Source of the DNA: an uncultured Candidatus Binatia bacterium
Lineage (GTDB): Bacteria > Desulfobacterota > Binatia > HRBIN30 > CADEER01
Reading direction: 5' to 3'
DNA length: 64,000 nt
Assembly: GCA_965216585.1 (NCBI GenBank)
Contig: CBDCGC010000002.1
Coordinates: 483,160 to 547,159 of the forward strand
Below, in pieces: positions 1 through 64,000 of the stretch. The position numbers and the translations under genes are program-made. The first letter of the stretch is position 1. Each line of letters starts with the position of its first letter. The notes under the pieces were generated by a model. That model had not been told where the DNA came from and did not search any database. It saw only the letters and a program-made list of their open reading frames with translations.

Positions 1-300
1 TCCGGCGTGCACGTACAGCGATAGGCCTTGCCGGATTCGAGTAGTTGCTCGATGTACGGCTGGTAGTTCTGGCCGCGCTCGCTCTGGTAGTAGGGCCCGT
101 CATCCCATTCGAGCCCGAGCCAGCGCATGCCGTCGAAGATCGCCTCGATCGACTCCGGCGTCGACCGCTGGCGGTCGGTGTCCTCGATCCGCAGAACGAA
201 AGAGCCGCCGGCGTTGCGGGCGAGAAGATAGTTGAACAACGCCGTACGGGCGCCGCCGATGTGCAGGAATCCGCTGGGACTGGGGGCAAAACGCGTGCGC
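1..300 (-). CDS. gltX: Glutamyl-tRNA synthetase, N-terminal part; start codon at 300, gene continues past the window start
   Basis: Reverse-strand translation from ATG at 300 reads [29 protein letters not shown]...IEDTD, the class I HIGH motif and GluRS N-terminus. Not in the ORF track because it is truncated by the window edge. Confidence 0.85.
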
Positions 301-335
301 ATCTCCGCCGACTAGCAGAGTCCGCGGCGAAATCA

Positions 336-450
336 ATCGCTCCGCAGATGCGGGGGGTTCGGTGGTCCGTTTGTTTATCCGCAGATGAACGCCGATGGCC
401 GCAGATGGGGGTTCTGGATGTCCCGGGGTTTGTCCGCAGATGAAGGTGCG
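336..450. repeat. Left terminal inverted repeat of the RM/Abi island; 4 copies of CCGCAGATG (342-350, 379-387, 399-407, 435-443)
   Basis: Segment tccgcagatgaacgccgatggccgcagatgg is the near-exact reverse complement of 9455-9485. Spurious ORFs on both sides share the peptide SADERRWPQM. Confidence 0.6.
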
Positions 451-467
451 CTGTGCGGGCTCCTTTT

Positions 468-3400
468 CTAACCGCCGGGCGAAGCGTCGGTCCGCTGCGG
501 GAAGCGCGTCCGCACGTACTCCTCCGCGTCCGTCTCACCGAGGCGCACCGAGCCCGGACCGCTGCGTACGTAGAAGTCGCCTCGCTCGCTCTTCTCCAAA
601 CCCTTCCAGCGCAGAAAGACGGGCTCCGGGCTGCGCTGGCAGGAGACCAGACAGACGGTCTTGCCCGCTACGATCTGCGTGCGCGGATCGATGCAGGTGC
701 CGGCACGGTCGCCCAGGCCGTTGCGCACGGCCTGGGCGAGGTGGAGCATGAACTTGTCGTCATTCTCCAGCTGGTCGTGCGCAATGCCGACCGGAGTCTT
801 GTCGTCGTCGACGCCGATCAGGAGATCTCCGCCCTCCGTGTTGAGGAAGGCCGCCACGGTCTTGAGGACCGCATGCGTGATCAGCTTGTCGTCTTTTCGG
901 TTCTCCTTCAGGTTCCAGCGCAGGCTCGACTTGAACTCGAGGGTCTTCGATTCGTCGAGCTTCAGCAGCTCCTCGGCGCGGCGGTGCCGGCGCATGTAGT
1001 CGTCGAAGAGCGCGTTCTTGAAGGCCTGGCCGAAGCTCGGGTCATCCGTGATGCGGCGGTAGAGCTCGAAGTTCCGTTCCACGATCTCCTGGATCTTGTC
1101 CTCGACCTTGGGGTCGAAGGTGAGGCGGACGTTCTCTCGCGTGTTGACTCGGGCGCTGGCATCGAGGCCCGCGTCGCCCTCCAGGGCCGAGGCGATCTGC
1201 TCGAGGGTGACGCGATCCTCGGGGCCGAGATCGAGCCCAAAGCGCTCGTTCAGCTCGGCGATGATGTGCGAGAGTGCTTCGATCTCGCCCTCGCCGCCGC
1301 TGTGGTGCGTCTTCGTGCGCATGGGGTCGAGCTGGCCGACGCGGCGGTCGAGGGCAATTTCCCCCGAGCTCGTCTGGCGGATGCGATACGACTCCATGTC
1401 GATGTTCTGCTGGACCTCGCGCGGCAGCTCCTCGCGCGGCGCCGGTACGAGGCGCCGCAGGTAGCGGGCGAAGACGTAGAGCTTCTCGAGGTCGGCGTCC
1501 GCGAACGGGATGATCTGCGCCAGGAAGGCGTAGAGGCGAGCATAGTCGGTGAGCTGGCTGCGGCAGTCCTGCTGCTCCTCGTCCGAGAGCTCCGCGAAGC
1601 GCTCGCGCACGGGATCGAGCGCCGCGTAGAGCTGGTCCTGACTCGCCTTCTTGGCGAAGTAGATCCGCGCGAAGGCCTCGACGTCGGTCTCGCCAAAAAC
1701 CGCGAAGTCGAGGAGCCGCCCCTGCACTTCGTAGAGCAGGTTGGGATCGGTCGCCTCGGAGAGCAGCGTCACGTCGTAGTAGGGCTCGAAGGCGCTGCGG
1801 ATGTCATCTGCCTGGTTGGCGAAGTCGAGCACCATGGTGCCGGCTTTGGCCGGGTGAGTCCGGTTCAGGCGCGAGAGTGTTTGCACCGCGTTCACACCGC
1901 CGAGCTTCTTGTCCACGTACATCGTGTGCAGCAGCGGCTGGTCGAAGCCCGTCTGGAACTTGTTGGCGACGACGAGAAAGCGAACGTCCGGCTTCTCGAA
2001 CTCCGCCGCCGTCTGCCGCTCGCCGATCACCTTGTCCTGGCCTTCCGAGTTCATGCCCGACTCGGTGTACGGCTTGCCGCCGTCCTCGACGGTGCCCGAG
2101 AAGGCCACCAGCGCCCGCCAGGGATGCCCCTTCTCGGCCAGCGCCTCGTCGAGCGCCCGCTTGTAGCGCACCGCGTGCAAACGGGAGCGCGTCACGATCA
2201 TGGCCTTGGCCCGGCCGCCGATCTCACCCTGCACCTGCTCGGCAAAGTGCTCGACCATGATGCGGATTTTCTCGTTGATCGCGTGCGGGTGGAGATCGAC
2301 GAAGGACTTGAGCAGGTAGGTGGCCTTCTGCTTGTCGTAGTGCGGGTCGTCCTCGATCTTCTTGAGCAGCCGCCAGTAGGTCTTGTAAGTGGTGTAATGC
2401 TCGAGGACGTCGAGGATGAAGCCCTCTTCGATGGCCTGCCGCATGCTGTAGAGGTGGAAGGGCTCGAACTTGCCATCCGGTCGCTTGCGACCGAAGAGCT
2501 CGAGCGTCTTCTGTTTGGGCGTCGCGGTGAAGGCGAAGGTCGAGAGGTTCGGAAGCTGCCCGCGCTTGCGCATCTCGTCCTCGACGATGTCGTCGAGCTC
2601 CTCCGCGGGCGTGGCCGCGCCTTCCTCCTCCGCGGCGGCCTCGTCGAGGCTCCCCGCCGAGAGCACCGCCTTCAGGCTCTTGCTGGTCTCGCCGGACTGC
2701 GACGAGTGCGCCTCGTCGACGATCACGGCAAAGCGCTGGCCCGCCAGGGCGCCGATCTCCTTCGCGATCACCGGGAACTTCTGCAGCGTCGTGACGATGA
2801 TGGTCTTGCCGGCCTCGAGCGCCTGGCGCAGCTGGCGCGAGGTCTGGTCGATGTTCTCCACTACGCCGAGCGTCTGCTCGAGCTGGCGCACCGTGCTCTG
2901 GAGCTGGCGGTCGAGTACCCGGCGGTCGGTCACCACCACGATCGAGTCGAAGACGCGCCGGTCCTGCGCGTCGTGGAGCGTCGAGAGCTGGTGGGCCAGC
3001 CAGGCGATGGTGTAGCTCTTGCCGCTACCGGCCGAGTGCTGGATCAGGTAGCGCTCGCCCGGGCCGTGGCCGCGCGCGTGTTTCACCAGGCTGCGCACAC
3101 AGTCGAGCTGCTGGTAGCGCGGAAAGACGAGAAAGCGCTTGCCCGTCTTGCGCCCGTGCGGGTCCTCTTGCTCGACCTCGTGGATGAACTGGCGCACCAG
3201 GTCGAGCACACTGTCGCGCGCCCAGGTGCGCTCCCACAGGTAGCTGGTGGCGAATCCGGTCTGCGTCGGCGGGACGGGGGGATTGCCGGCGCCGCCGAAG
3301 CGGCCCCGGTTGAACGGAAGGAAGCGCGTCTTCGCGCCTGCGAGGTGCGTGGCGACGAACACCAGCTCCGGGTCCACCGCAAAGTGCGCCAGGCAGCGCC

Positions 3401-4028
3401 CGTAGGCGAAGAGCGGCTCGCGCGGATCGCGATCCTTCTTGTACTGGCGGATCGCGTCCTCGACCGTCTGGCCGTTCAGAGGGTTCTTCAGCTCGGCCGT
3501 GAAGATCGGGATGCCGTTCAGGAAGATGGCCAGATCGAGGCTCTGTTCGCCCTTCTCGCTGTAGTGGAGCTGGCGTACGATGGCGAAATGGTTGGCGGCG
3601 TGCAGGCGCTGGAGCTCCTCGTTGAGTCCGCTGGCCGGCCGGAAGTAGGCGAGCCGAAACTTGCAGCCCGAGTCCTTCACGCCATTGCGCAACACGTCGA
3701 GCGCGCCGCGCCGTCCGATCTCGCGCGCGAGTCGCGCCAGGAAGCGCGTCTTCACCTCATCTTTGTGGTGCTGACGCAGCTCCTTCCACTCCTCGGGTTG
3801 AGTGGCGAGCAAGAAGTCGAGCACGTCTCCGGGCAGCAGACAGAGCCCGCGGTCGTAGTCCTGCTTGCTATCGCGCCGGCTGTAGCCCCCCGGCACGGGC
3901 TCGCCGTCCCACCGTGGCGGCGTCTCTCGAACCTGCGTCGCATGCTCGGGGCACGCATCCGGCCCATGCCCGAGCAGCGCGCACTCGATCGCCTCCTCGA
4001 AGGCCCGCTCGGATACGTCCACCGTCAC
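468..4028 (-). CDS. hsdR: Type I restriction enzyme R subunit (HsdR) with a C-terminal AlbA_2/Schlafen-like domain
   Basis: 1186 aa. N-terminal nuclease region, helicase motif I HSAGSGKSYTIAWLAHQL, DEAH box VIVDEAHSSQ. C-terminal ~160 aa (ESKTLEFK...FLNTEGGDLLIGVDDD...) resembles the AlbA_2 putative DNA-binding domain. Start overlaps the hsdS stop (GTGA). Confidence 0.9.
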   Translation of the reverse strand: MTVDVSERAFEEAIECALLGHGPDACPEHATQVRETPPRWDGEPVPGGYSRRDSKQDYDRGLCLLPGDVLDFLLATQPEEWKELRQHHKDEVKTRFLARLAREIGRRGALDVLRNGVKDSGCKFRLAYFRPASGLNEELQRLHAANHFAIVRQLHYSEKGEQSLDLAIFLNGIPIFTAELKNPLNGQTVEDAIRQYKKDRDPREPLFAYGRCLAHFAVDPELVFVATHLAGAKTRFLPFNRGRFGGAGNPPVPPTQTGFATSYLWERTWARDSVLDLVRQFIHEVEQEDPHGRKTGKRFLVFPRYQQLDCVRSLVKHARGHGPGERYLIQHSAGSGKSYTIAWLAHQLSTLHDAQDRRVFDSIVVVTDRRVLDRQLQSTVRQLEQTLGVVENIDQTSRQLRQALEAGKTIIVTTLQKFPVIAKEIGALAGQRFAVIVDEAHSSQSGETSKSLKAVLSAGSLDEAAAEEEGAATPAEELDDIVEDEMRKRGQLPNLSTFAFTATPKQKTLELFGRKRPDGKFEPFHLYSMRQAIEEGFILDVLEHYTTYKTYWRLLKKIEDDPHYDKQKATYLLKSFVDLHPHAINEKIRIMVEHFAEQVQGEIGGRAKAMIVTRSRLHAVRYKRALDEALAEKGHPWRALVAFSGTVEDGGKPYTESGMNSEGQDKVIGERQTAAEFEKPDVRFLVVANKFQTGFDQPLLHTMYVDKKLGGVNAVQTLSRLNRTHPAKAGTMVLDFANQADDIRSAFEPYYDVTLLSEATDPNLLYEVQGRLLDFAVFGETDVEAFARIYFAKKASQDQLYAALDPVRERFAELSDEEQQDCRSQLTDYARLYAFLAQIIPFADADLEKLYVFARYLRRLVPAPREELPREVQQNIDMESYRIRQTSSGEIALDRRVGQLDPMRTKTHHSGGEGEIEALSHIIAELNERFGLDLGPEDRVTLEQIASALEGDAGLDASARVNTRENVRLTFDPKVEDKIQEIVERNFELYRRITDDPSFGQAFKNALFDDYMRRHRRAEELLKLDESKTLEFKSSLRWNLKENRKDDKLITHAVLKTVAAFLNTEGGDLLIGVDDDKTPVGIAHDQLENDDKFMLHLAQAVRNGLGDRAGTCIDPRTQIVAGKTVCLVSCQRSPEPVFLRWKGLEKSERGDFYVRSGPGSVRLGETDAEEYVRTRFPQRTDASPGG

Positions 4029-5428
4029 GAGGCTTCCTCCCAGACATCGATCTTGCCCGTCACCGCGGCGGAGACCAGTGCAGTTCGAAACTCGCGCAGT
4101 CGCTCAATTCCCAGCTCCACGGCTGCAATGAGTGCCGTCATGTCTTTGAGCGCTTTGTCGACAGTCTCCACGATTGCACGCTGCTCCTCGACTGGCGGGA
4201 TGAAGAGCACGAGCTCTTGGATGGTGTCCTGCGCGATGTTCTGCATGGAACCGCTGGCACCCGTAGCCTCTCTCTCGAACTGAAAGCGAGACACAAGCGC
4301 CGATAGTGCGTAGATCAGATATGGCGGAGTCATGAAATCGCCTCGAAGTCGAATCCGGTACAGCTTGTCACACAGGAGTAGTCGAGGCCTCACACTGCCA
4401 ACCACGGCCGCACTACCCAGAAGTTGGCGCGTATTCGCACGAGACATTAGGATGTCTTCTGGTCGGATCTCGTACTCGGGCCGAACAGTTTCTCCCGGCG
4501 GGAGTGCTTTGTGTTCGCGCTCATCGAACTCCGCCCCATTCACGCAGCCGACTTTCAGAACTCCCCACTCCTCCTGATCCGCCTGTCGATTGTCGCAAAG
4601 TGGGCTCCAGCCCTGTTCAATCGAAGCAACGACAGTCTTGAGCCTTGAGACCTCCCAATGCGCCGGGATCTTGCCCAGCCACTCGACACCGGAGTCCCTC
4701 AGGGGGACGTTCGGGTCGAGGCCCTGGGTGACGGCGCGGGTGATGAGGGCGGTGCGCTTCTCCTGGAGCAGCTCGATCAGCCGCTCTTTCTTCGCGACCA
4801 ACACATCGATTTTCGCCGTCTCGCGATCCAGGAACGAAGCGATCGCCTTCTGCTCTGCAACGGGTGGCACGGGAAAGTTCGCGCCATCGATCCAACGTTT
4901 CGAGAGACCGAAGCGAGTGATCCCAGTTGCCGCCGCACGAAACTGATCTCGGACACCCGCGGCCGAAAATGCACGACCCAGATAGCTCCCTGAAAGCCGC
5001 AACCGGTCAGGTCTGATATGCGCCAGATGATAACCGCAGACGACTCCGTCGATGCCAGACCCAACGTACGCAGGCACAGCGATGTCGTCCCACGATTCCG
5101 AATCCTTGGTGACAAGGACGTCACCTTCGATCAGCGAGAATCGCCGAATCTCATCAGGGGACGCGGTCGCTTCCATGAAGTCGATCTCGGGCTCGATCAC
5201 GTCGTTGTAGTATACGTCGACGTAGTTGCAGAGGCGGACGAGATCTTCTCCCTCCTTCCTCTTCTTGTCCACGCTACTGAGTTGCACGGCGGCCAGACGC
5301 TTGAGTCGATCTACGCCCCACGCGATCGGGATCTCGCCGAGCCACTTGATTCCGGAATCTCTGTACTCCGGATACGCTCGAAATCGGCGCGGTCGTGCCA
5401 ACTGAATCTCTTCAATCGCTTCAGCCAT
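4025..5428 (-). CDS. hsdS: Type I restriction-modification specificity subunit (HsdS), two target-recognition domains
   Basis: 467 aa. Repeated TRD-like halves with conserved central and C-terminal coiled regions. Sits between hsdR and the Abi pair. The true start may be downstream of 5428, because the ORF overlaps the abiEii tail. Confidence 0.8.
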   Translation of the reverse strand: MAEAIEEIQLARPRRFRAYPEYRDSGIKWLGEIPIAWGVDRLKRLAAVQLSSVDKKRKEGEDLVRLCNYVDVYYNDVIEPEIDFMEATASPDEIRRFSLIEGDVLVTKDSESWDDIAVPAYVGSGIDGVVCGYHLAHIRPDRLRLSGSYLGRAFSAAGVRDQFRAAATGITRFGLSKRWIDGANFPVPPVAEQKAIASFLDRETAKIDVLVAKKERLIELLQEKRTALITRAVTQGLDPNVPLRDSGVEWLGKIPAHWEVSRLKTVVASIEQGWSPLCDNRQADQEEWGVLKVGCVNGAEFDEREHKALPPGETVRPEYEIRPEDILMSRANTRQLLGSAAVVGSVRPRLLLCDKLYRIRLRGDFMTPPYLIYALSALVSRFQFEREATGASGSMQNIAQDTIQELVLFIPPVEEQRAIVETVDKALKDMTALIAAVELGIERLREFRTALVSAAVTGKIDVWEEAS

Positions 5429-6369
5429 CTTGCCCTTCTAGCCGCCCTCGCGGCGCCGCTGCCCACGGCCCGCCGGGGGGCCAGTGCCGGTCGAACGGGG
5501 TCCCGGCCAGTATTGCCTCGCGCACGGGGACCGCCGAAGAAGCTTCGTACGCGCTCGCCGATCTCGTCAATCGTCTGGGGCGGTGACTGACGAAAGAGCC
5601 CTCTGCGAAGATACGCGCGCCATCGCGCTTCGACGTCCGGATCGGCGCAAAAGGCGGATGTCAGAACATCGGGGATCTCGGAATTCCAGGCCGTTCCGCG
5701 TCGGTCGAAGCATCGCTCGATGGCTGTCCGCAGCGCTGTTCCTTCGAATGGGAACGCCTCCGAAAGGGCCCAGATATCGTGGAAGTCCTTCATGCGGCTG
5801 TTGCGCCGGCCGAGTTGGACCATGGCCTCAAACTTCTCCGCGACAGTAGCTACTCGCGGATAGGCATGCACGACGGGCGCCGGCAAGCCGTCGATGAGGG
5901 TGGGAATCTCGGTGGCATCAGGCGCGGTGGACAGTGCATCTCCGAAGCCAAAGTCGACCTGGAGCCGAATCCGGGCCTTGCCCAGGTATGCGCGCACGAC
6001 GGCGCGTTGCCCCGCATATCTCTGCTCGTCACGGATGGCCTCGATCGTGAGGGTGTCGAGGTCGAGCTCCAGACCGTCTTCCGGACATGGCTGGCGACAG
6101 ATGTCCTGCATCGTCTCCCGCACTGCGGCTTCATCGGGCGGTCCGACCGCCAGCAGGTCCACATCGCGCGTGGCGCGGTACGGCTCTTCCATCCACAGCG
6201 TCAGCAGTCCGGCTCCTTTCAGCGTGCAGCGGTCGCGCTGCCTCGATTCGCCGAGCCGGAAGAGAAAGCGCTCGCAGGCGTAGCGCACGAGGAAGGGCTC
6301 GAACTCCATCTCGCGTCGTTGCGCCTCGCGAAGCAAGCGCGCCTTGATGGACTGTGCGATCGCGCTCAC
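5311..6369 (-). CDS. abiEii: AbiEii-family nucleotidyltransferase toxin (type IV TA / abortive infection)
   Basis: Region MEFEPFLVRYACERFLFRLGE...RDVDLLAV...KFEAMVQLGRRNSRMKDFHDIW is typical of AbiEii/DUF1814 NTase. Proposed GTG start at 6369-6367 overlaps the abiEi stop (GTGA). C-terminal tail is low complexity and overlaps hsdS by ~118 bp. Confidence 0.65.
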   Translation of the reverse strand: MSAIAQSIKARLLREAQRREMEFEPFLVRYACERFLFRLGESRQRDRCTLKGAGLLTLWMEEPYRATRDVDLLAVGPPDEAAVRETMQDICRQPCPEDGLELDLDTLTIEAIRDEQRYAGQRAVVRAYLGKARIRLQVDFGFGDALSTAPDATEIPTLIDGLPAPVVHAYPRVATVAEKFEAMVQLGRRNSRMKDFHDIWALSEAFPFEGTALRTAIERCFDRRGTAWNSEIPDVLTSAFCADPDVEARWRAYLRRGLFRQSPPQTIDEIGERVRSFFGGPRARGNTGRDPVRPALAPRRAVGSGAARAARRARWLKRLKRFSWHDRADFERIRSTEIPESSGSARSRSRGA

Positions 6370-6971
6370 GGTGCGAGCACTTCCAGGGACGCGCGCAGGC
6401 GTCGACTCGGTAGGACGTCCAGAACGCGCATCAGCGAATTGGTGGACACCTTCCGCTGTCGCAGGGCGTCGTGCAGCGCCTCGAGTGCGGCCTCGCGGCC
6501 AATTCGGCGCTCGAAGCGGAAGCAGTCGACGATGGTTCGCGCTGGAGACGTGATTCGGGCGGGAACACCTTCGAAGGTGGTGTTCTGGATTCCGTACGAC
6601 CACGCCGCACCGCTGAAGCGAATCAGGCGGACGCGGATGCCCGGGACGCGCGGCGGCTCGGCCTTGTGGTGGATGGCGAGCCAGACTTGGTGGGGGAGCT
6701 GAGTGCCGATCTCATGCACCTGCAGCGCCGAGAGGAGGCAAACGACGGCCTCCGGAACCCGTGCACAAGCCGCGGCCAGGGTGTAGTGCTCGGTGGGCTC
6801 CGCTTCGGCGAGGCGGTAGAGACCTCGGGCGACTCGCTCGACTGCCCCCGCCTTCACCAGACGGCGGACTTGGTCATAGGAGATGCCCAGGGTTTCTAGC
6901 TGGCTCGGACGAAAGAAAGTCCCGATCCCGGCGCGGCGAAGCTGCTCTTCATCGAGATTGGAAGAGTCCAT
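6366..6971 (-). CDS. abiEi: AbiEi-family antitoxin / transcriptional regulator
   Basis: 201 aa. N-terminal wHTH-like region (GISYDQVRRLVKAGAVERVARGLYRL) and C-terminal domain typical of AbiEi. Immediately upstream of the AbiEii NTase with a 4-bp overlap. Confidence 0.65.
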   Translation of the reverse strand: MDSSNLDEEQLRRAGIGTFFRPSQLETLGISYDQVRRLVKAGAVERVARGLYRLAEAEPTEHYTLAAACARVPEAVVCLLSALQVHEIGTQLPHQVWLAIHHKAEPPRVPGIRVRLIRFSGAAWSYGIQNTTFEGVPARITSPARTIVDCFRFERRIGREAALEALHDALRQRKVSTNSLMRVLDVLPSRRLRASLEVLAP

Positions 6972-6983
6972 TCAAAAAAACCC

Positions 6984-7068
6984 GGCATGGCGAAGCATAG
7001 TGCCGAGAATATCAGACAAATGGGACTGGGCACAACGAGAAAATCCCGGCACTTCGCGCAATAGTGCC
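6984..7068. promoter_or_regulatory. Two 21-bp GGCA-N13-TGCC elements (6984-7004, 7048-7068) in the abiEi upstream region; candidate AbiEi operator
   Basis: ggcatggcgaagcatagtgcc and ggcacttcgcgcaatagtgcc share palindromic ends and the suffix atagtgcc, 43 bp apart, in the 127-bp gap between the hsdM stop and the abiEi start. Confidence 0.35.
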
Positions 7069-7098
7069 TGTAGTTCCTGAAGCGTGTTTGGAAGCTTC

Positions 7099-9267
7099 CT
7101 ACCCCGCCACCTCGCGCAGCATGGCCACGATGTCCTTCTCGATTGCCTGGATGTCGGCCTCGATTTCCTCGAGCGGCCGCGGCGGCAGATATTCATAGAA
7201 GTAGCGGTTGAAGTTGATCTCGTAACCGACGATGCCGACCTCCCCGTCCTTGGCGTCGCGGCGGCTGGTGTCGATCCAGGCGTCCGGCACGTGGAACCGA
7301 ACCTCGCGCTCGAAGAACGCCTCGATGGTCTCGGCGAGGGGCACACTCTCGGTGTCGCGCAGCTCGGGGTCGGGCTCGGGATTGCCATCCTTGTCGCGGC
7401 AGATCTCGGCATCTTCGTTGCGTTCGGAGAGCGCCGAGAGGATCGCCTTCTTCACCGGGGCGGCGAGCTTCACGTCGGCCGCGCGCACAGCCTTGGCCAG
7501 CACCTTCTCGAACGCTGAGCGATCGGTGAAGAGCGTGTCCGGCAGCGTGGTGAGGAGAGCGCGGATCGCCTCTTGCTTCGCCCGGCCCTCGGACTCCTCC
7601 TTCTCCTTCGCCGGCCCCTTGCGCTTTTTCGAGCGCGCGAGGTTGGTGAAGGCGCGCTCTTCCTCGAGCCGCGCGATGCGCTCGGGGCTGGCCTGGAAGT
7701 CGAGGCGCAGCGGACGCTCGACGGTGATCTTGCGGAAGCCGAAGCGCGTGGTCGGGAAGGTCTTGCTCACGACCACCTTTCGCTCCTCGCCCTCGCCGTC
7801 GTTGGCGCGCTCAGCGTGACCGGGCGCGGCGATGCGGCGCGCTGCGTCATCCGCGAAGTTGCGGAGCAGGGCCAGGACCTCGCCGGCTTTTTCGAACGGA
7901 ATCTCGCGGCGTTTGTCGCCGAGGCTCTTGCGCATCGGCTGCCAGAAGCGGATCGACTCCTCGGTCGACGTCGCGTCGATGAGCTGCACCTGCCCCTTGC
8001 GCTCGGGCGCCTTGCGGTTCGTCAGCACCCAAATGTAGGTGGCGATGCCCGTGTTGTAAAAGAGCTGCTCGGGAAGCGCGATGAGCGCCTCCAGCCAGTC
8101 GTTCTCGAGGATGTAGCGGCGGATCTCGCTCTCGCCGCTGCCGGCGTCACCGGTGAAGAGCGGCGAACCGTTCATGATGATCGCGACGCGCGAGCCTCCG
8201 GCCGCGGGCTTCTTCATGTGCGCCAGCATGTGCAGGAGGAAGAGGAGCTGACCGTCGCTAATGCGCGGCGTGCCCGGCCCGAACCGTCCGGCCGCGCCGC
8301 GCGCGTGCTCGTCCTCCACCGCCTCCTTGTCGCGCTTCCAGTCCTTGCCGTAGGGCGGGTTGGCGATCAGGTAATCGAAACCCTGACCCTCGTGCCGGTC
8401 GTTGGAAAGGACGCTGCCGAAGAGGATCCGCTCGGCATCCTCCCCCTTCTCCGATTTCATGAAGAGGTCGGACTTGCAGATCGCAAACGTTTCGGGGTTC
8501 ACTTCCTGTCCGAAGAGGTGGACCTCGGCATCGGGCGCGATGGGCTCGCGCACGATCTCGCCATTGCGATGGACCCCTTTGGACACATGCTCCTTCGCGA
8601 TCGTCAGCATGCCGCCCGAGCCGCAGCACGGATCGTAGACGCTGCGCACGATGCCCGGCTTGCGAAGGCGCTCCTCGTCACCGGCAAACAGCAGGTCCAC
8701 CATCAGATGCACGACGTCGCGAGGCGTGAAGTGCTCGCCGGGGTTTTCGTTGAGTGCCTCGTTGAAGCGGCGGATCAGGTTCTCGAAGAGAGTTCCCATC
8801 GCGTGGTTGTCGAGCCCGCTCTGCGGGTCCGGACTGAGGTCCACGTTTTTGAATCGCTCGACGACCTGGAAGAGCAGACCCGCCTCGTCGAGCTTGCTGA
8901 TCGTGTTGTCGAAGTCGAATTTCTCCAGCACCTCGCGCATGTTCGCACTGAAGCCGGCGATATAGTTGCGCAGGTTCTCGGCCAGGTGAGGGGCATCGTC
9001 GCAGAGACGCTCGAAGTCGAAGTGGGAGGTGTTGTAGAAAGCGAAGCCGGCGGCGCGCCGGAGCTGTTGGTCGAGGTTCTCGAGGCCCTTACCGCGCAGC
9101 TCGGCCCGGCGCGCCAGCACCTTCTCCTTCTTGTCCGCCAGCACACAGTCGAGTCGGCGCAGAACGGTGAGTGGCAGGATTACGTCCTGATACTTTCCGC
9201 GCTTGAAGGTGTCGCGGATGAGATCCGCGACACCCCAGATGAAAGTCTCGATCTGGCTCTGATTCAC
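7099..9267 (-). CDS. hsdM: Type I restriction-modification DNA methyltransferase subunit (HsdM)
   Basis: 722 aa. HsdM N-terminal domain (MNQSQIETFIWGVADLIRD...) and N6-adenine MTase core including NPPYG-like LIANPPYGKDW. Confidence 0.9.
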   Translation of the reverse strand: MNQSQIETFIWGVADLIRDTFKRGKYQDVILPLTVLRRLDCVLADKKEKVLARRAELRGKGLENLDQQLRRAAGFAFYNTSHFDFERLCDDAPHLAENLRNYIAGFSANMREVLEKFDFDNTISKLDEAGLLFQVVERFKNVDLSPDPQSGLDNHAMGTLFENLIRRFNEALNENPGEHFTPRDVVHLMVDLLFAGDEERLRKPGIVRSVYDPCCGSGGMLTIAKEHVSKGVHRNGEIVREPIAPDAEVHLFGQEVNPETFAICKSDLFMKSEKGEDAERILFGSVLSNDRHEGQGFDYLIANPPYGKDWKRDKEAVEDEHARGAAGRFGPGTPRISDGQLLFLLHMLAHMKKPAAGGSRVAIIMNGSPLFTGDAGSGESEIRRYILENDWLEALIALPEQLFYNTGIATYIWVLTNRKAPERKGQVQLIDATSTEESIRFWQPMRKSLGDKRREIPFEKAGEVLALLRNFADDAARRIAAPGHAERANDGEGEERKVVVSKTFPTTRFGFRKITVERPLRLDFQASPERIARLEEERAFTNLARSKKRKGPAKEKEESEGRAKQEAIRALLTTLPDTLFTDRSAFEKVLAKAVRAADVKLAAPVKKAILSALSERNEDAEICRDKDGNPEPDPELRDTESVPLAETIEAFFEREVRFHVPDAWIDTSRRDAKDGEVGIVGYEINFNRYFYEYLPPRPLEEIEADIQAIEKDIVAMLREVAG

Positions 9268-9450
9268 GACATACTCGGGGCAGAAATTCCTTGGCGCCGG
9301 AACAATAGCCGTTCGGCGCGCTCGACGACAAACGTCGGCAGTCGGCCGAGCGGCGCGAAAGCTCGGCCGACGCTATCCCAATTCCGACGTCGTTGACATC
9401 TCGTCGAAGCGACGAGCACTCGCTCGCGCAACGATCCGGACGACCGGACG

Positions 9451-9520
9451 CACTCCATCTGCGGCCATCTGCGTTCATCTGCGGACAAATCAATCGGACA
9501 ACCGGACCCCCATCTGCGGA
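9451..9520. repeat. Right terminal inverted repeat of the RM/Abi island; 4 copies of CATCTGCGG/T (9456-9464, 9466-9474, 9476-9484, 9511-9519)
   Basis: Reverse complement matches the left repeat at 379-410 (tccgcagatgaacgc[a/c]gatggccgcagatgg). Confidence 0.6.
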
Positions 9521-9524
9521 TTGG

Positions 9525-10370
9525 CTACCGCCACGGTGGTCTCTTCACCGCGGGTCCGCGGAACGTCGAGTATTGTGCCGCTGACATCTCGAAGAGATCG
9601 CGAAGGGTCTCCGGTTCGGCGGCGAAGTGTTCTTCGTAGGCGGCCAATCTGCGGCGGAGATCCGCGGATAGGTCCGTGCAGAGGTCGGCGACGTCGATTC
9701 CGTGTGCCGCACCGAGCAGACACATGGCGAAGTAGTCGAGCTGGGCGTCGTTGTTCTTGATGCGCCAGGTCTCGGACGCCGATAGCGCCTCGCAGCGATC
9801 GGTGGCGACGCGGACGGGAACGACTTTGTCGCAGCCGCTGCCCTCCGCGGCGGGTGCGACAAAGATGATCGCATCCTCGCCGTCGAGCCGTAGCGGATGA
9901 GGAATGTAATGCGCCGAGGTGTAGCCGAGAGTGTCATACAGCGATCGGCGATAGTCTGCGGATCTCCCCGAGGCGGATCGGCTCAAGCGGCGCAGCTTGC
10001 CGGCGACGTCGCCCTCACTGAGCTCGACGAGCCTTTGCATCGCGTCGGTCGAATAGCCCTCGCGCCGCGACAACAGCGGCAAACCGGTCGCATCGACGTC
10101 GAATGCCAGCGCCTGCGGAGAACGCCCCATCTCTTCGGCCGCCACAGCGCGGGCGGTGATCGGCCGGCTCCTGTCGCGCCGGTCGACGACCGCCGCCAGC
10201 CGGTCGGCATGTAGGGACTGCTTGGCGAATCCGCGCCACGCGTTGCTCAGCTCCACCCGGCGCGGACGGTGCAACACCAGGTCGCCATCGCGGCCGAGGC
10301 CGTAGGCGCTCATGAGCGAGCCGTAGCCGATGACCGTCGTCCATTGCGACATCGCCGCCAACGCTCCCAT
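9525..10370 (-). CDS. ChaC/gamma-glutamylcyclotransferase-like family protein (hypothetical)
   Basis: 281 aa. N-terminal VIGYGSLMS motif resembles the GGCT/ChaC YGSL signature. Remainder unassigned. Confidence 0.45.
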   Translation of the reverse strand: MGALAAMSQWTTVIGYGSLMSAYGLGRDGDLVLHRPRRVELSNAWRGFAKQSLHADRLAAVVDRRDRSRPITARAVAAEEMGRSPQALAFDVDATGLPLLSRREGYSTDAMQRLVELSEGDVAGKLRRLSRSASGRSADYRRSLYDTLGYTSAHYIPHPLRLDGEDAIIFVAPAAEGSGCDKVVPVRVATDRCEALSASETWRIKNNDAQLDYFAMCLLGAAHGIDVADLCTDLSADLRRRLAAYEEHFAAEPETLRDLFEMSAAQYSTFRGPAVKRPPWR

Positions 10371-10439
10371 TCGTTCGCCATCGGCGCAATGCCGCCGTGC
10401 GCGCCTTGCACAGTTTTTACTGTCGGGTAGAAACGACGG

Positions 10440-11612
10440 ATGGACTACGATCTGACCCCGGAGCAGGAGGCGTGGCGAGCCGAGGTGCGGGCGTTCATCG
10501 CGGAGAACCTAAACGCAGACCTGATCGCCGAGCAGCGCGCCGCCGGCAATGAAGGGCGTGGTCCGTTGGCGCGCAACTTCGTCCTCGCCATGCGCGATGC
10601 TGGATATTGGGGGCTCGCCTGGCCGGAGGAGTACGGTGGTTCCGGTCGCAGTGCGCTCGATCAGTGGATCTTCGTCGAAGAGCTGCAGGCCGCCGGCGCG
10701 CCGATGTTGCCACTCACCGTCACCTCGGTGGCGCCGACGATCATGCGCATCGGCAGCGAGGAGCAGCGCCGCGAGTGGTTGCCGCGCATCACCGCGGCCG
10801 AGGTCGACTTTGCCGTCGCCTATTCCGAGCCCGACGCCGGCACCGACATGGCGGCGCTGCGCACCAGGGCGGAGCTCGACGGCGACGAGTGGGTGATCAA
10901 CGGCCAGAAGATGTGGAACACCATGGCGCACCAGTCGACGCACAACTGGATCGCCGTGCGCACCGAGCCGGATGCGAAAAAGCACAAGGGCATTTCGATG
11001 ATGATCGTGCCGATGGACGCGCCCGGTGTCACCGTGCAGCCGATCTACGTCTGGCCGGGATTGCGCACCAATGCGCTCTTTCTCGACAACGTGCGGGTGC
11101 CGCGCGATCACCTGGTGGGCGAACGCGGACAGGGTTTCTACTACGCGGCCATGGCGCTCAATTTCGAGCGCCTGGCGATCGGCTCGGTCGGCATGGTGCG
11201 CCGCTACTTCGCCGAGCTCGTCGCCTGGGTGCGCGAGGCGGTGGTCGACGGCCAGCCGCTGCGCCGAGATCCCTGGGTGCGCGATCGCCTGGCGCGCCTG
11301 TTCGTCGACATCGAGGCGGCGCGCATGCTGGGCCTGGAAACGGCGTGGGTGCTGAGCAAGGGCGACGTCCCCGTCGCGCAGTCGTCGATGGCCAAGATCT
11401 TCGTCTCCGAGCTGGCCCACCGCGTCGCCGATGCCGGCACGGAGATCCTCGGTTTGGCCGGACAACTGCATCCGCAGGAAGCCGAGTCGCCCTTGCACGG
11501 GCGCATGCAGTGGCTCTACCGCACGGCGCCACTGCTCGCCTTCGGCGGTGGTACCAACGAAGTGCAGCGCACCATCATCGCGACGATGGGCCAGGGCCTG
11601 CCGCGCAAATAG
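10440..11612 (+). CDS. Acyl-CoA dehydrogenase
   Basis: 390 aa. ACAD N-terminal, middle and C-terminal features (WPEEYGG, QKMWNT, ...). Confidence 0.85.
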   Translation: MDYDLTPEQEAWRAEVRAFIAENLNADLIAEQRAAGNEGRGPLARNFVLAMRDAGYWGLAWPEEYGGSGRSALDQWIFVEELQAAGAPMLPLTVTSVAPTIMRIGSEEQRREWLPRITAAEVDFAVAYSEPDAGTDMAALRTRAELDGDEWVINGQKMWNTMAHQSTHNWIAVRTEPDAKKHKGISMMIVPMDAPGVTVQPIYVWPGLRTNALFLDNVRVPRDHLVGERGQGFYYAAMALNFERLAIGSVGMVRRYFAELVAWVREAVVDGQPLRRDPWVRDRLARLFVDIEAARMLGLETAWVLSKGDVPVAQSSMAKIFVSELAHRVADAGTEILGLAGQLHPQEAESPLHGRMQWLYRTAPLLAFGGGTNEVQRTIIATMGQGLPRK

Positions 11613-11623
11613 AGGGGCCGAGC

Positions 11624-12700
11624 ATGCATCCCGAAGTGAGTGAGGAACAAGCCGAGTTGAAAACCTCGGTCGAGCGTTTCTGGCGCCAGCAGGTGAACGC
11701 CGAGAAGCTGCGGGAGTGGGAGAGCAACGGCCCCGACACCGGGACCTGGCAGACCATCGCCGCATTGGGTTGGTTCGGCATCGCCGTGCCGGCGGCGATG
11801 GGAGGCAGTGGCCTGGGCATCAGCGAGGCCGCTTGCGTGCTCGAAGAGTGTGGGCGCGGCTTGCTGCCGCCGCAGATCACCCACGCCATCCGCGCCGTGT
11901 CGACACTGGCGCATCTGGATGCCGCGGCTCCCGAGCTGGCGGAGCTCGCCAGCGGCGCGCGCCGGCTGACACTGGCGATCGACGAGCGCGCGGCGCGCTC
12001 TGAACGACACTTCGCGACGCGCCTGGACGCGAATCGAGTGAACGGTGAAAAATGGTGCGTCGTCGATCCGGCGGCGGACTGGCACCTGGTGGCCGCCCGT
12101 GCCGGTGCCGGCGATGGCGAGATCGCGCTGGTGCTGGTCGACGGTAGCGCGGCGCAGACCTCGACGTTGCGCACTTTCGACGGCGGCGTGCAGGCAGCGG
12201 TGCGCTACGACGACGTCGCCGTGGCGCGTGTCGTCGCCACGGCCGGGCCGGCGGCCGAGACCTTGGCAAGGGTGCGGCGCCTGCAGACCGCCTTGGCGCT
12301 GGCGGAAATGCTCGGCGGCATGCAAGGGGCGCTGGAAGCGACGGTCGACTACGTCAAAGAGCGCGAGCAGTTCGGCCAGAAAATCGGCGTCTTTCAGGCC
12401 GTCCAACACCAAGTCGCCGACATGTCACTGGCCTATACGGCGTCGCGACATCTGGTGTGGCGCGCCGTCAGCAGGCTGGCCGTCGATGCGGCGCAGGGCG
12501 TCGATCTGGAAACCGCCGCCGCCTTCGTCGCGCGGTCGTTCAAGGACGTCACGATGACGGCGCATCACCTGCACGGCGGCGCCGGCTACGTCGTCGAGCA
12601 CCCGCTCCACTACCACTCGGAGCGCGCCCAGGCGCTGGCGATCCGCTACGCACCGGAAGCGCCGGCGTTGAGCGCTGTTGCAGGTTCGTTGCTCGACTGA
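11624..12700 (+). CDS. Acyl-CoA dehydrogenase family protein (second, divergent subunit)
   Basis: ATG at 11624 in the frame of MHPEVSEEQAELKTSVERFW... C-terminal GGMQGALEATVDYVKEREQFGQKIGVFQAVQHQVADM is the ACAD C-terminal domain. The longer 697-aa ORF in another frame is an artifact. Confidence 0.7.
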   Translation: MHPEVSEEQAELKTSVERFWRQQVNAEKLREWESNGPDTGTWQTIAALGWFGIAVPAAMGGSGLGISEAACVLEECGRGLLPPQITHAIRAVSTLAHLDAAAPELAELASGARRLTLAIDERAARSERHFATRLDANRVNGEKWCVVDPAADWHLVAARAGAGDGEIALVLVDGSAAQTSTLRTFDGGVQAAVRYDDVAVARVVATAGPAAETLARVRRLQTALALAEMLGGMQGALEATVDYVKEREQFGQKIGVFQAVQHQVADMSLAYTASRHLVWRAVSRLAVDAAQGVDLETAAAFVARSFKDVTMTAHHLHGGAGYVVEHPLHYHSERAQALAIRYAPEAPALSAVAGSLLD

Positions 12701-12712
12701 TCGGCGCTTCGC

Positions 12713-13066
12713 TCAAACTTCTTCGAGCTCTTCATCGAGCGGCAGCGACAGGCTCGGTTTGAGCACCGTGTCGAGCAGGGCGAGGACGAGGCTGGCCAGC
12801 AGGAGTCCGAGCAGTCCCGGCCAGGAGTAGTCGTCGATCTGCGTTGCGCCGGTGATGAGGGGCAGGGCGGTGAGCGCGATGGCGGCGACGACGGCGGTCA
12901 TGGCCAGCGGATTGGCCGACACCTTGGCCCGCACCGCCCGGCAGATGAGCGACGAGAGGAGAAACAGACAGAGTGCCGTGAAGAAGTAGTATGGGAACAG
13001 GATCAACCAGTGCATCTGGTATTGCTTACTCGTACCGCCGGCAATGTCAACGATTGCCGCCGGCAA
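12713..13066 (-). CDS. Small hydrophobic membrane protein (hypothetical)
   Basis: 117 aa with 3 predicted TM stretches. Start may be the internal MHWLILFPYYFF. Confidence 0.35.
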   Translation of the reverse strand: MPAAIVDIAGGTSKQYQMHWLILFPYYFFTALCLFLLSSLICRAVRAKVSANPLAMTAVVAAIALTALPLITGATQIDDYSWPGLLGLLLASLVLALLDTVLKPSLSLPLDEELEEV

Positions 13067-13072
13067 GGCGTG

Positions 13073-15097
13073 TCATTGTTCGACCAGATGCATCGGCTGC
13101 AGAATCTCGGCTGGGATGTCGTCGACGAAGCGCGACGGCTTCGACAACACCATGCCGGCGGCGCGATCGTAGAGGTTGATCGGGTAGCAGATGTAGAGGT
13201 TCTGCTTGGCACGTGTCGCCGCGACATAGAGCAGCCGCCGTTCCTCCTCGAGCTCCTCGTCGTCGTGCATGCTCTGCATCGACGGAAAACGGCCATCGAC
13301 GGCCCAGAGGATGAAGACGCTGTGCCATTCGAGGCCCTTGGCCGAGTGGATCGTCGACAGCGTTACCAGACCCTCCGGCTCGTCGACCGCCATGACGTCG
13401 CCGACGCTGTCGCTCGGCGGCTCGAGAGCCATGTCGGCGAGCAGCGCTTCGAGGCTGCCGTAGCGGGCGGCGATCGAGATCATGTGCTCGAGGTCCTTGC
13501 CGCGCTTCGGGTAGTCGTCGCGGTGCAGGTGCTTGAGATGCGGGTCGTAGTACTGGAGGACGAGGTTGAGCTGTTCCTCGGGTTTGACCCCGGCCCTGCC
13601 GAGCTGGCGCAGCAACCCGGCCAGGGCGCGCAGAGCAGTCGAGTAGGAGCGGCCGGTCTCGGCTTCGAGAACCTCGGCGGCGTCGGTGCTCGCCGTCAGC
13701 TCGGCCGTCAGCGCCTGTGCCCGGCGCGGGCCGATGCCCTCGAGGAGGAGGAGGACGCGATGCCACGAAACGGCATCGCGCGGGTTGGCGACGACGCGCA
13801 GGTGGGCCAGGGCGTCTTTGACGTGGGCGGTTTCGATGAACTTGAAGCCGCCGCGTTTGACGAAGGGAATGTCGTGCCGGGTCAGCTCGAGCTCGAGATC
13901 GAAGGAGTGGAAGCTGGAGCGAAAGAGAACGGCGATCTCGGGCAGCTCTACGCCTTGCTCGCGCAGCTCGAGAATGCGCTGGCAGACGAAGCGAGATTGG
14001 TAGTTCTCCCCTTCGGCGGCAATCAGTAGCGGCAACTCGCCGTCGCCCTTGCGTGTGAAGAGCGTTTTCGAGTAGCGCTCGCGCGCCTTGGCAATGATGT
14101 GATTGGTGACGTCGAGAATCGGTTGCGTGCTGCGGTAGTTCTCTTCGAGGGCAATCACCTGCGCACCGGGGAAGAGATCGGGAAAGTCCATGATGTTGCG
14201 AAAGCTGGCGCCGCGGAAGGCGTAGATGCTCTGGGCGTCATCGCCGACCGCCATGACGTTGTCGTGCTGCGCGGCGAGCAGGCGGACGATCGAGGCCTGC
14301 AGCGGGTTGGTGTCCTGGTACTCGTCGACCATGATGTAGCGGTAGCGCCTCGACAGCTTGTCGCGCACCTCTTCCTGCGTTTCCAGCAGGGTGTGAAGCT
14401 TGAGCAGGAGATCGTCGTAGTCGAGGAGCTGGCGCTCCTCCTTGTAGGTGACGTACTCGCTCTGCAGGGCGATCAAGTCGTCGGCGTGGTCGATGAGGTG
14501 GGAGTAGGAGTCCTCGAGAAGATCGGCGAGGGGCCGCGACTTGTTGACCGCCATGGAGAAGATCGAAGCGATCGTCTGCTTGCGCGGAAAGCGCTTTTCC
14601 TTCTTGTCGAAGCCGAGGCGAGCGCGGGCGAGGTTGATGACGTCCTCGGAGTCGCCGCGATCGAGAATGGTGAAGCCGCTGTCCATGCCCAGCGCCTTGG
14701 CGTTGCGGCGCAGCGCGATGTTGGCAAACGAGTGGAACGTACCGCCGGCGACTTCGTCGCAGCGTCCGTCGAGCAGGGTGCTGGCGCGGCGCAGCATTTC
14801 CGCCGCCGACTTGCGGGTGAAGGTCAGCAGCAGGATCGAGCGCGGATCAATTCCCAATTCGACCAGGCGGGCGACGCGAAAGACCAGGGTTCGCGTCTTG
14901 CCGCTGCCGGCGCCGGCGATGACGAGGACCGGACCTTCCAGCGCCGTCGCCGCCGCCAACTGCGCCTCGTTGAGCAGTTCTTGGTAGTCGATGCGAAAGC
15001 GCGCCTCGGGTTGAGGTTGCGGCCGCAGTACGTAGGTGCCTGGTCGTGACATGATGCTCCAGCGCTCGACTTTGGCGGGACGAGGTCCGACGGTCAA
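13073..15097 (-). CDS. uvrD: ATP-dependent DNA helicase UvrD/PcrA family
   Basis: 674 aa. Walker A AGAGSGKT, UvrD-like helicase motifs throughout. Confidence 0.85.
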   Translation of the reverse strand: MTVGPRPAKVERWSIMSRPGTYVLRPQPQPEARFRIDYQELLNEAQLAAATALEGPVLVIAGAGSGKTRTLVFRVARLVELGIDPRSILLLTFTRKSAAEMLRRASTLLDGRCDEVAGGTFHSFANIALRRNAKALGMDSGFTILDRGDSEDVINLARARLGFDKKEKRFPRKQTIASIFSMAVNKSRPLADLLEDSYSHLIDHADDLIALQSEYVTYKEERQLLDYDDLLLKLHTLLETQEEVRDKLSRRYRYIMVDEYQDTNPLQASIVRLLAAQHDNVMAVGDDAQSIYAFRGASFRNIMDFPDLFPGAQVIALEENYRSTQPILDVTNHIIAKARERYSKTLFTRKGDGELPLLIAAEGENYQSRFVCQRILELREQGVELPEIAVLFRSSFHSFDLELELTRHDIPFVKRGGFKFIETAHVKDALAHLRVVANPRDAVSWHRVLLLLEGIGPRRAQALTAELTASTDAAEVLEAETGRSYSTALRALAGLLRQLGRAGVKPEEQLNLVLQYYDPHLKHLHRDDYPKRGKDLEHMISIAARYGSLEALLADMALEPPSDSVGDVMAVDEPEGLVTLSTIHSAKGLEWHSVFILWAVDGRFPSMQSMHDDEELEEERRLLYVAATRAKQNLYICYPINLYDRAAGMVLSKPSRFVDDIPAEILQPMHLVEQ

Positions 15098-15442
15098 TCG
15101 CTATCCGGCTCTTGACCGGGCTTCGGTCGGCCTCGGTCCATCGGTGTGCGGAATACCGTACGAAACGCCCGTACGGGAATGCTCATCCTTTCTCACACCC
15201 GATCTCAGCGACGGCTCGTCGGTTTCATCATTGGGTTCGGTCGAGTCGCGATCAAGTCTCGTCGAATGTTCTGCTTGTCGTGATAAGGTGTTCCAGCGTC
15301 TCATCGACGGCCGCAGGCGGTGCATCGTTGTGCAAGCACTGGTTGCGAAAGCCCTCGATGTCGCCCTCGCCCGGACGCTGCTCCTCGCCGTCCACGGCGA
15401 GGTTTGTAGTGGCAACCCATCGCGGGGCCATGACGACAAATG

Positions 15443-16252
15443 TCAATCACATTGCAAAGAAAGAGCCTCCTCGATCCACGCCGCGAGTCTGCCTGCAATA
15501 ACCTCGACCCGGACTCCGTGTTCGTTAGAGTTTTCGTCGAACTTGGAAATGGAAACCAGCCAACAGCGCGTGGCCCAACGGAATTCCGTGTAGCGGTGCG
15601 GGCGTGGAAAAAACCGCCTTTCCCACAGCGCGGCCAGGTCGCCACGAAATCCGCGCAACACCTCGGGCGTAGCCTCGGAGCGAATCGCGGCGATCGGGCC
15701 AGTCGCGTCGTTGTATCGACGCATATTGACCTCCGCATGAGCTGAGCGACCCCAATCGCAAGTGAAGGAGTAGCGTCCGTTGGGCAAGTCAGCGGCAAGG
15801 CGCGCTGTTGAGCACGCGGTAGCTGTCGCGCCCAAGAACCGTTGCCACAGCGGATTGTCGAGGTCGGGCGTCGGCATGGAGGTCCGCGTAACCGTAGGCC
15901 AAGGCGTGAGCGTGATAGTCGGCGTGGCCGTTGGTGTCGGCGTTGGGCAACCGTTCAGGGATGCACGGACCGCCGCGATGATCTCAGAGATTGAGATCTT
16001 CCGATCAAAATCGAGATCGCTCGCCGAACACACGGCGTCACTACCGAGTGCGATGCCAATAGTGCGTGTGAGTTCAGCAACGGATACATCTCCGCTTCCG
16101 TTGCAGTCACCTGGACAGGCTGTGAGGGGGTGTGGCGAGAGTCCCAGTGTGACTGCCAACGCGATAAACACTCGGCTCCAACAAAATCGAGACTCACAAC
16201 GCTGCGACATCTTTGATCCCACGATTGCTTGCCTGACCCATGGCAGTGTCAT
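15443..16252 (-). CDS. Secreted protein with N-terminal dockerin-like Ca-binding repeat and a PT linker (hypothetical)
   Basis: Signal-like N-terminus, CPGDCNGSGDVSVAELTRTIGIALG, linker PTPTPTATPTITLTPWPTVTRT, then an unassigned ~150-aa domain. Confidence 0.5.
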   Translation of the reverse strand: MTLPWVRQAIVGSKMSQRCESRFCWSRVFIALAVTLGLSPHPLTACPGDCNGSGDVSVAELTRTIGIALGSDAVCSASDLDFDRKISISEIIAAVRASLNGCPTPTPTATPTITLTPWPTVTRTSMPTPDLDNPLWQRFLGATATACSTARLAADLPNGRYSFTCDWGRSAHAEVNMRRYNDATGPIAAIRSEATPEVLRGFRGDLAALWERRFFPRPHRYTEFRWATRCWLVSISKFDENSNEHGVRVEVIAGRLAAWIEEALSLQCD

Positions 16253-16401
16253 TGCTGACTACACGCAGGAAACGAACACGAGAACTGATACAGGCTCTCA
16301 CACTTGCCCGTATGGATTGCAAGGCCGATCCTTCAGGACTGTCCGGGTGGCAGCTGCACAGGCTAAATTGGCTTGAGGGAAATCGGGACAGACCCCTCTC
16401 C

Positions 16402-16603
16402 GAGCATTTAACCTCAAAGAAAAAATAATCCGCGAGGGAGAACGCGTCAGAGAGTGCCAGATGTGGCCGAGCGCAGCTTTCGGCAAGCGGAGTGTAGTCC
16501 ATCCTACATGAGCATTGCCGAGGGCGAGCACGGCCGCAGATGGCGCTCTATGGCGCGAGCTCGTGGCGTTTCTCGCCGTGGATTATTTTCTCTTTGAGGT
16601 TAA
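16402..16603. repeat. ~42-bp imperfect inverted repeats (16402-16445 / 16561-16603) around a ~115-bp spacer, in the lower-GC region upstream of tusA
   Basis: cctcaaagaaaaaataatccgcgagggagaacgc versus gcgtttctcgccgtggattattttctctttgagg (reverse-complement match ~85%). Spacer contains GGCCGCAGATGG. Confidence 0.5.
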
Positions 16604-16729
16604 GTGACTGAATCACTCTAAGTTTCTCGAACAAGGAGGGGCCTGTCTCCATTTTCCCGGCAGCGATATCGTCATCCGGTCGCTGGATCTTGCACGGGCG
16701 CATGCCGAGAATGCTGGAGATGGCGCACG

Positions 16730-16981
16730 GTGGCGAGCCAGCGTATTTTGTGTTTGATGGATGTGAAAAACGAGCTCGATTTGCGCGGTATTCCCTGTCC
16801 GCTTTCCTGGGCACATGCCCGCGTGCGGCTCGACGCGATGAAAAGCGGACAGCGGCTGGTGGTGATCCTCGACGAGGAACGCGGTGCCCGCGACATTCCG
16901 GCGGCCGCCGAAGCTGCCGGCTATTGCGCCGTCAACACCGAGCGCGACGGAATAGTGTGGCGACTCGAGATCGAGGTGTAA
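16730..16981 (+). CDS. tusA: TusA-like sulfurtransferase (SirA/YedF/YeeD family)
   Basis: 83 aa. LDLRGIPCPLSW contains the CPxP motif. SD GGAGGGG lies upstream. Confidence 0.7.
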   Translation: MASQRILCLMDVKNELDLRGIPCPLSWAHARVRLDAMKSGQRLVVILDEERGARDIPAAAEAAGYCAVNTERDGIVWRLEIEV

Positions 16982-17200
16982 CGGCTACAGGCTTCTTCCC
17001 GCGCCATGCCGCCAAGCGAGACTCGAGGGATGATACGAGAAGCGAAGGGGAGTGACTACCTTTTTCGCTTGAGCCAACTCGTCGCGAAGTTCATCACTTC
17101 TTGGCGCGAGAAGTGTTCGTCCCTCGAGGGCAATGCGCCGTGCTCATTGAGTTTCTGCGAAGCACGTCACTGTATGATCGCATCCCGGTCTGGGTCGACC

Positions 17201-17728
17201 TCAGTCGAGCATCATGTGGATGCGCTTGTTGTCGTCGACGGTCGCCAGCAGCTCGGAGATCGAAACGTTGAGGGAAGGGTGGATGAGCTGCGGCGCCAGC
17301 TCGGCCAGCGGTGCGAGCACGAAGCGGCGCTTCGGCAGGCGGGGGTGCGGCAGCTTGAGGTTGCGCTTGTTGAGCACCTCGTTGTTGAAGAGAAGGATGT
17401 CGAGATCGATGACGCGCGAGCCCCAGCGTTTGCCCTTGACGCGGCGGCGGCCCATCGCCTCTTCGATTTTCTTGGTGTTCTTGAGCAGATCAGTCGGGTT
17501 GATCTCGGTTTCGAGCTCGACGACGGCGTTGACGAACCAGGTCCTGGCGTCGCCGTGCGGTTCGCTTTCGTAGTAGGACGATGCCGCGACTACCCGCGTG
17601 TCAGGCAGCTCGCCCAGCTTGTCTCGCGCTTCCCGGCAGTTGGCCTTGCGATCGCCGAGATTCGAACCGATTCCAATAAATACCCGGTGGGGCATGCCAG
17701 TTGACCTCCCCGCATCCGCCTCTTCCAC
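17201..17728 (-). CDS. folK: 2-amino-4-hydroxy-6-hydroxymethyldihydropteridine pyrophosphokinase (HPPK)
   Basis: VFIGIGSNLGD...SSYYESEP...VIDLDILLF are HPPK signatures. Start may be the internal MPHRVF. Confidence 0.8.
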   Translation of the reverse strand: MEEADAGRSTGMPHRVFIGIGSNLGDRKANCREARDKLGELPDTRVVAASSYYESEPHGDARTWFVNAVVELETEINPTDLLKNTKKIEEAMGRRRVKGKRWGSRVIDLDILLFNNEVLNKRNLKLPHPRLPKRRFVLAPLAELAPQLIHPSLNVSISELLATVDDNKRIHMMLD

Positions 17729-17872
17729 CTCACCTCAGACCGGAATCCCGCCGCGTCCTGCTGTGCTGGCGGGGCCAACCTGACCGAAAATGCAGGGTTT
17801 TTATACAGATCTATACGGGCGAGTGCAAATTGACCGCTTGGTCGGGCGGTTTTCGACCGGGCGCGCCGCGGT

Positions 17873-18676
17873 TCATAGACCCAAGACGTCCCTCATTCCG
17901 TAGCGCCCGCGCGGTCGCTCGGCGAGCCACAGCCCGGCGCGCACGGCGCCGCGCGCCAGACAGTCGCGGCTCTGCGCCCGGTGAGTCAGCTCGATGCGTT
18001 CGCCGAGGCCGGCGAAGAGCACGGTGTGATCGCCGACGACGTCGCCACCGCGCAGGGTCATGATGCCGATCTCGTCGTCGCCGCGGGCGCCGACCATTCC
18101 CTCGCGCGCCAACACGGCGTCGCCGTCGAAGTCGCGGCCCATCGCTGCGGCGACGGCGCGACCGAGGGCGAGGCCGGTGCCGCTCGGCGCATCGACTTTG
18201 TTGCGGTGGTGCATCTCGACGATCTCGGGGTCGAAGCCGTCGCGCAGGTGCTTTGCCGCGGCGCCGACGAGCTCGAGCAGGACGTTGACGCCGACGCTCA
18301 TGTTCGGCGCGATGATGGTGCGTGTCTGTCGTGCCAGCACATCCAACTCTTCGCTCTGCGCCGCCGTGAAGCCGGTCGTGCCGATGGCGATGCCGCTGCC
18401 GACCTTGGCGGCGATGCGCAGGTGCTCGAGCGACGCGTCCGGTGCCGTAAAGTCCAGAGCGACGCTGGGCGGCGTGGCGACCGTCTCGTAGGAGTCGCCG
18501 ATCGCAACTCCGAGCTCGCCAACTCCGGCCAGGGTGCCGGCATCGATGCCGATGGTCGGATTGCCGGCGCTTTCCACGGCGCCGTGCAGGTGAGCGTTGG
18601 GGTTCTCTTGAATCAAGCGAACCAGTGCTCGGCCCATGCGCCCGGCGGCACCGCAGACGATGAGGGGCGTCGTCAT
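17873..18676 (-). CDS. dapB: 4-hydroxy-tetrahydrodipicolinate reductase
   Basis: 267 aa. N-terminal NAD(P) motif CGAAGRMGRAL and DapB core. Confidence 0.9.
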   Translation of the reverse strand: MTTPLIVCGAAGRMGRALVRLIQENPNAHLHGAVESAGNPTIGIDAGTLAGVGELGVAIGDSYETVATPPSVALDFTAPDASLEHLRIAAKVGSGIAIGTTGFTAAQSEELDVLARQTRTIIAPNMSVGVNVLLELVGAAAKHLRDGFDPEIVEMHHRNKVDAPSGTGLALGRAVAAAMGRDFDGDAVLAREGMVGARGDDEIGIMTLRGGDVVGDHTVLFAGLGERIELTHRAQSRDCLARGAVRAGLWLAERPRGRYGMRDVLGL

Positions 18677-19557
18677 TTCAACACGCCGAGGGCGCGCATC
18701 TCGGCGGCCACGCCCTGGCGCGTTGCCTCGCCGGCCGGCAAGAGCGGCAGTCGCAGCTCGTCGCTACAGTAGCCGAGCATCGACATCGCGGCTTTGACGG
18801 GAATCGGGTTGGTCTCGGCGAAGAGCGCGCGCATCAACGGGATCATGCGGAAGTGCTGCGCCCGCGCCGCGGCGAAATCGCCGCCGAGGGCGGCGGCGAC
18901 CGAGGCCGCGCTCTCGGCCGGCAACACGTTGGCGATCACCGAAATGACTCCCACCGCACCGACGGCGATCAACGGGAGGGTGAGCGAGTCGTCGCCCGAG
19001 TAGATTTCGAGCGCATCGCCACAGAGACGGGCGACTTCTTGCGCTTCGTCGAGCGAGCCGGTGGCCTCTTTGAGACCGATGATGCCGTCGAGCTCGGCCA
19101 GGCGGGCGAGCGTCGTCGCTTCCATTTTCGAACCGGTACGGCCGGGAATGTTGTAGACGATCAGGGGCATTCCCGTTTCGCCGGCGATGTGCCGGTAGTG
19201 CTGGTAGATGCCCTCTTGCGTCGGCTTGTTGTAGTAGGGCGAGATCAGCAGCGCGGCGCTGGCGCCGGCCTGCTTGGCCGCCGCCGTCAATTCGACTGCC
19301 TCGCTGGTCGAGTTGGATCCGGTACCGGCGATGATTGGAACGCGGCCGCCGGCGATGGCGACCACGCGTTCGACGACCTGGATGTGCTCGGCGTGCGACA
19401 GCGTCGCCGACTCACCCGTGCTGCCGCAGGGCACCAGCGCCGAGGTTCCGTTGGCGAGCTGGAAGTCGACGATCTTTTCGAGCGCTGCTTCGTCGATCGC
19501 GCCGTCGCGAAACGGTGTGATCAGCGCCGTCATCGAACCGGAGAAACGCGGGCTCAT
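18673..19557 (-). CDS. dapA: 4-hydroxy-tetrahydrodipicolinate synthase
   Basis: Start MSPRFSG...TALITPF within the longer ORF. DapA motifs GSTGES, YNIPGRTG. Start overlaps the dapF stop (ATGA). Confidence 0.9.
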   Translation of the reverse strand: MSPRFSGSMTALITPFRDGAIDEAALEKIVDFQLANGTSALVPCGSTGESATLSHAEHIQVVERVVAIAGGRVPIIAGTGSNSTSEAVELTAAAKQAGASAALLISPYYNKPTQEGIYQHYRHIAGETGMPLIVYNIPGRTGSKMEATTLARLAELDGIIGLKEATGSLDEAQEVARLCGDALEIYSGDDSLTLPLIAVGAVGVISVIANVLPAESAASVAAALGGDFAAARAQHFRMIPLMRALFAETNPIPVKAAMSMLGYCSDELRLPLLPAGEATRQGVAAEMRALGVLK

Positions 19558-20405
19558 TCTTCGACCTCGAGGGTGCCGTGGAATACTTCTTCGGCGGCAC
19601 CGGTCATGAGCACCCGATCGTCGCTCTGGCGCCAGTCGATTTCGAGATCGCCACCGTTGAGGTGGACGACGGCTTGGCGTTCGGCTTTGTGGTTGAGCAC
19701 GGCGGCGACCAGCACCGCACAGGCTCCCGTGCCGCAGGCTGCGGTCTCGCCGGAGCCGCGTTCCCACACCCGCATGGTCAGCTCGTTTCTGCCGTCGGCG
19801 CGAACGAACTCGGTATTCACCCCGTCGGGAAAGAACGAGTGCGTTTCGAAACGCGGTCCGATGGTTTCCAGATCGATGCGCGAGGGATCGTCGACGAAGA
19901 TCACGCAGTGGGGGTTGCCCATCGACACACAGGTGACGTCGTAGGAGTCCTCGCCGACGCGCAGTGGCGAGTTGATGACGCGCCCCTCGACACGTGCGGG
20001 AATCTCCGGCCCGTCGAGAATGGGAGCGCCCATGTCGACGGTGACGGCGCGCACGACGCCGCCGTCGTTGTCGATGGCGAGAGCGAGGTCTTTGATGCCG
20101 GCGTCGGTTTCGATGCGCATGGTCTCGCTGCGCACCAGGTCGTGCTCGTAGGCGTACTTGGCGACACAGCGGATACCGTTGCCGCACATTTTGCCGCGAC
20201 TGCCGTCGGCGTTGTACATCTCCATTCGGCAGTCGGCGACCTCCGAAGGCGCGATGAGGATGAGCCCGTCCGAGCCGATCCCCGTGCGCCGCGGGCTGAT
20301 ACGCGCCGCCAGTGCCGACGGGTTCGCCACTCGATGCCGAAAGCAATCGATGTAGACGTAGTCGTTGGCGATGCCGTGCATCTTGGTGAAGGGAATGGTT
20401 GCCAT
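19554..20405 (-). CDS. dapF: Diaminopimelate epimerase
   Basis: MATIPFTKMHGIANDYVYID...CGNGIRC...ACGTGACA are DapF catalytic Cys motifs. Confidence 0.85.
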   Translation of the reverse strand: MATIPFTKMHGIANDYVYIDCFRHRVANPSALAARISPRRTGIGSDGLILIAPSEVADCRMEMYNADGSRGKMCGNGIRCVAKYAYEHDLVRSETMRIETDAGIKDLALAIDNDGGVVRAVTVDMGAPILDGPEIPARVEGRVINSPLRVGEDSYDVTCVSMGNPHCVIFVDDPSRIDLETIGPRFETHSFFPDGVNTEFVRADGRNELTMRVWERGSGETAACGTGACAVLVAAVLNHKAERQAVVHLNGGDLEIDWRQSDDRVLMTGAAEEVFHGTLEVEE

Positions 20406-20455
20406 GGAAATCCGGTGGTTAGCACGCACGGTGCTCGCTTCAAAGGCGGCGCTCG

Positions 20456-20917
20456 CTACGATTGTGGAGAATCGGCGGCGTCGTCCGACGGCAAGGCGCG
20501 GCGGATGAAGACGGCTTCGCCCGGCAGGCTTTCGTATTCGTCGACGGTGATGGCGATGACGCGGTAGTGGTAGATCTCGCCGAGGTCGGCGGTCGAGTCG
20601 AGATAGCGAAAGGTCTTTTTGCGGCGAAAGCGCTGGCGGTCCTCGACCTCGAGATGCTCGAGCAGCCGGTAGCCACAGCAGGGCCGCTTGCGCTCGATGC
20701 GGAAGGCGGCGAGGTCGAGCATGTGCGAGCCGTCGACATAGCGGGTCGGCCGCTGCCAGCGGACTTCGATGCCGTCGTCGAGATTGACGGCGCTGACTCC
20801 CTCGACGCTCTGCGGCGCCACCAGATCGGGCGGCCGCACGGCCGTCTTGCGGCCGCAGGCGAGGCCGAGGAGCGCGACGCAGGTCAGTGCGAGCGCAGCG
20901 CAGCGCCGTGCCGTCAT
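20456..20917 (-). CDS. Lipoprotein (hypothetical)
   Basis: Lipobox LLGLAC after a signal peptide. No recognised domain. Confidence 0.45.
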   Translation of the reverse strand: MTARRCAALALTCVALLGLACGRKTAVRPPDLVAPQSVEGVSAVNLDDGIEVRWQRPTRYVDGSHMLDLAAFRIERKRPCCGYRLLEHLEVEDRQRFRRKKTFRYLDSTADLGEIYHYRVIAITVDEYESLPGEAVFIRRALPSDDAADSPQS

Positions 20918-22308
20918 CGCTTCAGCTTCTTGGTGCGCAGGCGGCGCTGGACGTTGACCGGCGCCGTGCCGCCGGTGGCGCGGCGCCGGCGCACGGCGGA
21001 TTCGGGCGTCAGCCAGCTCAACACGTCTTTGTCGAAGTCCGGCGCGAAGGCGCGCAGCTCTTCGAGAGTCAGCGAAGACAGCGAGCGCTGTTCGGCGACG
21101 GCGCTGCGCACGATGGCACCGACGATGCCGTGGGCGCGGCGAAAGGGCACGCCGCGGGTGGCCAGGTAGTCGGCCAGCTCGGTTGCCAGCGTGTAGCCGG
21201 CGTCGGCGGCTTGCTCCATGCGGTCGGCGCGGACGCGCAAGTGCGGGATCATCGCGGCGAGCACCGACAGGCAGGCGTCGAGTGTGTCGGCGGCGTCGAA
21301 GAGCGGCGCTTTGTCCTCCTGGAGATCGCGGTTGTAGGCCAGCGGCAGTCCCTTCATCGTCGTCAGCAGAGCCATCAGGCTACCGAAGACGCGCCCGGTC
21401 TTACCGCGTACCAGCTCGGCGACGTCGGGGTTGCGCTTCTGCGGCATCATCGAAGAACCGGTTGCGAAGGCGTCGGGCAACTCGATGAAGGCGAAATGCG
21501 GCGACGCCCAGAGAACGATTTCGTCGGCGAAGCGCGAGAGGTGGACGGCGCAGATGGCTGCGGCGGCGAGAAACTCGAGGGCGCCGTCGCGATCGCTGAC
21601 CGTGTCGAGGCTGTTCTGCGACACGCCGTCGAAGTCCAACAAGCGGGCGACGTAGGCGCGGTCGATGGGAAAGGTCGTGCCGGCGAGAGCACCGGCACCG
21701 AGCGGTAGAACGTTGACGCGCTTGCGACAGTCGCGCAGGCGGGCTTCGTCGCGGTCCAGCATCTCGCAGTAGGCGAGCAGGTGGTGGGCAAACAACACCG
21801 GCTGTGCTGGTTGCAAGTGGGTATAGCCGGGCATGATGACACCGGCGTTGGCACGCGCCAGATCGGCGAGGGCGTGCTGCACGGCGGCCAGGCCGCGGCA
21901 GATCTCATCGATCGCCTGGCGCAGATACAAGCGCAGGTCGAGGGCGACCTGATCGTTGCGCGATCGCGCCGTGTGCAGCTTGCCGCCGACGGCGCCGATC
22001 TTCTCGATCAGGCGCCGTTCGATCGCCATGTGGATGTCTTCGTCGCTCGGCAGCGTTTCGAAGGTTCCGCGTTCCAGCTCGCGGCGAATCAGCTCGAGGC
22101 CGCGGATGATCTTCTCGCCCTCGGCGCGGCTGATGATCTTCTGCTTGGCCAACATGCGACAGTGGGCAATGCTGCCGGCGATGTCGTGGGCGTAGAGGCG
22201 ACGATCGACGGGGAGCGAGGTGGTGAAGGCGTCGACGAGGGGGTGGGTCGCTTCTTCCATCCGTCCCGCCCAGGCTTTCTTGGGTGATCGTTTCGATCGC
22301 TGCGCCAT
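20914..22308 (-). CDS. argH: Argininosuccinate lyase
   Basis: 464 aa. N-terminal WAGRMEE (equivalent to the ArgH LWGGRFSE) and fumarate-lyase signature GSSMMPQKRNPD. Confidence 0.9.
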   Translation of the reverse strand: MAQRSKRSPKKAWAGRMEEATHPLVDAFTTSLPVDRRLYAHDIAGSIAHCRMLAKQKIISRAEGEKIIRGLELIRRELERGTFETLPSDEDIHMAIERRLIEKIGAVGGKLHTARSRNDQVALDLRLYLRQAIDEICRGLAAVQHALADLARANAGVIMPGYTHLQPAQPVLFAHHLLAYCEMLDRDEARLRDCRKRVNVLPLGAGALAGTTFPIDRAYVARLLDFDGVSQNSLDTVSDRDGALEFLAAAAICAVHLSRFADEIVLWASPHFAFIELPDAFATGSSMMPQKRNPDVAELVRGKTGRVFGSLMALLTTMKGLPLAYNRDLQEDKAPLFDAADTLDACLSVLAAMIPHLRVRADRMEQAADAGYTLATELADYLATRGVPFRRAHGIVGAIVRSAVAEQRSLSSLTLEELRAFAPDFDKDVLSWLTPESAVRRRRATGGTAPVNVQRRLRTKKLKR

Positions 22309-22335
22309 CTCTGTCTCGTCTGTTCGGCGGCGAGC

Positions 22336-23538
<1,203 letters not shown>

Positions 23539-23545
23539 GTTAGGT

Positions 23546-24475
23546 CTATCCTCTGCTGCGCAAGAGCTGGTCGTTCAACCAGACGAGAACGGCTTTCTGC
23601 ACGTGCAGGCGGTTTTCCGCTTGATCAAAGACGATGGATGCCGGGCCGTCGATGACCTCGGCGGTGACCTCTTCGCCGCGGTGGGCGGGCAGGCAGTGCA
23701 TCACCAGGGCGTCTTTCTTGGCGTGTTGCAGGATGGCTGCGTTCAGTTGATAGGGCGCAAAGATCGCCTTGCGCTCTTCTGCCTCGTCCTCCTGGCCCAT
23801 GCTCGCCCATACGTCGGTATAGGCGACGTCGGCGTCGCTCATCGCCGCCGCCGGATCGCCGGTGACGAGAACGTTGGCGCCGTCAGCCCGCGCCGCCGCC
23901 AGCACGTCGCCGTCCGGCTCGTAGCCGGGCGGACAGGCGATCGCCAGCGCGAAGCCAAAGCGCGCGGCGGCGCTGACCCAGGAGTTGGCCATGTTGTTGC
24001 CGTCGCCGAGATAGGCGATCTTCTGCCGCTCGAGCGGGCCGCGGCGCTCGCGCACGGTGAAGCAATCGCTCAGCACCTGACAGGGATGGAGGAGGTCGGA
24101 CAGACCGTTGATCACCGGAACGCTGGCAGAGTTCGCGAGCTCGAGCTGTGAGTCGTGGCTCACCGTCCGCGCCATGATGAAATCGACCAGCCGGTCGAGA
24201 TTGCGCGCAATGTCGGCAACGCTTTCGCGCTCGCCGAGCCGAATGTCGGTCGGTGTGAGATAGACGGCGTAGCCGCCGAGCTGGGTCATGCCGACCTGAA
24301 ACGTCACTCGCGTGCGCAGGCTCGGCTTCTCGAAAATCATCGCCAGGGTCTTGCCGGCCACCTGTGGCGTGCGTTGCCCCGAGCGCAGCTCGCGTTTGAG
24401 GCGCTCGGCGAGGGCGAGAATTTCGTTGAGCTCGGCACTGGTCAGGTCGGCAAGGGCCAGGAAGTCGCGTTTCAT
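23546..24475 (-). CDS. argF: Ornithine carbamoyltransferase
   Basis: Start [16 protein letters not shown] carbamoyl-phosphate motif (SLRTRVTF) and HCLP motif. ATGA overlap with the argD stop. Confidence 0.85.
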
Positions 24476-25652
24476 CGGCGCACCACCTCGGCGAGAATCT
24501 CCACGGCGCGGTCGATCTCGGCGGCGCTGACGTTGAGCGGCGGCGCCAGGCGGAGAACGTTGCCACCGGTGCTGTTGACGATCAGTCCGCGCTCGCGGCA
24601 GGCGTCGACGATCGGCGCACTGGCTTCCTCGAGCAGGGCGGCGACGAGCAGGCCGCGGCCGCGTACGCCGGTGATCTTCGCGCCGCCGACCAAGTCGCTG
24701 AGACCGCCGATGAGGCGTTTGCTCATGGCCCGGCAGTGGGCCAGCAGATCCTCCGCTTCGATGGTGTCGAGGACGGCGAGGGCGACGGCACTGGCCAGCG
24801 CGTTGCCGCCGAACGTCGAACCGTGCGCGCCGGCGTCGAATGCGGCGGCTGCGGGTTGGCAAGCCAGCATGGCGCCGACCGGCACGCCACCGCCGAGGCC
24901 CTTGGCCAGGGTGATGACGTCGGGGCGCACGTCGTCGTGCTGGTAGGCGAACATCGTCCCGCAGCGTCCGATGCCGGTTTGCACTTCGTCGAGGATGAGC
25001 AGCAGATCGCGCTTGTCGCAGAGCTCGCGCAGCGCGGCGAGATAGCCGTCCGGCGGCACCACGACACCGCCCTCGCCGAGGACGGGCTCGACCATGACGG
25101 CGATCGTCTCGTCGCTGACCGCCTCTTCGACCGCCCCGGCGTCGCCGTAGTCGACGTAGCGAAAGCCACCTTGGGTTGGTTCGAATCCGACGCGCACCTT
25201 TTCCTGGCCGGTCGCGGCGATGGTCGCCAGGGTACGGCCGTGGAAGGAGCCGAGGGCGGTGATGATCTCGTAGCGGCCGCCGCCGGCGCCGTGGCCGTGC
25301 TTGCGGGCCAATTTGATGGCCGCCTCGTTGGCTTCGGCGCCGCTGTTGCAGAGAAAGACGCGATCGGCGAACGACGACTCGACGAGCTTCAGCGCCAGCA
25401 GCGCCTGCGGCTCGCAATAGTGCAGATTGGAAACGTGCCAGATGGCGCGCGCCTGTTGGTCGATCGCCTCGACCAGGGCGGGGTGAGCGTGGCCGAGTGA
25501 GGTGACCACCGTGCTCGAAAAGAAGTCGAGATACTCGCGCCCGTCGGCATCCCACACCTTCGTACCGGCGCCGCGCACCAGCGCCAGCGGCGCCCGCGCA
25601 TAGGTGGGAAAGAGACAGTCGTCGCTGATCGACTTGATCTCGTCGGTGTTCA
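24472..25652 (-). CDS. argD: Acetylornithine aminotransferase
   Basis: Start MNTDEIKSI. Class III aminotransferase with PLP-Lys context DVITLAKGLGGG. Confidence 0.85.
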
Positions 25653-26528
25653 TCCGCTGATCACCTCGGAACCGACCCCCTCGGAGGTGAAGATCTCCAG
25701 CAGGAGGGCGTGTTGGACGCGTCCATCGATGATGTGGGTCTTGCCGACACCGCTGCCGAGTGCCGACAGGCAGCACTCGACCTTGGGGATCATGCCGCCG
25801 TCGATGACGCCGCTGGCGATGAGCTCACGTGCGTCGGCGGCGGCGAGAGTCGGCACGACTTCGCCGGAGCCGTCGCGGATTCCCTCGACGTCGGTGAGGA
25901 GAACGAGCTTTTCGGCGCCCAGCGCGACGGCCATCTCGGCGGCGACGACGTCGGCGTTGATGTTGTAGGTCTCACCGCCGTCACCGGCACCGATCGGCGC
26001 GATGACCGGAATGTAGCCGGAGCGATCGAGCGAGTCGATGACGTCGGCGTCGACCGAGCGAACCGTTCCGACCTGACCGATGTCCTGGACTCCGTCGTCG
26101 TCGTCGTCGGCAATTTCCAGCTTGGCGGCGCGGATCAGTCGGCCGTCTTTGCCGGACAAGCCGACTGCCTTGCCGCCGAATTGGTTGATCATACGGACGA
26201 TGGATTTGTTGACGGCGCCGGCCAACACCATCTCGACGACGTCCATCGTCGCCGCGTCGGTGACGCGCATGCCGCGCACGAAGCGCGACTCGATGCCGAG
26301 CTTCTTCAACATGCTGCCGATCTGCGGGCCGCCGCCGTGCACGACGACCGGGTTCATACCGGTGTACTTCAGCAGGACGACGTCGCGGGCGAAGCTCTCC
26401 TGCAGCTTTTCGTCGACCATGGCGTGACCGCCGTACTTGATGACGATGGTCTTGCCGCTGAAGTGCTGGATGTAGGGCAGGGCGTCGAGCAGAACCCTCG
26501 CCTTGTTGGCGGCATCGTTCATCGGCAC
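25650..26528 (-). CDS. argB: Acetylglutamate kinase
   Basis: 292 aa. [10 protein letters not shown]...VVHGGGPQI are amino-acid kinase family signatures. GTG or nearby ATG start. Confidence 0.85.
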
Positions 26529-26579
26529 ACCATCCCGTCACCAGCCGGGCGCGCACCCTGCGCACCACAGTGGAGGAGA

Positions 26580-27908
<1,329 letters not shown>

Positions 27909-27918
27909 CTCAGAGCCT

Positions 27919-28473
27919 TCAGTCGAGCGCTTCGATGACGAGCTGGTCGTTGGTGTAGATGCAGAGGGATGCGGCGATCTTCATCGCTTCTTCGGCGACT
28001 TTGTCGGCGGCGAGGTCGGTGTTTGCCATCAGGGCGCGCGCCGCGGCGAGGGCGAAGTTGCCGCCCGAGCCAATGGCGATCGCCGCCTCGTCGGGCTCGA
28101 TGACGTCGCCGCTGCCGCTGATGACGAGGAGAGTCTGGCGATCGGCGGCGAGCAACAGCGCTTCGAGTCGGCGCAAGACGCGATCGGTGCGCCAGTCCTT
28201 GCCGAGCTCGACGGCGGCGCGGGTCAGGTTGCCGTTGTACTCCTGGAGCTTGCCCTCGAATTTGTCGAAGAGCGTAAAGGCGTCGGCGGTGGCGCCGGCA
28301 AAGCCGGCCAGCACGCGACCATCGTGCAGCCTGCGCACTTTACGAGCGCCGTGCTTCATGACGGCAGTGCCCATGGTGACCTGACCGTCGCCGGCCATGA
28401 CGACCTTGTCGTTCTTGCGCAGGGCGAGAATCGTCGTGCTGCGAATCTCGATGTGTGTGTCGCGTCGCTTCAT
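27919..28473 (-). CDS. hslV: ATP-dependent protease subunit HslV
   Basis: [21 protein letters not shown] is the HslV N-terminal Thr nucleophile region. Annotated ORF has an 11-aa leader, so the true start is uncertain. Confidence 0.85.
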
Positions 28474-28692
28474 AGCAGAAGCTGGTTACCATGCGCGCCG
28501 CCGCCCGGCGAGGCAAGGGGGCTGATGCGGCGGATAAGCGCTACTGCCGCTCGTTGACCCCACAGCAGCGCGTCCGCATTACACTAGAGCTTGGCCGTGG
28601 CTACAGAGAGGATTTCGGTGAAGCTGGCGAACGACTCGAGAGAGTATTGCGAGTGAGGAAGCTTTCCGAACGCTGACCGCTGTCGGTCTCCT

Positions 28693-29607
28693 TCACGCGC
28701 GCGGATGTGCTTTGTCGTAGGTTTCCATCAACTGGGCGAGATCGACGTGGGTGTATTTCTGCGTCGTTGAGAGAGACGAATGACCGAGCAGCTCCTGGAT
28801 GGCGCGCAGGTCGGCGCCGGCGCCGAGCAGGTGGGTGGCGAAGCTGTGGCGCAGGGCGTGCGGGCTGATTTTGGACGCCAGTCCGCATTGCGCGGTGTAG
28901 TGATCGACGGCGCGGGCGACCGAACGCGTCGTCAAGCGGCCGCCGCGCTGGTTGAGGAAGACGGCCTCGTCGTCCTTGACGCCGCGCCGGCAGAGTTGTG
29001 GGATGCGTTGGCGATAGGCACCGACCGCCGCGAGCGCGGCACCGCCGACGGGGACGACGCGCTCCTTTCTGCCCTTGCCGCGGACGCGGAGAACACCGAG
29101 GCTCTCGTCGATGTCGGCCCAGTTGAGGCCGACCACTTCGCTGACGCGCAGCCCAGCCGAGTAGATGACCTCGAGGATGGCGCGGTCGCGTTGCCCGGCC
29201 GGCTTGCTGAGATCGGGCGCTTCGAGCAGCCGGAACGTGTCATCCACGGTCAGGTGATTGGGCAGCTTCTTGTCCTGCTTCGGAGTGACCAGGTTGATCG
29301 TCGGATCGACGGCAATGACCTCGCGCCGCCGCAGGTGACGGCAGAAGCGCTTGATCGAGGAAATCTTGCGCGCCACGGAAGAGGCCGAGGATCGTTTGAG
29401 CTGTTCGACGAGAAAGCGCCGCAACACCGTCTCGTCGATGACCTCGCAGCCGAGACTGCCCCCATCGGCCGCCCGCAGAGTCGCCACAAAAGCCATCAAT
29501 TGCTCTAAGTCGGCACCGTAAGCCCGTAAAGTATTGGGTGAAACGTTCTCTTCGACTTCCAGGAGATGGAGGAAGTCAGAGATCTCATTCTGCAGGGTCG
29601 GCTTCAT
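28693..29607 (-). CDS. xerC: Tyrosine recombinase XerC/XerD family
   Basis: 304 aa. Phage-integrase catalytic signature R...HxxR...Y (HALRHSFATHLL...GHSSLSTTQKYTH). Upstream of hslVU, the xerC/codV-like context. Confidence 0.75.
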   Translation of the reverse strand: MKPTLQNEISDFLHLLEVEENVSPNTLRAYGADLEQLMAFVATLRAADGGSLGCEVIDETVLRRFLVEQLKRSSASSVARKISSIKRFCRHLRRREVIAVDPTINLVTPKQDKKLPNHLTVDDTFRLLEAPDLSKPAGQRDRAILEVIYSAGLRVSEVVGLNWADIDESLGVLRVRGKGRKERVVPVGGAALAAVGAYRQRIPQLCRRGVKDDEAVFLNQRGGRLTTRSVARAVDHYTAQCGLASKISPHALRHSFATHLLGAGADLRAIQELLGHSSLSTTQKYTHVDLAQLMETYDKAHPRA

Positions 29608-29694
29608 GTCGGAGATTCTTGTTTAGCAAAATTGCGGTCGAATGGCAGCTGCGCGGCTCTGGCGCAGCGCCGCCGCTTTTGCTGTTTTACGCGC

Positions 29695-30108
29695 ATGCGA
29701 CACCATCTCTGGCTGGGCGCAATCGTTCTTTTGCTGGCGACCGGGTGCATGGGGCCGTCGGCCGACTCCGCCCAGGGGGTGGCGGAGGGGTTTCTCGACG
29801 AGCACTACGTGCGCATCGATCAGCAGCGCTCGTTGGCCTACTGCACCGGCCTGGCCAAGCACAAGGTGGAGGAGGAAATCCGCTTGATCGGCGATGAGAA
29901 GATCGACGACTCGACGATGAAACCATCGGTGTCGTATTCTCTGCTCGAGGAAGTCCCCGAAGGCGCCGATCGCACGACTTTCCTCTACGCCGGAAAGGTC
30001 CGCTTGCAGGGCGGCGACACCTTCGAGATGCGCTGGATGATCCACACGCGCCGCGAGGGTGGTGCGTGGAAGGTGTCCAATTACAAGGAGCTGCCGGCGA
30101 GTGGCTGA
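29695..30108 (+). CDS. Lipoprotein (hypothetical)
   Basis: Start MRHHLWLGAIVLLLATGCMG (lipobox) within the longer ORF. Confidence 0.45.
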   Translation: MRHHLWLGAIVLLLATGCMGPSADSAQGVAEGFLDEHYVRIDQQRSLAYCTGLAKHKVEEEIRLIGDEKIDDSTMKPSVSYSLLEEVPEGADRTTFLYAGKVRLQGGDTFEMRWMIHTRREGGAWKVSNYKELPASG

Positions 30109-30136
30109 GCCGCCGAGTGAGCGAGCTGCGCGGCGA

Positions 30137-30538
30137 ATGCTCGGGCCGGAACTGGTGCGCGCCGAGGGTGATCGCGTCCGTTTGATCGGCGGCCGCTGCG
30201 GCGCCTGCGCGCGGCCTCATTTCCCTCGCGCCGCCAGCTGCCCGTATTGTTCGGCCGCTGAGTGCGAGCTACTGGAGCTCGGGCCACAGGGGCGCCTGTG
30301 GCTGTTTACCGCCGTGCTGCGACCGCCGCCGGGATATCTCGGCGACGTCCCCTTCGGTTTCGGCATCGTCGAGCTCGAGGAGGGATTGCGCGTCGTGACC
30401 CGCCTCACGGAGAGTGATCCCGCCCTGTTGCGCCGCGGCATGCGCATGCGCCTGGTGGTCGACGCGCTGCCGGCGAGCGAAGGCAGTGACGGCGAAGCCG
30501 TCTGCACCTACGCCTTCGCGCCATCTGAGGAAGCGTGA
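30137..30538 (+). CDS. DUF35-like OB-fold/zinc-ribbon protein (thiolase-associated)
   Basis: CGACARPHFPRAASCPYC is a Cys4 ribbon, followed by an OB-fold region. Directly upstream of a thiolase-like gene with a 4-bp overlap, the typical DUF35/SCP-x pairing. Confidence 0.55.
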   Translation: MLGPELVRAEGDRVRLIGGRCGACARPHFPRAASCPYCSAAECELLELGPQGRLWLFTAVLRPPPGYLGDVPFGFGIVELEEGLRVVTRLTESDPALLRRGMRMRLVVDALPASEGSDGEAVCTYAFAPSEEA

Positions 30539-31677
30539 GCCGGAGCGTCGAAATCGCCGGCGTCGGCCTGCATCCCTTCGGGCGCTTTGCCGGCGAGAGC
30601 GTCGTCGACCTCGGTGTGCATGCCGTGCGCGCGGCGCTCGACGATGCCGGTATCGGCGCCGGCGCCGGCGGCTTCCAGGCGGCATATTGTGGCACCGTCT
30701 ACTCCGGCGTCGCGGCGGGTCACAAAGTGCTGACCGCGCTGGGGATGACCGGCATGCCCATCGTCAACGTCGAGGCGGGGTGCGCCAGTGGCGCCGCGGC
30801 GCTCGACCTCGGCGTCGCGGCAGTGCGCAGTGGCCGTTGCGACAGCGTTCTCGTCTTCGGCATGGAGAAGATGCCGCGCGGTATCATCCGCTCGACCTTT
30901 TTCGAGCCGTGGCGCGAAGAGGCGGGGTTGGCTGTCACTCCGGCGTACTTCGCACTGCGGGCGCAGAAGCTGATCTTCGAATCGGGCGTGACGCGCGAGA
31001 TGCTGGCTGCGGTGTCGGTGAAGAACCACGCACACGGTGTGCGCAACCCCGACGCGATGTTTCGCAAAGCCCTGACCATCGAGCAAGTGCTCGAATCGAA
31101 GATGGTCTGCGATCCGCTGACCTTGTTCATGCTGTGCTCGCCCAACGAAGGCGCCGCTGCCGTCGTTCTGCGCCGCGGCGGCGGGCGCGATGGCGCCGTC
31201 GAGGTCGCGGCGACGGCCCTGCGCTCGCATCTACCGGGCAGCGTCCTCGGCGAGCACACGCCGCTCGCCGGTCTGGTCGACGACCAAGCCGATCCACCGA
31301 CGACCCTGGCGGCGCGGGCGGCCTTCGAAGAAGCAGGTGTCGGCCCGGAGGACCTCGATCTGTGCGAGGTGCAGGACACCGACGCGGCGCGCGAGCTCAA
31401 TTCCTACGAAGAGCTGGGACTGTGCGCGGCCGGCGCGGCGGGGGAGTTCTTTGCCGCCGGACACACCCAGATGGATGGCAGAATCCCAGTCAACGCCAGT
31501 GGTGGGCTTTTGTCCAAGGGCGAACCCCTGGGAGCGTCCGGCCTGGCGCAGATCGTCGAGCTCTATCGCCAATTGCGCGGCGAAGCCGGAGCCCGACAGG
31601 TCGCCGGCGCACGCCTCGGCCTCGCCCACACCGTAGGCCGCGGCGCCAACGCATCCGTAGTGATCCTGAAGAGATGA
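30535..31677 (+). CDS. Thiolase-like / lipid-transfer (SCP-x type) protein
   Basis: 380 aa. VNVEAGCASGAAAL is the thiolase active-site Cys context. C-terminal GASGLAQIVE. GTG start. Confidence 0.8.
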   Translation: MSRSVEIAGVGLHPFGRFAGESVVDLGVHAVRAALDDAGIGAGAGGFQAAYCGTVYSGVAAGHKVLTALGMTGMPIVNVEAGCASGAAALDLGVAAVRSGRCDSVLVFGMEKMPRGIIRSTFFEPWREEAGLAVTPAYFALRAQKLIFESGVTREMLAAVSVKNHAHGVRNPDAMFRKALTIEQVLESKMVCDPLTLFMLCSPNEGAAAVVLRRGGGRDGAVEVAATALRSHLPGSVLGEHTPLAGLVDDQADPPTTLAARAAFEEAGVGPEDLDLCEVQDTDAARELNSYEELGLCAAGAAGEFFAAGHTQMDGRIPVNASGGLLSKGEPLGASGLAQIVELYRQLRGEAGARQVAGARLGLAHTVGRGANASVVILKR

Positions 31678-31684
31678 GCGCGCA

Positions 31685-31750
31685 GTCACCATTCACCAAT
31701 CACCATTCACCAATCACCATTCACCAGTCACCACTCACCATTCACCACCC
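31685..31750. repeat. Heptanucleotide microsatellite (NTCACCA) x ~9
   Basis: gtcacca ttcacca atcacca ttcacca atcacca ttcacca gtcacca ctcacca ttcacca, located between the thiolase stop and the next gene. Confidence 0.7.
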
Positions 31751-31808
31751 ATGTAAAACTTCGTAAAAACCCTGAACAACGTGCACTGTCCGGCGTCAGA
31801 CGCGTACA

Positions 31809-32630
31809 ATGCATTGCATGCGCGACCCGCGGCTCTACCAGATCGCCACCTTGCTCACGCTCATCGGCTTCGGCTCGCTGGTGGTCGGGCTCGGCGTTCG
31901 ACCGGCCAACGCCGCCGCCATCGTCGCCGCCGGTCTGCTGACACAGTGGGCGGCGGTGCGCCTGCTCGATCTGCGCTTCGACCCACTGAGCCCGCTGATT
32001 ACCTGCTTGTCGCTGACTCTGCTGCTGCGCACCGACGCCGCCTGGATCGCCGCCCTGGCGGCGGTGATCGCCATCGCTTCGAAGTTCCTGCTGCGATGGG
32101 ACGGCCGCCACTTCTTCAATCCGGCCAACCTCGGCATCGCCGCCGTACTCCTGTTGAGCGATGACGCCTGGGTTTCGGCCGGTCAGTGGGGCAGCACGGC
32201 CTTCTTCGGCTTTGCCGTGCTCTGCCTCGGCACCTTCGTCGTCACCCGCGCATTGCGCGCCGACGTGACTCTGGCCTTTCTCGGCGCCTACGCGGCGATG
32301 TTGACGGCGCGTGCTTTGTGGCTGGGCGACCCACTGGCGATTCCCGCCCATCACCTGCAGAACGGCGCCTTGCTGGTCTTTGCCTTCTTCATGATCTCGG
32401 ATCCGAAGACGACACCGAGCTCGTCGCCGGCGCGCGTCCTCTACGCCATCGTCGTCGCCGCCGGGGCGATGGCCGTCCACTTCGTTCTCTACCGGCCCAA
32501 CGGCCTGATCTGGTCGCTGGTCTGCAGCGCACCGCTGGTGCCGCTCTTCAATCGACTCTTTCCCGATCGGCACTACGTCTGGCCTGGCCTGGCGTTGCCC
32601 CTACAGCCCGCAACGAGGAGTGAAGCATGA
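31809..32630 (+). CDS. Polytopic integral membrane protein (hypothetical)
   Basis: 273 aa, ~7 hydrophobic helices, HFFNPANLGIAAVLL. Family not recognised. 4-bp overlap with the next gene. Confidence 0.45.
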   Translation: MHCMRDPRLYQIATLLTLIGFGSLVVGLGVRPANAAAIVAAGLLTQWAAVRLLDLRFDPLSPLITCLSLTLLLRTDAAWIAALAAVIAIASKFLLRWDGRHFFNPANLGIAAVLLLSDDAWVSAGQWGSTAFFGFAVLCLGTFVVTRALRADVTLAFLGAYAAMLTARALWLGDPLAIPAHHLQNGALLVFAFFMISDPKTTPSSSPARVLYAIVVAAGAMAVHFVLYRPNGLIWSLVCSAPLVPLFNRLFPDRHYVWPGLALPLQPATRSEA

Positions 32631-33982
32631 AACGCACATCCATCCCGACCGTCTGTCTGGCAGTCTTGGTCCTGTTGGCGCCACTGCGCGCCGCTGCCTT
32701 CTGCGGATTCTATGTCGCCAAAGCAGATACCAAGCTCTTCAACGAAGCGTCCAAGGTCGTCATCGCGCGCCACGACGACAAGACGGTCCTGACCATGGTC
32801 AACGACTACCGCGGCGATCCGAAAGAGTTTGCCATGGTGGTGCCGGTGCCTACCTTCATCGAGCGCGGTCAGATCCACGTCGGCAACAAGGCGACGGTCG
32901 ATCACCTCGACGCCTACACGGCGCCGCGCCTGGTCGAGTACTTCGACGGCGATCCCTGCCAGCGCATCGACTACATGAGAATGGAGAGTATGGCCGGAGC
33001 GCCGATGGCCGACGCCGCGGCGAGCAAGCGCTCGCGCGCTCTCGGCGTCACCATCGAGGCCGAGTACACCGTCGGCGAGTACGACATCGTCATTCTCTCG
33101 GCCGAGCAGAGCGACGGCCTCGAAACCTGGTTGCGCGAAAGCGGCTACAAGATTCCCAGCGGCGCTTCAAAGGTTCTCGCCTCGTATATCAAGCAGAAGA
33201 TGAGGTTTTTCGTGGCCAAGGTGAATCTCGAAGAAAAGGCCAAGCTCGGCGGCACCTTCCTGCGGCCGCTGCAGGTGGCCTACGAGACGCCGAAGTTCAT
33301 GCTGCCGATTCGCCTCGGCACGGTGAACGCCGACGGACCGCAGGAGCTCTTCGTCTTCGTGCTGACCCGCAAGGGCAGGGTGGAGACGACCAACTACCGC
33401 ACCGTCAAGCTGCCGACCGGGTTGGACGTTCCGCTCTACGTCAAGCGCGAGTTCGGCGATTTCTACCGCGCCCTCTTCGACCATCAAGTCGACAAAGAGG
33501 ACATGCGCGTCGTCTTTCTCGAGTACGCCTGGAACATGGGTTGGTGCGACCCATGTGCCGCCGACCCGCTGTCGAGCCAGGAGCTGCGCGAGCTCGGCGT
33601 CTTCTGGACTGGTGGCGGCGGTGGCGACGTCGTACCGATGCCGCGACGGCCGCCGCCGCGTGGCGGCGCCCAGCAGGTGTACGTCACGCGCCTGCACGTG
33701 CGCTACGATGCCGAGCACTTTCCCGACGATCTGGTGTTCCAGGAAACCGGCGACAGCTCCAACTTCCAGGGGCGCTACGTGCTGCGCCACCCGTGGAAGG
33801 GCGAGGCCCGATGTGACGAAGCGGGGAGCTACTGGCGCGGCGTGCGCAAGCGGCAGGAAAAGGAGGCCGAGACCCTCGCCTCGCTGACCGGCTGGGACAT
33901 CGGCGACATCCGCGGCAAGATCTCCTTCGTGTCGGCCGAGAAGCCGCCGATTCGCAAGTGGTGGGAGGGGCTGTGGGATTGA
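32627..33982 (+). CDS. Secreted protein, possibly DUF2330-like (hypothetical)
   Basis: 451 aa. Signal peptide, then AFCGFYVAKADTKLF... Family guess is from memory only. Confidence 0.4.
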   Translation: MKRTSIPTVCLAVLVLLAPLRAAAFCGFYVAKADTKLFNEASKVVIARHDDKTVLTMVNDYRGDPKEFAMVVPVPTFIERGQIHVGNKATVDHLDAYTAPRLVEYFDGDPCQRIDYMRMESMAGAPMADAAASKRSRALGVTIEAEYTVGEYDIVILSAEQSDGLETWLRESGYKIPSGASKVLASYIKQKMRFFVAKVNLEEKAKLGGTFLRPLQVAYETPKFMLPIRLGTVNADGPQELFVFVLTRKGRVETTNYRTVKLPTGLDVPLYVKREFGDFYRALFDHQVDKEDMRVVFLEYAWNMGWCDPCAADPLSSQELRELGVFWTGGGGGDVVPMPRRPPPRGGAQQVYVTRLHVRYDAEHFPDDLVFQETGDSSNFQGRYVLRHPWKGEARCDEAGSYWRGVRKRQEKEAETLASLTGWDIGDIRGKISFVSAEKPPIRKWWEGLWD

Positions 33983-34066
33983 TCGCGATTGCTTCGCCGC
34001 GGGCAGAGCTTTTGTGAGCAGAGTTTTTGTGATTGACGTGATTCGGCTTCACCCGTACCGTGTCGC

Positions 34067-35509
34067 ATGTTCGTTCGCGTTTTGGCGCCGCTGCGCCGTT
34101 GGGTCGGCTGCGTGCTGTACGCGGCGGCGCTGCTTTCCCTGCTGGCTCCGGCACACCTGGTGCAATCAGCTCTGGCGGTTTCCCCGGTACCACTGGCGCG
34201 CCATAGCGGCGCTCGCTTCGACGGGCGAGCGCTGTCGATGGGTCTGACGCCGGCCGCCAGCGCGGTTCGGCGCCACCTCGGTCGCGCGAGTGACGGCAGG
34301 GCGATGAGCGTCGCCACATCGTCGGCGACGGCGCATCCATTGGCGTCGCCGATCTTTTTTCGCCAAGCCAGCGAATACCGTCTCGAGGACGACGTCGTCG
34401 CCGAATACGAGCTGGTGATCGGCCACAGTGGCGGTCGCGTCTGGATCGAATCGATCGACCGTTTCCCCGAAGCGACGGTCGGCAGCGAGGGGCTGCTGGC
34501 TCGGCTCGCTGGCGTCGAGATCCGCCGCACCATCGAGTTTGAAATGACCGGCTTCGAGTGGATGATCGAACGCGTCGTCGCGGCGGCGAACACCGACGCG
34601 AATCGTCACGCCGTGCTGGCGGCCATGCTCGAGGCGGGCGAGATCACCCACGGCGAGCTGCGCGACAGCGTTACCATCACCGAAGCTGACGGCGCCTCGA
34701 TCGTCATGCCGTCGGCGGATTTTTCGCTCGCTTCCTTCTTCGCCGGCCAAGGTAGCGGAGCGATTTCGGGCTGCGTCGTCGATTGTTTCGCCGAGATCGG
34801 TACGGCAATCACGGTTTTCGGCGCTCTGTGTTTGATCGCCGGCGCCGCCGTCTGCGGCGTCGCCTGTGCCGTTTCCGCCGGCGTTGCCTGTATTCCCTGC
34901 ATCAGTGGCGCCAGCCTCGCCTGCGGGCTTGGCGCCGCCGTCGGCTCGGTTGGCACCTGTCTCGCCTTCTGCATTTTCGGCGTCCGCCCGCCACCGACAC
35001 CGACGCGGCGTCCCTCGACGCGGACGCCAACACCGAATCGGGGAATCGCTTATACGGTCATCCCCGAATCTACCTCAATTGCAGTGGGTGAGGATTTTGA
35101 AGTTTCCTGGTCGGCTTCAGGTGCGCACTCCAACCGGGATTGGATCGCTCTCTATACGCCGAGCGCAGACAACCGTACCTTTATGGACTGGTCGTACATC
35201 TCGAGCGCAACCTCGGGGACGATCACGCTGACCGCACCGACCGACCCCGGCAGCTACGAGCTTCGCTTGCTCTTGGACAATGGATACCTGGAACCACTGC
35301 AACCAGCCCGCACGACGATTGTAGTGGAAGACCTCGAGCCGGGTGATTGCGACGGCGATTCGCGCATCACCATCAGTGAGTTGATCTTTGGTATCGGCAT
35401 TGCTCTCGGCCGCAACGATCTCTCGAATTGTCGGGACTTCGACGGCAACGGCAACGGCCGCGTCGACATCGCCGAGCTCATCCGCGCCGTGCGCGCGGCC
35501 TTGGGATAG
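34067..35509 (+). CDS. Secreted/membrane protein with Cys/Gly-rich segment, PT linker and C-terminal dockerin-like repeat pair (hypothetical)
   Basis: 480 aa. C-terminal GDCDGDSRITISELIFGIGIALG...DFDGNGNGRVDIAELIRAVRAALG. Confidence 0.5.
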   Translation: MFVRVLAPLRRWVGCVLYAAALLSLLAPAHLVQSALAVSPVPLARHSGARFDGRALSMGLTPAASAVRRHLGRASDGRAMSVATSSATAHPLASPIFFRQASEYRLEDDVVAEYELVIGHSGGRVWIESIDRFPEATVGSEGLLARLAGVEIRRTIEFEMTGFEWMIERVVAAANTDANRHAVLAAMLEAGEITHGELRDSVTITEADGASIVMPSADFSLASFFAGQGSGAISGCVVDCFAEIGTAITVFGALCLIAGAAVCGVACAVSAGVACIPCISGASLACGLGAAVGSVGTCLAFCIFGVRPPPTPTRRPSTRTPTPNRGIAYTVIPESTSIAVGEDFEVSWSASGAHSNRDWIALYTPSADNRTFMDWSYISSATSGTITLTAPTDPGSYELRLLLDNGYLEPLQPARTTIVVEDLEPGDCDGDSRITISELIFGIGIALGRNDLSNCRDFDGNGNGRVDIAELIRAVRAALG

Positions 35510-35521
35510 CAGGGAAAAGGC

Positions 35522-36322
35522 TCAGCGGCCGATGAACACCGGTGGGCGTTTGTCGAGGATCGAGCGGATCCCTTCGCGAGCGTCCTCGGTGGCAAAGGTG
35601 ACACGCTGCTGCGTCGACTCGAGCTCGAGCGCCTGTTCGAGGGTACCGTCCGAGCTCTCCCGCATCGCGCGCTTGGCCAGGCGCACGGCGATGGGACCGG
35701 CGGTGGCGATCTCCGTGGCGGTGTGCCGCGCTAGCGCGGCGAGATCTTCGCGTTGCACGACACGGTTGACGACACCCATGCGAAGAGCTTCGTCGGCATC
35801 GATCACCCGACCAGTGTAGATCAGCTCGCTGGCCTGCGCCGAGCCGATCAAGCGCGGCAGCAGGTAGGTCGAACCCATACCCGGATGGATGCCGAGGCGG
35901 GTGAAGGTCATTCCCACCTTCGCCTCGCGCGCTGCAATGCGCATGTCGCAACCGAGCGCGAAACACAGACCGGCACCGATGGCGTGCCCGTTGATGACGG
36001 CGATCGAGGGCATCTTCAGCTTCCGCACCGACAGGAATTTGGCGTAGAAGGCGGCGCCGTCATCGCCCAGGCGCGGGCCGTCGTCGTCCCTCATGCCGGC
36101 GTCACGGGCGAGCATCGTCAGGTCGCCGCCGGCGCTGAACGAACGGCCGGCACCGGTGACGAGAACGATGCGCACACCGTCGTCGGCATTGAGCTCACCG
36201 ACGGCGCTGACGATTTCGTCGCCCATGTCCGGGGTCATGGCGTTGCGGCTGTCGGGGTCGTTGAGGAGAAGTGTGGCGACGCCGTCGTCCTCCACCGTCA
36301 CTGTGATCTTGGCGTAGGTCAT
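35522..36322 (-). CDS. Enoyl-CoA hydratase/isomerase (crotonase family)
   Basis: 266 aa. VLVTGAGRSFSAGGDL oxyanion-hole motif. Confidence 0.85.
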   Translation of the reverse strand: MTYAKITVTVEDDGVATLLLNDPDSRNAMTPDMGDEIVSAVGELNADDGVRIVLVTGAGRSFSAGGDLTMLARDAGMRDDDGPRLGDDGAAFYAKFLSVRKLKMPSIAVINGHAIGAGLCFALGCDMRIAAREAKVGMTFTRLGIHPGMGSTYLLPRLIGSAQASELIYTGRVIDADEALRMGVVNRVVQREDLAALARHTATEIATAGPIAVRLAKRAMRESSDGTLEQALELESTQQRVTFATEDAREGIRSILDKRPPVFIGR

Positions 36323-36465
36323 GCGTCGGCAATAGCAGGGCGCCGGCGCCGATGCGCGCCCAGGCGTCTATTGCCGCGCCAGCCGGGAGCACGTATGGGA
36401 TGTGGGTTCGCTCGCGGCGTCGCACGCAGCATCCGGCGCCCGTCCATAGTGAAAGGATTGGTTGA

Positions 36466-37410
<945 letters not shown>

Positions 37411-37444
37411 CGGCCGGCGCCGAGCACGGGGCCACGGAGAGACG

Positions 37445-38605
<1,161 letters not shown>

Positions 38606-38741
38606 CGCAGCGGCCGCCAGGTCATTCGAGGAGGAGACCTCAGAACGGCCTCGCGGAGCGACACCACCCCCTTGCCTTTGCCTGCGCCTCAGCCTACGAG
38701 CGGACTCGTCCTCAGGAGCCTTGGCGAAGGGGGAGCGAGTC

Positions 38742-39611
38742 TCAAATGTCGCGGCGCACAAAAACGTCGCCGCCACCGCAGTTGGCGGCGACCCTCTCCT
38801 CGCTGCCGCCGCGGTAGAGGTCGATCTGCAGCAGCGGGCGGTCTTGGTTGACCGCCAGGCGCGTCATCGCGACGCTGACTTCATCGCGCGGGGCGTGCAG
38901 GAAAAAGGTTGCCGGCGCTTGGCAGTTGAGCCGCTCGCTCCCTTCGGATTGCAGGCAGGTACTGCGAAAGCTGACGTGGCGGTCGCCGAGCGTCGCCAGG
39001 AAAACGGCGCCGACTTCGTCGAACGGGGCAGGGGAGGTGGTGAGGTCCTGGCATTCGAAGGCCGATGGACAGGCGGTGCCCTCGGCGAACGAACAAACCT
39101 CGACGCGAAACTCGTCGGCGGGTTGGGCGGCGACGCTGGTGCCGGCTTGCTCGGCGGCATCGTCGTAGGTCGAGAACGAACGGCAGGCGCCGGCTGGGAT
39201 GGTGAGCGTTTGCAGCGTCGTTCCGAAACGGGCCAGGCCGAGGATGCGGACGATGGTCAGCGGCGAGGTCGCGCTCAAGTTGCGAAAGACGCCGCGCGTC
39301 GGCTGGCGCTCGTTCTCGAGGACGAAGTAGTGCGGCGCGCGAAAGGTGCGTCCGGCAAAGGTATGCGTGGCGTCGGCGGATTGCAGGCCGAAACCGGCGC
39401 TGGGGATCAATTCGACGCCATCGCCGGGCTCGAGGTTGCGCGGCTCGGCGAAGCAATCACTGGAATCGGCGGCCGAAGTCACCTCGAAAGGGGTGCCGCT
39501 CGGGCCCTGGACGAAATAGACGATTTCGACCGGCCGAGAATCGACCGGATCGGGTCCGCACGACAGCAAGAACGGCAGCAGAGAGAACAGAATCCCAGAT
39601 CGGTATCTCAT
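38742..39611 (-). CDS. Lipoprotein (hypothetical)
   Basis: 289 aa. Signal peptide plus lipobox LLSCG. Cys-containing, no recognised domain. Confidence 0.45.
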   Translation of the reverse strand: MRYRSGILFSLLPFLLSCGPDPVDSRPVEIVYFVQGPSGTPFEVTSAADSSDCFAEPRNLEPGDGVELIPSAGFGLQSADATHTFAGRTFRAPHYFVLENERQPTRGVFRNLSATSPLTIVRILGLARFGTTLQTLTIPAGACRSFSTYDDAAEQAGTSVAAQPADEFRVEVCSFAEGTACPSAFECQDLTTSPAPFDEVGAVFLATLGDRHVSFRSTCLQSEGSERLNCQAPATFFLHAPRDEVSVAMTRLAVNQDRPLLQIDLYRGGSEERVAANCGGGDVFVRRDI

Positions 39612-39681
39612 CGGCGGGAGATTCGCAGGATTGCCGCGGTGAGTCGAGAGTGGGTATGGAGTTGCGCGCCGCGGTGCTAGT

Positions 39682-40062
39682 GTGCGCCGAGGGATGACGC
39701 GCGACCGCTTCGAGGAGTTGGTACGGGAGGCCGTAGGGGAATTGCCTGAGCGTCACCGCCGGTGTCTGGCCAACGTCGTCTTCGTCGTCGAGGACGAGCC
39801 GAGCCCGCAGGACGTGCGCGCCGCCGGCCTGGATTCGCGGCGCGACTCGCTCTTCGGTTTGTTCGAGGGCACGCCGCTCAGCGAACGCACCTCGGCGATG
39901 GCAGATGAGCCGGCGAGGATCGTGCTTTTCTACCGGCCGCTGGTGCGCGCCATGCGGACGCCGTGGGCGATTCGCCGCGAAATCCGCAACACCGTCATTC
40001 ACGAGGTTGCACACTTCTTCGGCCTCGACGAAGAGGAAGTCGCCCGCGAGGGCTATGCCTGA
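39682..40062 (+). CDS. Zincin-like metallopeptidase family protein (DUF1025-like)
   Basis: 126 aa with HEVAHFFGL (HExxH) near the C-terminus. Confidence 0.45.
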   Translation: MRRGMTRDRFEELVREAVGELPERHRRCLANVVFVVEDEPSPQDVRAAGLDSRRDSLFGLFEGTPLSERTSAMADEPARIVLFYRPLVRAMRTPWAIRREIRNTVIHEVAHFFGLDEEEVAREGYA

Positions 40063-40700
40063 TGCCGACCCCGCGACGAGAGCGCGTCCGCCTGTGTTTC
40101 GGCGGCACCGAAGTGGCGCTGCTGTGCGTCGCCGATCTGCAACCGTTCGTCGACGCCGAAGAATTGCTGGCGACGGCGGCTGGCGGTGAGCCGCCGTACT
40201 GGATGCACTTGTGGCCGGGCGCTCGGGCGCTGGCGCGAGTCGTCGCCGCCGACCAGGCGATCGCCGGCGCTCGCGTGCTCGAGCTGGGCTGTGGCCTCGC
40301 CCTGCCTTCGCTGGTGGCGGCGCGCCGGGGGGCGAGGATCGTCGCGACCGACCGCGAGCTCGAACCGCTGCGTTTTGCCGCCGACAGCGCCGCCCTCAAC
40401 GACTGCCGCCTCGCACTCGTCCAGATGGACTGGCGGGCGCCGTGCGCCGGCGGTTTCGACCTCGTTCTCGGTGCCGACATCGGCTATGACGCCGATGCCG
40501 AGGAGCCCTTGGTCGCGGCGCTGGTGTCGCTGTGTCGGCCGGGTGGGCGTGTCGTGTTGGCGGATTCGGTGAACACCTACCGGAGCTCCTGTGCCGCTCG
40601 GATGGCGGCGGCCGGATTCTCGCTGCACGAGGAGACGACGGCGGAGGAGGAAGAGGGGCGCACCGTGTGGGTGCGCATCCTGAAGGGAGAGCGGCGTTGA
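40062..40700 (+). CDS. Class I SAM-dependent methyltransferase
   Basis: Start MPTPRRER, overlapping the previous stop (TGATG). SAM motif I VLELGCGLALPSL and motif post-I IVATDRE. Confidence 0.6.
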   Translation: MPTPRRERVRLCFGGTEVALLCVADLQPFVDAEELLATAAGGEPPYWMHLWPGARALARVVAADQAIAGARVLELGCGLALPSLVAARRGARIVATDRELEPLRFAADSAALNDCRLALVQMDWRAPCAGGFDLVLGADIGYDADAEEPLVAALVSLCRPGGRVVLADSVNTYRSSCAARMAAAGFSLHEETTAEEEEGRTVWVRILKGERR

Positions 40701-41440
40701 ACGAACGGGCGAAGCGCAACCATCACCAGCACGGGTATCTCGTCTTCGACATCGAAACGCAGATCGACAAGGCACTGGTCCGCGACGTCTTCCATCCCGC
40801 GGCGGCGAACGCCGAGCAGGCCTTCGAGATGATGCGCGTCGAGATCGATGGCGGATTTCCACCGCTGACCGTGCATACTCCGGTGTCGATCGCCCTCGGC
40901 TGGGTCTCACCGGGACGGGTGCTCGAGCGCATGGAGGTGTTGCGCGCCGATGCGACCAGCGAGGCGGAGATGGTCGCCGAGTTCTGGCGCAAGATCGAGC
41001 CGTTCAAGGGCGTCCTCATCACCTTCAGCGGCCGCATCTTCGACCTGCCGGTATTGGAGCTGCGAGCATTGCGCTACGGCCTGTCCCTGCCGTGGTACTT
41101 TGGCGGCAAGGCGCCGTTGCGCGGTCGCGGCGAACGCCACGACGATCTCTACGACGCACTCTCCAACCGCGGCGTGGCGCGCCTGCGCGGTGGCCTGGAT
41201 CTCGTCTCGCGCCTGGTCGGCTTGCCTGGCAAGGGCGCGGTGTCGGGCGGCGACGTGCAAGAGCTGTGGGAGCGCGGCGACTATGAGACCGTTCATCGCT
41301 ACTGCCGCCGCGACGTCATCCAAACCTACTTTCTCTTTCTCCACGTCGAGAGATTGCGCGGGCGCATCGATGGCGACGAATTGCGGCGTGTCGAGGAGGC
41401 CTGCGCCTCGTTTCGCCGAGAGCTCGACGAGGACGGTTGA
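40697..41440 (+). CDS. Predicted RNase H-like 3'-5' exonuclease (PolB-exo-related)
   Basis: YLVFDIETQ (Exo I DxE) and HRYCRRDVIQTYFLF (Exo III YxxxD). Start inferred as TTG at 40697; the longer ORF from 40532 overlaps the methyltransferase. Confidence 0.4.
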   Translation: MNERAKRNHHQHGYLVFDIETQIDKALVRDVFHPAAANAEQAFEMMRVEIDGGFPPLTVHTPVSIALGWVSPGRVLERMEVLRADATSEAEMVAEFWRKIEPFKGVLITFSGRIFDLPVLELRALRYGLSLPWYFGGKAPLRGRGERHDDLYDALSNRGVARLRGGLDLVSRLVGLPGKGAVSGGDVQELWERGDYETVHRYCRRDVIQTYFLFLHVERLRGRIDGDELRRVEEACASFRRELDEDG

Positions 41441-41443
41441 GGC

Positions 41444-43444
<2,001 letters not shown>

Positions 43445-43495
43445 AGCGCGAACCGCGCCGTCGTTCGATGGCGGGCGCTGCAAAACGATCGCAGA

Positions 43496-45979
43496 ATGGT
43501 GCAGGGTGAGCGGGTGACACGTATTCGCGGTACCGTCTTCCTCTTCTGCTCCGGCCTGGTCACCCTCGTCTACGAGGTTCTGTGGCTGCGCCAGCTCGGT
43601 CATCTCTTCGGCGTCAGCGCCCACGCGACGGCGACCTGCCTGGCCGTCTTCTTCTCCGGTATGGCGCTCGGCCAGGCGATCGCGGCGCGCCGTTGCGCCG
43701 CGCTGGCGTCGCCGCTGCGCACCTACGGGCTGCTCGAAATCGCCGCCGCAGCGGCGGCCTTGCTGGCGCTCTACTTGCCCGACATCTACCGCGCTCTCTA
43801 CGTCCTGCCGGCCGGCGACACCGGTTTCGGCGCCCACGCCACCCGCATCGCTCTGGCGGCCGTCGTCTTGCTGCCGCCGGCGGCGCTGCTCGGTGCGACC
43901 TTGCCGGTGATGGTGGAAGCGGAGACCCGCCACCTCGGCAACGCCCGCTTGCGCGCCACCGCGCTCTACTTCGCCAACACCGCCGGTGGCGTCGCCGGCG
44001 CTTGCCTGGCCGCCTTCTGGCTGGTGCCGGCGCTCGGCTACTACGCCTCCTACCTGGTCGCCGTCATCGCCGGTGCGTCGATCGGCGCCGCCGCCCTGGC
44101 CAGCGCCGGGCAGGCGCCGGCGGCCAAGCCAGTTGGCGCGGCACTGGCGCCGCCGCCGGCATCCCTGCGCTTGTCCGCCGTCGCCTTCGTCTCCGGCGCC
44201 CTCGCCCTGGCGATGGAGGTGATCTGGACGCGCATGCTGGCGCAGGTACTGCACAACTCGGTCTTCTCCTTCGCCGCCGTGCTCGCCGTGTTGCTGCTGG
44301 CTCTGAGCCTCGGCGCCGGCATCGTTCACCTGGCGCTGCGGCGCTGGCCGGCACCGCCGGCCGGCATCCTCGCCGGCCTCTTCGCCGCCGCCGCCGTCGC
44401 CTGCGCCGCCTCGGCGCTGGTCTTTCAGGCGCAGACCGACGGCCTGGCCTATCTGGGTGGCGACGCCGACTGGGCGTCGTACATGGTCGACGTCTTCAGC
44501 CTTGCCGCCGCCGTGATGTTGGTGCCGGGAGCGTTGCTCGGCGCCATCTTGCCGTACGCCGTGGCGCTGCTGGCGGGCGGCGACGCCATGCCCGGCCTGC
44601 GCGTCGGCCGCCTGATCGCCAGCAACACCGCCGGCTCGGTGATCGGCTCGCTGCTCGCCGGCTTCGCACTCCTGCCGGCATTGGACCTGTGGCCCGCCTT
44701 GCTCGCCGTCGCCGCTCTCTACGCCATCGGCGCCGCGCTGTTCACACCGCGACCGGCCGGCGTCGCCGCCGCCGTCGTCGCTCTCTTCCTCCTCTTTGTT
44801 CCGCTCGACCCGCGCGGTCTGCGCCGCGTCGACTTCGACCCGCACGGTGAGACGGTTCTCGAAGTCGTCGACTCGGCGGCCGGCACGGTTGCCGTCGTCC
44901 AGCGCGGCGACGTCGTCGCCCTGCGGCTCAACAACAGCTACACCGTCGGCACCAACGCCAACATCGTCAACGACCGGCGCAAGGCCGATCTACCCCTTCT
45001 CCTGCACCGGCGACCGCGCTCGGTCTTCTTCCTCGGCATGGGTGCCGGCATCACCGCGGCGGCCGCCCTCGACCACCCGCTGAGCAGCATCACGACTTGC
45101 GAGCTGGTACCGGAGATTGCCCGTCTCGCCGCTAAATATCTGCCCGAACAAAGCGGGCGACTGAGCAGCGATCCGCGCTCGCGCGTCGTCGCCGGCGACG
45201 GCCGCCACTATCTGGCGCGCAGCCGCGAGCGCTTCGACGTCATCATCGCCGACCTCTTCGTTCCCTGGCACAGCGGCGCCGGCGCTCTCTACTCGATCGA
45301 GCACTTCGCCAACGTCCGCCAGCGGCTCGGCGACGGCGGCCTCTTCGCCCAGTGGTTGCCGCTCTACCAGATGTCGCGGCAGGAGTTGGAGATCATCGCC
45401 CGTACCATGCTCGAGGTCTTCCCGCGCGTCACCCTGTGGCGCGGCGACCTGCTGCCGCGCTCGCCGGCCATCGCCCTGATCGGCCATGCCGGCGACCAGC
45501 CCCTCGATCTCCGCGACGTCCGCCGCAACGTCCGCCGCCGCATCGGCGAGCACGGCGCCGACGCCGCCGTCACCGACGCCCTGGCGCTGCTCTTCTACGC
45601 CGGCAACCTCAGCCAGGCGCGCCAGCTCTTCGCCGCCGCACCGATCAACAGCGACGATCGCCCGATCATCGAGCACGGCGCGCCGATCACCCAACGGCGC
45701 GTCAAAGCCGGGCAGGGCGCCTGGCTGACCTCGCTCGAGCTGCTGCGCTTCTACGCCGAGCTCGCCGCCGCCGTGCCGCCCGAGCGCGACGCCTTCCTAC
45801 ACAATCTCGACCATCGTCAGATCGAGTATCCGAAAGCGGGGAGGGACCTCTACGCAGCCTCCGTTCACCGCGACACCGGCGATTTTCGCCAGGCCGAGAT
45901 TGCGCTGGAGGCCTTTCGCCAGCGCGTGCCTGCGGAAGTGGTCGAGATCTTTGCCCAGCGAATCCCGTCGATAAAATAG
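43496..45979 (+). CDS. Fused multi-pass membrane domain / spermidine-synthase-like (PABS) protein with C-terminal extension
   Basis: 827 aa. N-terminal ~12 TM helices, then PABS-like core (TCELVPEIARLA...FDVIIADLFVPW) and an ~200-aa C-terminal helical region. Confidence 0.65.
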   Translation: MVQGERVTRIRGTVFLFCSGLVTLVYEVLWLRQLGHLFGVSAHATATCLAVFFSGMALGQAIAARRCAALASPLRTYGLLEIAAAAAALLALYLPDIYRALYVLPAGDTGFGAHATRIALAAVVLLPPAALLGATLPVMVEAETRHLGNARLRATALYFANTAGGVAGACLAAFWLVPALGYYASYLVAVIAGASIGAAALASAGQAPAAKPVGAALAPPPASLRLSAVAFVSGALALAMEVIWTRMLAQVLHNSVFSFAAVLAVLLLALSLGAGIVHLALRRWPAPPAGILAGLFAAAAVACAASALVFQAQTDGLAYLGGDADWASYMVDVFSLAAAVMLVPGALLGAILPYAVALLAGGDAMPGLRVGRLIASNTAGSVIGSLLAGFALLPALDLWPALLAVAALYAIGAALFTPRPAGVAAAVVALFLLFVPLDPRGLRRVDFDPHGETVLEVVDSAAGTVAVVQRGDVVALRLNNSYTVGTNANIVNDRRKADLPLLLHRRPRSVFFLGMGAGITAAAALDHPLSSITTCELVPEIARLAAKYLPEQSGRLSSDPRSRVVAGDGRHYLARSRERFDVIIADLFVPWHSGAGALYSIEHFANVRQRLGDGGLFAQWLPLYQMSRQELEIIARTMLEVFPRVTLWRGDLLPRSPAIALIGHAGDQPLDLRDVRRNVRRRIGEHGADAAVTDALALLFYAGNLSQARQLFAAAPINSDDRPIIEHGAPITQRRVKAGQGAWLTSLELLRFYAELAAAVPPERDAFLHNLDHRQIEYPKAGRDLYAASVHRDTGDFRQAEIALEAFRQRVPAEVVEIFAQRIPSIK

Positions 45980-46216
45980 CACATTGTTTTGTTCAAATGG
46001 TGAGCACTTAGCCCGATAGGGTCCATCATATGACTTGTCCGCAGCTCAACGTTTCCATTGACACTACGCGCCCGACGGGTTCTAAATGGGGAACGTAATC
46101 AAGAAGAGTAGACTGGTCGCGAGCGGTGTATCTCGCACCGGTGTACTGGGGAATCGATGGGGAACTCGATGATGATCAAGGTTTGTAGACCACCGCGCCC
46201 GGCTGCCCGCAAAACC

Positions 46217-48391
46217 ATGGCGTACAAGGCTTTGCTTGCTACATCGCTGTGGACGCTCAGCCTTCTCGGCGAGCCGCTGCTGGCCCACCCGGTGAGCGGG
46301 AATCTGGCGAGCAACTGTCGCATCGTGGCGACCAACTCGAGTATCAGCGTCTATTTGGACGTCGACAACACCACAGAACAGCAAGCCAAGAACCTCACCG
46401 CGGGCCTGCTCGATGGAACTAATATCGGCGACGCCTCGGTTTTCATCAACGTCACTCCAGGTCGACAGACCATCTTGCCCGGCAAGCGCAAGACCTTTCG
46501 CTGGCGTGGCGAGATTTTCGGCAACGGATTTCTCGATCTGACCGTCAGTGTCACCGGCACCTGGGACGACGGGGATCCGGCGACGACGGGTTTGGTGAAC
46601 TGCCCGCGACTGACGGTCGGCGATCCGGCCAGCCTGACGCCGCCGCCGACCAACACGGAGGCGATCCAGCCGACCTTCGGCTCGCAGCCGACGGCGACAC
46701 CGAGTCGCCGCGACCGGCGCGACACGCCGGTGCCGGTCACCCGCGCACCGACCAACACGCGGCGGCCGACGCGCACACCGATTCCGCCGCGACCGACGCG
46801 CACGCGCATCCCGACCAGCACGCGGCGGCCGCCGAGCACACCGATCGAACGCGATACTCCTGGTGACAACCGGCCGACGCGCACTCCCGACATCGGCGGT
46901 GAGCCGACACCGGAACGCCGCGTTCGACCGACCCGCACACCGATCGTCGGCCGCGCGACGCGCACGCCGATTGGCGGGAGGGCGACCCGTACACCGGTGC
47001 CGCAGCGGCCGACCCGCACGCCGATCCAGCTGCGGCCGACGCGCACGCCGCGCGGCGCCAACGTGCTGCCGACCGTGCCGCGCGAAGGGCAGGTTCCGGC
47101 CGAGGTGGTCGGCCGTCTGACCGCCAACTGCAGCCTGCGCCAGACCAACGATCAGATTGCCGTTCGCATGGTCGTGCAAAACACCACCGCCGTCATGGTC
47201 ACCGATCTCGCCGCCAGCTTTCTCGACCTGACGCCGGAGGGCGGTGCGCTCTTCTTCGACCCGACCGGGCCGAGTCCGCGTTCGTACGGCATCTTCGCAC
47301 CGGGCGACAGCGTCGTCTTCGAGTGGGGCGGCCGTATGAACGACGTCGGCGTCATCGGTTTCGCAGCATCCGTCGCCGGTACGTCGCCGGGCGGCAACCC
47401 GGTCATCAGCGGACTCATCGACTGCGGTTTTGGCTCGGGGCCGAACGGCTCCTTCGACAGCTCGCTGTTCACCGGTTCGTGTAGCATCCGCACCGGCCGC
47501 GGCGGCGCCGTCACGCTGCTCATCAACAACCGCAGCGGCGAGCCGATGTCCGAAATCGATCCGCGCTTGATCGACACCTCGTCGACCGGCACGGCGCAGG
47601 TCAATAGCCTGCGCGGTCCGGCGCCGCGGCGCCTGCGCCGGCTCGCCGGCGGTCAAACCCAGGAGTTTCTCTGGGAAGCCGATGTCCTCGGCAGCGGCAA
47701 CGTGAGCATGACGTTCCAGGCCGATGGCACGGTCGAGAGCGGTGACCGCATCAGCACGCCGACGATCACCTGCTCGACCGAGCTGGCGGCCACCGGCGGC
47801 TTGCCCGATCTCTCTGTCGACGAGCTCGATCAGCGCGGCTCCTGGGTCGTCGAAGAGCAGTTCTTCGGCCCCGGTCACTGCGCTCTCTTCGAAGGCTGTG
47901 TCGGCGGCAGCGGGGTGCGCCGGCTGCTCAAGTTCAACACGACGACACCCAACCACGGCCCCGGCGACCTCTTCCTCGGCGATCCGACCAACAATCCGGA
48001 GTTCATCTTCTCCGAGTGCCACCAGCACTTCCACTTCGAGGATTACGCCATCTATCGCCTGCTCGACATGAACGGCAATCAGGTGGCGCAGGGGCACAAG
48101 CAGGCCTTCTGCCTGGTCGACCTGTGGCGCCCGCCGGGCTCCAACGGTGCCCGCAACCCGGGCTTCCCCGACTGCGGTTTTCAGGGCATCAGCGCCGGCT
48201 GGGCCGACGTCTACCACCGCGATCTGGACTGCCAGTGGATCGACATCACCAACGTCCCGGACGGCCGCTACATCCTCGAGGTCCACATCAACCCGGCCCG
48301 GGTGGTGCAGGAATCGAACTACGCGAACAACATCGCGCGCAACGAGGTGTGCATCGGCATCCCAGAGGACGACGGCTGTGCGCGATTCTGA
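46217..48391 (+). CDS. Secreted lysyl oxidase (LOX) family protein: signal peptide, three Cys-bracketed ~110-aa domains, PTRTP-rich linker, C-terminal LOX catalytic domain
   Basis: C-terminal ~170 aa: CHQHFH (48016-48033), GHKQAFCLVD (Lys 48097-48099), VYHRDLDCQWIDITNV (Tyr 48212-48214), ILEVHINP...ESNYANNIARN. These align with animal LOX WEWHSCHQHYH / GHKASFCLED / TYGADIDCQWIDITDV / ILKVSVNP...ESDYTNNVVRC. Start taken at MAYKALLATSLWTLSLL (signal peptide). Confidence 0.8.
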   Translation: MAYKALLATSLWTLSLLGEPLLAHPVSGNLASNCRIVATNSSISVYLDVDNTTEQQAKNLTAGLLDGTNIGDASVFINVTPGRQTILPGKRKTFRWRGEIFGNGFLDLTVSVTGTWDDGDPATTGLVNCPRLTVGDPASLTPPPTNTEAIQPTFGSQPTATPSRRDRRDTPVPVTRAPTNTRRPTRTPIPPRPTRTRIPTSTRRPPSTPIERDTPGDNRPTRTPDIGGEPTPERRVRPTRTPIVGRATRTPIGGRATRTPVPQRPTRTPIQLRPTRTPRGANVLPTVPREGQVPAEVVGRLTANCSLRQTNDQIAVRMVVQNTTAVMVTDLAASFLDLTPEGGALFFDPTGPSPRSYGIFAPGDSVVFEWGGRMNDVGVIGFAASVAGTSPGGNPVISGLIDCGFGSGPNGSFDSSLFTGSCSIRTGRGGAVTLLINNRSGEPMSEIDPRLIDTSSTGTAQVNSLRGPAPRRLRRLAGGQTQEFLWEADVLGSGNVSMTFQADGTVESGDRISTPTITCSTELAATGGLPDLSVDELDQRGSWVVEEQFFGPGHCALFEGCVGGSGVRRLLKFNTTTPNHGPGDLFLGDPTNNPEFIFSECHQHFHFEDYAIYRLLDMNGNQVAQGHKQAFCLVDLWRPPGSNGARNPGFPDCGFQGISAGWADVYHRDLDCQWIDITNVPDGRYILEVHINPARVVQESNYANNIARNEVCIGIPEDDGCARF

Positions 48392-48568
48392 GAAAATACA
48401 CAAATCCGCAGAATTCGGGAGAAAGTTCTTGACTGCGGGAGTGAAAATTGAGTAGTTTGCGACCATCGTTCTATAGTATCGGAATTGGGGGACTAGAGAT
48501 CTTGCGAAAAACTGCTGACATTTTCGAAACTTACGGGAATTCAGCGGCGATTTGCAGGTTCCTAGATC

Positions 48569-48576
48569 AAGGAGGA
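48569..48576 (+). promoter_or_regulatory. Shine-Dalgarno AAGGAGGA, 8 nt upstream of the ATG at 48585
   Basis: Strong consensus RBS within a 190-bp lower-GC intergenic region. Confidence 0.6.
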
Positions 48577-48584
48577 CAGCTCAT

Positions 48585-50105
48585 ATGACGAAACTGCGAT
48601 TGGCTCAGGTCACGCTTTTGAGCGTGGCCATCGCGGTATTCACCGTGGGGAGTGCGGGGGCGCAAGCAGTCCGCACGCGGAAACCCACCAAGACACCACG
48701 TCCGACTCGCACGCAGATCGTAGATCAGGCGAGGACGCGCAAGCCGACCAAGACGTCGCGGCCTACCCGCACGCAAGTGATCGACCAGGCGCGCACCCGC
48801 AAGCCGACCAAGACCTCGCGGCCGACTCGCACGCAGATCGTCAAAGATCTGCGCACGCGCAAGCCGACCAAGACCTCGCGGCCGACTCGCACGCCGATCG
48901 TCAAAGATCTGCGCACCCGCAAGCCGACCAAGACCTCGCGGCCGACCCGTACGCCGATCGTCAAAGATCTGCGCACGCGCAAGCCGACCAAGACCTCGCG
49001 GCCAACTCGTACGCCGATCATCAAGGACGTGCGCACGCGCAAGCCAACCAAGACCTCGCGGCCGACCCGTACGCCGCTGAGTGTCGAGGTGAGGACGCGC
49101 AAGCCGACCAAGACGCAACGGCCGACTCGCACGCCGATTCTCAAAGAGGTGAGGACGCGCAAGCCGACCAAGACCTCGCGGCCGACCCGCACGCCGATCA
49201 GCTTGGATGTACGCACGCGCAAGCCGACCAAGACACAGCGGCCGACCCGTACGCCGATCGTCAAAGATGTGCGCACGCGCAAGCCGACCAAGACGCAGCG
49301 GCCGACTCGTACGCCGATCATCAAAGACGTGCGCACGCGCAAGCCGACCAAGACGATGCGTCCGACTCGTACGCCGATCTCAAACGAGATCCGCACGCGC
49401 AAGCCGACCAAGACCTTGCGGCCGACCCGTACGCCGATTCTCAAAGAGGTGAGGACGCGCAAGCCGACCAAGACCTTGCGGCCGACCCGTACGCCGGTCT
49501 CGAACGAGATTCGCACACGCAAGCCGACCAAGACACTGCGGCCGACTCGTACGCCTTTCATCAAGAACGAGAGAACGCGCAAGCCGACCAAGACCCTGCG
49601 GCCGACTCGTACGCCAGTTTCGAACGAAGCCCGCACGCGCAAGCCGACCAAGACCCTGCGGCCGACCCGTACGCCTGCACCTCTCGAGGCCCGCACGCGC
49701 AAACCGACCAAGACCCTGCGGCCGACTCGCACGCCGGTTCCCGAGGAAGCGCCTGAGGCGTTCGATCCTAGCGACGTGACTGCTCGGTGCTATGCCAGCA
49801 ACAAGGGTGGTCCCGACGGCAAGAAGGATCTCGTCCGCATCCTGATGCAGGTGTCAAACCGCTCTGGCGCGGCCGTCCGAGTTAGCGCCGGTGGAATCGA
49901 CATCAGTGGCTCTGGCAACTATGAGCCAGTTACTGGCGCGGCAGGGAATTCAAAACCCGTCAGAAGCTCGGTGGTCCTCTCTTGGACAATTCGAGTTCGC
50001 GGAACGCTCAGCGTGACGGCTACTGCGAATGCATCGGGCCCGAATGGCGAGCAGATTCCGTTGTCAGCCGACTGCGGGAGTGTGACAGGAGCACCTGCTC
50101 TCTAA
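48585..50105 (+). CDS. Secreted Lys/Arg/Thr/Pro-rich tandem-repeat protein: 18 x 20-aa repeats RTRKPTKTxRPTRTPIxKDV plus a C-terminal Cys-bracketed ~110-aa domain
   Basis: Signal peptide MTKLRLAQVTLLSVAIAVFTVGSAGAQA. Repeats have perfect 60-nt periodicity. C-terminal domain resembles the Cys-bracketed domains of the upstream LOX protein. Confidence 0.75.
   Translation: MTKLRLAQVTLLSVAIAVFTVGSAGAQAVRTRKPTKTPRPTRTQIVDQARTRKPTKTSRPTRTQVIDQARTRKPTKTSRPTRTQIVKDLRTRKPTKTSRPTRTPIVKDLRTRKPTKTSRPTRTPIVKDLRTRKPTKTSRPTRTPIIKDVRTRKPTKTSRPTRTPLSVEVRTRKPTKTQRPTRTPILKEVRTRKPTKTSRPTRTPISLDVRTRKPTKTQRPTRTPIVKDVRTRKPTKTQRPTRTPIIKDVRTRKPTKTMRPTRTPISNEIRTRKPTKTLRPTRTPILKEVRTRKPTKTLRPTRTPVSNEIRTRKPTKTLRPTRTPFIKNERTRKPTKTLRPTRTPVSNEARTRKPTKTLRPTRTPAPLEARTRKPTKTLRPTRTPVPEEAPEAFDPSDVTARCYASNKGGPDGKKDLVRILMQVSNRSGAAVRVSAGGIDISGSGNYEPVTGAAGNSKPVRSSVVLSWTIRVRGTLSVTATANASGPNGEQIPLSADCGSVTGAPAL
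48669..49748 (+). repeat. 18 tandem copies of a 60-bp coding repeat
   Basis: Unit approx cgcacgcgcaagccgaccaagacctcgcggccgac(c/t)cg(c/t)acgccgatcgtcaaagatctg, with third-position and C-terminal codon variation. Confidence 0.9.
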
Positions 50106-50143
50106 AGCGGACTGTTCGAGCTGCCTTCCTTGAGAAGGGTGAA

Positions 50144-50178
50144 AGGGTCAGGCCTTCCGGGTCTGGCCCTTTCTTTTT
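50144..50178 (+). terminator. Putative intrinsic terminator after the repeat-protein gene
   Basis: agggtcaggcc-ttccg-ggtctggccct forms an 11-bp stem (2 G-U pairs) with a 5-nt loop, followed by TTCTTTTT. Confidence 0.45.
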
Positions 50179-50284
50179 GTGGCAGCAGTCGTTCAGAGCA
50201 CGGGCGGGCTTTGTCGACGCCTTCGCTTCTCTTTGTTTCACGCCTTTGTTATCTTCATCGTCAAACTCCAGGCGGGAGCACTCG

Positions 50285-51781
50285 ATGCGCGTACGAATTC
50301 TCGGGCTTTACTCTCTAATTGCGTTTCTCCTGCTGGCGGCGAGCGCGGTGGCGCAGACGCCCAGCGTGACGCCCACCCCGGGGGGCGACTGTTGCTCGAT
50401 TCACCCCGGGCCGAGCTGCGACATTCCGGCTTGTGCGGCCTGTGTCTGCGAAGACCAGGAAGAGCCTCTGTGCTGTGTCGACGGCAGTCCGGAGGGCTGG
50501 GATCGCATCTGTCTCGCCTTTGCCGAGAGTGACGACTGTGCCGAGGTCTGTTTGTGCGGCGAGCCGCCGACGCCGACGCCGACGCCGGGTGGTGACTGCT
50601 GCTTGCCGCACGCCGGTAGCCGCTGCGACGACGAAGCGTGTACGACCTGCGTCTGCGACCGCGACAGCAACTGCTGCACGGGACCTTGGGACGCGTTCTG
50701 CGTCGAGTCGGCGCGTACGGTCGACGAGTGCGCGGGCGAGTGCTCGGATTGTATGCCGCTGCCGACCATCCCGCCGCTGGCGACGCCGACGCCCGGACCT
50801 TGTTGCGAAGGCCGCGATCTCAATCCCGGTTGCGATGAGAGTATGTGCGAGAGCTGCGTCTGCGCCGTCGACGCAAACTGCTGCCTCGACACCTGGGACG
50901 AGCTCTGCGCCGTCATCGCGGTCGAGGAGTGCGCCATCGATTGCGTCTGCGTCGAGGACGGCGACTGCTGTAGCGGACACGACGGTTTTGGTTGCAATGA
51001 CCGGCGTTGTCAGGAGTGTGTCATCGCCCTCGATCCGGAATGTGGCGAGCAGTGGGACGACGACTGCGCATCGGAGGCGCGGCTCGAGTGCGCGCTCGAC
51101 TGCACCTGTGGCGATTGCTGCGCCGAGAATCCGGACGAGGTACCGGGCTGCGGCGTCAAACCCTGCCAAGACTGCGTTTGCGAGATCGACGAGGAGTGCT
51201 GCACGGAGCTGTGGGATGCGCAATGCGACTCGATCGCTCGCGATGAATGCTCGCTCGACTGTCCGTGCTTGAACTGCTGCGAGGAACAGGTGGTTCCGGG
51301 CTGCGGTGAGAAGGAGTGTCAGACCTGTGTCTGCGCCCTCGATGCGAATTGCTGCGATGAAGTATGGGACGGCATCTGTGCCGCCCGCGCCGTCGAAGAG
51401 TGCGACCGCCGCTGCGAGTGCGAGGCCGGCAGCAACTGTTGTATCGCCCGGCCGACCGAGACGGGTTGCGACGAAAGCGCCTGCGAAGCGTGTGTCTGCG
51501 GCGTCGACGATTTCTGCTGCACCGACCTGTGGGATTCCACCTGCTCGGACGAGATCACCGTCAACGAGTGCGCCGCCGAATGCTCATGTGATCCTGGGAG
51601 CTGTGTCGGCGATTGCGATGGCGACGGCGAAGTCTCGATCGGTTCGCTCATCCGCTGCGTCGGCGTCGCCCTCGGCAACTCTCCGGTCAGCGAGTGCCGC
51701 GCCTGCGATGCCGATGGAGACGGCGAGGTCTCGATCGGCGAGCTCATCCAGGCCGTCGGCAACGCCCTCGAGGGCTGCTGA
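50285..51781 (+). CDS. Secreted Cys-rich repeat protein: 7 x ~52-aa 10-Cys repeats plus C-terminal dockerin-like pair
   Basis: Signal peptide MRVRILGLYSLIAFLLLAASAVA. Repeat pattern CC-x6-8-GC-x3-C-x2-CVC-x4-CC-x3-WD-x2-C-x8-EC-x3-C-x-C. PTPTPG linkers. C-terminal CVGDCDGDGEVSIGSLIRCVGVALG...CDADGDGEVSIGELIQAVGNALEGC. Confidence 0.7.
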   Translation: MRVRILGLYSLIAFLLLAASAVAQTPSVTPTPGGDCCSIHPGPSCDIPACAACVCEDQEEPLCCVDGSPEGWDRICLAFAESDDCAEVCLCGEPPTPTPTPGGDCCLPHAGSRCDDEACTTCVCDRDSNCCTGPWDAFCVESARTVDECAGECSDCMPLPTIPPLATPTPGPCCEGRDLNPGCDESMCESCVCAVDANCCLDTWDELCAVIAVEECAIDCVCVEDGDCCSGHDGFGCNDRRCQECVIALDPECGEQWDDDCASEARLECALDCTCGDCCAENPDEVPGCGVKPCQDCVCEIDEECCTELWDAQCDSIARDECSLDCPCLNCCEEQVVPGCGEKECQTCVCALDANCCDEVWDGICAARAVEECDRRCECEAGSNCCIARPTETGCDESACEACVCGVDDFCCTDLWDSTCSDEITVNECAAECSCDPGSCVGDCDGDGEVSIGSLIRCVGVALGNSPVSECRACDADGDGEVSIGELIQAVGNALEGC

Positions 51782-51826
51782 GACTCGCTGCGCTCGTAGG
51801 CTCAGGCGCCGGCTGAGGCGTAGGCA

Positions 51827-52174
51827 AAGGGTGGTGTCGCGCCGCGAGACGTTCGAGGGTTCACCGCCGCAATCCAGATAGCCGGGTTAGCCGATCCCAG
51901 CCCGGTTCACCGGGCTTTCTTCCCTCAGCCGTGGGCTTCAGCCCTCGGCTGTTTGCACGCACACATTCACTCGTTTCCCACCCGCCGCCGAGCGCTGAAG
52001 CGCCCGGCTCAAATCGTCAAAGCCCCTGCGGGGCTGAAACGAAGGGTGGTGTCGCGCCGTCGGGCCGCGAGACGCTCGAGGTTTCACCGCCGCAATCCAG
52101 ATAGCCGGTAGCCGATCCCAGCCCGGTTCACCGGGCTTTCTTCCCTCAGCCGTGGGCTTCAGCCCTCGGCTGTT
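51827..52174. repeat. Two ~127-132-bp direct repeats (51827-51953, 52043-52174) in a convergent intergenic region
   Basis: aagggtggtgtcgcgccg...ttcaccgccgcaatccagatagccgg..cccggttcaccgggctttcttccctcagccgtgggcttcagccctcggctgttt. Contains the cccggttcaccggg palindrome. Confidence 0.7.
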
Positions 52175-52175
52175 T

Positions 52176-52485
52176 GTCCGTACACGTCTCCGCCCGCCGC
52201 TGCGAATGCGGAGGCTCCGCTCTATTGGCCGGCGGTTGTCCGTACACGTCTCCGCCCGCCGCTGCGAATGCGGAGGCTCCGCTCTATTGGCCGGCGGTCG
52301 TCCGTACACGTCTCCGCCCGCCGCTGCGAATGCGCAGGCGCCGCTCTATTGGCCGGCGGTTGCTCGCACACATCTCCGCCGGCCGCTACGAGGACGGAGA
52401 CCCCGCGCTCTGGGCCGGCGTTCGCGCACGTCTCCGCCCCCGGCTCCGTGTGCTAGGCCGCGCGCTATTGGCCGGTGGCGGCGTC
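52176..52485. repeat. ~5 tandem copies of a 62-bp hairpin-containing repeat
   Basis: gtccgtacacgtctccgcccgccgctgcgaatgcggaggctccgctctattggccggcggtt, with stem CTCCGC...GCGGAG. The last copy abuts or overlaps the 3' end of the minus-strand gene ending at 52465. Confidence 0.7.
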
Positions 52486-53451
52486 GAGTGCTTCGGGGGA
52501 GGGGACTCGGCCCTCGCGCCGCATCTTGAAGATCAGATCGGCAACGCGCGTCGCCACCTCGAGCTTGGCCGCTAGATCTACGTTGCGCTGGTGCTCGGCG
52601 TCGAGGGTCGACTGTAGGGCGAGGTTCTCGGTTTCGAGATCGCGGACGCGATCGGTCAGCCCACCGCCCTCCGCCCCTTGCAGGTTTGCGATGGTCGAGC
52701 GCAGCTCGGCTTCGCGCTTGCGACTGGCCTCGAGATCCTGCTGGATGGCCGCCATCAAGCGGCGCTGGTCTTCCTGCAGCTCGGCGACCTCGACCGGCAC
52801 CGCCGCCTCGACGACCGCGGGCTGTTGATCGAGGCGCACCTTGAGCTCGGCGTAGCGCTGCTCGAGATCGTCGCGCTCGCCGCGCTCGCGCTGGAGTTGC
52901 TGCCGCAGTTGCTCGATTTCTCCGCGCGCCTCCTCCAGGGCGGTCGCCGTCGCGGCGTCGAAGGGTCCGCTCGAGGTCTCCTCGCGCATGCGCGCCAACT
53001 GATCCTCGGCGGCGACGCGCCGGCTTCGTTCACTCGCCAGCTCGGTCTCGAGACGGGCGATCTGCGGCACCGGGTCGGCTTGGCCCGATTGGGCAGCGAG
53101 GGCCGCCTCGGTCGCGGCGCGAGCCTCGGACAGCTCGGCGCGCAGCGACTCGTTTTCGTTGCGCGCCTGAGAGAGAGCTGTGCTGAGCTCGCGCTCGCGT
53201 GCCTGCAGAGCGCTGACGGCCTCGGCCGCACCAGCGCCGGCGCCGCCACTGGACAGTTGTGTCTCGAGCTCGCGAATACGGCGTTGGGCGCGCGAAAGTT
53301 GCATGCGGATCGAGCGCACCCGGCCGCGGCCCATGCCACCTCTCAACACTGGCCCCGAGCCCGCCGACCGCTCGGCCACCGTGCAGGCGGACGTGAGGGT
53401 CAGAGGAATCAGCAGAAGCCAGGGTGTGAAAAACGCTCCACGTGTCTTCAT
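52465..53451 (-). CDS. Coiled-coil lipoprotein (hypothetical)
   Basis: Start MKTRGAFFTPWLLLIPLTLTSAC (lipobox). Remainder is heptad-rich (ELETQLS..., LRAELSEARAATEAAL...). N-terminal extension of the ORF runs across the REP array and is rejected. Confidence 0.55.
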   Translation of the reverse strand: MKTRGAFFTPWLLLIPLTLTSACTVAERSAGSGPVLRGGMGRGRVRSIRMQLSRAQRRIRELETQLSSGGAGAGAAEAVSALQARERELSTALSQARNENESLRAELSEARAATEAALAAQSGQADPVPQIARLETELASERSRRVAAEDQLARMREETSSGPFDAATATALEEARGEIEQLRQQLQRERGERDDLEQRYAELKVRLDQQPAVVEAAVPVEVAELQEDQRRLMAAIQQDLEASRKREAELRSTIANLQGAEGGGLTDRVRDLETENLALQSTLDAEHQRNVDLAAKLEVATRVADLIFKMRREGRVPSPEALDAATGQ

Positions 53452-53517
53452 CAGCGTCAACCCCAACGTTTTCCGGGAGGGTAACGGCTTCGACCTGGCT
53501 TGTCCACGGGAAAGAAT

Positions 53518-53648
53518 GGGAGGGCGAGTCGCCTGACGAGCCGCCGGTCCCCCGACCCCAGCGGGAGGGCGAGTCGCCTGACGAGCCGCCGGTCCCCCGA
53601 CCCCAGCGGGAGGGCGAGTCGCCTGACGAGCCGCCGGTCCCCCAGAGC
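53518..53648. repeat. REP array, 3 x 46 bp, upstream of the RAYT gene
   Basis: gggagggcgagtcgcctgacgagccgccggtcccccgaccccagcg x2 plus a truncated third copy. Core GGCGAGTCGCC is near-palindromic. Confidence 0.8.
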
Positions 53649-53736
53649 CGTCGACCACCCCGGAACCATCACAACATCGAATGTCAACTCCCCATGCCGC
53701 CAGCGCAATCCGACCGGCACGCGTACCCTGACCCAC

Positions 53737-54207
53737 ATGCCGCATTCATCCCGCAAACGTCCCGCGGCATGGAACCCGCCGGAAAGCCTTACCGACTACA
53801 TCGTGTTCCTGACGGTATGCACGAAGCACCGCAAAGCCGCACTTGCGGACACCAAAGTTCACGCTGAGCTCGTGCGAATTTGGATGGACCAGCCATCTTG
53901 GCTGGTGGGCCGGTACGTCCTCATGCCCGATCACGTGCACTTGTTCTGCTCGCCCTCGATCTCGACAACGGTGCCGCTACCCGGTTGGGTTCGGTACTGG
54001 AAATCGCACCTGGCGCGTTCCGGTGTTTGCGGAACGCAGGTATGGCAGTCGGGATTCTGGGATACGCGGATACGCAGCGACGAGAGTTTCGAGGCGAAGT
54101 GGAGCTACGTTAGAGACAATCCGGTTCGCGCCGGGCTTTGCCGAAATGCAGACGAGTGGCCTTTTCAGGGGGAGATTTATCCTCTGAAGCGGCGAGAGGC
54201 GGATTGA
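53737..54207 (+). CDS. REP-associated tyrosine transposase (RAYT; IS200/IS605 TnpA-like HUH enzyme)
   Basis: 156 aa. HUH motif LMPDHVHLF and C-terminal catalytic Tyr context WSYVRDNPVRAGL. Flanked on both sides by REP arrays sharing a 24-nt core in inverted orientation. Confidence 0.7.
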   Translation: MPHSSRKRPAAWNPPESLTDYIVFLTVCTKHRKAALADTKVHAELVRIWMDQPSWLVGRYVLMPDHVHLFCSPSISTTVPLPGWVRYWKSHLARSGVCGTQVWQSGFWDTRIRSDESFEAKWSYVRDNPVRAGLCRNADEWPFQGEIYPLKRREAD

Positions 54208-54237
54208 ATTCGAAACCGTGCCGCGCGGCGTGGTCGG

Positions 54238-54780
54238 TTGGGGTGTGTTCGGGTCGCCGGGTGGCTCGTCAGGCGACTCGCCCTCCCAAGACAAGAATGA
54301 CGGGGGTGTGTTCGGGTCGCCGGGTGGCTCGTCAGGCGACTCGCCCTCCCAAGACAAGAATGACGGGGGTGTGTTCGGGTCGCCGGGTGGCTCGTCTGGC
54401 GACTCGCCCTCCCAAGACAAGAATGACGGGGGTGTGTTCGGGTCGCCGGGTGGCTCGTCAGGCGACTCGCCCTCCCAAGACAAGAATGACGGGGGTTGTT
54501 CGGGTCGCCGGGTGGCTCGTCAGGCGACTCGCCCTCCCAAGACAAGAATGACGGGGGTTGTTTGGGTCGCCGGGTGGCTCGTCAGGCGACTCGCCCTCCC
54601 AAGACAAGAATGACGGGGGTTGTTTGGGTCGCCGGGTGGCTCGTCAGGCGACTCGTCCTCCCAAGACAAGAATGACGGGGGTTGTTCGGGTCGCCGGGTG
54701 GCTCGTCAGGCGACTCGCCCTCCCAAGACAAGAATGACGGGGGTTGTTCGGGTCGCCGGGTGGCTCGTCAGGCGACTCGC
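54238..54780. repeat. REP array, ~9 x 62 bp, downstream of the RAYT gene
   Basis: gggggtgtgttcgggtcgccgggtggctcgtcaggcgactcgccctcccaagacaagaatgac repeated head-to-tail. Contains ggctcgtcaggcgactcgccctcc, the reverse complement of the upstream array core. No unique spacers. Confidence 0.85.
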
Positions 54781-54844
54781 TGTCCGGTGGCTCCGGGCGC
54801 TTGGCTGCACCTGTGGCCCAATCGTGATACGAAAGGCGTCTGGG

Positions 54845-55600
54845 ATGTGTACTTTGGCCGTATACACAGGGGTATGCGACTCCACGCCGTTACTACTCGC
54901 CGCCAACCGCGACGAGTTCCTGAAGCGGCCAACGGCGCCGCCCGGCGTCTTGTCGGTCGATCCCTGGGTGGTCGGCGGTCGCGACCTCGAGGCGGGCGGT
55001 ACCTGGCTGGGGGTCAACCAGCACGGCTTGGTCGTTGCCTTGCTCAACCGCCGCTCGGCGAGTGGACCGGATCCAAGCAGGGAATCGCGCGGTTTGCTGT
55101 GTCTGCGCGCATTGCAGCAAAACGATCTCGCAGGCGTCGAGGCCCTGCTCGAATCCGAGCAGGGCGATCGCTTCAACAGCTTTACGCTGGTCGCGGCGAC
55201 GCGCCGGCGCGCCCTGGTGGCGGTGCAGGCCGGCGCGTCCATCGCGGTCCGGCCATTGCCTGCCGGCGTCCACATGGTCACCAACTTTGAGGTGAACGAC
55301 GCCGAGTGCCCGCGGATCGCCGGCGCCAGGCAACGCTTTGCCGATGTCGATGTCGGTGGCGAAGAAGGGCAGCGCCTGCACCACCTGCGCGAGATCCTGT
55401 CGACGCACGTGGATGGAGCAGCCGCCGGCATGGAGGACGACAGCTCGCTGTGTATCCACCGCGGACCCTACGGCACCCGCTCTTCTTCGCTGATCGCCCT
55501 GGCGGCCGAATCGACGAGCTATTGGCACGCCGACGGGCCACCCTGCCGCACCGGCTTCTGCCAGGTGGAGCTACCCGACAACGCGACGACGATCGTCTAA
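54845..55600 (+). CDS. NRDE-family (TANGO2-like) protein
   Basis: Start MCTLAVYTG. Hallmark motif LLLAANRDEF. The 75-aa N-terminal extension of the ORF lies in the REP array and is rejected. Confidence 0.65.
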   Translation: MCTLAVYTGVCDSTPLLLAANRDEFLKRPTAPPGVLSVDPWVVGGRDLEAGGTWLGVNQHGLVVALLNRRSASGPDPSRESRGLLCLRALQQNDLAGVEALLESEQGDRFNSFTLVAATRRRALVAVQAGASIAVRPLPAGVHMVTNFEVNDAECPRIAGARQRFADVDVGGEEGQRLHHLREILSTHVDGAAAGMEDDSSLCIHRGPYGTRSSSLIALAAESTSYWHADGPPCRTGFCQVELPDNATTIV

Positions 55601-55685
55601 ATGGATCGGTTTGGGAGCCGGCCAAATAGTCGATATACCTGCTCGCTGCTCTCTCGGAACCTTTCAACGCAAGAAGTGAGGCATC

Positions 55686-56663
55686 ATGTTTGCGAGCCCT
55701 GACGACGTCATCGCCAAGCTGGCCGAGCGCCAGTACATCTGCAACAAGAGAATCGCGACGGCGGTCTACCTGGCGGTCGAATTGGAGAAACCGGTTCTCG
55801 TCGAAGGACCGGCCGGAGTAGGCAAGACCGAGCTCGCCAAGGTGGTCGCCGATGCTCTCGATCTCGATCTGATTCGCCTGCAGTGCTACGAGGGCCTCGA
55901 CGAGGCCAAGGCGCTGTACGAGTGGGAGTACGCCAAGCAACTGCTCTATACGCAGATTCTGAAAGACAAGATCGGCGCGATTCTCGAAGGGACGTCGACG
56001 CTGAACGACGCGGTCGAGCGCATCGCCAAGCAGGACGACGTCTTCTTCTCCGATCAGTTCATTCTGCCGCGGCCGCTCCTGCAGTCCATCTCGGCAGCGC
56101 AGCGCACGGTGCTGCTGATCGACGAAATCGACAAATCCGATTCCGAGTTCGAGGCGTTTCTGCTCGAGATTCTGTCCGACTTCGCCGTCAGCGTGCCCGA
56201 GATCGGGACTCTGCGCGCTCAACACATCCCGCTGGTTTTCCTCACCAGCAACAACGCGCGCGAAATGTCCGATGCGCTCAAGCGGCGCTGCCTGCACCTC
56301 TACATCGATTTCCCGAGCGCCGAACAAGAGCTCGACATCGTTCGCCTCAAAGTTCCGGCGATCGCCGACGAGCTGGCCGAGCAAGTCGTCGACGCGGTGC
56401 AGAAGATCCGCGACATCGACTTGAAGAAGGTGCCGAGCATCTCCGAGACGCTGGACTGGGCGCGCACGCTCACCGTGCTCAACGCGGCGACGCTCGACCG
56501 CGAGATCGTCGAGGACACGCTCAACGTCATCCTCAAATACGAGGGGGACATTCGCAAGGCGCAAGATGAGTTGAAGAATCTGATCGCCAGCGGTGAAGCG
56601 GAGACGGCGGCGCCGGCCTCGGAAGAGGGCGGCACGGAGGCGAAGAAGGACCTCCTGCACTGA
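55686..56663 (+). CDS. MoxR-like AAA+ ATPase
   Basis: 325 aa. Walker A GPAGVGKT, Walker B LLIDEIDK, MoxR architecture. Confidence 0.85.
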   Translation: MFASPDDVIAKLAERQYICNKRIATAVYLAVELEKPVLVEGPAGVGKTELAKVVADALDLDLIRLQCYEGLDEAKALYEWEYAKQLLYTQILKDKIGAILEGTSTLNDAVERIAKQDDVFFSDQFILPRPLLQSISAAQRTVLLIDEIDKSDSEFEAFLLEILSDFAVSVPEIGTLRAQHIPLVFLTSNNAREMSDALKRRCLHLYIDFPSAEQELDIVRLKVPAIADELAEQVVDAVQKIRDIDLKKVPSISETLDWARTLTVLNAATLDREIVEDTLNVILKYEGDIRKAQDELKNLIASGEAETAAPASEEGGTEAKKDLLH

Positions 56664-56693
56664 CGGCGCTGCGCCCGTCACTCGGCTGAGAAC

Positions 56694-58103
56694 ATGGACG
56701 AGCGAATCGTCGAGTTCACCTCGCTGCTGCGCGACAACGGCCTGCGCGTTTCGATGGCCGAGCACCTCGATGCCTTCGCCGCCGTGCGCCACCTCGGTTT
56801 GGCCGACCGCCATCTCTTTCGCGACACCTTGCGGACGACGATGGTCAAACGCTCGGTGGATGGACCGCTCTTCGACGAGCTCTTCGACCTCTACTTTTCC
56901 GAGCTCGGCGGCGCCATCCAACAGGCGACAGGCAATCTCGCCGAGCAGCTCGAAATCGGTGAGGCGGATCTGCAGAGCTTGCTCGATCAGCTCCGGGATC
57001 TGCTCGGCGACTCCGACCTCGACTTGTCGGAGCTCGCCAAGGCGCTGCTCGAAAACGACGGCGGCCGCCTCGAGGAGTTGTTGAGGGAAGGGCTCGAGCA
57101 GGCCGATGCGGCATCGATCGAGCGCGTCTACCAGGAGGGACGCTACGCCCAGAAGCTCAGCGAGGCCATGGGTGCCGACGCCTTGGCCGACGAGCTCGCC
57201 CAGCTCGGGCAGATGCTCGACGACATGGATCTGCCGGCCGAGCTACGCGAGCTGCTCGACAAGCTGTTCGAGCAGCGCATGAAGGATTTGCGCGACATGA
57301 TTCGCCGCGCCGTGCGGCTGGAGCTGGAGAAGCGCGACCACACCCAGCGCGAACGCGATCGCATGGCCAACTTGGCTGAGAAGAGCTTCTACTATCTTTC
57401 CGAAGACGAGATGCGGCGTATGAAGGAAGCCGTGGCGCGCCTGGCGCAGCGTTTGAAGAACGTCGTCGCGATCCGCCGCAAACGAGCCAAGCGCGGCAAG
57501 TTCGACGTCAAAGCGACGTTGCGCAAGAACCTGCAATACGGCGGCATACCGTTTCACATCCACTTCGATCGCCGCGTTCGCGAACGACCACAGGTGGTCG
57601 TGCTCTGCGACGTTTCCGATTCGGTGCGCAACGTCTCGCGCTTCATGTTGCAGTTCGTCTACTCCCTGCAGGACCTCTACTCGCGTGTACGCTCGTTCAT
57701 TTTCGTTTCCGACATCGGCGAGATCACACAGCTCTTCGAAGAGAACGAAACCCAGGACGCGATTGCCCAGGCGTTGACGGGCAACGTCATCAACGTCTAC
57801 GCCCACTCCGACTTTGGCCACGCCTTTCGCGACTTTCACCGCGACCATTTGACCGCGGTCAACAACCGGACGACGGTGATCGTCCTCGGCGACGCGCGCA
57901 ACAACTACAACCTGCCGCACGAGTGGGTGCTGCGCGACGTCCAGCAGCGCGCCAAGCAGGTGATCTGGCTCAACCCCGAAAGCAAGCTCACCTGGGGATT
58001 CGGCGATAGCGAGATGGATCGCTACAGCCCGTTTTGCGACATCGTCGAAGAGTGTCGCAATCTCAACCAGCTCTACCGGGTCGTCGATCGCATGGTGAAA
58101 TGA
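56694..58103 (+). CDS. VWA domain-containing CoxE-like protein (MoxR partner)
   Basis: 469 aa. C-terminal VWA-like region (VVVLCDVSDS MIDAS-like DxSxS), immediately downstream of the MoxR ATPase. Confidence 0.7.
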   Translation: MDERIVEFTSLLRDNGLRVSMAEHLDAFAAVRHLGLADRHLFRDTLRTTMVKRSVDGPLFDELFDLYFSELGGAIQQATGNLAEQLEIGEADLQSLLDQLRDLLGDSDLDLSELAKALLENDGGRLEELLREGLEQADAASIERVYQEGRYAQKLSEAMGADALADELAQLGQMLDDMDLPAELRELLDKLFEQRMKDLRDMIRRAVRLELEKRDHTQRERDRMANLAEKSFYYLSEDEMRRMKEAVARLAQRLKNVVAIRRKRAKRGKFDVKATLRKNLQYGGIPFHIHFDRRVRERPQVVVLCDVSDSVRNVSRFMLQFVYSLQDLYSRVRSFIFVSDIGEITQLFEENETQDAIAQALTGNVINVYAHSDFGHAFRDFHRDHLTAVNNRTTVIVLGDARNNYNLPHEWVLRDVQQRAKQVIWLNPESKLTWGFGDSEMDRYSPFCDIVEECRNLNQLYRVVDRMVK

Positions 58104-58181
58104 GCCGCCGGCGGCAGGGGCGGGGATTCTTTGTTGACCGGGGGAAACCTTTCTGGGCACAATTGCACGGGGAACCCGAAC

Positions 58182-58706
58182 ATGCCGCCCGCAGATTCGA
58201 TTGAAATGAACGTCGGTGGATTGACTCTCGATCCGTCGACACGGAGCCCGATCGTCGTCTTGAAGGATTCCGGCAACACCGTGAATCTGCCGATTTGGAT
58301 CGGCCTGCTCGAGGCGACTGCGATCGCCACCGAGATCGAGGGCGTCGAGATGGCGCGGCCGATGACGCACGATCTGCTGTCCAAGATGATCGATGAGCTC
58401 GGCGGTGAGGTGGTGCACGTCGAAATCAGCGATTTGCGAGAAAACACGTACTACGCTCGTATTCAGATTCGCACCAACGGCGAATCGCGGACGATCGATT
58501 CGCGGCCCAGCGATGCGATCTCCCTGGCGCTGCGCGTGAAGAGCCCGATCTACGTCGCCCGCAAGGTTCTCGAAGCGTCGGAGAGCGCCGTCCAGGTCGT
58601 CGACGAGGAGGGCGCGGGCGAACCCGATCTCTCCACGGTGTCGCGCGAGAAGTGGTCGGAGATTCTCGAAAAGATGTCGCCGGACGACTTCAAGTACAAG
58701 ATGTAG
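58182..58706 (+). CDS. Bifunctional nuclease family protein (DUF151/BFN)
   Basis: Start MPPADSIEM. VVLKDSGNTVNLPIWIG...ARPMTHDLL...RPSDAISLALR is characteristic of BFN. Confidence 0.6.
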   Translation: MPPADSIEMNVGGLTLDPSTRSPIVVLKDSGNTVNLPIWIGLLEATAIATEIEGVEMARPMTHDLLSKMIDELGGEVVHVEISDLRENTYYARIQIRTNGESRTIDSRPSDAISLALRVKSPIYVARKVLEASESAVQVVDEEGAGEPDLSTVSREKWSEILEKMSPDDFKYKM

Positions 58707-58727
58707 GTAGGCCCGACCGCCCGCGCG

Positions 58728-59426
58728 GTGGCCAAGGTGCTCGGCACATCGCCGGGCAGAGGGGGAAGGAGCTCCATGGCGAAGGATCGCATGGACCGCA
58801 AGGAACTGCGCCAACCGGATGAGTTCGTCACGGCGACCACCGGAGCGCTCGAGTGGGCTCGGAAACACGCCAACACGGTGCTCGCCGTGGCCGGCGGGCT
58901 GTTGGCCATCTTGCTGGGAATCGGTTTCTACAATTCGCAACAGGCGGCGCGCCTGCACGACTCCAACAGCGATCTGAGTAGTGGCTTGGCGTCGTTTCGC
59001 AGCGAAGACTTTGCCGTCGCTTCGACTCAGCTCGACCAGGTGGCGACGCAGTGGAAGAGCGAAGCGGTCGGACCGCTGGCCGGCGTCATGGCCGCCAACA
59101 GTCGGCTGCGCGCCGGCGATGCGGACGGCGCCATCGTGGCGCTGGGCGCGCTCGACGACGCCGGCTTGCCGCACTACATCCGCCAGCAGCGCGCGCTGGT
59201 CTGGGCGAGCGCGCTCGAAGCCAAGGGCGATTGGGCCGCGGCGGCGGCGAAGTACGCCGAGGCGGCGGCGGTCGAAGGCCCGTACAGCGGCGAAGCCCTG
59301 GTCGGTGAAGCGCGCAGCCGGGCGCGCAACGGCGACACCGATGCGGCGGCGAAGCTCTATCGCCGTATCGTCGAGGAATACCCGGATCGCCCGGACAGCA
59401 AGCTGTTGAGCGCCAAGCTCGGCTGA
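58728..59426 (+). CDS. Membrane-anchored TPR-like protein (YfgM-like, hypothetical)
   Basis: Single TM (VLAVAGGLLAILLGIGFY) then an Ala-rich helical repeat region. Start may be at 58776. Confidence 0.4.
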   Translation: MAKVLGTSPGRGGRSSMAKDRMDRKELRQPDEFVTATTGALEWARKHANTVLAVAGGLLAILLGIGFYNSQQAARLHDSNSDLSSGLASFRSEDFAVASTQLDQVATQWKSEAVGPLAGVMAANSRLRAGDADGAIVALGALDDAGLPHYIRQQRALVWASALEAKGDWAAAAAKYAEAAAVEGPYSGEALVGEARSRARNGDTDAAAKLYRRIVEEYPDRPDSKLLSAKLG

Positions 59427-59442
59427 TGCGGGAATTTCCTCG

Positions 59443-60597
59443 ATGTCCGATAAGATTGATTATGTAAAGTTAGAAATGGACTCCGCTGTGGTTGGCTCCC
59501 TTCCCCTGGTGTCGCGGAATCTAAAGACTTTTTGGCGGATTTCCGCCCTCTGCCTGGTCATTGCCGGCGCTCCCGCGAATCTGCCTGCCGAACAGGCCTG
59601 TACGGGTGATGCCGATCGCGACGGCGCCGTGCGTATCGCCGAGTTGATCCAGGCGGTCGGCAACGCGCTCGAGGGCTGCGAAGAGATTCCGGGTACCTGC
59701 AACGGCGACGCGAACTGCGACGGCGTCGTCGCCATCAACGAGCTCATTCTGGCGGTCGGCTACGCGCTCGACGGCTGTCCGCTGGCGCGCGCCGTCAGCG
59801 TCGCCTGGCTCGAGCAGGCGCTCGACCGCACCGACGTGCAGATCATCGACGCCCGTGTCGGCGGCTTCGCGGGTGGCCACATCCCCGGCGCCCTGCCCCT
59901 GTCACCGTATATGTTGGCGGCGCCTTCCGGCGGTGTCGATTTTCAGATCCTCGAAGCCGAGAGCGCCGCCATGGTGCTGAGCGAGGTCGGCCTGCGCAGC
60001 GATGCCATCGCCGTCGTCTACGGCGCCGCACCCGAGTTCGACCCGGCGCGCGTCGTCTGGGCGCTCGAATACCTCGGCCACGCCGACGTGCGCTACCTCG
60101 ACGGTGGTTTCGCGGCCTGGCAGGCGGCGGGCGCGGATGTCGCCGCTGGCGAGCCGGTGCCCGCGCCCGCTTCGTCCTATCCGGTGGCGATACGCGAGCA
60201 GCTTCGCGTCACCAGCGACTGGGTACTCGAGCAGCTCGGCGATGCACCGTACGAGAACCCGGCCATTCAGGTCGTCGACGCCCGCTCGCCGGCCGAGTAC
60301 GCGATGGGAATCATCCCCACCGCCGTGCACCGGCAGTGGACGATCAATCTCGACGGCGGACTCCTGCTGCCGCGCGCCGACCTCGACGCGCTCTACGCCG
60401 ATCTCGACAAGGCGCGCACGACGGTCGTCTACTGCCTCGCCGGCTGGCGCGCGTCGTTCGCCTGGCTGACGCTCGCCGGTCTCGGTTTCGAAGACGTCAG
60501 AGTCTACGACGGCTCGTGGCTGGAATGGGGCAACGGCGAGTTCCCGGTTCACGTTCCACCGACGGTCGGCAACGTTGCCGTATCGGCGGACTTCTGA
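59443..60597 (+). CDS. Tandem-rhodanese thiosulfate sulfurtransferase with N-terminal dockerin-like repeat pair
   Basis: N-terminal CTGDADRDGAVRIAELIQAVGNALEGC...CNGDANCDGVVAINELILAVGYALDGC. Two rhodanese domains, the second with active-site VVYCLAGWRAS. Confidence 0.7.
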   Translation: MSDKIDYVKLEMDSAVVGSLPLVSRNLKTFWRISALCLVIAGAPANLPAEQACTGDADRDGAVRIAELIQAVGNALEGCEEIPGTCNGDANCDGVVAINELILAVGYALDGCPLARAVSVAWLEQALDRTDVQIIDARVGGFAGGHIPGALPLSPYMLAAPSGGVDFQILEAESAAMVLSEVGLRSDAIAVVYGAAPEFDPARVVWALEYLGHADVRYLDGGFAAWQAAGADVAAGEPVPAPASSYPVAIREQLRVTSDWVLEQLGDAPYENPAIQVVDARSPAEYAMGIIPTAVHRQWTINLDGGLLLPRADLDALYADLDKARTTVVYCLAGWRASFAWLTLAGLGFEDVRVYDGSWLEWGNGEFPVHVPPTVGNVAVSADF

Positions 60598-60674
60598 GTC
60601 ACCAGCGAGGTCCTCGAATGGAGGGGCCGCGGACTCGTATCGTTTTTCAACACAAAGCAGACACAAAGGCCCGC

Positions 60675-61094
60675 CTACCCGACCGACATGAGGTTTCGAA
60701 ACGGCTTTCGACGTTTCCACCGATAGGTGCGAAAATCGCGATTGTCGGTGGATAGAATTCGCCCCGATCCCAACTCCTCGGCGAGGATGACCAGGGAGGC
60801 GTCGGCCAGATCCATGGGGAGGTCGCGATACTTTTTGGTCAACACTTCGATCCGCGCCAAGTGACGCTCGTCCAGAGAAAAAATCGTGAACGCACCGTCG
60901 CGCGCTGCACGCAAAAAACGAATCTCGGACTCGACACCCAGACGGACAGCGAGCAGATGGCATGTTTCGGTCATCACCGGCCACGTCGTGACCAGTGGCT
61001 CCTGCACTCGGGCGAGAACCTCGGTAGCCTCGCCGTGGTGGCGGTCACGCCGATTGGCCAGTGCGAGCCAGAACCCAGTGTCAGCAATGATCAA
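60675..61094 (-). CDS. vapC: PIN-domain toxin VapC
   Basis: 139 aa. MIIADTGFWLAL (first acidic D) plus conserved PIN acidic residues. Directly downstream of a small RHH gene with a 4-bp overlap. Confidence 0.8.
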   Translation of the reverse strand: MIIADTGFWLALANRRDRHHGEATEVLARVQEPLVTTWPVMTETCHLLAVRLGVESEIRFLRAARDGAFTIFSLDERHLARIEVLTKKYRDLPMDLADASLVILAEELGSGRILSTDNRDFRTYRWKRRKPFRNLMSVG

Positions 61095-61357
61095 GGTTGC
61101 TCAGTCTTGCGCTCGAGTTGATCCGCGAAGATCTGCTTGTAGCCGCTCGACAGGCCTTCCTCGGCCGCTGCGCAGCCGACAAAGCCAGACTGATCTAGCG
61201 CTGCTCGGCCCGATTTGGAGCTGCCCTCGCGGGTATGCCGGTAGTACATTTCAATGGACTCTCGAACGATTTCAGTGGCGTTCTTTTTCGTGCGGCGTTT
61301 CAAGAATTCCAACTTGGCCTCGAGATCCGGTCCGAGTCGTGCGTTGAGTCGTGTCAT
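61091..61357 (-). CDS. vapB: Ribbon-helix-helix antitoxin (VapB/CopG-like)
   Basis: 88 aa. MTRLNARLGPDLEAKLEFLKRRT is typical of an RHH N-terminus. Confidence 0.6.
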   Translation of the reverse strand: MTRLNARLGPDLEAKLEFLKRRTKKNATEIVRESIEMYYRHTREGSSKSGRAALDQSGFVGCAAAEEGLSSGYKQIFADQLERKTEQP

Positions 61358-61449
61358 ACACTACGTATGACAAAGGTCGAGAGTTGCGTCAAGCTCCCGT
61401 TGGTAGGGTTGGGGCGTCCTTTGGGCATTCCGCGAAACCTCTTATCCGT

Positions 61450-61689
61450 TCACGACGCCGCCCGAAAAGGCAGGACGTCGACCTCCAGGTGTTCGGCGGC
61501 CTTCTTCCGCGACGCCCCGAGCTTCTCCATCGCCTTGTAAACGGCCGCGTCGAAGTACCGCTCGCCACACTGCCGGCACACGCCGGCCGGCACGCCGCGG
61601 ATGACCTTGAGTTTCCGGCCCCAACGGAAATCGACGTCCACCTTGGACGGCTCCACCTTGCCTTGGCAGAAGTAGCACTTGGTCAGCAT
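61450..61689 (-). CDS. YgiT-type (MqsA-like) zinc-finger antitoxin
   Basis: MLTKCYFCQGKVE...CRQCGERYF is a CxxC...CxxC YgiT finger. Internal start within the longer ORF. Downstream of the DUF4258 gene. Confidence 0.55.
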   Translation of the reverse strand: MLTKCYFCQGKVEPSKVDVDFRWGRKLKVIRGVPAGVCRQCGERYFDAAVYKAMEKLGASRKKAAEHLEVDVLPFRAAS

Positions 61690-61694
61690 CGCGA

Positions 61695-61976
61695 TCACCT
61701 CTTTCGCGTCGTCCACTCCGCCTCCCATTCCTCGGGATCGGGTTGGTAGGCGGTGATGATCAAAATCTGCTCCTGATTCAGCAACCCGCACACGACGTGG
61801 ATCGGTCGCTCGCCCGAACGTCCAAGGATGAGACAGCTCGGGCCACGCGGGTCCTTTGGGTAGTCTTCGATGATGGCACCATTGCGAATCGCTTCCTCGA
61901 TATCCTGCGCACCGATTCGCCTGCGCCGCAACTTCTCCGTGTGCGTGAACGAAACGACGTAGGATCCGCGCTCCAC
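61695..61976 (-). CDS. DUF4258-domain putative toxin (pairs with YgiT-finger antitoxin)
   Basis: 93 aa. MERGSYVVSFTHTEKLRRRRI...ILIITAY. Domain assignment from memory. Confidence 0.45.
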   Translation of the reverse strand: MERGSYVVSFTHTEKLRRRRIGAQDIEEAIRNGAIIEDYPKDPRGPSCLILGRSGERPIHVVCGLLNQEQILIITAYQPDPEEWEAEWTTRKR

Positions 61977-62124
61977 CCGCTTTCTGATGACCTCGAGCCG
62001 CGCGCCGCTTCATCCGGCCTGTGCGGCATTTCCCGCCGTCCTTTCTGAAGGCAGCCAGACGCCGACGACGATACGCGTCGCGCAACGCGGCTCCGATCGG
62101 CCGACCTGGGGGCTCAGCAACGCC

Positions 62125-63282
62125 TCAGCCCTTTTCCATCGGGTCGAAGAGCTTGCGGTGGTCTTCGAGGACGAAGCGATCGGTCATGCCGGCGATGTAG
62201 TCGCAGACGACGCGCGCCAGCGGCTCGCCGCGCTCGCCGTGGCGCGACAGGATGTGTGGAGGCAACTGCTGCGGCTCGTCCATGTAGGCGTGGAAGAGAT
62301 CGCTCATCACGCGCCGGGCTTTCTCGGCCATGCGCACGACCCGGTAGTCGCGGTACATGTGGCTCATGAGGAAGTCCTTGAGCTCCTGCCGCTCCTCCTC
62401 CACCGCCGGGCTGAAACCGACCAGCGGTCGGCCGAGCTGGCGCACCGCTTGCGCCGAATCGACGCCCTCCCCTTGCGCACACTCGTGGATCGTCGTCACC
62501 AGATCGGTGACCATGCGGTCGATAATGTGACGCATCGCCTGGTAGCGCCAGATCCGCGGCGATGCCTGCGGGTGCTGCTCGCGCACCGCCGAATGAGCGG
62601 TGTGCCAAAGGCGAACTTCGTCCAGCTCGGCGAAGGTCAACAATCCCGACTTCAGGCCGTCGTCGATGTCGTGCGTGTTGTACGCGATCTCGTCTGTGAA
62701 ATCGACGAGCTGTGATTCGAGGCAGGGAGCGAGGCCGGGATCGAGCTCGCGCGCCAATGGCTTGTCGTAGGGTGGCGTGTGCTTGACGATGCCTTCGCGC
62801 ACTTCCCAGGTCAGATTCAAGCCGCGAAAATCGGCGTAGCGTTCTTCCAGCTCGTCGACCAGACGCAGACTGTGGGCGTTGTGCTCGAAGCCACCGTAGT
62901 CCTGCATGAGATCGTCGAGCACGCGCTCACCGGCGTGACCGAAGGGAGTGTGACCGAGGTCGTGCGCCAGCGCCACCGCCTCGGCGAGGTCGGCGTTGAG
63001 TTGCAGGCAGCGCGCCACGGTGCGGGTGATCTGCGCCGTCTCGATGGTGTGGGTCAGGCGCGTGCGGTAGTAGTCGCCCTCGTGGTTGACGAACACCTGC
63101 GTCTTGTACTCGAGCCGACGGAAGGCGGTGCTGTGGATGATGCGGTCGCGGTCGCGCTCGAAGGGGAGGCGAAAATCGTGCTCGTCTTCGCGGTGCACCC
63201 GCCCGCGCGTCGCGCGACTGCGCTGGGCGTACGGCGCCATGGACGCCTCTTCGAGGTCGGCAAGTGTGGACCATCGCTGCAT
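62125..63282 (-). CDS. dgt: dGTP triphosphohydrolase-like HD-domain protein
   Basis: 385 aa. HD motif HDLGHTPFGHAGE and dGTPase-family N-terminal region. Confidence 0.85.
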   Translation of the reverse strand: MQRWSTLADLEEASMAPYAQRSRATRGRVHREDEHDFRLPFERDRDRIIHSTAFRRLEYKTQVFVNHEGDYYRTRLTHTIETAQITRTVARCLQLNADLAEAVALAHDLGHTPFGHAGERVLDDLMQDYGGFEHNAHSLRLVDELEERYADFRGLNLTWEVREGIVKHTPPYDKPLARELDPGLAPCLESQLVDFTDEIAYNTHDIDDGLKSGLLTFAELDEVRLWHTAHSAVREQHPQASPRIWRYQAMRHIIDRMVTDLVTTIHECAQGEGVDSAQAVRQLGRPLVGFSPAVEEERQELKDFLMSHMYRDYRVVRMAEKARRVMSDLFHAYMDEPQQLPPHILSRHGERGEPLARVVCDYIAGMTDRFVLEDHRKLFDPMEKG

Positions 63283-63642
63283 GAGCCTGAACTACACCAA
63301 TCGCGCCACAGGCGCAGCCAAAGCGCCGCTGCCGTCGTTGCCGGCAAATCTTTCGCCACTGCGCCATGCCAATCTCTTCACAAGGCTCAGCGAATGGTTT
63401 ACAAAGCTCATCAAAGTGCCTGAAATAGTGAATGTTTTGCTACAGATCTTTACATGGCATCTGATTGATAAAGGGTTGGCAACGGCGCTCAAAAGCCTAC
63501 AATGGTCGTAGGTGAGGCACTTGGCAAAGGCAAATTCATACCGGGTGGGGATTCCGCCAATCGAAGAGTGAACAGATGATAGGAACCATCAATCAAGGAG
63601 ACGGCGAGCAAAGAGCCGCTTAGCGCTTCGCTCGCAACACAC

Positions 63643-64000
63643 CATGCCCTCATCGACGACATTCGAAGTCATCGCCCTTTTCGCCGTCGCGGCAATGATC
63701 TGTTGGCCGGCGATCCGCAAGTATTTGCCGCTGCCCAGCGGTGATGGTGGTGGCGACGGCGAACGCGGCCAGCGAGCGCGCTTTGAGCCGCGCAATGCCG
63801 CCGAGCTCCGGCACCAGGTCGAAGCGCCGCCACTGCTGGCCTCGCCGGTGCCCGATGCGGTCTACGACGACGAAGCCGAAACGGCGGCGTCGCCAGCACG
63901 CGTGCCGATGGCCAGCCCACCGAGTGCCGGCGACGGCACCAACGGCAGCGGCGAACGGGCGGTGCTACCGCTGGCCGAGGCATTGCTGCTCGGCGACCGG
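63643..64000 (+). CDS. Hypothetical membrane-anchored protein, 5' part (runs off the window)
   Basis: ATG at 63643, then MPSSTTFEVIALFAVAAMICW (TM) and an acidic Pro/Ala-rich region. No stop before the window end, so absent from the ORF track. Confidence 0.3.

What the first reader, a model, noticed from the sequence alone, without database searches (positions are those of the whole stretch)
336..9520. Type I RM + AbiE defense island bounded by ~100-bp inverted repeats containing 4 x CCGCAGATG each
Left end (342-443) and right end (9456-9519) each contain four copies of CCGCAGATG / CATCTGCGG in opposite orientation. A near-exact 30-bp segment is inverted between ends (tccgcagatgaacgc[c/a]gatggccgcagatgg). 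The repeats precisely bracket hsdR-hsdS-abiEii-abiEi-hsdM, which sits between gltX and a ChaC-like gene. Multi-copy short binding-site repeats in inverted ends resemble the end architecture of Tn7-like or Mu-like elements, but no transposase lies inside. The cassette may be a non-autonomous mobilisable defense island, a remnant of one, or the motif is a regulator binding site.
Basis: seen in the sequence. Interest (0 to 1): 0.7.

Follow-up and report, generated by a model that had tools for sequence, protein, structure and literature searches.

The report
Repeat arms bracketing a defence island
A 9.2-kb restriction-modification plus AbiE defence operon is inserted between two housekeeping genes, and its ends are inverted copies of a short-repeat "arm" that in many bacterial phyla encloses small nuclease and defence genes, which points to a poorly described kind of gene cassette or landing pad.

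Summary
CCGCAGATG occurs 8 times in 64 kb, and 7 copies lie in two clusters (shuffles give a mean of 1.2). The clusters are inverted arms of 66-68 nt (341-408 and 9455-9520, 60/65 aligned bases identical). Each arm has an outer copy, a ~26-nt spacer and three tandem 10-mers.

The arms bracket hsdM-abiEi-abiEii-hsdS-hsdR. A relative (56% identity in the flanking ORF) has the same ORF and gltX only 34 nt apart, so arms plus island are an insertion and the outermost motif copies sit at its junctions.

Five related RM islands (HsdM 84-89% identical) lack the arms, so the arms do not belong to the RM lineage.

The same triple 10-mer (tttAtCCGCAGATGrmCGCAGATnnCCGCAGATGra) occurs in at least 60 genome loci from many phyla, mostly as inverted pairs. 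These pairs enclose nothing, a GxxExxY PD-(D/E)XK nuclease gene, Mrr, or a SoFic-like gene. Short members are present or absent between close relatives.

It is not Tn7- or Mu-like: no transposase, no TG/CA termini and no target duplication were found.

Best reading: a cargo-carrying member of a GxxExxY-associated inverted-repeat element family. The mechanism is inferred, not shown.

The parts
341..408 (+). Left arm (conserved core): CCGCAGATG (342), a ~28-nt spacer GGGGGGTTCGGTGGTCCGTTTGTTTAT, then the triple 10-mer CCGCAGATGA-ACGCCGATGG-CCGCAGATGG (379-408)
   Evidence: (I1). 60/65 aligned bases are identical to the reverse complement of 9455-9520. It fits the family consensus, including the 5' TTTAT.
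409..444 (+). Inner extension of the left arm: a diverged direct duplicate of the spacer unit, ending in a fourth CCGCAGATG (434-442). It has no counterpart on the right.
   Evidence: D11: 352-389 / 407-444, 74%; 12/36 identity to the right side.
9455..9520 (-). Right arm (conserved core), read on the minus strand: CCGCAGATG (9519-9511), spacer GGGGTCCGGTTGTCCGATTGATTTGT, then the triple 10-mer CCGCAGATGA-ACGCAGATGG-CCGCAGATGG (9484-9455)
7099..9267 (-). hsdM (Type I methyltransferase), first gene of the inserted operon. Its start lies 188 nt inside the right arm.
   Evidence: Pfam HsdM_N + N6_Mtase; PADLOC MTase_I, E=1.7e-268. The closest homologues are 84-89% identical and sit in other contexts.
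6366..6971 (-). abiEi (antitoxin/regulator)
   Evidence: Pfam AbiEi_4; PADLOC AbiEi, E=2e-59.
5311..6603 (-). abiEii (nucleotidyltransferase toxin). The ORF as listed is given here; the true start is probably near 6369, by analogy with the 312-315-aa homologues in L125 and L147.
   Evidence: Pfam AbiEii, E=4e-40; PADLOC, E=1.5e-89.
4025..5428 (-). hsdS (specificity subunit). The ORF as listed overlaps the end of abiEii, so the true start is probably further downstream.
   Evidence: Pfam Methylase_S; PADLOC Specificity_I, E=1e-121.
468..4028 (-). hsdR with a C-terminal Schlafen/AlbA_2 domain, last gene of the operon. Its stop lies 25 nt from the innermost left motif copy.
   Evidence: Pfam HSDR_N, ResIII, SWI2_SNF2, T1R_D3-like and SLFN_AlbA_2; PADLOC REase_I.
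1..302 (-). gltX N-terminus (flank of the insertion site). Its ATG at 302-300 is preceded by CTGCTAGTCGGCGGAG, which is conserved in the empty-site relative.
   Evidence: PF00749, E=4e-46; junction comparison.
9525..10370 (-). 281-aa ORF of unknown function (the other flank). Its stop codon lies 4 nt from the right arm.
   Evidence: Homologues P0001-P0050. The orthologue in L122 lies 34 nt upstream of gltX. No family hit was found.

Best explanation
The two CCGCAGATG clusters are the inverted arms of one member of a widespread family of tandem-oligomer inverted-repeat elements. The RM/AbiE operon lies where the loop of the element would be.

Shown:
- Arms plus operon form one insertion into a formerly ~20-35-nt spacer between co-oriented orf281 and gltX, and the outermost motif copies sit at the junctions.
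- The arms do not belong to the RM lineage.
- The same arm occurs across phyla, mostly as inverted pairs.
- The pairs are either empty (10-400-nt loops) or enclose a GxxExxY PD-(D/E)XK nuclease gene, an Mrr-type Type IV enzyme or a SoFic-like gene.
- Short members are present or absent at orthologous sites in close relatives.

Inferred: the arms are what a trans-acting function recognises. The phased 9-10-bp CGCAGAT(G) sites, or the hairpin or cruciform that two arms can form, would be the target. The most likely agent is a GxxExxY-type nuclease encoded elsewhere in the genome. Whatever lies between two arms would then be inserted or copied (by transposition-like movement or by homing/gene conversion into empty hairpins).

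On this reading the island is non-autonomous cargo that replaced or joined the usual nuclease gene. It is co-oriented with its neighbours, so transcription can run through it.
For: - Motif enrichment and arm alignment.
- Empty site in L122, with the conserved 16 nt before the gltX ATG and the arms at the boundaries.
- HsdM is 84-89% identical elsewhere, against 56% for the flanking ORF. Five related islands (L124, L125-127, L128, L147) have no arms.
- Family: 66 of 136 pattern matches, in 60 loci, have a third 10-mer in the gap, and the consensus fits the window arms.
- Pair orientation: 36 convergent, 13 divergent, 24 direct.
- ORFs enclosed by inverted pairs are PDDEXK_3 x4, Mrr and Fic, with defence-model hits for the last two. 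ORFs between successive elements are housekeeping genes.
- All 7 GxxExxY genes or remnants in 833 kb of loci are flanked by such arms, and 5 lie within 150 nt of a cluster although only 6.4% of the sequence does.
- In a sample chosen by protein rather than by motif, 6 of 8 GxxExxY genes on plasmid records had inverted tandem-oligomer arrays: 5 flank the gene and 1 is a hairpin just downstream. The oligomers are lineage-specific, and the 5 genes in annotated records are co-oriented with both housekeeping neighbours.
- Presence/absence polymorphism of short elements at MarR|DCC1|FtsY.
Against: - No target-site duplication is visible and no second copy of arms+island was found, so movement of this 9.2-kb unit as a whole is not shown.
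- No GxxExxY gene or remnant exists in the 64-kb window or in the arms.
- Gene orientation relative to the motif is not constant (L009 is opposite to L028). In one Gemmatirosa locus the hairpin lies beside the gene, not around it.
- No biochemical function is known for GxxExxY, and there is no solved relative by sequence.
- The closest empty-site relative is distant (56% aa identity), so intergenic detail such as a TSD or a former solo hairpin cannot be read.
Confidence: 0.45

Rival explanations
1. Landing pad. A short hairpin element of the same family first inserted into the orf281-gltX spacer. The RM/AbiE module later integrated into its centre by an unrelated route, for example a break at the hairpin or cruciform tip repaired by capture of foreign DNA. 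The arms mark a fragile or attractive site, and the present 9.2-kb composite is not itself mobile.
For: - Related RM/AbiE modules travel without arms and sit in other kinds of site: next to a tRNA in L128 and next to McrBC in L147.
- Short empty elements are common and insert into spacers between genes.
- The cargo between arms is diverse.
- There is no TSD and no transposase.
- It needs one fewer event than capture elsewhere followed by transposition.
Against: - GxxExxY genes are found with arms so regularly, in unrelated sites and phyla, that arm-gene-arm units appear to move together.
- No relative with a solo hairpin at this junction was found. The only informative relative, L122, has none.
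Confidence: 0.3
2. Insulator or processing element. The arms act mainly at the level of transcription or RNA. The two arms pair in a read-through transcript (orf281 > island > gltX) and are cut, in the way an rRNA intervening sequence is cut by RNase III. Alternatively they bind a host protein that insulates the inserted genes, so that essential gltX is still expressed. Mobility would be secondary.
For: - The island and the GxxExxY cassettes are co-oriented with both neighbours in tight operon-like spacers (window).
- Some pairs are flanked by A- and T-tracts like bidirectional terminators (L021, L046, L075).
Against: - Each arm alone has no significant fold (z between -0.7 and +0.3).
- There is no sigma-70 or terminator consensus within either arm.
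- There is no Rfam match.
- Only 2 of the 5 arm mismatches are transitions, so there is no G-U bias.
- A 9-kb loop is an unlikely RNA stem.
- Conservation of one 7-8-mer across phyla is not expected for a mere stem.
Confidence: 0.12
3. Ends of a Tn7-like or Mu-like transposon, now non-autonomous.
For: Each end carries several short repeats in inverted ends, with unequal copy number (4 exact copies on the left, 3 plus 1 variant on the right).
Against: - The repeat unit is 9-10 bp, not ~22 bp.
- The termini are not TG...CA.
- There is no 5-bp duplication.
- There are no tnsA-E, MuA/B or any transposase genes inside.
- The recurrent associated gene elsewhere is a 125-aa PD-(D/E)XK nuclease, not a DDE transposase.
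Confidence: 0.03
4. Chance, or a common genomic word or REP of this genome that happens to lie on both sides.
For: The genome does have REP-type repeats (the RAYT locus at 53.5-54.8 kb).
Against: - Shuffles never reach 8 copies.
- There are no other clusters in 64 kb.
- The two arms are 92% identical over 65 aligned bases, inverted, and sit exactly at the insertion junctions.
- The local REP has a different sequence.
Confidence: 0.02

Closest known systems
Transposon-like RM units flanked by imperfect long inverted repeats, without transposase (Furuta, Abe & Kobayashi 2010, PMC2853133)
   Same: RM genes are bounded by imperfect inverted repeats (e.g. 60/65 in Xanthomonas oryzae) and are absent from an empty site in a relative. 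There is no mobility gene inside, and mobilisation in trans was proposed.
   Different: Those examples have 8-bp target duplications and repeats unique to the unit. Here no duplication is seen. The arms are built of tandem 10-mers and belong to a cross-phylum family with its own recurrent cargo.
MITEs / non-autonomous TIR elements (e.g. Correia elements of Neisseria; my own knowledge)
   Same: Short intergenic elements with terminal inverted repeats, in many copies, with presence/absence polymorphism. A longer gene-bearing form and shorter empty forms coexist; L093 keeps a 32-aa nuclease remnant.
   Different: There is no TSD and no DDE transposase partner. The arms are arrays of a repeated 7-8-mer that is conserved across phyla, whereas MITE TIRs are lineage-specific.
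REP/REPIN-RAYT systems (my own knowledge; an example lies in this window at 53.5-54.8 kb)
   Same: A small nuclease-type gene is flanked by inverted copies of the same short repeat that also forms many gene-less inverted doublets (hairpins) in intergenic DNA.
   Different: The associated protein is a PD-(D/E)XK (PF13366), not a Y1/HUH transposase. The single repeat unit is not itself palindromic. The gene is multi-copy. The window's RAYT has a different REP.
rRNA intervening sequences carrying a small ORF bounded by inverted repeats (my own knowledge, not tested here)
   Same: A small ORF enclosed by a long stem, inserted into a transcribed unit in the same orientation.
   Different: Here the host sites are intergenic spacers of protein-coding operons. 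The cargo can be 9 kb. No RNA processing has been shown.
Free-standing homing endonuclease genes (my own knowledge)
   Same: Small nuclease genes wedged between conserved co-oriented genes (fabD|fabG, radA|...), with patchy distribution and no transposase or TSD. Neighbouring cargo can hitch-hike by gene conversion.
   Different: No cleavage activity or target is known for GxxExxY. Homing endonuclease genes are not normally flanked by inverted arrays.
Tn7-like / Mu-like transposon ends
   Same: Several short repeats in each inverted end.
   Different: Unit length, termini, target duplication and gene content all differ (see the membership test).
Integron cassettes / attC
   Same: Imperfect inverted-repeat sites of 60-250 nt separate promoter-less, co-oriented genes (e.g. 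L068). Cargo is exchangeable.
   Different: No GTTRRRY core was noted by eye in the arms, and there is no IntI nearby. The gene lies inside the inverted pair rather than before it.

Membership tests
Tn7-like transposon | ~22-bp TnsB-binding repeats in both ends, with 5'-TGT...ACA-3' termini | tested here: not met
   The repeat unit is 9-10 bp (CCGCAGATGr). The outermost bases are TCCGCAGATG / CATCTGCGGA.
Tn7-like transposon | 5-bp target-site duplication | tested here: not met
   The flanks are ...TAGCCAA| and |GCGATTG..., which share no direct repeat.
Tn7-like / Mu-like transposon | Transposition genes (tnsA-C, or MuA/B) inside the element | tested here: not met
   All ORFs between the arms are hsdR/S/M and abiEi/Eii.
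MITE / non-autonomous TIR transposon | Terminal inverted repeats at the exact ends of an insertion | tested here: met
   The arms 341-408 / 9455-9520 lie within 4 nt and 22 nt of the junctions defined by the empty site in L122.
MITE / non-autonomous TIR transposon | Target-site duplication | tested here: not met
   None was seen in the window or at the L068 vs L137 polymorphic site. The relatives are diverged, so a 2-3-bp TSD cannot be excluded.
MITE / non-autonomous TIR transposon | Multiple copies and insertion polymorphism | tested here: met
   This holds for the family, not for the source genome. There are several copies per genome in Abditibacterium, Salinisphaera and Vicinamibacterales MAGs. 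Presence/absence was seen at the MarR|DCC1|FtsY locus. The window holds only the two arms.
MITE / non-autonomous TIR transposon | An autonomous partner encoding a transposase that shares the ends | tested here: inconclusive
   The only recurrent gene enclosed by the arms is GxxExxY (PF13366). Whether it mobilises anything is unknown.
REP/REPIN-RAYT | Association with a Y1 (HUH) RAYT gene flanked by the same repeat | tested here: not met
   The RAYT-like ORF at 53500-54207 is flanked by a different 25-nt palindromic unit. No Y1_Tnp gene was enclosed by CGCAGAT arms in the loci examined.
REP/REPIN-RAYT | Inverted doublets of the repeat forming hairpins in intergenic DNA | tested here: met
   There are 36 convergent pairs, many with 9-200-nt loops.
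Integron cassette (attC) | R''/R' core sites (RYYYAAC...GTTRRRY) and an IntI integrase | not tested
   No formal attC model was run. By eye the arms end in TTTAT/TTTAA-CCGCAGATG, not GTTRRRY. No integrase was seen among the ORFs scanned.
IR-flanked 'transposon-like' RM units (Furuta et al. 2010) | RM genes bounded by imperfect inverted repeats, absent from an empty site, with no mobility gene | tested here: met
   paper read.
IR-flanked 'transposon-like' RM units (Furuta et al. 2010) | Short (8-bp) target duplication | tested here: not met
CGCAGAT tandem-oligomer inverted-repeat family (defined here) | Arm = T-rich lead (TTTAT/TTTAA) followed by three tandem 9-10-mers CCGCAGATG-rmCGCAGATnn-CCGCAGATG | tested here: met
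   The window arms TTTATCCGCAGATGAACGCCGATGGCCGCAGATGG and TTTGTCCGCAGATGAACGCAGATGGCCGCAGATGG match the 60-locus consensus.
CGCAGAT tandem-oligomer inverted-repeat family (defined here) | Two arms in inverted orientation enclosing nothing or a nuclease/defence-type cargo | tested here: met
   The window arms are inverted around the Type I RM + AbiE operon. Elsewhere the cargo is PDDEXK_3, Mrr or SoFic-like.
CGCAGAT tandem-oligomer inverted-repeat family (defined here) | GxxExxY gene present in the same genome | not testable with these tools
   Only 64 kb of the source genome is available, and it holds none. The source contig (675 kb) could not be fetched.

The most novel reading that the evidence does not exclude
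GxxExxY PD-(D/E)XK nuclease genes and their flanking inverted arrays of short tandem oligomers (CGCAGAT, CACAGAG, CGCGAAG, GGACTGAAGAA and others) form an undescribed, cross-phylum class of selfish cassette. The nuclease would recognise the arms or the hairpin they form, and would spread itself, gene-less hairpin derivatives and hitch-hiking defence cargo (Type I RM+AbiE, Mrr, SoFic) without a transposase or target duplication. The window would then show a 9.2-kb defence operon riding this vehicle.
Probability: 0.3. Interest if true: 0.85.

Novelty: new variant of a known kind. Interest (0 to 1): 0.68.

Why it matters
Defence systems move between genomes far more often than known vehicles can explain. 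RM units bounded by inverted repeats but lacking a transposase have been an unexplained 'mobile form' since 2010.

This case ties such a unit to a concrete, widespread repeat family. The family has a recurrent small nuclease partner of unknown function (PF13366, GxxExxY), empty hairpin derivatives, and presence/absence polymorphism. That gives three testable leads:
- a candidate function for a large orphan nuclease family
- a sequence signature (inverted tandem-oligomer arms) that can be used to mine genomes for new cargo, including defence genes
- a possible route by which defence operons enter tight housekeeping operons without silencing an essential downstream gene

Tried and rejected
- **Island-specific regulator or Type I RM association:** tblastn of all island proteins against the 116 motif loci found nothing. 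Five related islands lack the arms.
- **Structured RNA, tRNA or attachment site:** no Rfam family and no tRNA in the window.
- **Local hairpin, promoter or terminator within each arm:** not significant.
- **Finding the source genome or close relatives:**
  - Exact-protein look-ups failed.
  - A metagenome scan with the arm's spacer plus motif gave one unrelated hairpin element (L121).
  - BLAST of the left arm against plasmids gave nothing.
- **GxxExxY in viral contigs:** the alignment was too diverse, and a single-protein scan gave no relatives.
- **GxxExxY remnant inside the window arms or elsewhere in the window:** none found.
- **Solved structure for GxxExxY by sequence:** none.
- **Literature:** no paper contains the arm sequence. 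Papers mentioning GxxExxY or PF13366 say only that its function is unknown and that it shows multiple transfers. A search on intervening-sequence proteins gave nothing relevant.
- **Target-site duplication:** sought by eye at both the window and L068 junctions; none found.
Full report
**1. The observation**

CCGCAGATG occurs eight times in the 64-kb window. Four copies are on the plus strand at 342, 379, 399 and 434. Three are on the minus strand at 9456, 9476 and 9511. One is isolated at 16534. Dinucleotide-preserving shuffles give a mean of 1.16 copies, and none of 100 reaches eight.

A fourth copy on the right has one mismatch (ACGCAGATG, 9466-9474). The shorter core CGCAGAT forms no other cluster anywhere in the window.

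The two clusters align as inverted repeats over 341-408 against 9520-9455, with 60 matches, 5 mismatches and 4 gap columns. Inward of that, identity falls to 12/36, and outward to 15/39. So the arms are 66-68 nt long.

Each arm has the same layout:
- an outer CCGCAGATG
- a 25-28-nt spacer (GGGGGTyCGGTkGTCCGwTTG(a)TTTr)
- three tandem 10-mers, CCGCAGATGA-ACGCmGATGG-CCGCAGATGG (TRF period 10)

The left arm also carries a diverged internal duplication that ends in the fourth copy at 434 (D11).

**2. What lies between and beside the arms**

All genes are on the minus strand:
- hsdM (7099-9267)
- abiEi (6366-6971)
- abiEii (5311 to ~6369)
- hsdS (4025 to ~5400)
- hsdR (468-4028), fused to a Schlafen/AlbA_2 domain

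These assignments rest on Pfam and PADLOC. No transposase or integrase lies inside.

To the left is the start of gltX (302..1; PF00749, E=4e-46, once read in the right frame). To the right is a 281-aa ORF (9525-10370) with no family assignment. The 'ChaC-like' label is unsupported.

**3. It is an insertion, and the arms are its ends**

The 281-aa ORF has a 56%-identical homologue, P0002. On its contig (L122) the order is two acyl-CoA dehydrogenases, the ORF, then gltX 34 nt later. That is the window's synteny without the island.

The 16 nt before the gltX ATG are conserved: CTGCTAGTCGCCAGGA in L122 and CTGCTAGTCGGCGGAG in the window. In the window, the ORF's stop codon is followed by 4 nt and then the right arm. 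The left arm is followed by 22 nt and then the conserved 16-mer.

So arms plus operon (~341-9520) are extra DNA, and the outermost motif copies sit at the junctions. No direct repeat flanks the insertion.

**4. The arms do not belong to the RM module**

The nearest HsdM homologues are 84-89% identical, far closer than the 56% of the flanking ORF. The module is therefore horizontally acquired.

Five related islands were read:
- L124: hsdM...Fic...hsdR
- L125-127: hsdM-abiEi-abiEii-hsdS-three extra genes-hsdR
- L128: a tRNA, then hsdM-abiEi-KwaA-KwaB-abiEii-hsdS-hsdR
- L147: McrBC, then the same five genes as the window

None has CGCAGAT clusters at its borders. DNA similarity upstream of hsdM starts only about 50 nt before the ATG. 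L124 has no inverted repeat at all across its borders.

**5. The arms belong to a cross-phylum repeat family**

In 66 of 136 matches, spread over 60 loci, the 11-nt gap is itself a third 10-mer. A random 11-mer would satisfy that test about 0.3% of the time (my calculation).

The consensus is tttA(t/a)CCGCAGATG(r)(a/c)CGCAGAT(nn)CCGCAGATG(r)a. The window arms fit it, including the TTTAT lead.

The loci come from Verrucomicrobiota, Acidobacteriota, Planctomycetota, Latescibacterota, Abditibacteriota, Gemmatimonadota, several Pseudomonadota, Desulfobacterota, Cyanobacteria and others. They often have genome-specific flanks and several copies per genome. None of them encodes a relative of the window's island proteins.

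**6. Architecture and cargo of the family**

Neighbouring clusters are mostly convergent inverted pairs: 36, against 13 divergent and 24 direct. Typical loops are 9-400 nt.

When an inverted pair encloses an ORF, that ORF is one of the following:
- a GxxExxY PD-(D/E)XK nuclease (PF13366) in L028, L009, L047 and L108
- an Mrr-type enzyme in L105
- a Fic protein plus a 96-aa ORF in L039

The last two also match Type IV restriction and SoFic/PDC-S04 defence models. A fifth GxxExxY gene, in L095, lies between two direct clusters.

ORFs that lie between successive elements are ordinary genes: MarR, a DCC1-like gene, Pup ligase and Fpg.

All seven GxxExxY genes or remnants in the 833 kb of loci have such arms. 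Five lie within 150 nt of a cluster, although only 6.4% of the sequence does (binomial P about 2e-5, my calculation). One, in L070, has CGCAAAT variants. One, in L093, is a 32-aa remnant inside a 110-nt pair, which resembles a deletion derivative.

**7. A sample chosen by protein, not by motif**

tblastn of GxxExxY proteins against plasmid records gave eight genes, which I then inspected.

Inverted arrays of short tandem oligomers flank five of them, with lineage-specific sequences:
- Bacteroides: TTCACCACAGAGGACGCAGAGGACACGGAG and its complement
- Bernardetia: (A)ACACAGAG units
- Sphingomonas: TTCACGCGAAGGCGCGAGGACGCGA
- Gemmatirosa: (GGACTGAAGAA)n
- Treponema: a 16-nt inverted repeat

A second Gemmatirosa gene has a CGCGGAT triple-10-mer hairpin just downstream. 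The Fusobacteria and Persicobacter genes showed only direct or weak repeats.

In the five annotated records the gene is wedged, co-oriented, between two genes, with spacers of tens of nucleotides. Examples are fabD|fabG, radA|FAD protein, and ade|mannose-1-phosphate guanylyltransferase.

The link between this nuclease family and inverted tandem-oligomer arms is therefore general. The CGCAGAT arm is one variant of it.

**8. Short members are insertion polymorphisms**

At an Akkermansiaceae locus (L068) both the MarR-DCC1 and the DCC1-FtsY spacers hold a full element. Relatives differ as follows:
- Relatives with 93% DCC1 identity have the first element with a decayed right arm. They have only 15 nt where L068 has the second element.
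- Relatives at 72% and 66% identity have 92-nt and 55-nt MarR-DCC1 spacers with no element.

No target duplication is evident there either.

**9. What it is not**

- It is not Tn7- or Mu-like: the unit length, termini, lack of duplication and gene content all differ.
- It is not a known RNA or a tRNA-linked attachment site.
- The arms do not fold on their own and have no promoter or terminator consensus.
- It is not the genome's REP. The window contains a classical RAYT-like gene flanked by arrays of a different palindromic unit.

**10. Most likely mechanism**

*Shown:* there is an insertion bounded by family-type arms. The family's members are inserted or absent between relatives. The arms enclose a recurrent nuclease gene or defence genes.

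*Inferred:* the arms are the cis-acting part of the element. They would be recognised as phased 9-10-bp sites, or as the hairpin or cruciform two arms can form, by a trans-acting function. GxxExxY is the obvious candidate. DNA between two arms would then be inserted or copied.

I favour 'cargo-carrying non-autonomous member' (0.45) over 'island landed in a resident hairpin' (0.30). The reason is that arm-nuclease-arm units recur as compact insertions in unrelated sites. However, no second copy of this composite was found, and the RM module clearly also travels without arms.

An RNA-level insulating or processing role (0.12) could coexist with either reading. It would explain the strict co-orientation with neighbours.

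**11. Relation to what is known, and novelty**

RM units bounded by imperfect inverted repeats, lacking mobility genes and absent from empty sites, were described as putative transposon-like mobile forms by Furuta et al. (PMC2853133). This is a further case of that kind, but without the 8-bp duplication.

The new elements are these:
- the arms belong to a cross-phylum tandem-oligomer family
- the family is linked to the orphan GxxExxY nuclease
- it has empty hairpin derivatives and other defence cargo

I found no description of this family. Searches for the arm sequence found no paper, and searches for GxxExxY or PF13366 found only papers that list the function as unknown.

**12. Limits**

- The motif-selected loci are biased toward period-10 and period-20 tandem repeats, and some hits are unrelated arrays or coding sequence.
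- The genome scan was truncated.
- The empty-site relative is distant.
- The rest of the source genome could not be read.
- No function of GxxExxY is established.

Noticed in passing
window 53500-54800: A classical REP/RAYT locus. ORF 53500-54207 (+) has a weak IS200-like Y1_Tnp hit and contains HVH and YVRDNPV motifs. It is flanked by inverted tandem arrays of a 25-nt palindromic unit, GGGAGGGCGAGTCGCCTGACGAGCC (2.8 copies at 53518-53643; 8.7 copies with a 62-nt period at 54240-54780). This repeat is different from the CCGCAGATG arms.
   Followed up: partly
window 48552-50105: An ORF with a signal-like N-terminus encodes about 18 tandem 20-aa repeats (RTRKPTKTxRPTRTPIxxxx). This accounts for the 60-nt-period array at 48672-49736. 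The neighbouring ORF 46157-48391 also has PTRTP-rich repeats.
   Followed up: no
window 52174-52475: A further 62-nt-period tandem array (4 copies, 89%) of a different unit, just upstream of the RAYT locus.
   Followed up: no
window 468-1000 (C-terminus of hsdR): HsdR is fused to a C-terminal Schlafen/AlbA_2 domain. The same fusion is present in the related islands L124, L125 and L147.
   Followed up: no
L128 4821-8029; L125 15371-18668; L124 12031-15883: Related Type I RM islands carry different genes nested between hsdM and hsdR. L128 has Kiwa (KwaA/KwaB) inserted between abiEi and abiEii. L125 has a 479-aa ORF, a DUF488 gene and a 275-aa ORF. L124 has Fic and two unknown ORFs. The hsdM...hsdR frame seems to act as a cargo slot.
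   Followed up: no
L022 2835-3181, L016 510-736, L045, L064, L119 (Acidobacteriota): Long arrays (10-16 units) of a 20-nt unit, GTTACGACGGCCCGCAGATG, that contains the same 8-mer. L108 has arrays of 24 and 14 motif copies in inverted orientation around a GxxExxY gene.
   Followed up: no
L129, L132-L135 (plasmid records): GxxExxY genes are co-oriented with both neighbours in all five annotated cases. They split pairs such as fabD|fabG with spacers of only tens of nucleotides.
   Followed up: partly
L001, L004 (IMG/VR viral contigs): Viral contigs carry similar period-10 arrays (ATGTCCGCAGATGTCCGCGGATG...; GACCGCAGATGACCGCACTT...). Their context was not examined.
   Followed up: no
window 330-339 and 9487-9496: The 10-mer AAATCAATCG occurs just outside the left arm and inside the right arm's spacer on the same strand. 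It may be chance (~1%) or a trace of a further partial arm.
   Followed up: no

What the first reader, a model, noticed from the sequence alone, without database searches (positions are those of the whole stretch)
15443..60597. Family of Cys-flanked dockerin-like modules on four otherwise unrelated secreted proteins
The motif Cx(G)DCDGDGxVSIxELIxxVxxALG...CxxxDxDGDGxVxIxELIxAVxxALxGC occurs in four proteins. They are the 15443-16252 protein (N-terminal, single copy), the 34067-35509 protein (C-terminal pair), the Cys-rich repeat protein (C-terminal pair) and the rhodanese (N-terminal pair). The motif is a dockerin/EF-hand-like Ca-binding repeat (DxDGDGxV...ELI). Unlike cellulosomal dockerins, it is consistently bracketed by cysteines and combined with PT linkers. 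This suggests a non-cellulosomal cohesin-dockerin-type targeting system that assembles diverse cargo (a sulfurtransferase, Cys-rich and LOX-associated proteins) on a common scaffold or surface.
Basis: partly seen in the sequence, partly recalled or inferred. Interest (0 to 1): 0.55.

Follow-up and report, generated by a model that had tools for sequence, protein, structure and literature searches.

The report
Disulfide-stapled dockerin modules of Binatia
Four unrelated secreted proteins in this window carry the same small calcium-binding "plug" (a dockerin), and related bacteria encode matching "sockets" (cohesins) on cell-surface anchors, so this is probably a cellulosome-style tethering system used for non-cellulose enzymes.

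Summary
Four ORFs each carry one ~60-aa module made of two ~27-aa halves, so there are 8 half-repeats, not 7; the 15443 protein has a pair, not a single copy. A profile built only from foreign sequences scores them at E 2e-27 to 3e-18, and the next window hit is E 1.8.

The loops are canonical EF-hand loops, but the predicted fold (pLDDT 90.6) matches solved type I dockerins, not calmodulin-type EF-hands. Four cysteines are ≥97% conserved, and their loss patterns suggest two disulfides.

The family has about 6,000 clusters at 50% identity. It sits at protein termini and is concentrated in Candidatus Binatia MAGs. The window is syntenic with one of these.

The predicted partner exists in relatives. 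A ~150-aa domain in 16 of 148 module-bearing proteins hits only cohesins in PDB, by profile (E 1.5e-9) and by fold (top 50 Foldseek hits). In 80 cohesin-centred loci, about 27 cohesin proteins end in MYXO-CTERM-like anchors, 20 also carry the module, and several lie next to module genes.

Cargo is mostly non-CAZyme. No cohesin lies in this window, and binding is untested.

This is a new variant of a known kind.

The parts
15443..16252 (-). Gene for a secreted 269-aa protein: signal peptide, N-terminal module, PT linker, then a ~150-aa C-terminal domain with no family match
   Evidence: Translation. No Pfam family at E<=1, and NCBIfam gives only weak sub-cutoff hits (best E 0.006). The hydrophobic N-terminal region ends in ...LTA|C.
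15947..16117 (-). Dockerin-like module 1: CPGDCNGSGDVSVAELTRTIGIALGSDAVCSASDLDFDRKISISEIIAAVRASLNGC. All four conserved Cys are present and the second loop is degenerate at position 6.
   Evidence: E 3.8e-24 against the foreign-sequence HMM.
34067..35509 (+). Gene for a secreted 480-aa protein: signal peptide, N-terminal domain, Gly/Ala/Cys-rich hydrophobic stretch, PT linker, region read by eye as a beta-rich domain, C-terminal module
   Evidence: Translation. An ortholog in locus L069 (43% identity over 298 aa) has the same module variant.
35339..35506 (+). Dockerin-like module 2, at the exact C-terminus. It lacks the outer Cys pair (C1 and C4) and keeps the inner pair (C2 and C3).
   Evidence: E 9.3e-22.
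50285..51781 (+). Gene for a secreted Cys-rich repeat protein (88 Cys in 498 aa; about 7 repeats of ~50 aa) with a C-terminal module. The mechanical ORF listing starts at 49982 (TTG).
   Evidence: No family matches the repeats in Pfam or NCBIfam.
51602..51778 (+). Dockerin-like module 3, the six-Cys form: the four conserved Cys plus one in helix 1 and one at position -1 of loop 2. Position 12 of loop 1 is Ser.
   Evidence: E 1.6e-27. AF2 model with pLDDT 90.6. Foldseek hits to dockerins.
59443..60597 (+). Gene for a secreted two-domain rhodanese (sulfurtransferase) with an N-terminal module placed after a signal peptide
   Evidence: Pfam Rhodanese E 6e-34, two stretches. NCBIfam 3-mercaptopyruvate sulfurtransferase at 84 bits, below its cutoff.
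59599..59778 (+). Dockerin-like module 4, the symmetric variant: each half is bracketed C...GC, and C2 is absent
   Evidence: E 2.8e-18. The same variant occurs in P0079 and P0174.

Best explanation
Each of the four proteins carries a disulfide-stapled, calcium-binding dockerin module. The module consists of two F-hand halves, each a canonical 12-residue EF-hand loop followed by one helix, spaced 32 residues apart.

Proposed mechanism:
1. The protein is exported by the Sec pathway. All four have signal peptides.
2. The module binds two Ca2+ ions and is locked by two disulfides. C1-C4 clasps the N- and C-termini. C2-C3 ties loop 1 to the linker before loop 2. Some modules, including the Cys-rich protein's, have a third pair.
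3. The module plugs into a cohesin domain on scaffold proteins of the same organism.

In related Candidatus Binatia-type genomes these cohesins occur in three contexts:
- on anchoring scaffoldins with 1-4 cohesins, a PT linker and a MYXO-CTERM-like tail (Cys motif, transmembrane helix, Arg cluster), or with a lipoprotein-type signal peptide;
- on adaptor proteins that carry cohesin(s) together with the module;
- next to genes for module-bearing proteins.

The system would tether a diverse exoproteome to the cell envelope. The cargo here is a sulfurtransferase, a Cys-rich repeat protein and two unknowns. Elsewhere it includes subtilases, cytochrome P460, FG-GAP and NHL propellers, and MauG-type peroxidases.

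Shown: the motif, the family, the dockerin-like predicted fold, the cohesin family and its architectures, and co-occurrence. Inferred: the disulfide pairing, Ca2+ binding, cohesin binding, surface location, and the presence of cohesins in this particular genome.
For: Motif and significance.

Family anatomy:
- 221 aligned modules have four Cys at >=97% and Glu at loop position 12 in 90-93%.
- Loop spacing is 32 aa in 265 of 293 parsed modules.
- Position in the protein is C-terminal in 65, N-terminal in 38, both in 19 and internal in 22 of 148.

Cys covariation. C1 and C4 are lost together in 10 modules, against about 4 single losses. When C2 is lost, a Cys appears at the end of helix 1. The two extra positions are each Cys in 16-17% of modules.

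Fold. AF2 gives pLDDT 90.6 and pTM 0.75, and dockerins dominate the Foldseek hits.

Family size and host:
- 5,999 cluster representatives at E<=1e-10.
- 80 genome loci come from 27 MAGs, nearly all Candidatus Binatia or 'Deltaproteobacteria/Thermodesulfobacteriota bacterium'.
- The window is syntenic with Binatia locus L025 at 70-78% amino-acid identity.

Partner:
- The cohesin-like domain occurs in 16 of 148 module proteins, in up to 3 copies.
- Its profile against PDB gives 11 hits at E<0.02, all cohesin or scaffoldin chains: 5n5p_A at 1.5e-9 and 6kgc_A at 3.8e-7 over its full length. The next hits are ribosomal L21 at E>0.1.
- AF2 gives pLDDT 86.6, and the top 50 Foldseek hits are all cohesins at E 3e-6 to 6e-4.

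Anchors and adjacency. The L018 and L010 scaffoldins lie directly downstream of two module genes each and end in ...DDxCAIVAP...LLWLRRRxR. These tails score 25.5 and 20.6 bits against MYXO-CTERM TIGR03901, whose cutoff is 20.

Reciprocal test on 80 cohesin-centred metagenome loci:
- 85 cohesin ORFs with 133 domains.
- 20 ORFs also carry the module.
- 38 of 80 loci hold a module.
- About 27 of 77 ORFs that are complete at the 3' end finish in the sorting tail.
Against: - No cohesin is encoded in the 64-kb window (best E 1.6), and the rest of this genome could not be examined.
- None of the four window modules reaches Pfam's Dockerin_1 threshold (best 12.3 bits against 22.9).
- By sequence alone the closest solved proteins are calmodulin-type EF-hands.
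- Foldseek E-values for the 68-residue model are weak (0.06-1), although the ranking is clear.
- The disulfide pairing rests on presence/absence patterns only. No coordinates were available to measure distances.
- No binding, localisation or expression data exist.
- In a diderm, the route of cargo and scaffold across the outer membrane is unknown.
- Most cohesin-containing ORFs were found by sampling around modules, or in short contigs of unknown taxonomy.
Confidence: 0.7

Rival explanations
1. The module is a self-contained Ca2+-binding, disulfide-locked stabilising or folding cap (a generic extracellular EF-hand pair). It has no dedicated protein partner. For example, it could make folding conditional on export into a Ca2+-rich, oxidising compartment.
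For: The loops are canonical EF-hand loops with Glu at position 12. Sequence searches hit calmodulin and CaBP1, and Pfam EF-hand_1 matches 65 of 105 relatives against 16 for Dockerin_1. JGI names some members 'Ca2+-binding EF-hand superfamily protein'. No cohesin lies in the window.
Against: - The fold matches dockerins, not helix-loop-helix EF-hand pairs.
- The module is a mobile terminal appendage, separated by PT linkers, on hundreds of unrelated cargos. That is the pattern of an interaction tag rather than an integral stabiliser.
- Helix positions are strongly conserved across cargos (VNIALG and AVNNALNGC).
- The module is fused or adjacent to cohesins far more often than chance would allow.
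Confidence: 0.12
2. The module is an adhesin or ligand-binding tag for something other than cohesin, such as exopolysaccharide, mineral surfaces, other cells, or another copy of the module (dockerin-dockerin association).
For: Non-cellulosomal dockerins in Omnitrophota, ANME archaea and syntrophic SRB are discussed in the literature as adhesins. Many proteins carry 2-5 modules. Cargo includes adhesion-type domains such as FG-GAP, CARDB and disintegrin.
Against: A matched cohesin family with anchoring tails co-occurs with the module and is fused to it, which gives a simpler partner. There is no evidence for carbohydrate-binding residues. Multi-module proteins are also typical of adaptor scaffoldins.
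Confidence: 0.1
3. The module is a secretion or sorting signal recognised by a transport or processing machine and removed or modified afterwards, by analogy with C-terminal sorting domains.
For: The module sits at the extreme termini, often ending exactly at ...GC or ...GCP. The lineage uses Cys-containing C-terminal sorting tails on other proteins.
Against: It works at either terminus (38 N-terminal, 65 C-terminal) and also internally, unlike position-specific sorting signals. It is a folded 60-aa Ca2+-binding domain with neither a transmembrane segment nor a basic tail. N-terminal copies follow an ordinary signal peptide.
Confidence: 0.05

Closest known systems
Type I dockerin-cohesin pairs of clostridial and ruminococcal cellulosomes (for example C. 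thermocellum 1OHZ/2CCL, C. acetobutylicum 6KGC-6KGF, A. cellulolyticus 5NRK)
   Same: - A ~60-aa module with two duplicated Ca2+-loop-plus-helix segments.
- Terminal placement on diverse cargo behind PT linkers.
- Partner beta-sandwich cohesins arranged singly or in tandem on scaffoldins.
- Adaptor proteins carrying both cohesin and dockerin.
- Cell-anchored scaffoldins.
- The predicted folds of both partners match these structures best.
   Different: - Four (sometimes six) conserved cysteines in the dockerin and four in the cohesin.
- Glu rather than the usual Asp at loop position 12 (the Asp preference is from my own knowledge).
- A fixed 32-aa loop spacing.
- Below Pfam thresholds for both Dockerin_1 and Cohesin in most members.
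- The host is an uncultured, apparently non-cellulolytic lineage, and cargo is almost free of CAZymes.
- Anchoring is by MYXO-CTERM-like tails or lipoprotein signals instead of SLH domains or sortase.
Non-cellulosomal cohesin/dockerin modules (Archaeoglobus fulgidus 2XDH; ANME archaea; syntrophic sulfate reducers; Omnitrophota; surveyed by Peer et al. 2009)
   Same: Cohesin and dockerin domains on proteins unrelated to cellulose breakdown. ANME also have scaffoldin-like proteins with one dockerin and up to 5 cohesins. Function is unknown and generally guessed to be adhesion or surface organisation.
   Different: None of the papers found mentions Binatia together with dockerin. None was read for cysteine stapling, and the Peer et al. 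2009 survey was not available. The family here is large (about 6,000 clusters at 50% identity) and is paired with MYXO-CTERM-like anchors.
EF-hand pairs (calmodulin, CaBP1; Pfam EF-hand_1 and EF-hand_7)
   Same: A 12-residue D-x-[DN]-x-[DN]-G-x-[VI]-x-x-x-E loop occurring twice. This gives the best sequence-level hits in PDB (E 4e-10).
   Different: There is no entering helix before either loop, and the module is 4-5 residues shorter between loops. Structural alignment to EF-hand proteins is poor, at rmsd about 11 A and probability <0.2. The module is extracellular and disulfide-bonded.
Intramolecular clasp of the Ruminococcus flavefaciens ScaA dockerin (PMC3821032)
   Same: Contact between the N- and C-terminal ends of the dockerin stabilises the fold. 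The inferred C1-C4 disulfide would do the same job.
   Different: Here the clasp would be covalent (a disulfide). It is inferred only from covariation, not observed.
MYXO-CTERM surface proteins processed by myxosortases (Haft 2023, bioRxiv 10.1101/2023.06.07.544157)
   Same: The tails of the cohesin scaffoldins have the tripartite form: a short motif with an invariant Cys, a hydrophobic helix and an Arg cluster. They score at or near the TIGR03901 cutoff.
   Different: The signature around the Cys ((D/E)DDGC-x-[IV]-x-x-P) is not matched by the model's N-terminal positions. Whole-protein scores fall just below the cutoff (19.2 and 15.4 bits). No cognate sortase was looked for.

Membership tests
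Type I dockerin (Pfam PF00404 Dockerin_1) | Two tandem ~22-27-aa segments, each a 12-residue Ca2+-binding loop followed by an alpha-helix (F-hand), in a ~60-70-aa module | tested here: met
   Eight half-repeats form four pairs. AF2 shows two main helices, each following a loop, and no entering helices.
Type I dockerin (Pfam PF00404 Dockerin_1) | Three-dimensional fold superimposable on solved dockerins | tested here: met
   In Foldseek against PDB, the 13 best and 27 of the best 31 hits are dockerins, with TM 0.5-0.63, rmsd 2.5-3.9 A and probability up to 1.0. E-values are only 0.06-1 for this 68-residue model.
Type I dockerin (Pfam PF00404 Dockerin_1) | Score above the curated Pfam gathering threshold (22.9 bits) | tested here: not met
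   The window proteins give 12.3 bits in one and no hit in the other three. Among 105 relatives, 16 match at E<=1e-3.
Type I dockerin (Pfam PF00404 Dockerin_1) | Ca2+-dependent binding to a cohesin module | not testable with these tools
   Only circumstantial evidence is available: fusion and adjacency with cohesins in relatives.
Cohesin-dockerin system (genome level) | Cohesin-bearing scaffoldin(s) encoded in the same genome as the dockerin-bearing proteins | tested here: inconclusive
   There is none in the 64-kb window and the genome could not be retrieved. The feature is met in related genomes: 7 of the 27 MAGs sampled show cohesins within 10 kb of a module.
Cohesin (Pfam PF00963), for the partner domain found in relatives | Sequence-profile homology to solved cohesins | tested here: met
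   The A6 profile against PDB gives 11 hits at E<0.02, all cohesin or scaffoldin chains: 5n5p_A at 1.5e-9, 6kgc_A at 3.8e-7 over its full length, and 2xdh at 3e-3. The next hits are ribosomal L21 at E>0.1.
Cohesin (Pfam PF00963), for the partner domain found in relatives | Nine-stranded beta-sandwich fold like solved cohesins | tested here: met
   AF2 gives pLDDT 86.6 and an all-beta model. The top 50 Foldseek hits are all cohesins, at E 3e-6 to 6e-4 and TM 0.54-0.71.
Cohesin (Pfam PF00963), for the partner domain found in relatives | Score above the Pfam gathering threshold (24.1 bits) | tested here: not met
   The best of 10 tested proteins scores 23.1 bits (P0110), and most give no hit. One homolog has a precomputed PF00963 hit, and two of 105 match at E<=1e-3.
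EF-hand (Pfam PF00036 and PF13499) | Canonical 12-residue loop with ligands at positions 1, 3, 5 and 12 (Glu) | tested here: met
   Seven of the 8 window loops fit. Loop 1 of the Cys-rich protein has Ser at position 12. Across the family, Glu at position 12 is 90-93%.
EF-hand (Pfam PF00036 and PF13499) | Helix-loop-helix unit with an entering (E) helix, paired into a four-helix domain | tested here: not met
   The AF2 model has no helix before loop 1 and only short turns before loop 2. Structural alignment to EF-hand proteins gives rmsd 9-12 A and probability <=0.2. Pfam EF-hand_1 scores are 22.9 and 18.5 bits, below the 25.4 threshold.
Cellulosome | Dockerin-borne cargo dominated by carbohydrate-active enzymes | tested here: not met
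   Among the 25 most frequent families listed for 195 module proteins, the only glycoside hydrolase is one alpha-L-fucosidase. The rest are FG-GAP and NHL propellers, subtilases, cytochrome P460, MauG-type peroxidase, imelysin and unknowns. The window cargo is a rhodanese, a Cys-rich repeat protein and two unknowns.
MYXO-CTERM sorting signal (NCBIfam TIGR03901), for the scaffoldin tails in relatives | Tripartite extreme C-terminus: short motif with an invariant Cys, a hydrophobic transmembrane segment, and an Arg-rich cluster | tested here: met
   About 27 cohesin ORFs end in ...(D/E)DDGC-x-[IV]-x-x...GWLLLLPAxxLLWLRRRSR.
MYXO-CTERM sorting signal (NCBIfam TIGR03901), for the scaffoldin tails in relatives | Score above the curated cutoff (20 bits), and a cognate myxosortase in the genome | tested here: inconclusive
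   The tails alone score 25.5 and 20.6 bits. The whole L018 protein scores 19.2, P0201 scores 15.4 and P0204 gives no hit. No myxosortase was searched for.

The most novel reading that the evidence does not exclude
Candidatus Binatia and allied uncultured diderm lineages run a cellulosome-scale cohesin-dockerin network in which both partners are disulfide-locked. It would comprise on the order of a hundred or more dockerin-bearing proteins per genome, adaptor scaffoldins with at least two dockerin sub-types, and myxosortase-processed, lipid-anchored scaffoldins. The network would organise a redox and hydrolytic exoproteome (sulfurtransferase, cytochrome P460, peroxidases, proteases) on the cell surface. 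This would be a distinct, previously undescribed branch of the cohesin-dockerin system, with an oxidation-dependent assembly switch.
Probability: 0.35. Interest if true: 0.75.

Novelty: new variant of a known kind. Interest (0 to 1): 0.58.

Why it matters
Cohesin-dockerin pairs are among the strongest known protein-protein interactions and are widely used in synthetic biology. What they do outside cellulose degraders is still unknown.

If this reading is right, this lineage offers a large natural test case:
- thousands of dockerin-tagged proteins with non-CAZyme cargo;
- matched cohesins on recognisable surface anchors;
- covalent disulfide staples, which could give redox-switchable or unusually stable orthogonal pairs.

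It would also help with annotation. Many 'hypothetical' or 'EF-hand' proteins in Binatia, an abundant but uncultured soil and sediment group, could be re-annotated as members of one surface-tethered exoproteome. Enzymes such as the secreted rhodanese in this window would then be predicted to act at the cell surface.

Tried and rejected
- Exact look-ups of two window proteins found nothing on record. A 60-base exact search of metagenome contigs also found nothing. The source genome, and so its full cargo and cohesin inventory, could not be examined.
An 11-sequence alignment worked, but its pattern GDCDGDGxV biases the sample toward canonical modules.
- Cohesin sequences recalled from memory (CipA, CipC) were tried as phmmer probes and found nothing. 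The cohesin family was instead found by all-against-all comparison of cargo regions.
- Pfam and NCBIfam scans of the window's predicted genes found no cohesin, sortase or scaffoldin.
- The idea that 'SRC'-sourced hits came from the window's own genome was rejected. They are read-derived catalogue entries.
- The idea that the four genes form a dedicated island was rejected. They sit among arg, dap, uvr, suc and other housekeeping genes. Module density here (4 in 64 kb) is similar to that around modules elsewhere (46 extra modules in 1.12 Mb of flanks).
- Disulfide geometry could not be checked, because model coordinates are not exposed.
- Peer et al. 2009 could not be read.

Full report
**1. 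Observation**

Translating the four named ORFs shows the motif in each. A regex scan of all six frames finds it nowhere else.

A profile of the eight 27-aa halves finds exactly eight matches, two per protein, at E 1e-12 to 1e-14. The next window hit is E 0.35. A profile built only from 221 modules of other organisms scores the four window modules at E 1.6e-27, 3.8e-24, 9.3e-22 and 2.8e-18, and the next hit is E 1.8.

- The 15443-16252 protein has a complete pair, not a single copy. Its second loop is DLDFDRKISISE.
- The 34067 module lacks both outer cysteines.
- The rhodanese module is a symmetric variant in which each half is bracketed C...GC.
- The Cys-rich protein most likely starts at the ATG at 50285.

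Module coordinates are 15947-16117(-), 35339-35506(+), 51602-51778(+) and 59599-59778(+). All four proteins begin with a basic-then-hydrophobic signal-peptide-like segment (read by eye).

**2. Anatomy of the module**

An alignment of 221 modules gives this consensus, often preceded by a PT-rich linker: C-x-G-D-C-[DN]-G-D-G-x-V-[TS]-[IV]-x-E-L-[IV]-x-G-V-N-I-A-L-G-x-x-P-[LV]-S-x-C-P-A-x-D-x-[ND]-G-D-G-x-V-[TS]-[IV]-x-E-L-I-x-A-V-N-N-A-L-N-G-C-P.

- Both loops are canonical 12-residue EF-hand loops, with Glu at position 12 in 90-93% of modules.
- The loop-to-loop distance is 32 residues in 265 of 293 parsed modules.
- Four cysteines are each at least 97% conserved. This sample is the best-scoring tier, so it is somewhat biased toward Cys-bearing modules.

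Loss patterns suggest the disulfide pairing:
- C1 and C4 are missing together in 10 modules, including the window's 34067 protein and its ortholog in L069. Single losses number about four.
- When C2 is missing, as in the rhodanese, P0079 and P0174, a new Cys appears at the end of helix 1.
- Two further positions, one in helix 1 and one at residue -1 of loop 2, are each Cys in 16-17% of modules. Both are Cys in the window's Cys-rich protein.

I infer disulfides C1-C4 (a clasp between the termini) and C2-C3, plus an optional third pair.

**3. Fold**

By sequence alone, the closest solved proteins are calmodulin and CaBP1 EF-hand pairs (E 4e-10 and weaker), and these alignments need 4-5-residue insertions. 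Pfam places the window modules below threshold for both EF-hand_1 (22.9 and 18.5 bits against 25.4) and Dockerin_1 (12.3 against 22.9). NCBIfam reports no family for the module beyond a weak XopAW calcium-binding-effector hit (E 0.006, 16.5 bits against a cutoff of 120) over the 15443 module.

An AlphaFold2 model of the Cys-rich protein's module, built with 32 aligned sequences, has pLDDT 90.6 and pTM 0.75. It has one helix after each loop and no entering helices.

Foldseek against PDB gives type I dockerins as the 13 best and 27 of the best 31 hits. Examples are 4uyp_B, 8x39, 2ccl_B, 6kgf_B and 1ohz_B, at TM 0.5-0.63, rmsd 2.5-3.9 A and probability up to 1.0. EF-hand proteins align at rmsd 9-12 A with probability 0.2 or less. 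The E-values (0.06-1) are weak, as expected for 68 residues, but the ranking is unambiguous.

The module therefore has EF-hand loops in a dockerin (two F-hand) fold.

**4. Family size, position and host**

HMMER against 1.84 billion cluster representatives finds 11,249 proteins at E<=1e-3 and 5,999 at E<=1e-10. A few of these are true multi-EF-hand proteins, such as P0056 and P0067.

In the best 148 proteins the module is C-terminal in 65, N-terminal after a signal peptide in 38, at both ends in 19 and internal in 22.

A scan of one genome per GTDB species gave more than 587 pattern matches. Of these, 229 were confirmed and 80 were kept. They come from 27 MAGs:
- Nearly all are labelled Candidatus Binatia or 'Deltaproteobacteria/Thermodesulfobacteriota bacterium'.
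- One each is labelled Myxococcales, Gemmatimonadota and Desulfosarcina.
- A single MAG contributes up to 10 loci.

The window itself is syntenic with Binatia locus L025. Its mdh- and sucC-type genes are 78% and 70% identical, in the same order.

The flanks of the 80 seed modules hold 46 more modules in 1.12 Mb, 28 of them within 4 kb of the seed. Four modules in 64 kb is therefore typical of this lineage, not a special cluster. The window's other genes are housekeeping or defence genes: type I R-M, uvrD, dapA/B, argG/H, OTC, hslU, xerC, sucC and uvrB.

**5. The partner**

Comparing the non-module parts of the 148 proteins revealed a shared domain of about 150 aa. It is present in 16 of them, in up to three tandem copies, and in 7 loci from 7 different MAGs.

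A profile of this domain (A6) against PDB gives 11 hits at E<0.02, all cohesin or scaffoldin chains:
- R. flavefaciens ScaB Coh5 (5n5p_A) at E 1.5e-9;
- C. acetobutylicum CohA2 (6kgc_A) at E 3.8e-7, aligned end to end;
- OlpA, CipA, CipC and the Archaeoglobus cohesin 2xdh at weaker E-values.

The next hits are ribosomal protein L21 at E>0.1.

An AF2 model (pLDDT 86.6, all-beta) returns cohesins as all 50 top Foldseek hits, at E 3e-6 to 6e-4, TM 0.54-0.71 and probability 1.0.

Pfam's Cohesin model barely detects the domain (best 23.1 bits against 24.1). This probably explains why these proteins are unannotated: every source that names them calls them 'hypothetical protein'. The domain has four nearly invariant cysteines of its own.

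Architectures observed:
- (a) Signal peptide, 1-4 cohesins, a PT linker and a C-terminal tail such as GGFDDDSCAIVAPEASSSGWMLLMPMAALLWLRRRTR.
- (b) A lipoprotein-type signal peptide (LAGC) followed by a cohesin (P0194).
- (c) Cohesin(s) plus the Cys-stapled module, as in adaptor scaffoldins.
- (d) A cohesin plus a small conserved two-Cys C-terminal domain.
- (e) Large multidomain proteins containing one cohesin.

The tails of type (a) score 25.5 and 20.6 bits against NCBIfam MYXO-CTERM (cutoff 20) when scanned alone. Whole proteins score 19.2 and 15.4 bits. The tails have the tripartite form, with an invariant Cys, a transmembrane segment and an Arg cluster, that Haft describes for myxosortase-processed surface proteins.

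Gene adjacency also links the two domains:
- In L018 and L010, two module-bearing genes are followed directly by such an anchored scaffoldin.
- In L081, an anchored cohesin gene is convergent with a module gene.

As a reciprocal test, I fetched 80 metagenome loci centred on the cohesin. One search gives these counts:
- 85 ORFs carry 133 cohesin domains, up to 5 per ORF.
- 20 ORFs also carry the module.
- 38 of 80 loci contain a module, and 15 of the 26 loci of 8 kb or more do so.
- About 27 of the 77 ORFs that are complete at the 3' end finish in the sorting tail.

**6. Cargo**

Pfam on 105 representative module proteins and on 90 module ORFs from the genome loci shows these cargo families:
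- FG-GAP repeats;
- NHL, lactonase and YncE-type beta-propellers;
- subtilases and pro-kumamolisin;
- cytochrome P460, di-haem peroxidase (MauG) and PQQ propellers;
- imelysin, CARDB, beta-helix and DUF4215.

Among the 25 most frequent families listed there is a single alpha-L-fucosidase and no cellulases or xylanases. The window adds a two-domain rhodanese, a repeat protein that is 17.7% cysteine, and two proteins with no family match. The lysyl-oxidase protein at 46157-48391 has no module.

**7. Most likely mechanism**

Shown:
- the module family and its dockerin-like predicted fold;
- the conserved cysteines and Ca2+-ligand positions;
- its terminal, linker-separated placement on diverse secreted cargo;
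- a matched cohesin family with scaffoldin-like architectures and surface-anchor-like tails in the same lineage;
- physical fusion and adjacency of the two domains.

Inferred:
- After Sec export, the module binds two Ca2+ ions and is oxidised to two or three disulfides.
- It then docks onto cohesins of anchored or adaptor scaffoldins.
- Cargo such as this window's sulfurtransferase is thereby held at the cell envelope.

The near-identity of the two halves suggests a dual binding mode, as in type I dockerins. This comparison rests on established knowledge of 2VN5/2VN6-type complexes and was not tested here. Placement at either terminus is expected if the two termini meet at the C1-C4 clasp.

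I put 0.7 on this explanation. The three rivals are a partner-less Ca2+/disulfide stabiliser (0.12), an adhesin for a non-cohesin ligand or for self-association (0.10) and a sorting signal (0.05). Each is weakened by the dockerin fold, by the module's positional freedom and by its enrichment with cohesins.

**8. Comparison with what is known**

The system works like a type I cohesin-dockerin system. Formal membership is mixed:
- The fold and repeat architecture are met.
- Pfam thresholds are not met for the window modules or for most of the cohesins tested.
- Binding is untestable here.
- The CAZyme-cargo criterion of a cellulosome is not met.

Non-cellulosomal cohesin-dockerin modules are already known, in Archaeoglobus, ANME archaea, syntrophic SRB and Omnitrophota, following the survey of Peer et al. 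2009. The kind is therefore not new.

Four things appear to be undescribed:
- the cysteine-stapled form of both partners;
- the MYXO-CTERM-like anchoring;
- the size of the family;
- its concentration in Binatia.

Full-text searches for dockerin with Binatia, Binatota or Desulfobacterota_B and for related term sets found no such description. The R. flavefaciens 'intramolecular clasp' paper (PMC3821032, listed) describes a non-covalent analogue of the proposed C1-C4 staple.

My verdict is a new variant of a known kind.

**9. Limits**

- No cohesin is encoded in this window.
- The parent genome could not be found.
- The pattern-based scans are biased toward canonical motifs.
- The taxonomy of the metagenome loci is unknown.
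- The disulfide pairing and all binding are inferred.

Noticed in passing
window 50285-51600 (+): The cargo of the third module protein is an extreme Cys-rich array: 88 Cys in 498 aa and about 7 repeats of ~50 aa. The repeat has the form CC-x(5-12)-C-x(2-5)-C-x2-CVC-x(2-8)-CC-x(3)-WD-x(2)-C...C-x(2-4)-C-x-C. It has no Pfam or NCBIfam match.
   Followed up: partly
window 34067-35509 (+), aa ~225-305: The second module protein contains an ~80-aa Gly/Ala/Cys-rich hydrophobic stretch (…GCVVDCFAEIGTAITVFGALCLIAGAAVCGVACAVSAGVACIPCISGASLACGLGAAVGSVGTCLAFCIFGV…) between its N-terminal domain and the PT linker. An ortholog (43% identity) with the same inner-Cys-only module variant lies in L069 8945-10171. 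A DUF2330 gene (32624-33982) sits immediately upstream.
   Followed up: partly
window 43496-48391 (+): A multi-transmembrane protein fused to a spermidine-synthase-like domain (43496-45979) is followed by a secreted lysyl-oxidase-domain protein (46157-48391). The latter has two N-terminal regions that look like beta-sandwich repeats, separated by a ~150-aa Pro/Thr/Arg-rich linker (RPTRTP repeats). A homolog of the first gene in L047 (44% identity) also lies next to a module gene.
   Followed up: partly
window 55686-60597 (+): The secreted, module-tagged two-domain rhodanese is the last gene of a same-strand run: a MoxR-like AAA ATPase (55686-56663), a VWA/CoxE-like protein (56694-58103), a small ORF and a TPR protein (58728-59426). 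An exported, tethered sulfurtransferase is unusual.
   Followed up: no
window 468-9372 (-): A type I restriction-modification system. Its HsdR subunit (468-4103) carries a C-terminal Schlafen/AlbA_2 domain. HsdM is at 7099-9372.
   Followed up: no
P0046, P0053, P0068 (relatives, not in the window): A second, more divergent six-Cys 'type B' module occurs at the N-terminus of cohesin-bearing adaptor proteins that also carry a canonical module at the C-terminus. An example is CTGDCDGNGTVDRSEWSTCVDIWNGLQSLGACPPCDGDADGVVTEEEVAVAKYNYTHGC. This hints at two dockerin specificities and hierarchical assembly.
   Followed up: no
P0188-P0192; L088, L089, L093, L163 and others: Many single-cohesin proteins end in a small conserved two-Cys domain...PTSKEQCKNGGWRTFTVPRTFKNQGDCIQFVNTGK. 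It has no family match and its role is unknown.
   Followed up: no
L084 6234-11514: Three consecutive genes each carry cohesin domains: a 1,243-aa Big_2 protein with one, a 209-aa protein with one and a ~360-aa protein with two. This looks like a scaffoldin gene cluster.
   Followed up: partly
window 48552-50105 (+) / 48725-49789 (-): Two long overlapping ORFs lie on opposite strands between the LOX gene and the Cys-rich gene. The minus-strand ORF has higher GC3 and a weak hexapeptide-repeat hit. Which one is the real gene was not resolved.
   Followed up: no

What the first reader, a model, noticed from the sequence alone, without database searches (positions are those of the whole stretch)
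46217..51781. Candidate secreted protein cross-linking system: lysyl oxidase + Lys-rich tandem-repeat protein + Cys-rich repeat protein
Three consecutive co-directional genes all encode signal-peptide proteins. (1) A lysyl oxidase homolog with conserved Cu-binding His triad and both LTQ cofactor precursor residues. (2) A protein of 18 near-identical 20-aa repeats, each with two lysines in the fixed context RTRKPTKT (36 Lys total). (3) A 7x Cys-rich repeat protein. Genes 1 and 2 share two independent modules: the RPTRTPI linker motif and a ~110-aa Cys-bracketed domain (3 copies in the LOX protein, 1 at the C-terminus of the repeat protein). This argues for a shared evolutionary history and a functional link. 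Animal LOX oxidises lysines in Lys-rich repetitive matrix proteins (elastin, collagen telopeptides). A bacterial enzyme with an apparently dedicated co-encoded Lys-repeat substrate is, to my knowledge, not a described system. It could build a covalently cross-linked extracellular matrix or sheath.
Basis: partly seen in the sequence, partly recalled or inferred. Interest (0 to 1): 0.92.

Follow-up and report, generated by a model that had tools for sequence, protein, structure and literature searches.

The report
Bacterial lysyl oxidase with lysine-repeat partner
An uncultured soil bacterium (class Binatia) encodes a secreted copper enzyme of the kind that cross-links elastin and collagen in animals, right next to a secreted protein built from 18 repeats that each keep the same lysine, which gives the first testable candidate for what a bacterial lysyl oxidase acts on.

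Summary
Gene 1 is a complete lysyl oxidase (LOX) with an intact copper site and cofactor residues. Gene 2 has 18 x 20-aa RTRKPTKT-x-RPTRTP units plus a beta-sandwich domain homologous to three domains of gene 1. Gene 3 has seven Cys-rich DUF8252 repeats plus a dockerin-like end.

New evidence:
- About 19 distinct Binatia loci place a free lysine-repeat gene directly downstream of LOX.
- None of about 70 Myxococcota LOX loci has such a neighbour.
- In a sister lineage, lysine repeat, beta-sandwich and LOX domain are fused in one protein.
- In another lineage the lysine repeat is fused to the Cys-rich/dockerin module, with no LOX at that site.
- Repeat position 5 is Lys in 254 of 255 units from 19 proteins.
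- The similar linker inside 13 LOX orthologs has no Lys.
- Gene 2 has its own conserved promoter and a strong terminator.

Best reading (about 0.45): LOX oxidises the repeat lysines, giving a covalently cross-linked extracellular protein layer.

Caveats: one uncultured lineage, one syntenic block, no biochemistry, and the Cys-rich protein is not always present.

The parts
46217..48391 (+). Gene 1: secreted multidomain lysyl oxidase (724 aa; alternative upstream starts at 46157 and 46169).
   Evidence: ORF. PF01186 at E=4e-36. LOXL2 5ZE3 at E=1e-30 with the catalytic residues aligned. AlphaFold2 mean pLDDT 79.8, and the top Foldseek hit is 5ZE3.
46304..46621 (+). Gene 1 beta-sandwich domain A (residues 30-135), bracketed by Cys.
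   Evidence: AF2 predicts all-beta with pLDDT above 90. Hit by the repeat-protein C-terminal domain profile at E=2e-6.
46652..47098 (+). Gene 1 disordered Pro/Thr/Arg linker (residues 146-294) with 5 RPTRTP motifs, 30 Arg and no Lys.
   Evidence: pLDDT below 50. Composition. No Lys in the equivalent linker of 13 orthologs.
47114..47791 (+). Gene 1 beta-sandwich domains B (residues 300-410) and C (418-525).
   Evidence: AF2 pLDDT above 90. Profile hits at E=7e-10 and 1e-8. Only generic Ig-like matches in the PDB.
47804..48376 (+). Gene 1 LOX catalytic domain (residues 530-720). The copper His triad H602/H604/H606 is at 48020-48034, the LTQ Lys K628 at 48098-48100, and the LTQ Tyr Y666 at 48212-48214. 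Net charge is -14.
48429..48584 (+). Gene 2's own promoter-like site and leader. TTGACT (48429-48434) is followed 18 nt later by TAGTTT. The leader is about 120 nt and contains GGGGGAC, then the Shine-Dalgarno AAGGAGGA.
   Evidence: CTTGAC (TTGACT in 13 of 14 distinct loci, TTGACC in L009), the spacing, GGGGGA and the SD GGAGG core are conserved across those loci. A possible conserved structure is seen in the longer leader type.
48585..50105 (+). Gene 2: secreted lysine-repeat protein (506 aa). Signal peptide 48585-48668. Eighteen 20-aa units (VRTRKPTKTxRPTRTPxxxx) at 48669-49748. Cys-bracketed beta-sandwich domain at 49749-50102. The mature protein has net charge +100.
   Evidence: The + frame is the real one. 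It has a signal peptide, a Shine-Dalgarno site and an in-frame folded domain, and homologs are fused in frame to LOX.
50141..50173 (+). Intrinsic terminator-like hairpin (15-bp stem followed by TTTTT), 36 nt after the gene 2 stop codon.
50285..51781 (+). Gene 3: secreted acidic Cys-rich protein (498 aa; 88 Cys; net charge -88). Seven DUF8252-type repeats at 50357-51595. Dockerin-like double calcium-loop module at 51596-51778.
52465..53451 (-). Conserved neighbouring gene: a coiled-coil lipoprotein (lipobox LTSAC). It is present at every related locus, and whether it belongs to the system is unknown.

Best explanation
This is a lineage-specific (class Binatia) extracellular protein cross-linking module built around a lysyl oxidase.

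Shown:
- Gene 1 is a secreted Cu/LTQ-type lysyl oxidase with all catalytic residues.
- Gene 2 is a separately transcribed secreted protein. It consists of a long, disordered, strongly cationic Pro/Thr/Arg arm that presents one invariant Lys, or two in this genome, every 20 residues. It ends in a beta-sandwich domain of the same family as the three in the enzyme.
- Gene 3 is a very acidic, disulfide-rich repeat protein with a dockerin-like end.

Inferred:
- The enzyme, whose catalytic domain is acidic, oxidises the epsilon-amino groups of the repeat lysines to allysine aldehydes.
- The aldehydes condense spontaneously with neighbouring lysines or allysines, as in elastin and collagen. This turns the arms into a covalent mesh (a sheath, capsule or matrix) around the cell.
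- The polyanionic, dockerin-bearing Cys-rich protein pairs electrostatically with the polycationic arms and helps anchor or organise the layer where it is present.
- The enzyme's own linker has the same sequence style but carries no Lys, so the enzyme is not consumed. In a sister lineage the enzyme carries lysine arms itself and would be built into the mesh.
For: 1. The LOX is intact: PF01186, the His triad and the LTQ Lys and Tyr are invariant, and the fold matches LOXL2.
2. Every Binatia LOX locus examined has a free lysine-repeat gene immediately downstream. That is about 19 distinct loci, with full-length LOX identity down to 42-48%.
3. Rosetta-stone fusions exist. P0054, P0055 and P0058-P0062 are signal peptide + lysine repeats + beta-sandwich + LOX domain in one chain, and they sit at the same syntenic site. 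L099 encodes lysine repeats + DUF8252 repeats + dockerin in one chain.
4. The lysine is position-specific. Unit position 5 is K in 254 of 255 units from 19 proteins. The Arg positions 2, 4 and 14 are never K, and position 11 is K in 5 of 255. Positions 1, 8, 10 and 17-19 vary freely. K and R are therefore not interchangeable, which argues against a purely electrostatic role.
5. The homologous PT/R linker of 13 Form-A LOX orthologs contains no Lys. About 24% of basic residues are Lys across the window's proteins.
6. Charges are complementary: gene 2 is +100, gene 3 is -88 and the LOX domain is -14.
7. Gene 2 has its own conserved promoter, a long leader, a strong Shine-Dalgarno site and a strong terminator, as expected for an abundant structural protein.
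8. Background from the literature: LOX cross-links elastin through conserved, Pro- or Ala-flanked lysines in repeated cross-linking domains (PMC12554196). No native substrate is known for any prokaryotic LOX (PMC6452851, PMC4448552).
Against: - There is no biochemical or expression evidence at all, and the lineage is uncultured.
- All positive loci belong to one class and one conserved syntenic block (uvrB ... TANGO2-MoxR-VWA), so vertical inheritance alone can explain the adjacency.
- Genes 1 and 2 are partial paralogs, so their adjacency could be a relic of duplication or fission.
- No such partner lies within 8 kb of about 70 Myxococcota LOX genes.
- One locus type (L099, and probably the cut-off contig L098) keeps lysine repeats at the site without LOX, so the arms may work without the enzyme, unless LOX is encoded elsewhere in that genome.
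- In the fused forms the enzyme itself carries Lys-bearing arms, which weakens the argument that the enzyme avoids lysine.
- Gene 3 is missing from the fused-LOX loci, and its dockerin-like module is generic in this genome.
- The three genes are separated by gaps of 193 and 179 nt, with a terminator after gene 2, so they do not form one tight operon.
Confidence: 0.45

Rival explanations
1. Targeting or tether arm rather than substrate. The basic Pro/Thr/Arg/Lys repeats are an extended spacer that binds an anionic surface: the acidic Cys-rich protein, exopolysaccharide or LPS. They would hold beta-sandwich domains, and in the fused forms the LOX domain, at a distance from the cell, much as the basic disordered pro-region of animal LOX is thought to do. 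The enzyme would then act on something else, such as another protein or free amines.
For: In the fused forms the repeat is simply the N-terminal region of the enzyme. Charges are complementary with gene 3. The repeat is fused to dockerin-bearing Cys-rich repeats in L099 with no LOX at that site. PT-rich, Arg-containing linkers also occur in other secreted proteins of the window. An N-terminal segment of the archaeal HTU-LOX modulates activity (PMC6452851).
Against: A purely electrostatic or spacer role does not explain why Lys and Arg never exchange at their positions in 255 units. It also does not explain why the enzyme's own linker in 13 orthologs has no Lys. The signal peptides look cleavable, so the arm has no obvious membrane anchor.
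Confidence: 0.25
2. Paralogous relic with an independent function. Gene 2 arose by duplication or fission of the N-terminal half of a fused LOX gene. It persists next to LOX only because the whole block is inherited vertically. It would be a mucin-like, possibly O-glycosylated, surface or matrix protein unrelated to LOX chemistry.
For: The domains and linker are homologous between genes 1 and 2. The whole neighbourhood is syntenic in all loci. The association is absent outside Binatia. Gene 2 has an independent promoter and terminator. The composition is rich in Thr and Pro.
Against: The pairing survives at least three architectural rearrangements of the site: separate genes, LOX fused to repeats plus a second free repeat gene, and repeats fused to the Cys-rich module. 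LOX full-length identity falls to 42-48% across these loci. The Lys-specific conservation also needs an explanation.
Confidence: 0.15
3. The oxidase serves amine scavenging or H2O2 production, as proposed for the archaeal HTU-LOX and for other extracellular amine oxidases. The neighbours would be unrelated surface proteins, or the lysine arms would be a sacrificial source of amine.
For: HTU-LOX is promiscuous towards small amines and its native role is unclear (PMC6452851). In this window a fused MFS/spermidine-synthase gene lies just upstream.
Against: The spermidine-synthase gene is absent from the other loci. Three beta-sandwich domains plus a long linker point to a macromolecular or surface context. 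The fusions tie the enzyme to the repeat.
Confidence: 0.07
4. Gene 2 is a polyprotein precursor that is cut after each RTRK, releasing 18 cationic Pro/Arg/Thr-rich 20-mer peptides similar to proline-rich antimicrobial peptides.
For: The dibasic-like RTRK recurs at an exact 20-aa period, and the composition recalls PRP-type peptides (and my own knowledge of apidaecin and drosocin precursors).
Against: K-P bonds are poor protease sites. The repeat is fused as a linker to folded domains (LOX, beta-sandwich, Cys-rich/dockerin) in relatives. No protease or exporter is conserved at the locus.
Confidence: 0.03

Closest known systems
Animal LOX/LOXL with elastin and collagen (extracellular matrix cross-linking)
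   Same: The catalytic domain belongs to the same family: PF01186, the copper His triad, the LTQ Lys and Tyr, and a fold match to LOXL2 5ZE3. The enzyme is secreted. The candidate partner is a secreted, repetitive, disordered protein with conserved Pro-flanked lysines. The motif KPTK recalls the paired lysines of KP-type cross-linking domains (PMC12554196).
   Different: The partner has no sequence homology to elastin or collagen. It is polycationic and Thr/Arg-rich rather than hydrophobic or Gly-X-Y. Enzyme and partner share homologous domains and are adjacent or fused. There are no SRCR domains and no BMP-1-type propeptide. Cross-links are not demonstrated.
Previously catalogued prokaryotic LOX homologs (Grau-Bove et al. 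2015, PMC4448552; Haloterrigena HTU-LOX, PMC6452851)
   Same: The LOX domain and its conserved catalytic residues are the same, and it lacks the first, animal-specific His. The distribution is bacterial.
   Different: Those were mostly LOX-domain-only proteins of unknown or 'cryptic' function, with no candidate protein substrate. This one has three beta-sandwich domains, a long linker and a conserved lysine-repeat neighbour. Binatia was not among the phyla listed.
Myxococcota LOX with a Cys-rich C-terminal extension (e.g. Sorangium WP_012233967, noted in PMC6452851)
   Same: LOX is associated with a disulfide-rich module.
   Different: The myxobacterial module is fused to the C-terminus and has a different Cys pattern. 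It gives no hit with gene 3. No lysine-repeat neighbour is present.
Cellulosomal type I dockerins
   Different: There is no cohesin partner, and no Pfam Dockerin_1 hit on this protein, only a sub-threshold EF-hand hit. The module is used on diverse secreted proteins of a Gram-negative-type lineage.
Other bacterial covalent protein cross-linking systems (sortase-built pili; Bacillus Tgl transglutaminase in the spore coat). This comparison rests on my own knowledge.
   Same: The concept matches: a dedicated enzyme that covalently polymerises secreted structural proteins.
   Different: The chemistry is entirely different: oxidative deamination of Lys to an aldehyde, rather than transpeptidation or isopeptide formation.

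Membership tests
Lysyl oxidase family (Pfam PF01186) | Significant match to the LOX catalytic domain model | tested here: met
   E=4e-36, 125 bits against a cut-off of 20.4, residues 566-710. phmmer to LOXL2 5ZE3 gives E=1e-30.
Lysyl oxidase family (Pfam PF01186) | Copper-binding His-x-His-x-His | tested here: met
   CHQHFH aligns to CHRHYH of LOXL2. H602, H604 and H606 are invariant in 56 homologs.
Lysyl oxidase family (Pfam PF01186) | Lys and Tyr precursors of the lysine tyrosylquinone (LTQ) cofactor | tested here: met
   GHK628QAFCL and DVY666HRDLDCQW align to the LOXL2 stretches GHKASFCL and DMYRHDIDCQW. I equate their Lys and Tyr with LOXL2 Lys653 and Tyr689, the LTQ precursors named in PMC9694262 (seen). 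Both are invariant.
Lysyl oxidase family (Pfam PF01186) | LOX catalytic fold | tested here: met
   In the AF2 model, residues 530-720 have pLDDT mostly above 90. The top Foldseek hits are 5ZE3_B and 5ZE3_A at E=1e-11.
Lysyl oxidase family (Pfam PF01186) | BAPN-sensitive peptidyl-lysine or amine oxidase activity | not testable with these tools
   This needs recombinant protein.
LOX substrate of the elastin or collagen type | Sequence homology to tropoelastin or collagen telopeptides | tested here: not met
   Gene 2 has no meaningful Pfam or NCBIfam hit. Its only database relatives are Binatia-type repeat and LOX proteins.
LOX substrate of the elastin or collagen type | Conserved lysines in repeated, flexible, Pro-flanked motifs of a secreted protein | tested here: met
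   K is present in 254 of 255 units at position 5 (TRKPT). The equivalent linker is predicted to be disordered. This is an analogy only.
LOX substrate of the elastin or collagen type | Allysine-derived cross-links | not testable with these tools
   This needs mass spectrometry.
Dockerin (type I-like) | Duplicated calcium-binding loop-helix segment | tested here: met
   DCDGDGEVSIGSLI and DADGDGEVSIGELI are present, with sub-threshold EF-hand_1 at 19.1 bits.
Dockerin (type I-like) | Dockerin fold, or a Pfam PF00404 match | tested here: inconclusive
Dockerin (type I-like) | A cognate cohesin partner | not tested
   No specific cohesin search was made. There are no cohesins among the top 50 structural matches of the beta-sandwich domains.
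DUF8252 (Pfam PF26780) | Match to the family model | tested here: inconclusive
   Many homologs carry precomputed PF26780 hits, marked 'faint' on L007. The local Pfam scan returned no such hit for gene 3 or for P0088 and P0152.

The most novel reading that the evidence does not exclude
Binatia build an extracellular polymer cross-linked through allysine, analogous to elastin, from a dedicated co-encoded lysine-repeat protein. The lysyl oxidase that does this shares domains with its substrate. This would be the first enzyme-substrate pair known for any prokaryotic LOX, and it would show that LOX-based matrix cross-linking exists outside eukaryotes.
Probability: 0.38. Interest if true: 0.9.

Novelty: new variant of a known kind. 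Interest (0 to 1): 0.75.

Why it matters
Lysyl oxidases were long seen as animal matrix enzymes. Homologs in bacteria and archaea have been known since 2015, but their function is openly described as enigmatic or cryptic, and no native substrate is known.

This locus offers a concrete and cheap experiment. It needs one enzyme and one repeat protein, or a 20-residue peptide with a K-to-R control.

If the lysines are oxidised and cross-linked, three things would follow:
- The role of a prokaryotic LOX would be established.
- A new kind of bacterial extracellular material would be revealed.
- The debate on whether LOX-based matrix cross-linking predates animals would be informed.

The modular arms and the enzyme could also be of interest as self-cross-linking biomaterials.

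The work also shows that these repeat genes are often mis-called on the antisense strand, so they are under-represented in protein databases.

Tried and rejected
1. Cys-rich repeats of the 'rusticalin/HGT marker' type (PMC7379824; bioRxiv 10.64898/2026.06.07.730663). These have a different, Gly/Pro-rich, defensin-like pattern, and I did not pursue them.
2. Homology between gene 3 and the Cys-rich C-terminal extensions of Myxococcota LOX proteins. phmmer gave no hit and the Cys patterns differ.
3. A lysine-rich or repeat neighbour near non-Binatia LOX genes. None was found by repeat autocorrelation or by a K >= 7% filter in about 70 loci.
4. Rfam on the whole window gave nothing.
5. The antisense ORF 48725-49732(-) over the repeats, which my crude GC3-based gene caller preferred. 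I rejected it because the + frame has a promoter, a Shine-Dalgarno site, a signal peptide and an in-frame folded domain, and its homologs are fused to LOX.
6. The promoter-scan hit at 48448-48477. It is less likely than the invariant TTGACT at 48429.
7. Gene 1 beta-sandwich domains as cohesins. Only generic Ig-like matches were found.
8. The first version of the domain profile was contaminated with a LOX fragment and a Cys-rich tail. It was redone cleanly.
9. The look-up of encoding contigs failed for the window's own LOX. The afdb50 library was unavailable. NCBIfam has no model for any of the three proteins. Cluster look-ups gave no names.
10. The upstream fused MFS/spermidine-synthase gene as part of the system. 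It is absent at all other loci.

Full report
**1. What is in the window**

Three co-directional ORFs occupy 46.2-51.8 kb. The region is 62-67% G+C like the rest of the window, with no compositional sign of recent transfer.

Gene 1 (46217-48391, 724 aa):
- It matches Pfam Lysyl_oxidase (PF01186) at E=4e-36.
- It aligns to human LOXL2 (PDB 5ZE3) at E=1e-30.
- The copper site CHQHFH, the cofactor lysine (GHK628QAFCL) and the cofactor tyrosine (DVY666HRDLDCQW) are in register with the human residues.
- These residues are invariant in 56 homologs.

An AlphaFold2 model built on 56 sequences has mean pLDDT 79.8. It gives this layout:

| Residues | Feature |
|---|---|
| 1-24 | signal peptide |
| 30-135 | beta-sandwich A |
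| 146-294 | disordered linker (pLDDT below 50) |
| 300-410 | beta-sandwich B |
| 418-525 | beta-sandwich C |
| 530-720 | LOX domain |

Foldseek's best PDB hit is LOXL2. The beta-sandwiches give only generic Ig-like matches to adhesins, transglutaminase C-terminal barrels and integrin domains.

Gene 2 (48585-50105, 506 aa):
- It has a clear signal peptide.
- It then has exactly 18 units of 20 aa, with consensus VRTRKPTKTSRPTRTPIVKE.
- A 118-aa Cys-bracketed domain follows.
- Lys content is 50 of 506 residues, 36 of them in RTRKPTKT. The average over the window's proteins is 2.9%.

Gene 3 (50285-51781, 498 aa):
- It has a signal peptide and seven Cys-rich units of the form CC..GC..C..CVC..D..CC..WD..C...EC...C.C. 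There are 88 Cys and 105 Asp+Glu.
- The C-terminus has two DxDGDGxVxIxELI segments.
- Its AF2 model (pLDDT 86.6) shows small three-helix repeats with no relative in the PDB.
- Homologs carry precomputed hits to PF26780 (DUF8252).

**2. Shared modules are real**

A profile built from 11 repeat-protein C-terminal domains detects all three beta-sandwiches of gene 1, at E=7e-10, 1e-8 and 2e-6. The best of 2000 shuffled decoys scored 0.29.

The RPTRTP heptad recurs five times in the gene-1 linker.

PT-rich linkers containing Arg also occur in other secreted proteins of the window. The linker style alone is therefore not specific. The 20-aa unit and the domain homology are specific.

**3. Transcription units**

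The genes are separated by 193 and 179 nt.

Upstream of gene 2 lies a box, CTTGACT, at 48429-48434. It is followed 18 nt later by a TA-rich hexamer, then a leader with GGGGGAC, and then a strong Shine-Dalgarno site (GGGAGGA, or AAGGAGGA in the window). These features are conserved in 14 distinct loci, apart from one base of the box in L009 (TTGACC) and a shorter GGAGG site in three loci.

A hairpin with a 15-bp stem and a T-run follows gene 2 at 50141-50173.

Gene 2 thus looks like a separately and probably strongly expressed structural gene rather than part of a tight operon.

**4. Distribution**

A search with gene 1 found about 50 full-length homologs at 42-67% identity.

All contigs that could be inspected show the same neighbourhood. 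The order is uvrB, LOX, repeat protein, Cys-rich protein, coiled-coil lipoprotein (opposite strand), TANGO2, MoxR-type AAA and VWA.

A scan of one genome per GTDB species with a LOX-domain alignment gave 502 LOX loci. The best 10 carry this architecture, and some are titled 'Candidatus Binatia'. The remaining roughly 70 retrieved loci are mostly labelled Myxococcota or Deltaproteobacteria, including Sorangium.

Within 8 kb, those roughly 70 loci have:
- no homolog of the gene-2 domain or of gene 3;
- no Lys-bearing repeat ORF;
- no consistent Lys-rich neighbour.

Their LOX proteins instead carry unrelated C-terminal Cys-rich extensions, as noted for Sorangium in PMC6452851.

The association is therefore conserved but confined to one class. 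It always lies inside one syntenic block, so adjacency alone cannot prove a functional link.

**5. Evidence beyond synteny: fusions at the same site**

Searching with gene 2 gave LOX proteins as the best hits: P0054, P0055 and P0058-P0062. Their sequences read signal peptide, then about 15-20 Lys-bearing units (ERTRKPTKTARPTRTPLV...), then one Cys-bracketed beta-sandwich, then the LOX domain.

These fused genes sit at the same place after uvrB. Each is again followed by a free lysine-repeat gene. In L088 this is 12092-14557, with about 36 units and 65 Lys in the 822-residue open frame. It has no beta-sandwich, and there is no Cys-rich gene.

A metagenome scan seeded with the conserved coiled-coil lipoprotein recovered more standard loci and a third type. 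In L099 the only gene between the lipoprotein and uvrB encodes signal peptide + Lys-bearing PT repeats (PKIPTSTPKPTRTPITPGSGN) + two DUF8252 repeats + dockerin. There is no LOX at that site.

The three modules (LOX, lysine arm, Cys-rich/dockerin) are therefore shuffled into different polypeptides at one locus, and the lysine arm is the constant element. By the Rosetta-stone argument, the separate proteins in the window most probably act together. The L099 case also shows that the arm can exist without an adjacent LOX.

**6. Evidence beyond synteny: the lysine itself**

I parsed 255 units from 19 distinct free repeat proteins.

| Unit position | Residues observed |
|---|---|
| 5 | Lys in 254, Arg in 1 |
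| 2, 4, 14 | mostly Arg, never Lys |
| 11 | Arg in 238, Lys in 5 |
| 1, 8, 10, 17-19 | vary widely between and within genomes |

Position 8 is Lys in the window's sub-lineage and Ser or Asn in most others, so one Lys per unit is the conserved state.

Lys and Arg are therefore not interchangeable, which a simple charge function would allow.

In contrast, the homologous PT/R linker inside 13 distinct LOX orthologs of the window type contains no Lys, against 12-31 Arg each. About 24% of basic residues are Lys in the window's proteins.

The fused-type LOX proteins do carry Lys in their arms.

Net charges are +100 for mature gene 2, -88 for gene 3 and -14 for the LOX domain.

**7. Interpretation**

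*Shown:* an intact secreted LOX; a separately transcribed, secreted, disordered polycationic protein with a positionally invariant Lys every 20 residues; domain homology and natural fusions linking the two; and an acidic disulfide-rich dockerin-like protein usually encoded next to them.

*Inferred (about 0.45):* LOX converts the repeat lysines to allysine, which condenses into covalent cross-links and gives a protein mesh outside the cell. The Cys-rich protein would act as an anchoring or organising partner.

This follows from established LOX chemistry on conserved Pro- or Ala-flanked lysines of tropoelastin cross-linking domains (PMC12554196). It is not tested here.

The rivals are:
- a tether or targeting arm;
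- a paralogous relic with an independent, mucin-like function;
- amine scavenging or H2O2 production;
- a peptide polyprotein.

They are listed with their evidence in the rival-explanations section. The first two together are about as likely as the main reading.

**8. Comparison with what is known**

Membership in the LOX family is met on every sequence and structure criterion that could be tested. Enzymatic activity could not be tested.

Gene 2 is not a member of any known substrate family. The resemblance to elastin cross-linking domains is an analogy only.

Bacterial and archaeal LOX homologs have been catalogued since 2015, mostly as single-domain proteins (PMC4448552). The only characterised prokaryotic enzyme has a 'cryptic' native function (PMC6452851).

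I found no paper linking Binatia and LOX, and none describing a prokaryotic LOX with a protein partner. The library holds open-access papers only.

I rate this as a new variant of a known kind: LOX-based cross-linking, with a new kind of partner, in bacteria.

**9. Verdict**

It remains a genomic inference in an uncultured lineage. The third gene is a weaker member, and one related locus lacks LOX.

Interest is 0.75. The finding makes an open question, what prokaryotic lysyl oxidases do, directly testable with two recombinant proteins or a peptide.

Noticed in passing
window 48392-48584, and the equivalent intergenic regions of L001-L016: The gene 2 leader is conserved across 14 loci: a TTGAC -35-like box (TTGACT in 13 of them), GGGGGA, and a strong Shine-Dalgarno site. 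In the longer leader type (about 155 nt), RNAalifold proposes a long-range stem plus a hairpin. Six of 18 pairs show compensatory changes. There is no Rfam match.
   Followed up: partly
window 53518-53643 (+), 53734-54207 (+), 54240-54780 (-): A small gene with a sub-threshold IS200-like Y1 transposase hit (21.5 bits against a cut-off of 23) is flanked by tandem arrays. One has a 45-nt unit x 2.8 copies, the other a 62-nt unit x 8.7 copies at 98% identity. Both share a 25-nt core, GGGAGGGCGAGTCGCCTGACGAGCC, in opposite orientation (11 copies; 0 expected by chance). This looks like a REP-associated transposase (RAYT) with its REP arrays. It is inserted between the coiled-coil gene and TANGO2 only in this genome.
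   Followed up: partly
window 52174-52475: Another intergenic tandem array (62-nt unit, 4 copies, 89% matches), with a different unit sequence, lies between gene 3 and the coiled-coil lipoprotein gene.
   Followed up: no
window 43496-45979 (+): A fused multi-transmembrane/spermidine-synthase-like gene (NCBIfam NF037959, MFS_SpdSyn) sits between uvrB and LOX here. It is absent from that position in all related loci.
   Followed up: partly
window 15446-16258 (-), 34037-35506 (+), 59410-60594 (+): The same dockerin-like double DxDGDGxVxIxELI module as in gene 3 occurs at the N- or C-terminus of three unrelated secreted proteins, one of them a rhodanese-domain protein. This suggests a lineage-wide anchoring or assembly system whose receptor is unknown.
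   Followed up: partly
window-wide (crude gene calls): Proteins that look secreted are very poor in Lys. Gene 1 has 0.8%, gene 3 has 0.4%, 34037-35506 has 0% and 59410-60594 has 1.0%, against 2.9% overall. Gene 2 has 9.9%. This would fit a cell that exposes its surface to a lysyl oxidase, but the sample is tiny and there is no control lineage.
   Followed up: partly
window 48725-49732 (-); L006 12447-12989; L088 12511-14693: The repeat genes generate long antisense ORFs with high GC3. Public gene calls, and my own crude caller, pick the antisense strand. The lysine-repeat proteins are therefore largely missing from protein databases, and the search with gene 2 returned only 14 proteins.
   Followed up: yes
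L092 10727-13612 (-): One related locus carries two tandem DUF8252/dockerin genes instead of one.
   Followed up: no
P0052 (LOX homolog, 594 aa): This LOX-domain protein has an N-terminal Temptin_C hit. Its copper His triad is replaced (CRSWWVF instead of CHxHxHF), so it may be catalytically inactive.
   Followed up: no
L018-L087 (Myxococcota LOX loci): Most myxobacterial LOX proteins carry a C-terminal Cys-rich extension of about 120 aa, or a tail of about 280-360 aa. Several have acidic low-complexity N-terminal linkers ((GE)n, (DT)n). None has a Lys-repeat neighbour.
   Followed up: partly
window 52465-53451 (-), and all related loci: A coiled-coil lipoprotein with an invariant ETSxGP motif and a conserved C-terminal ...RVxDLIFKM... 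segment is always encoded convergently, just downstream of the LOX cluster. It stays there in all three locus architectures. Its role is unknown.
   Followed up: partly
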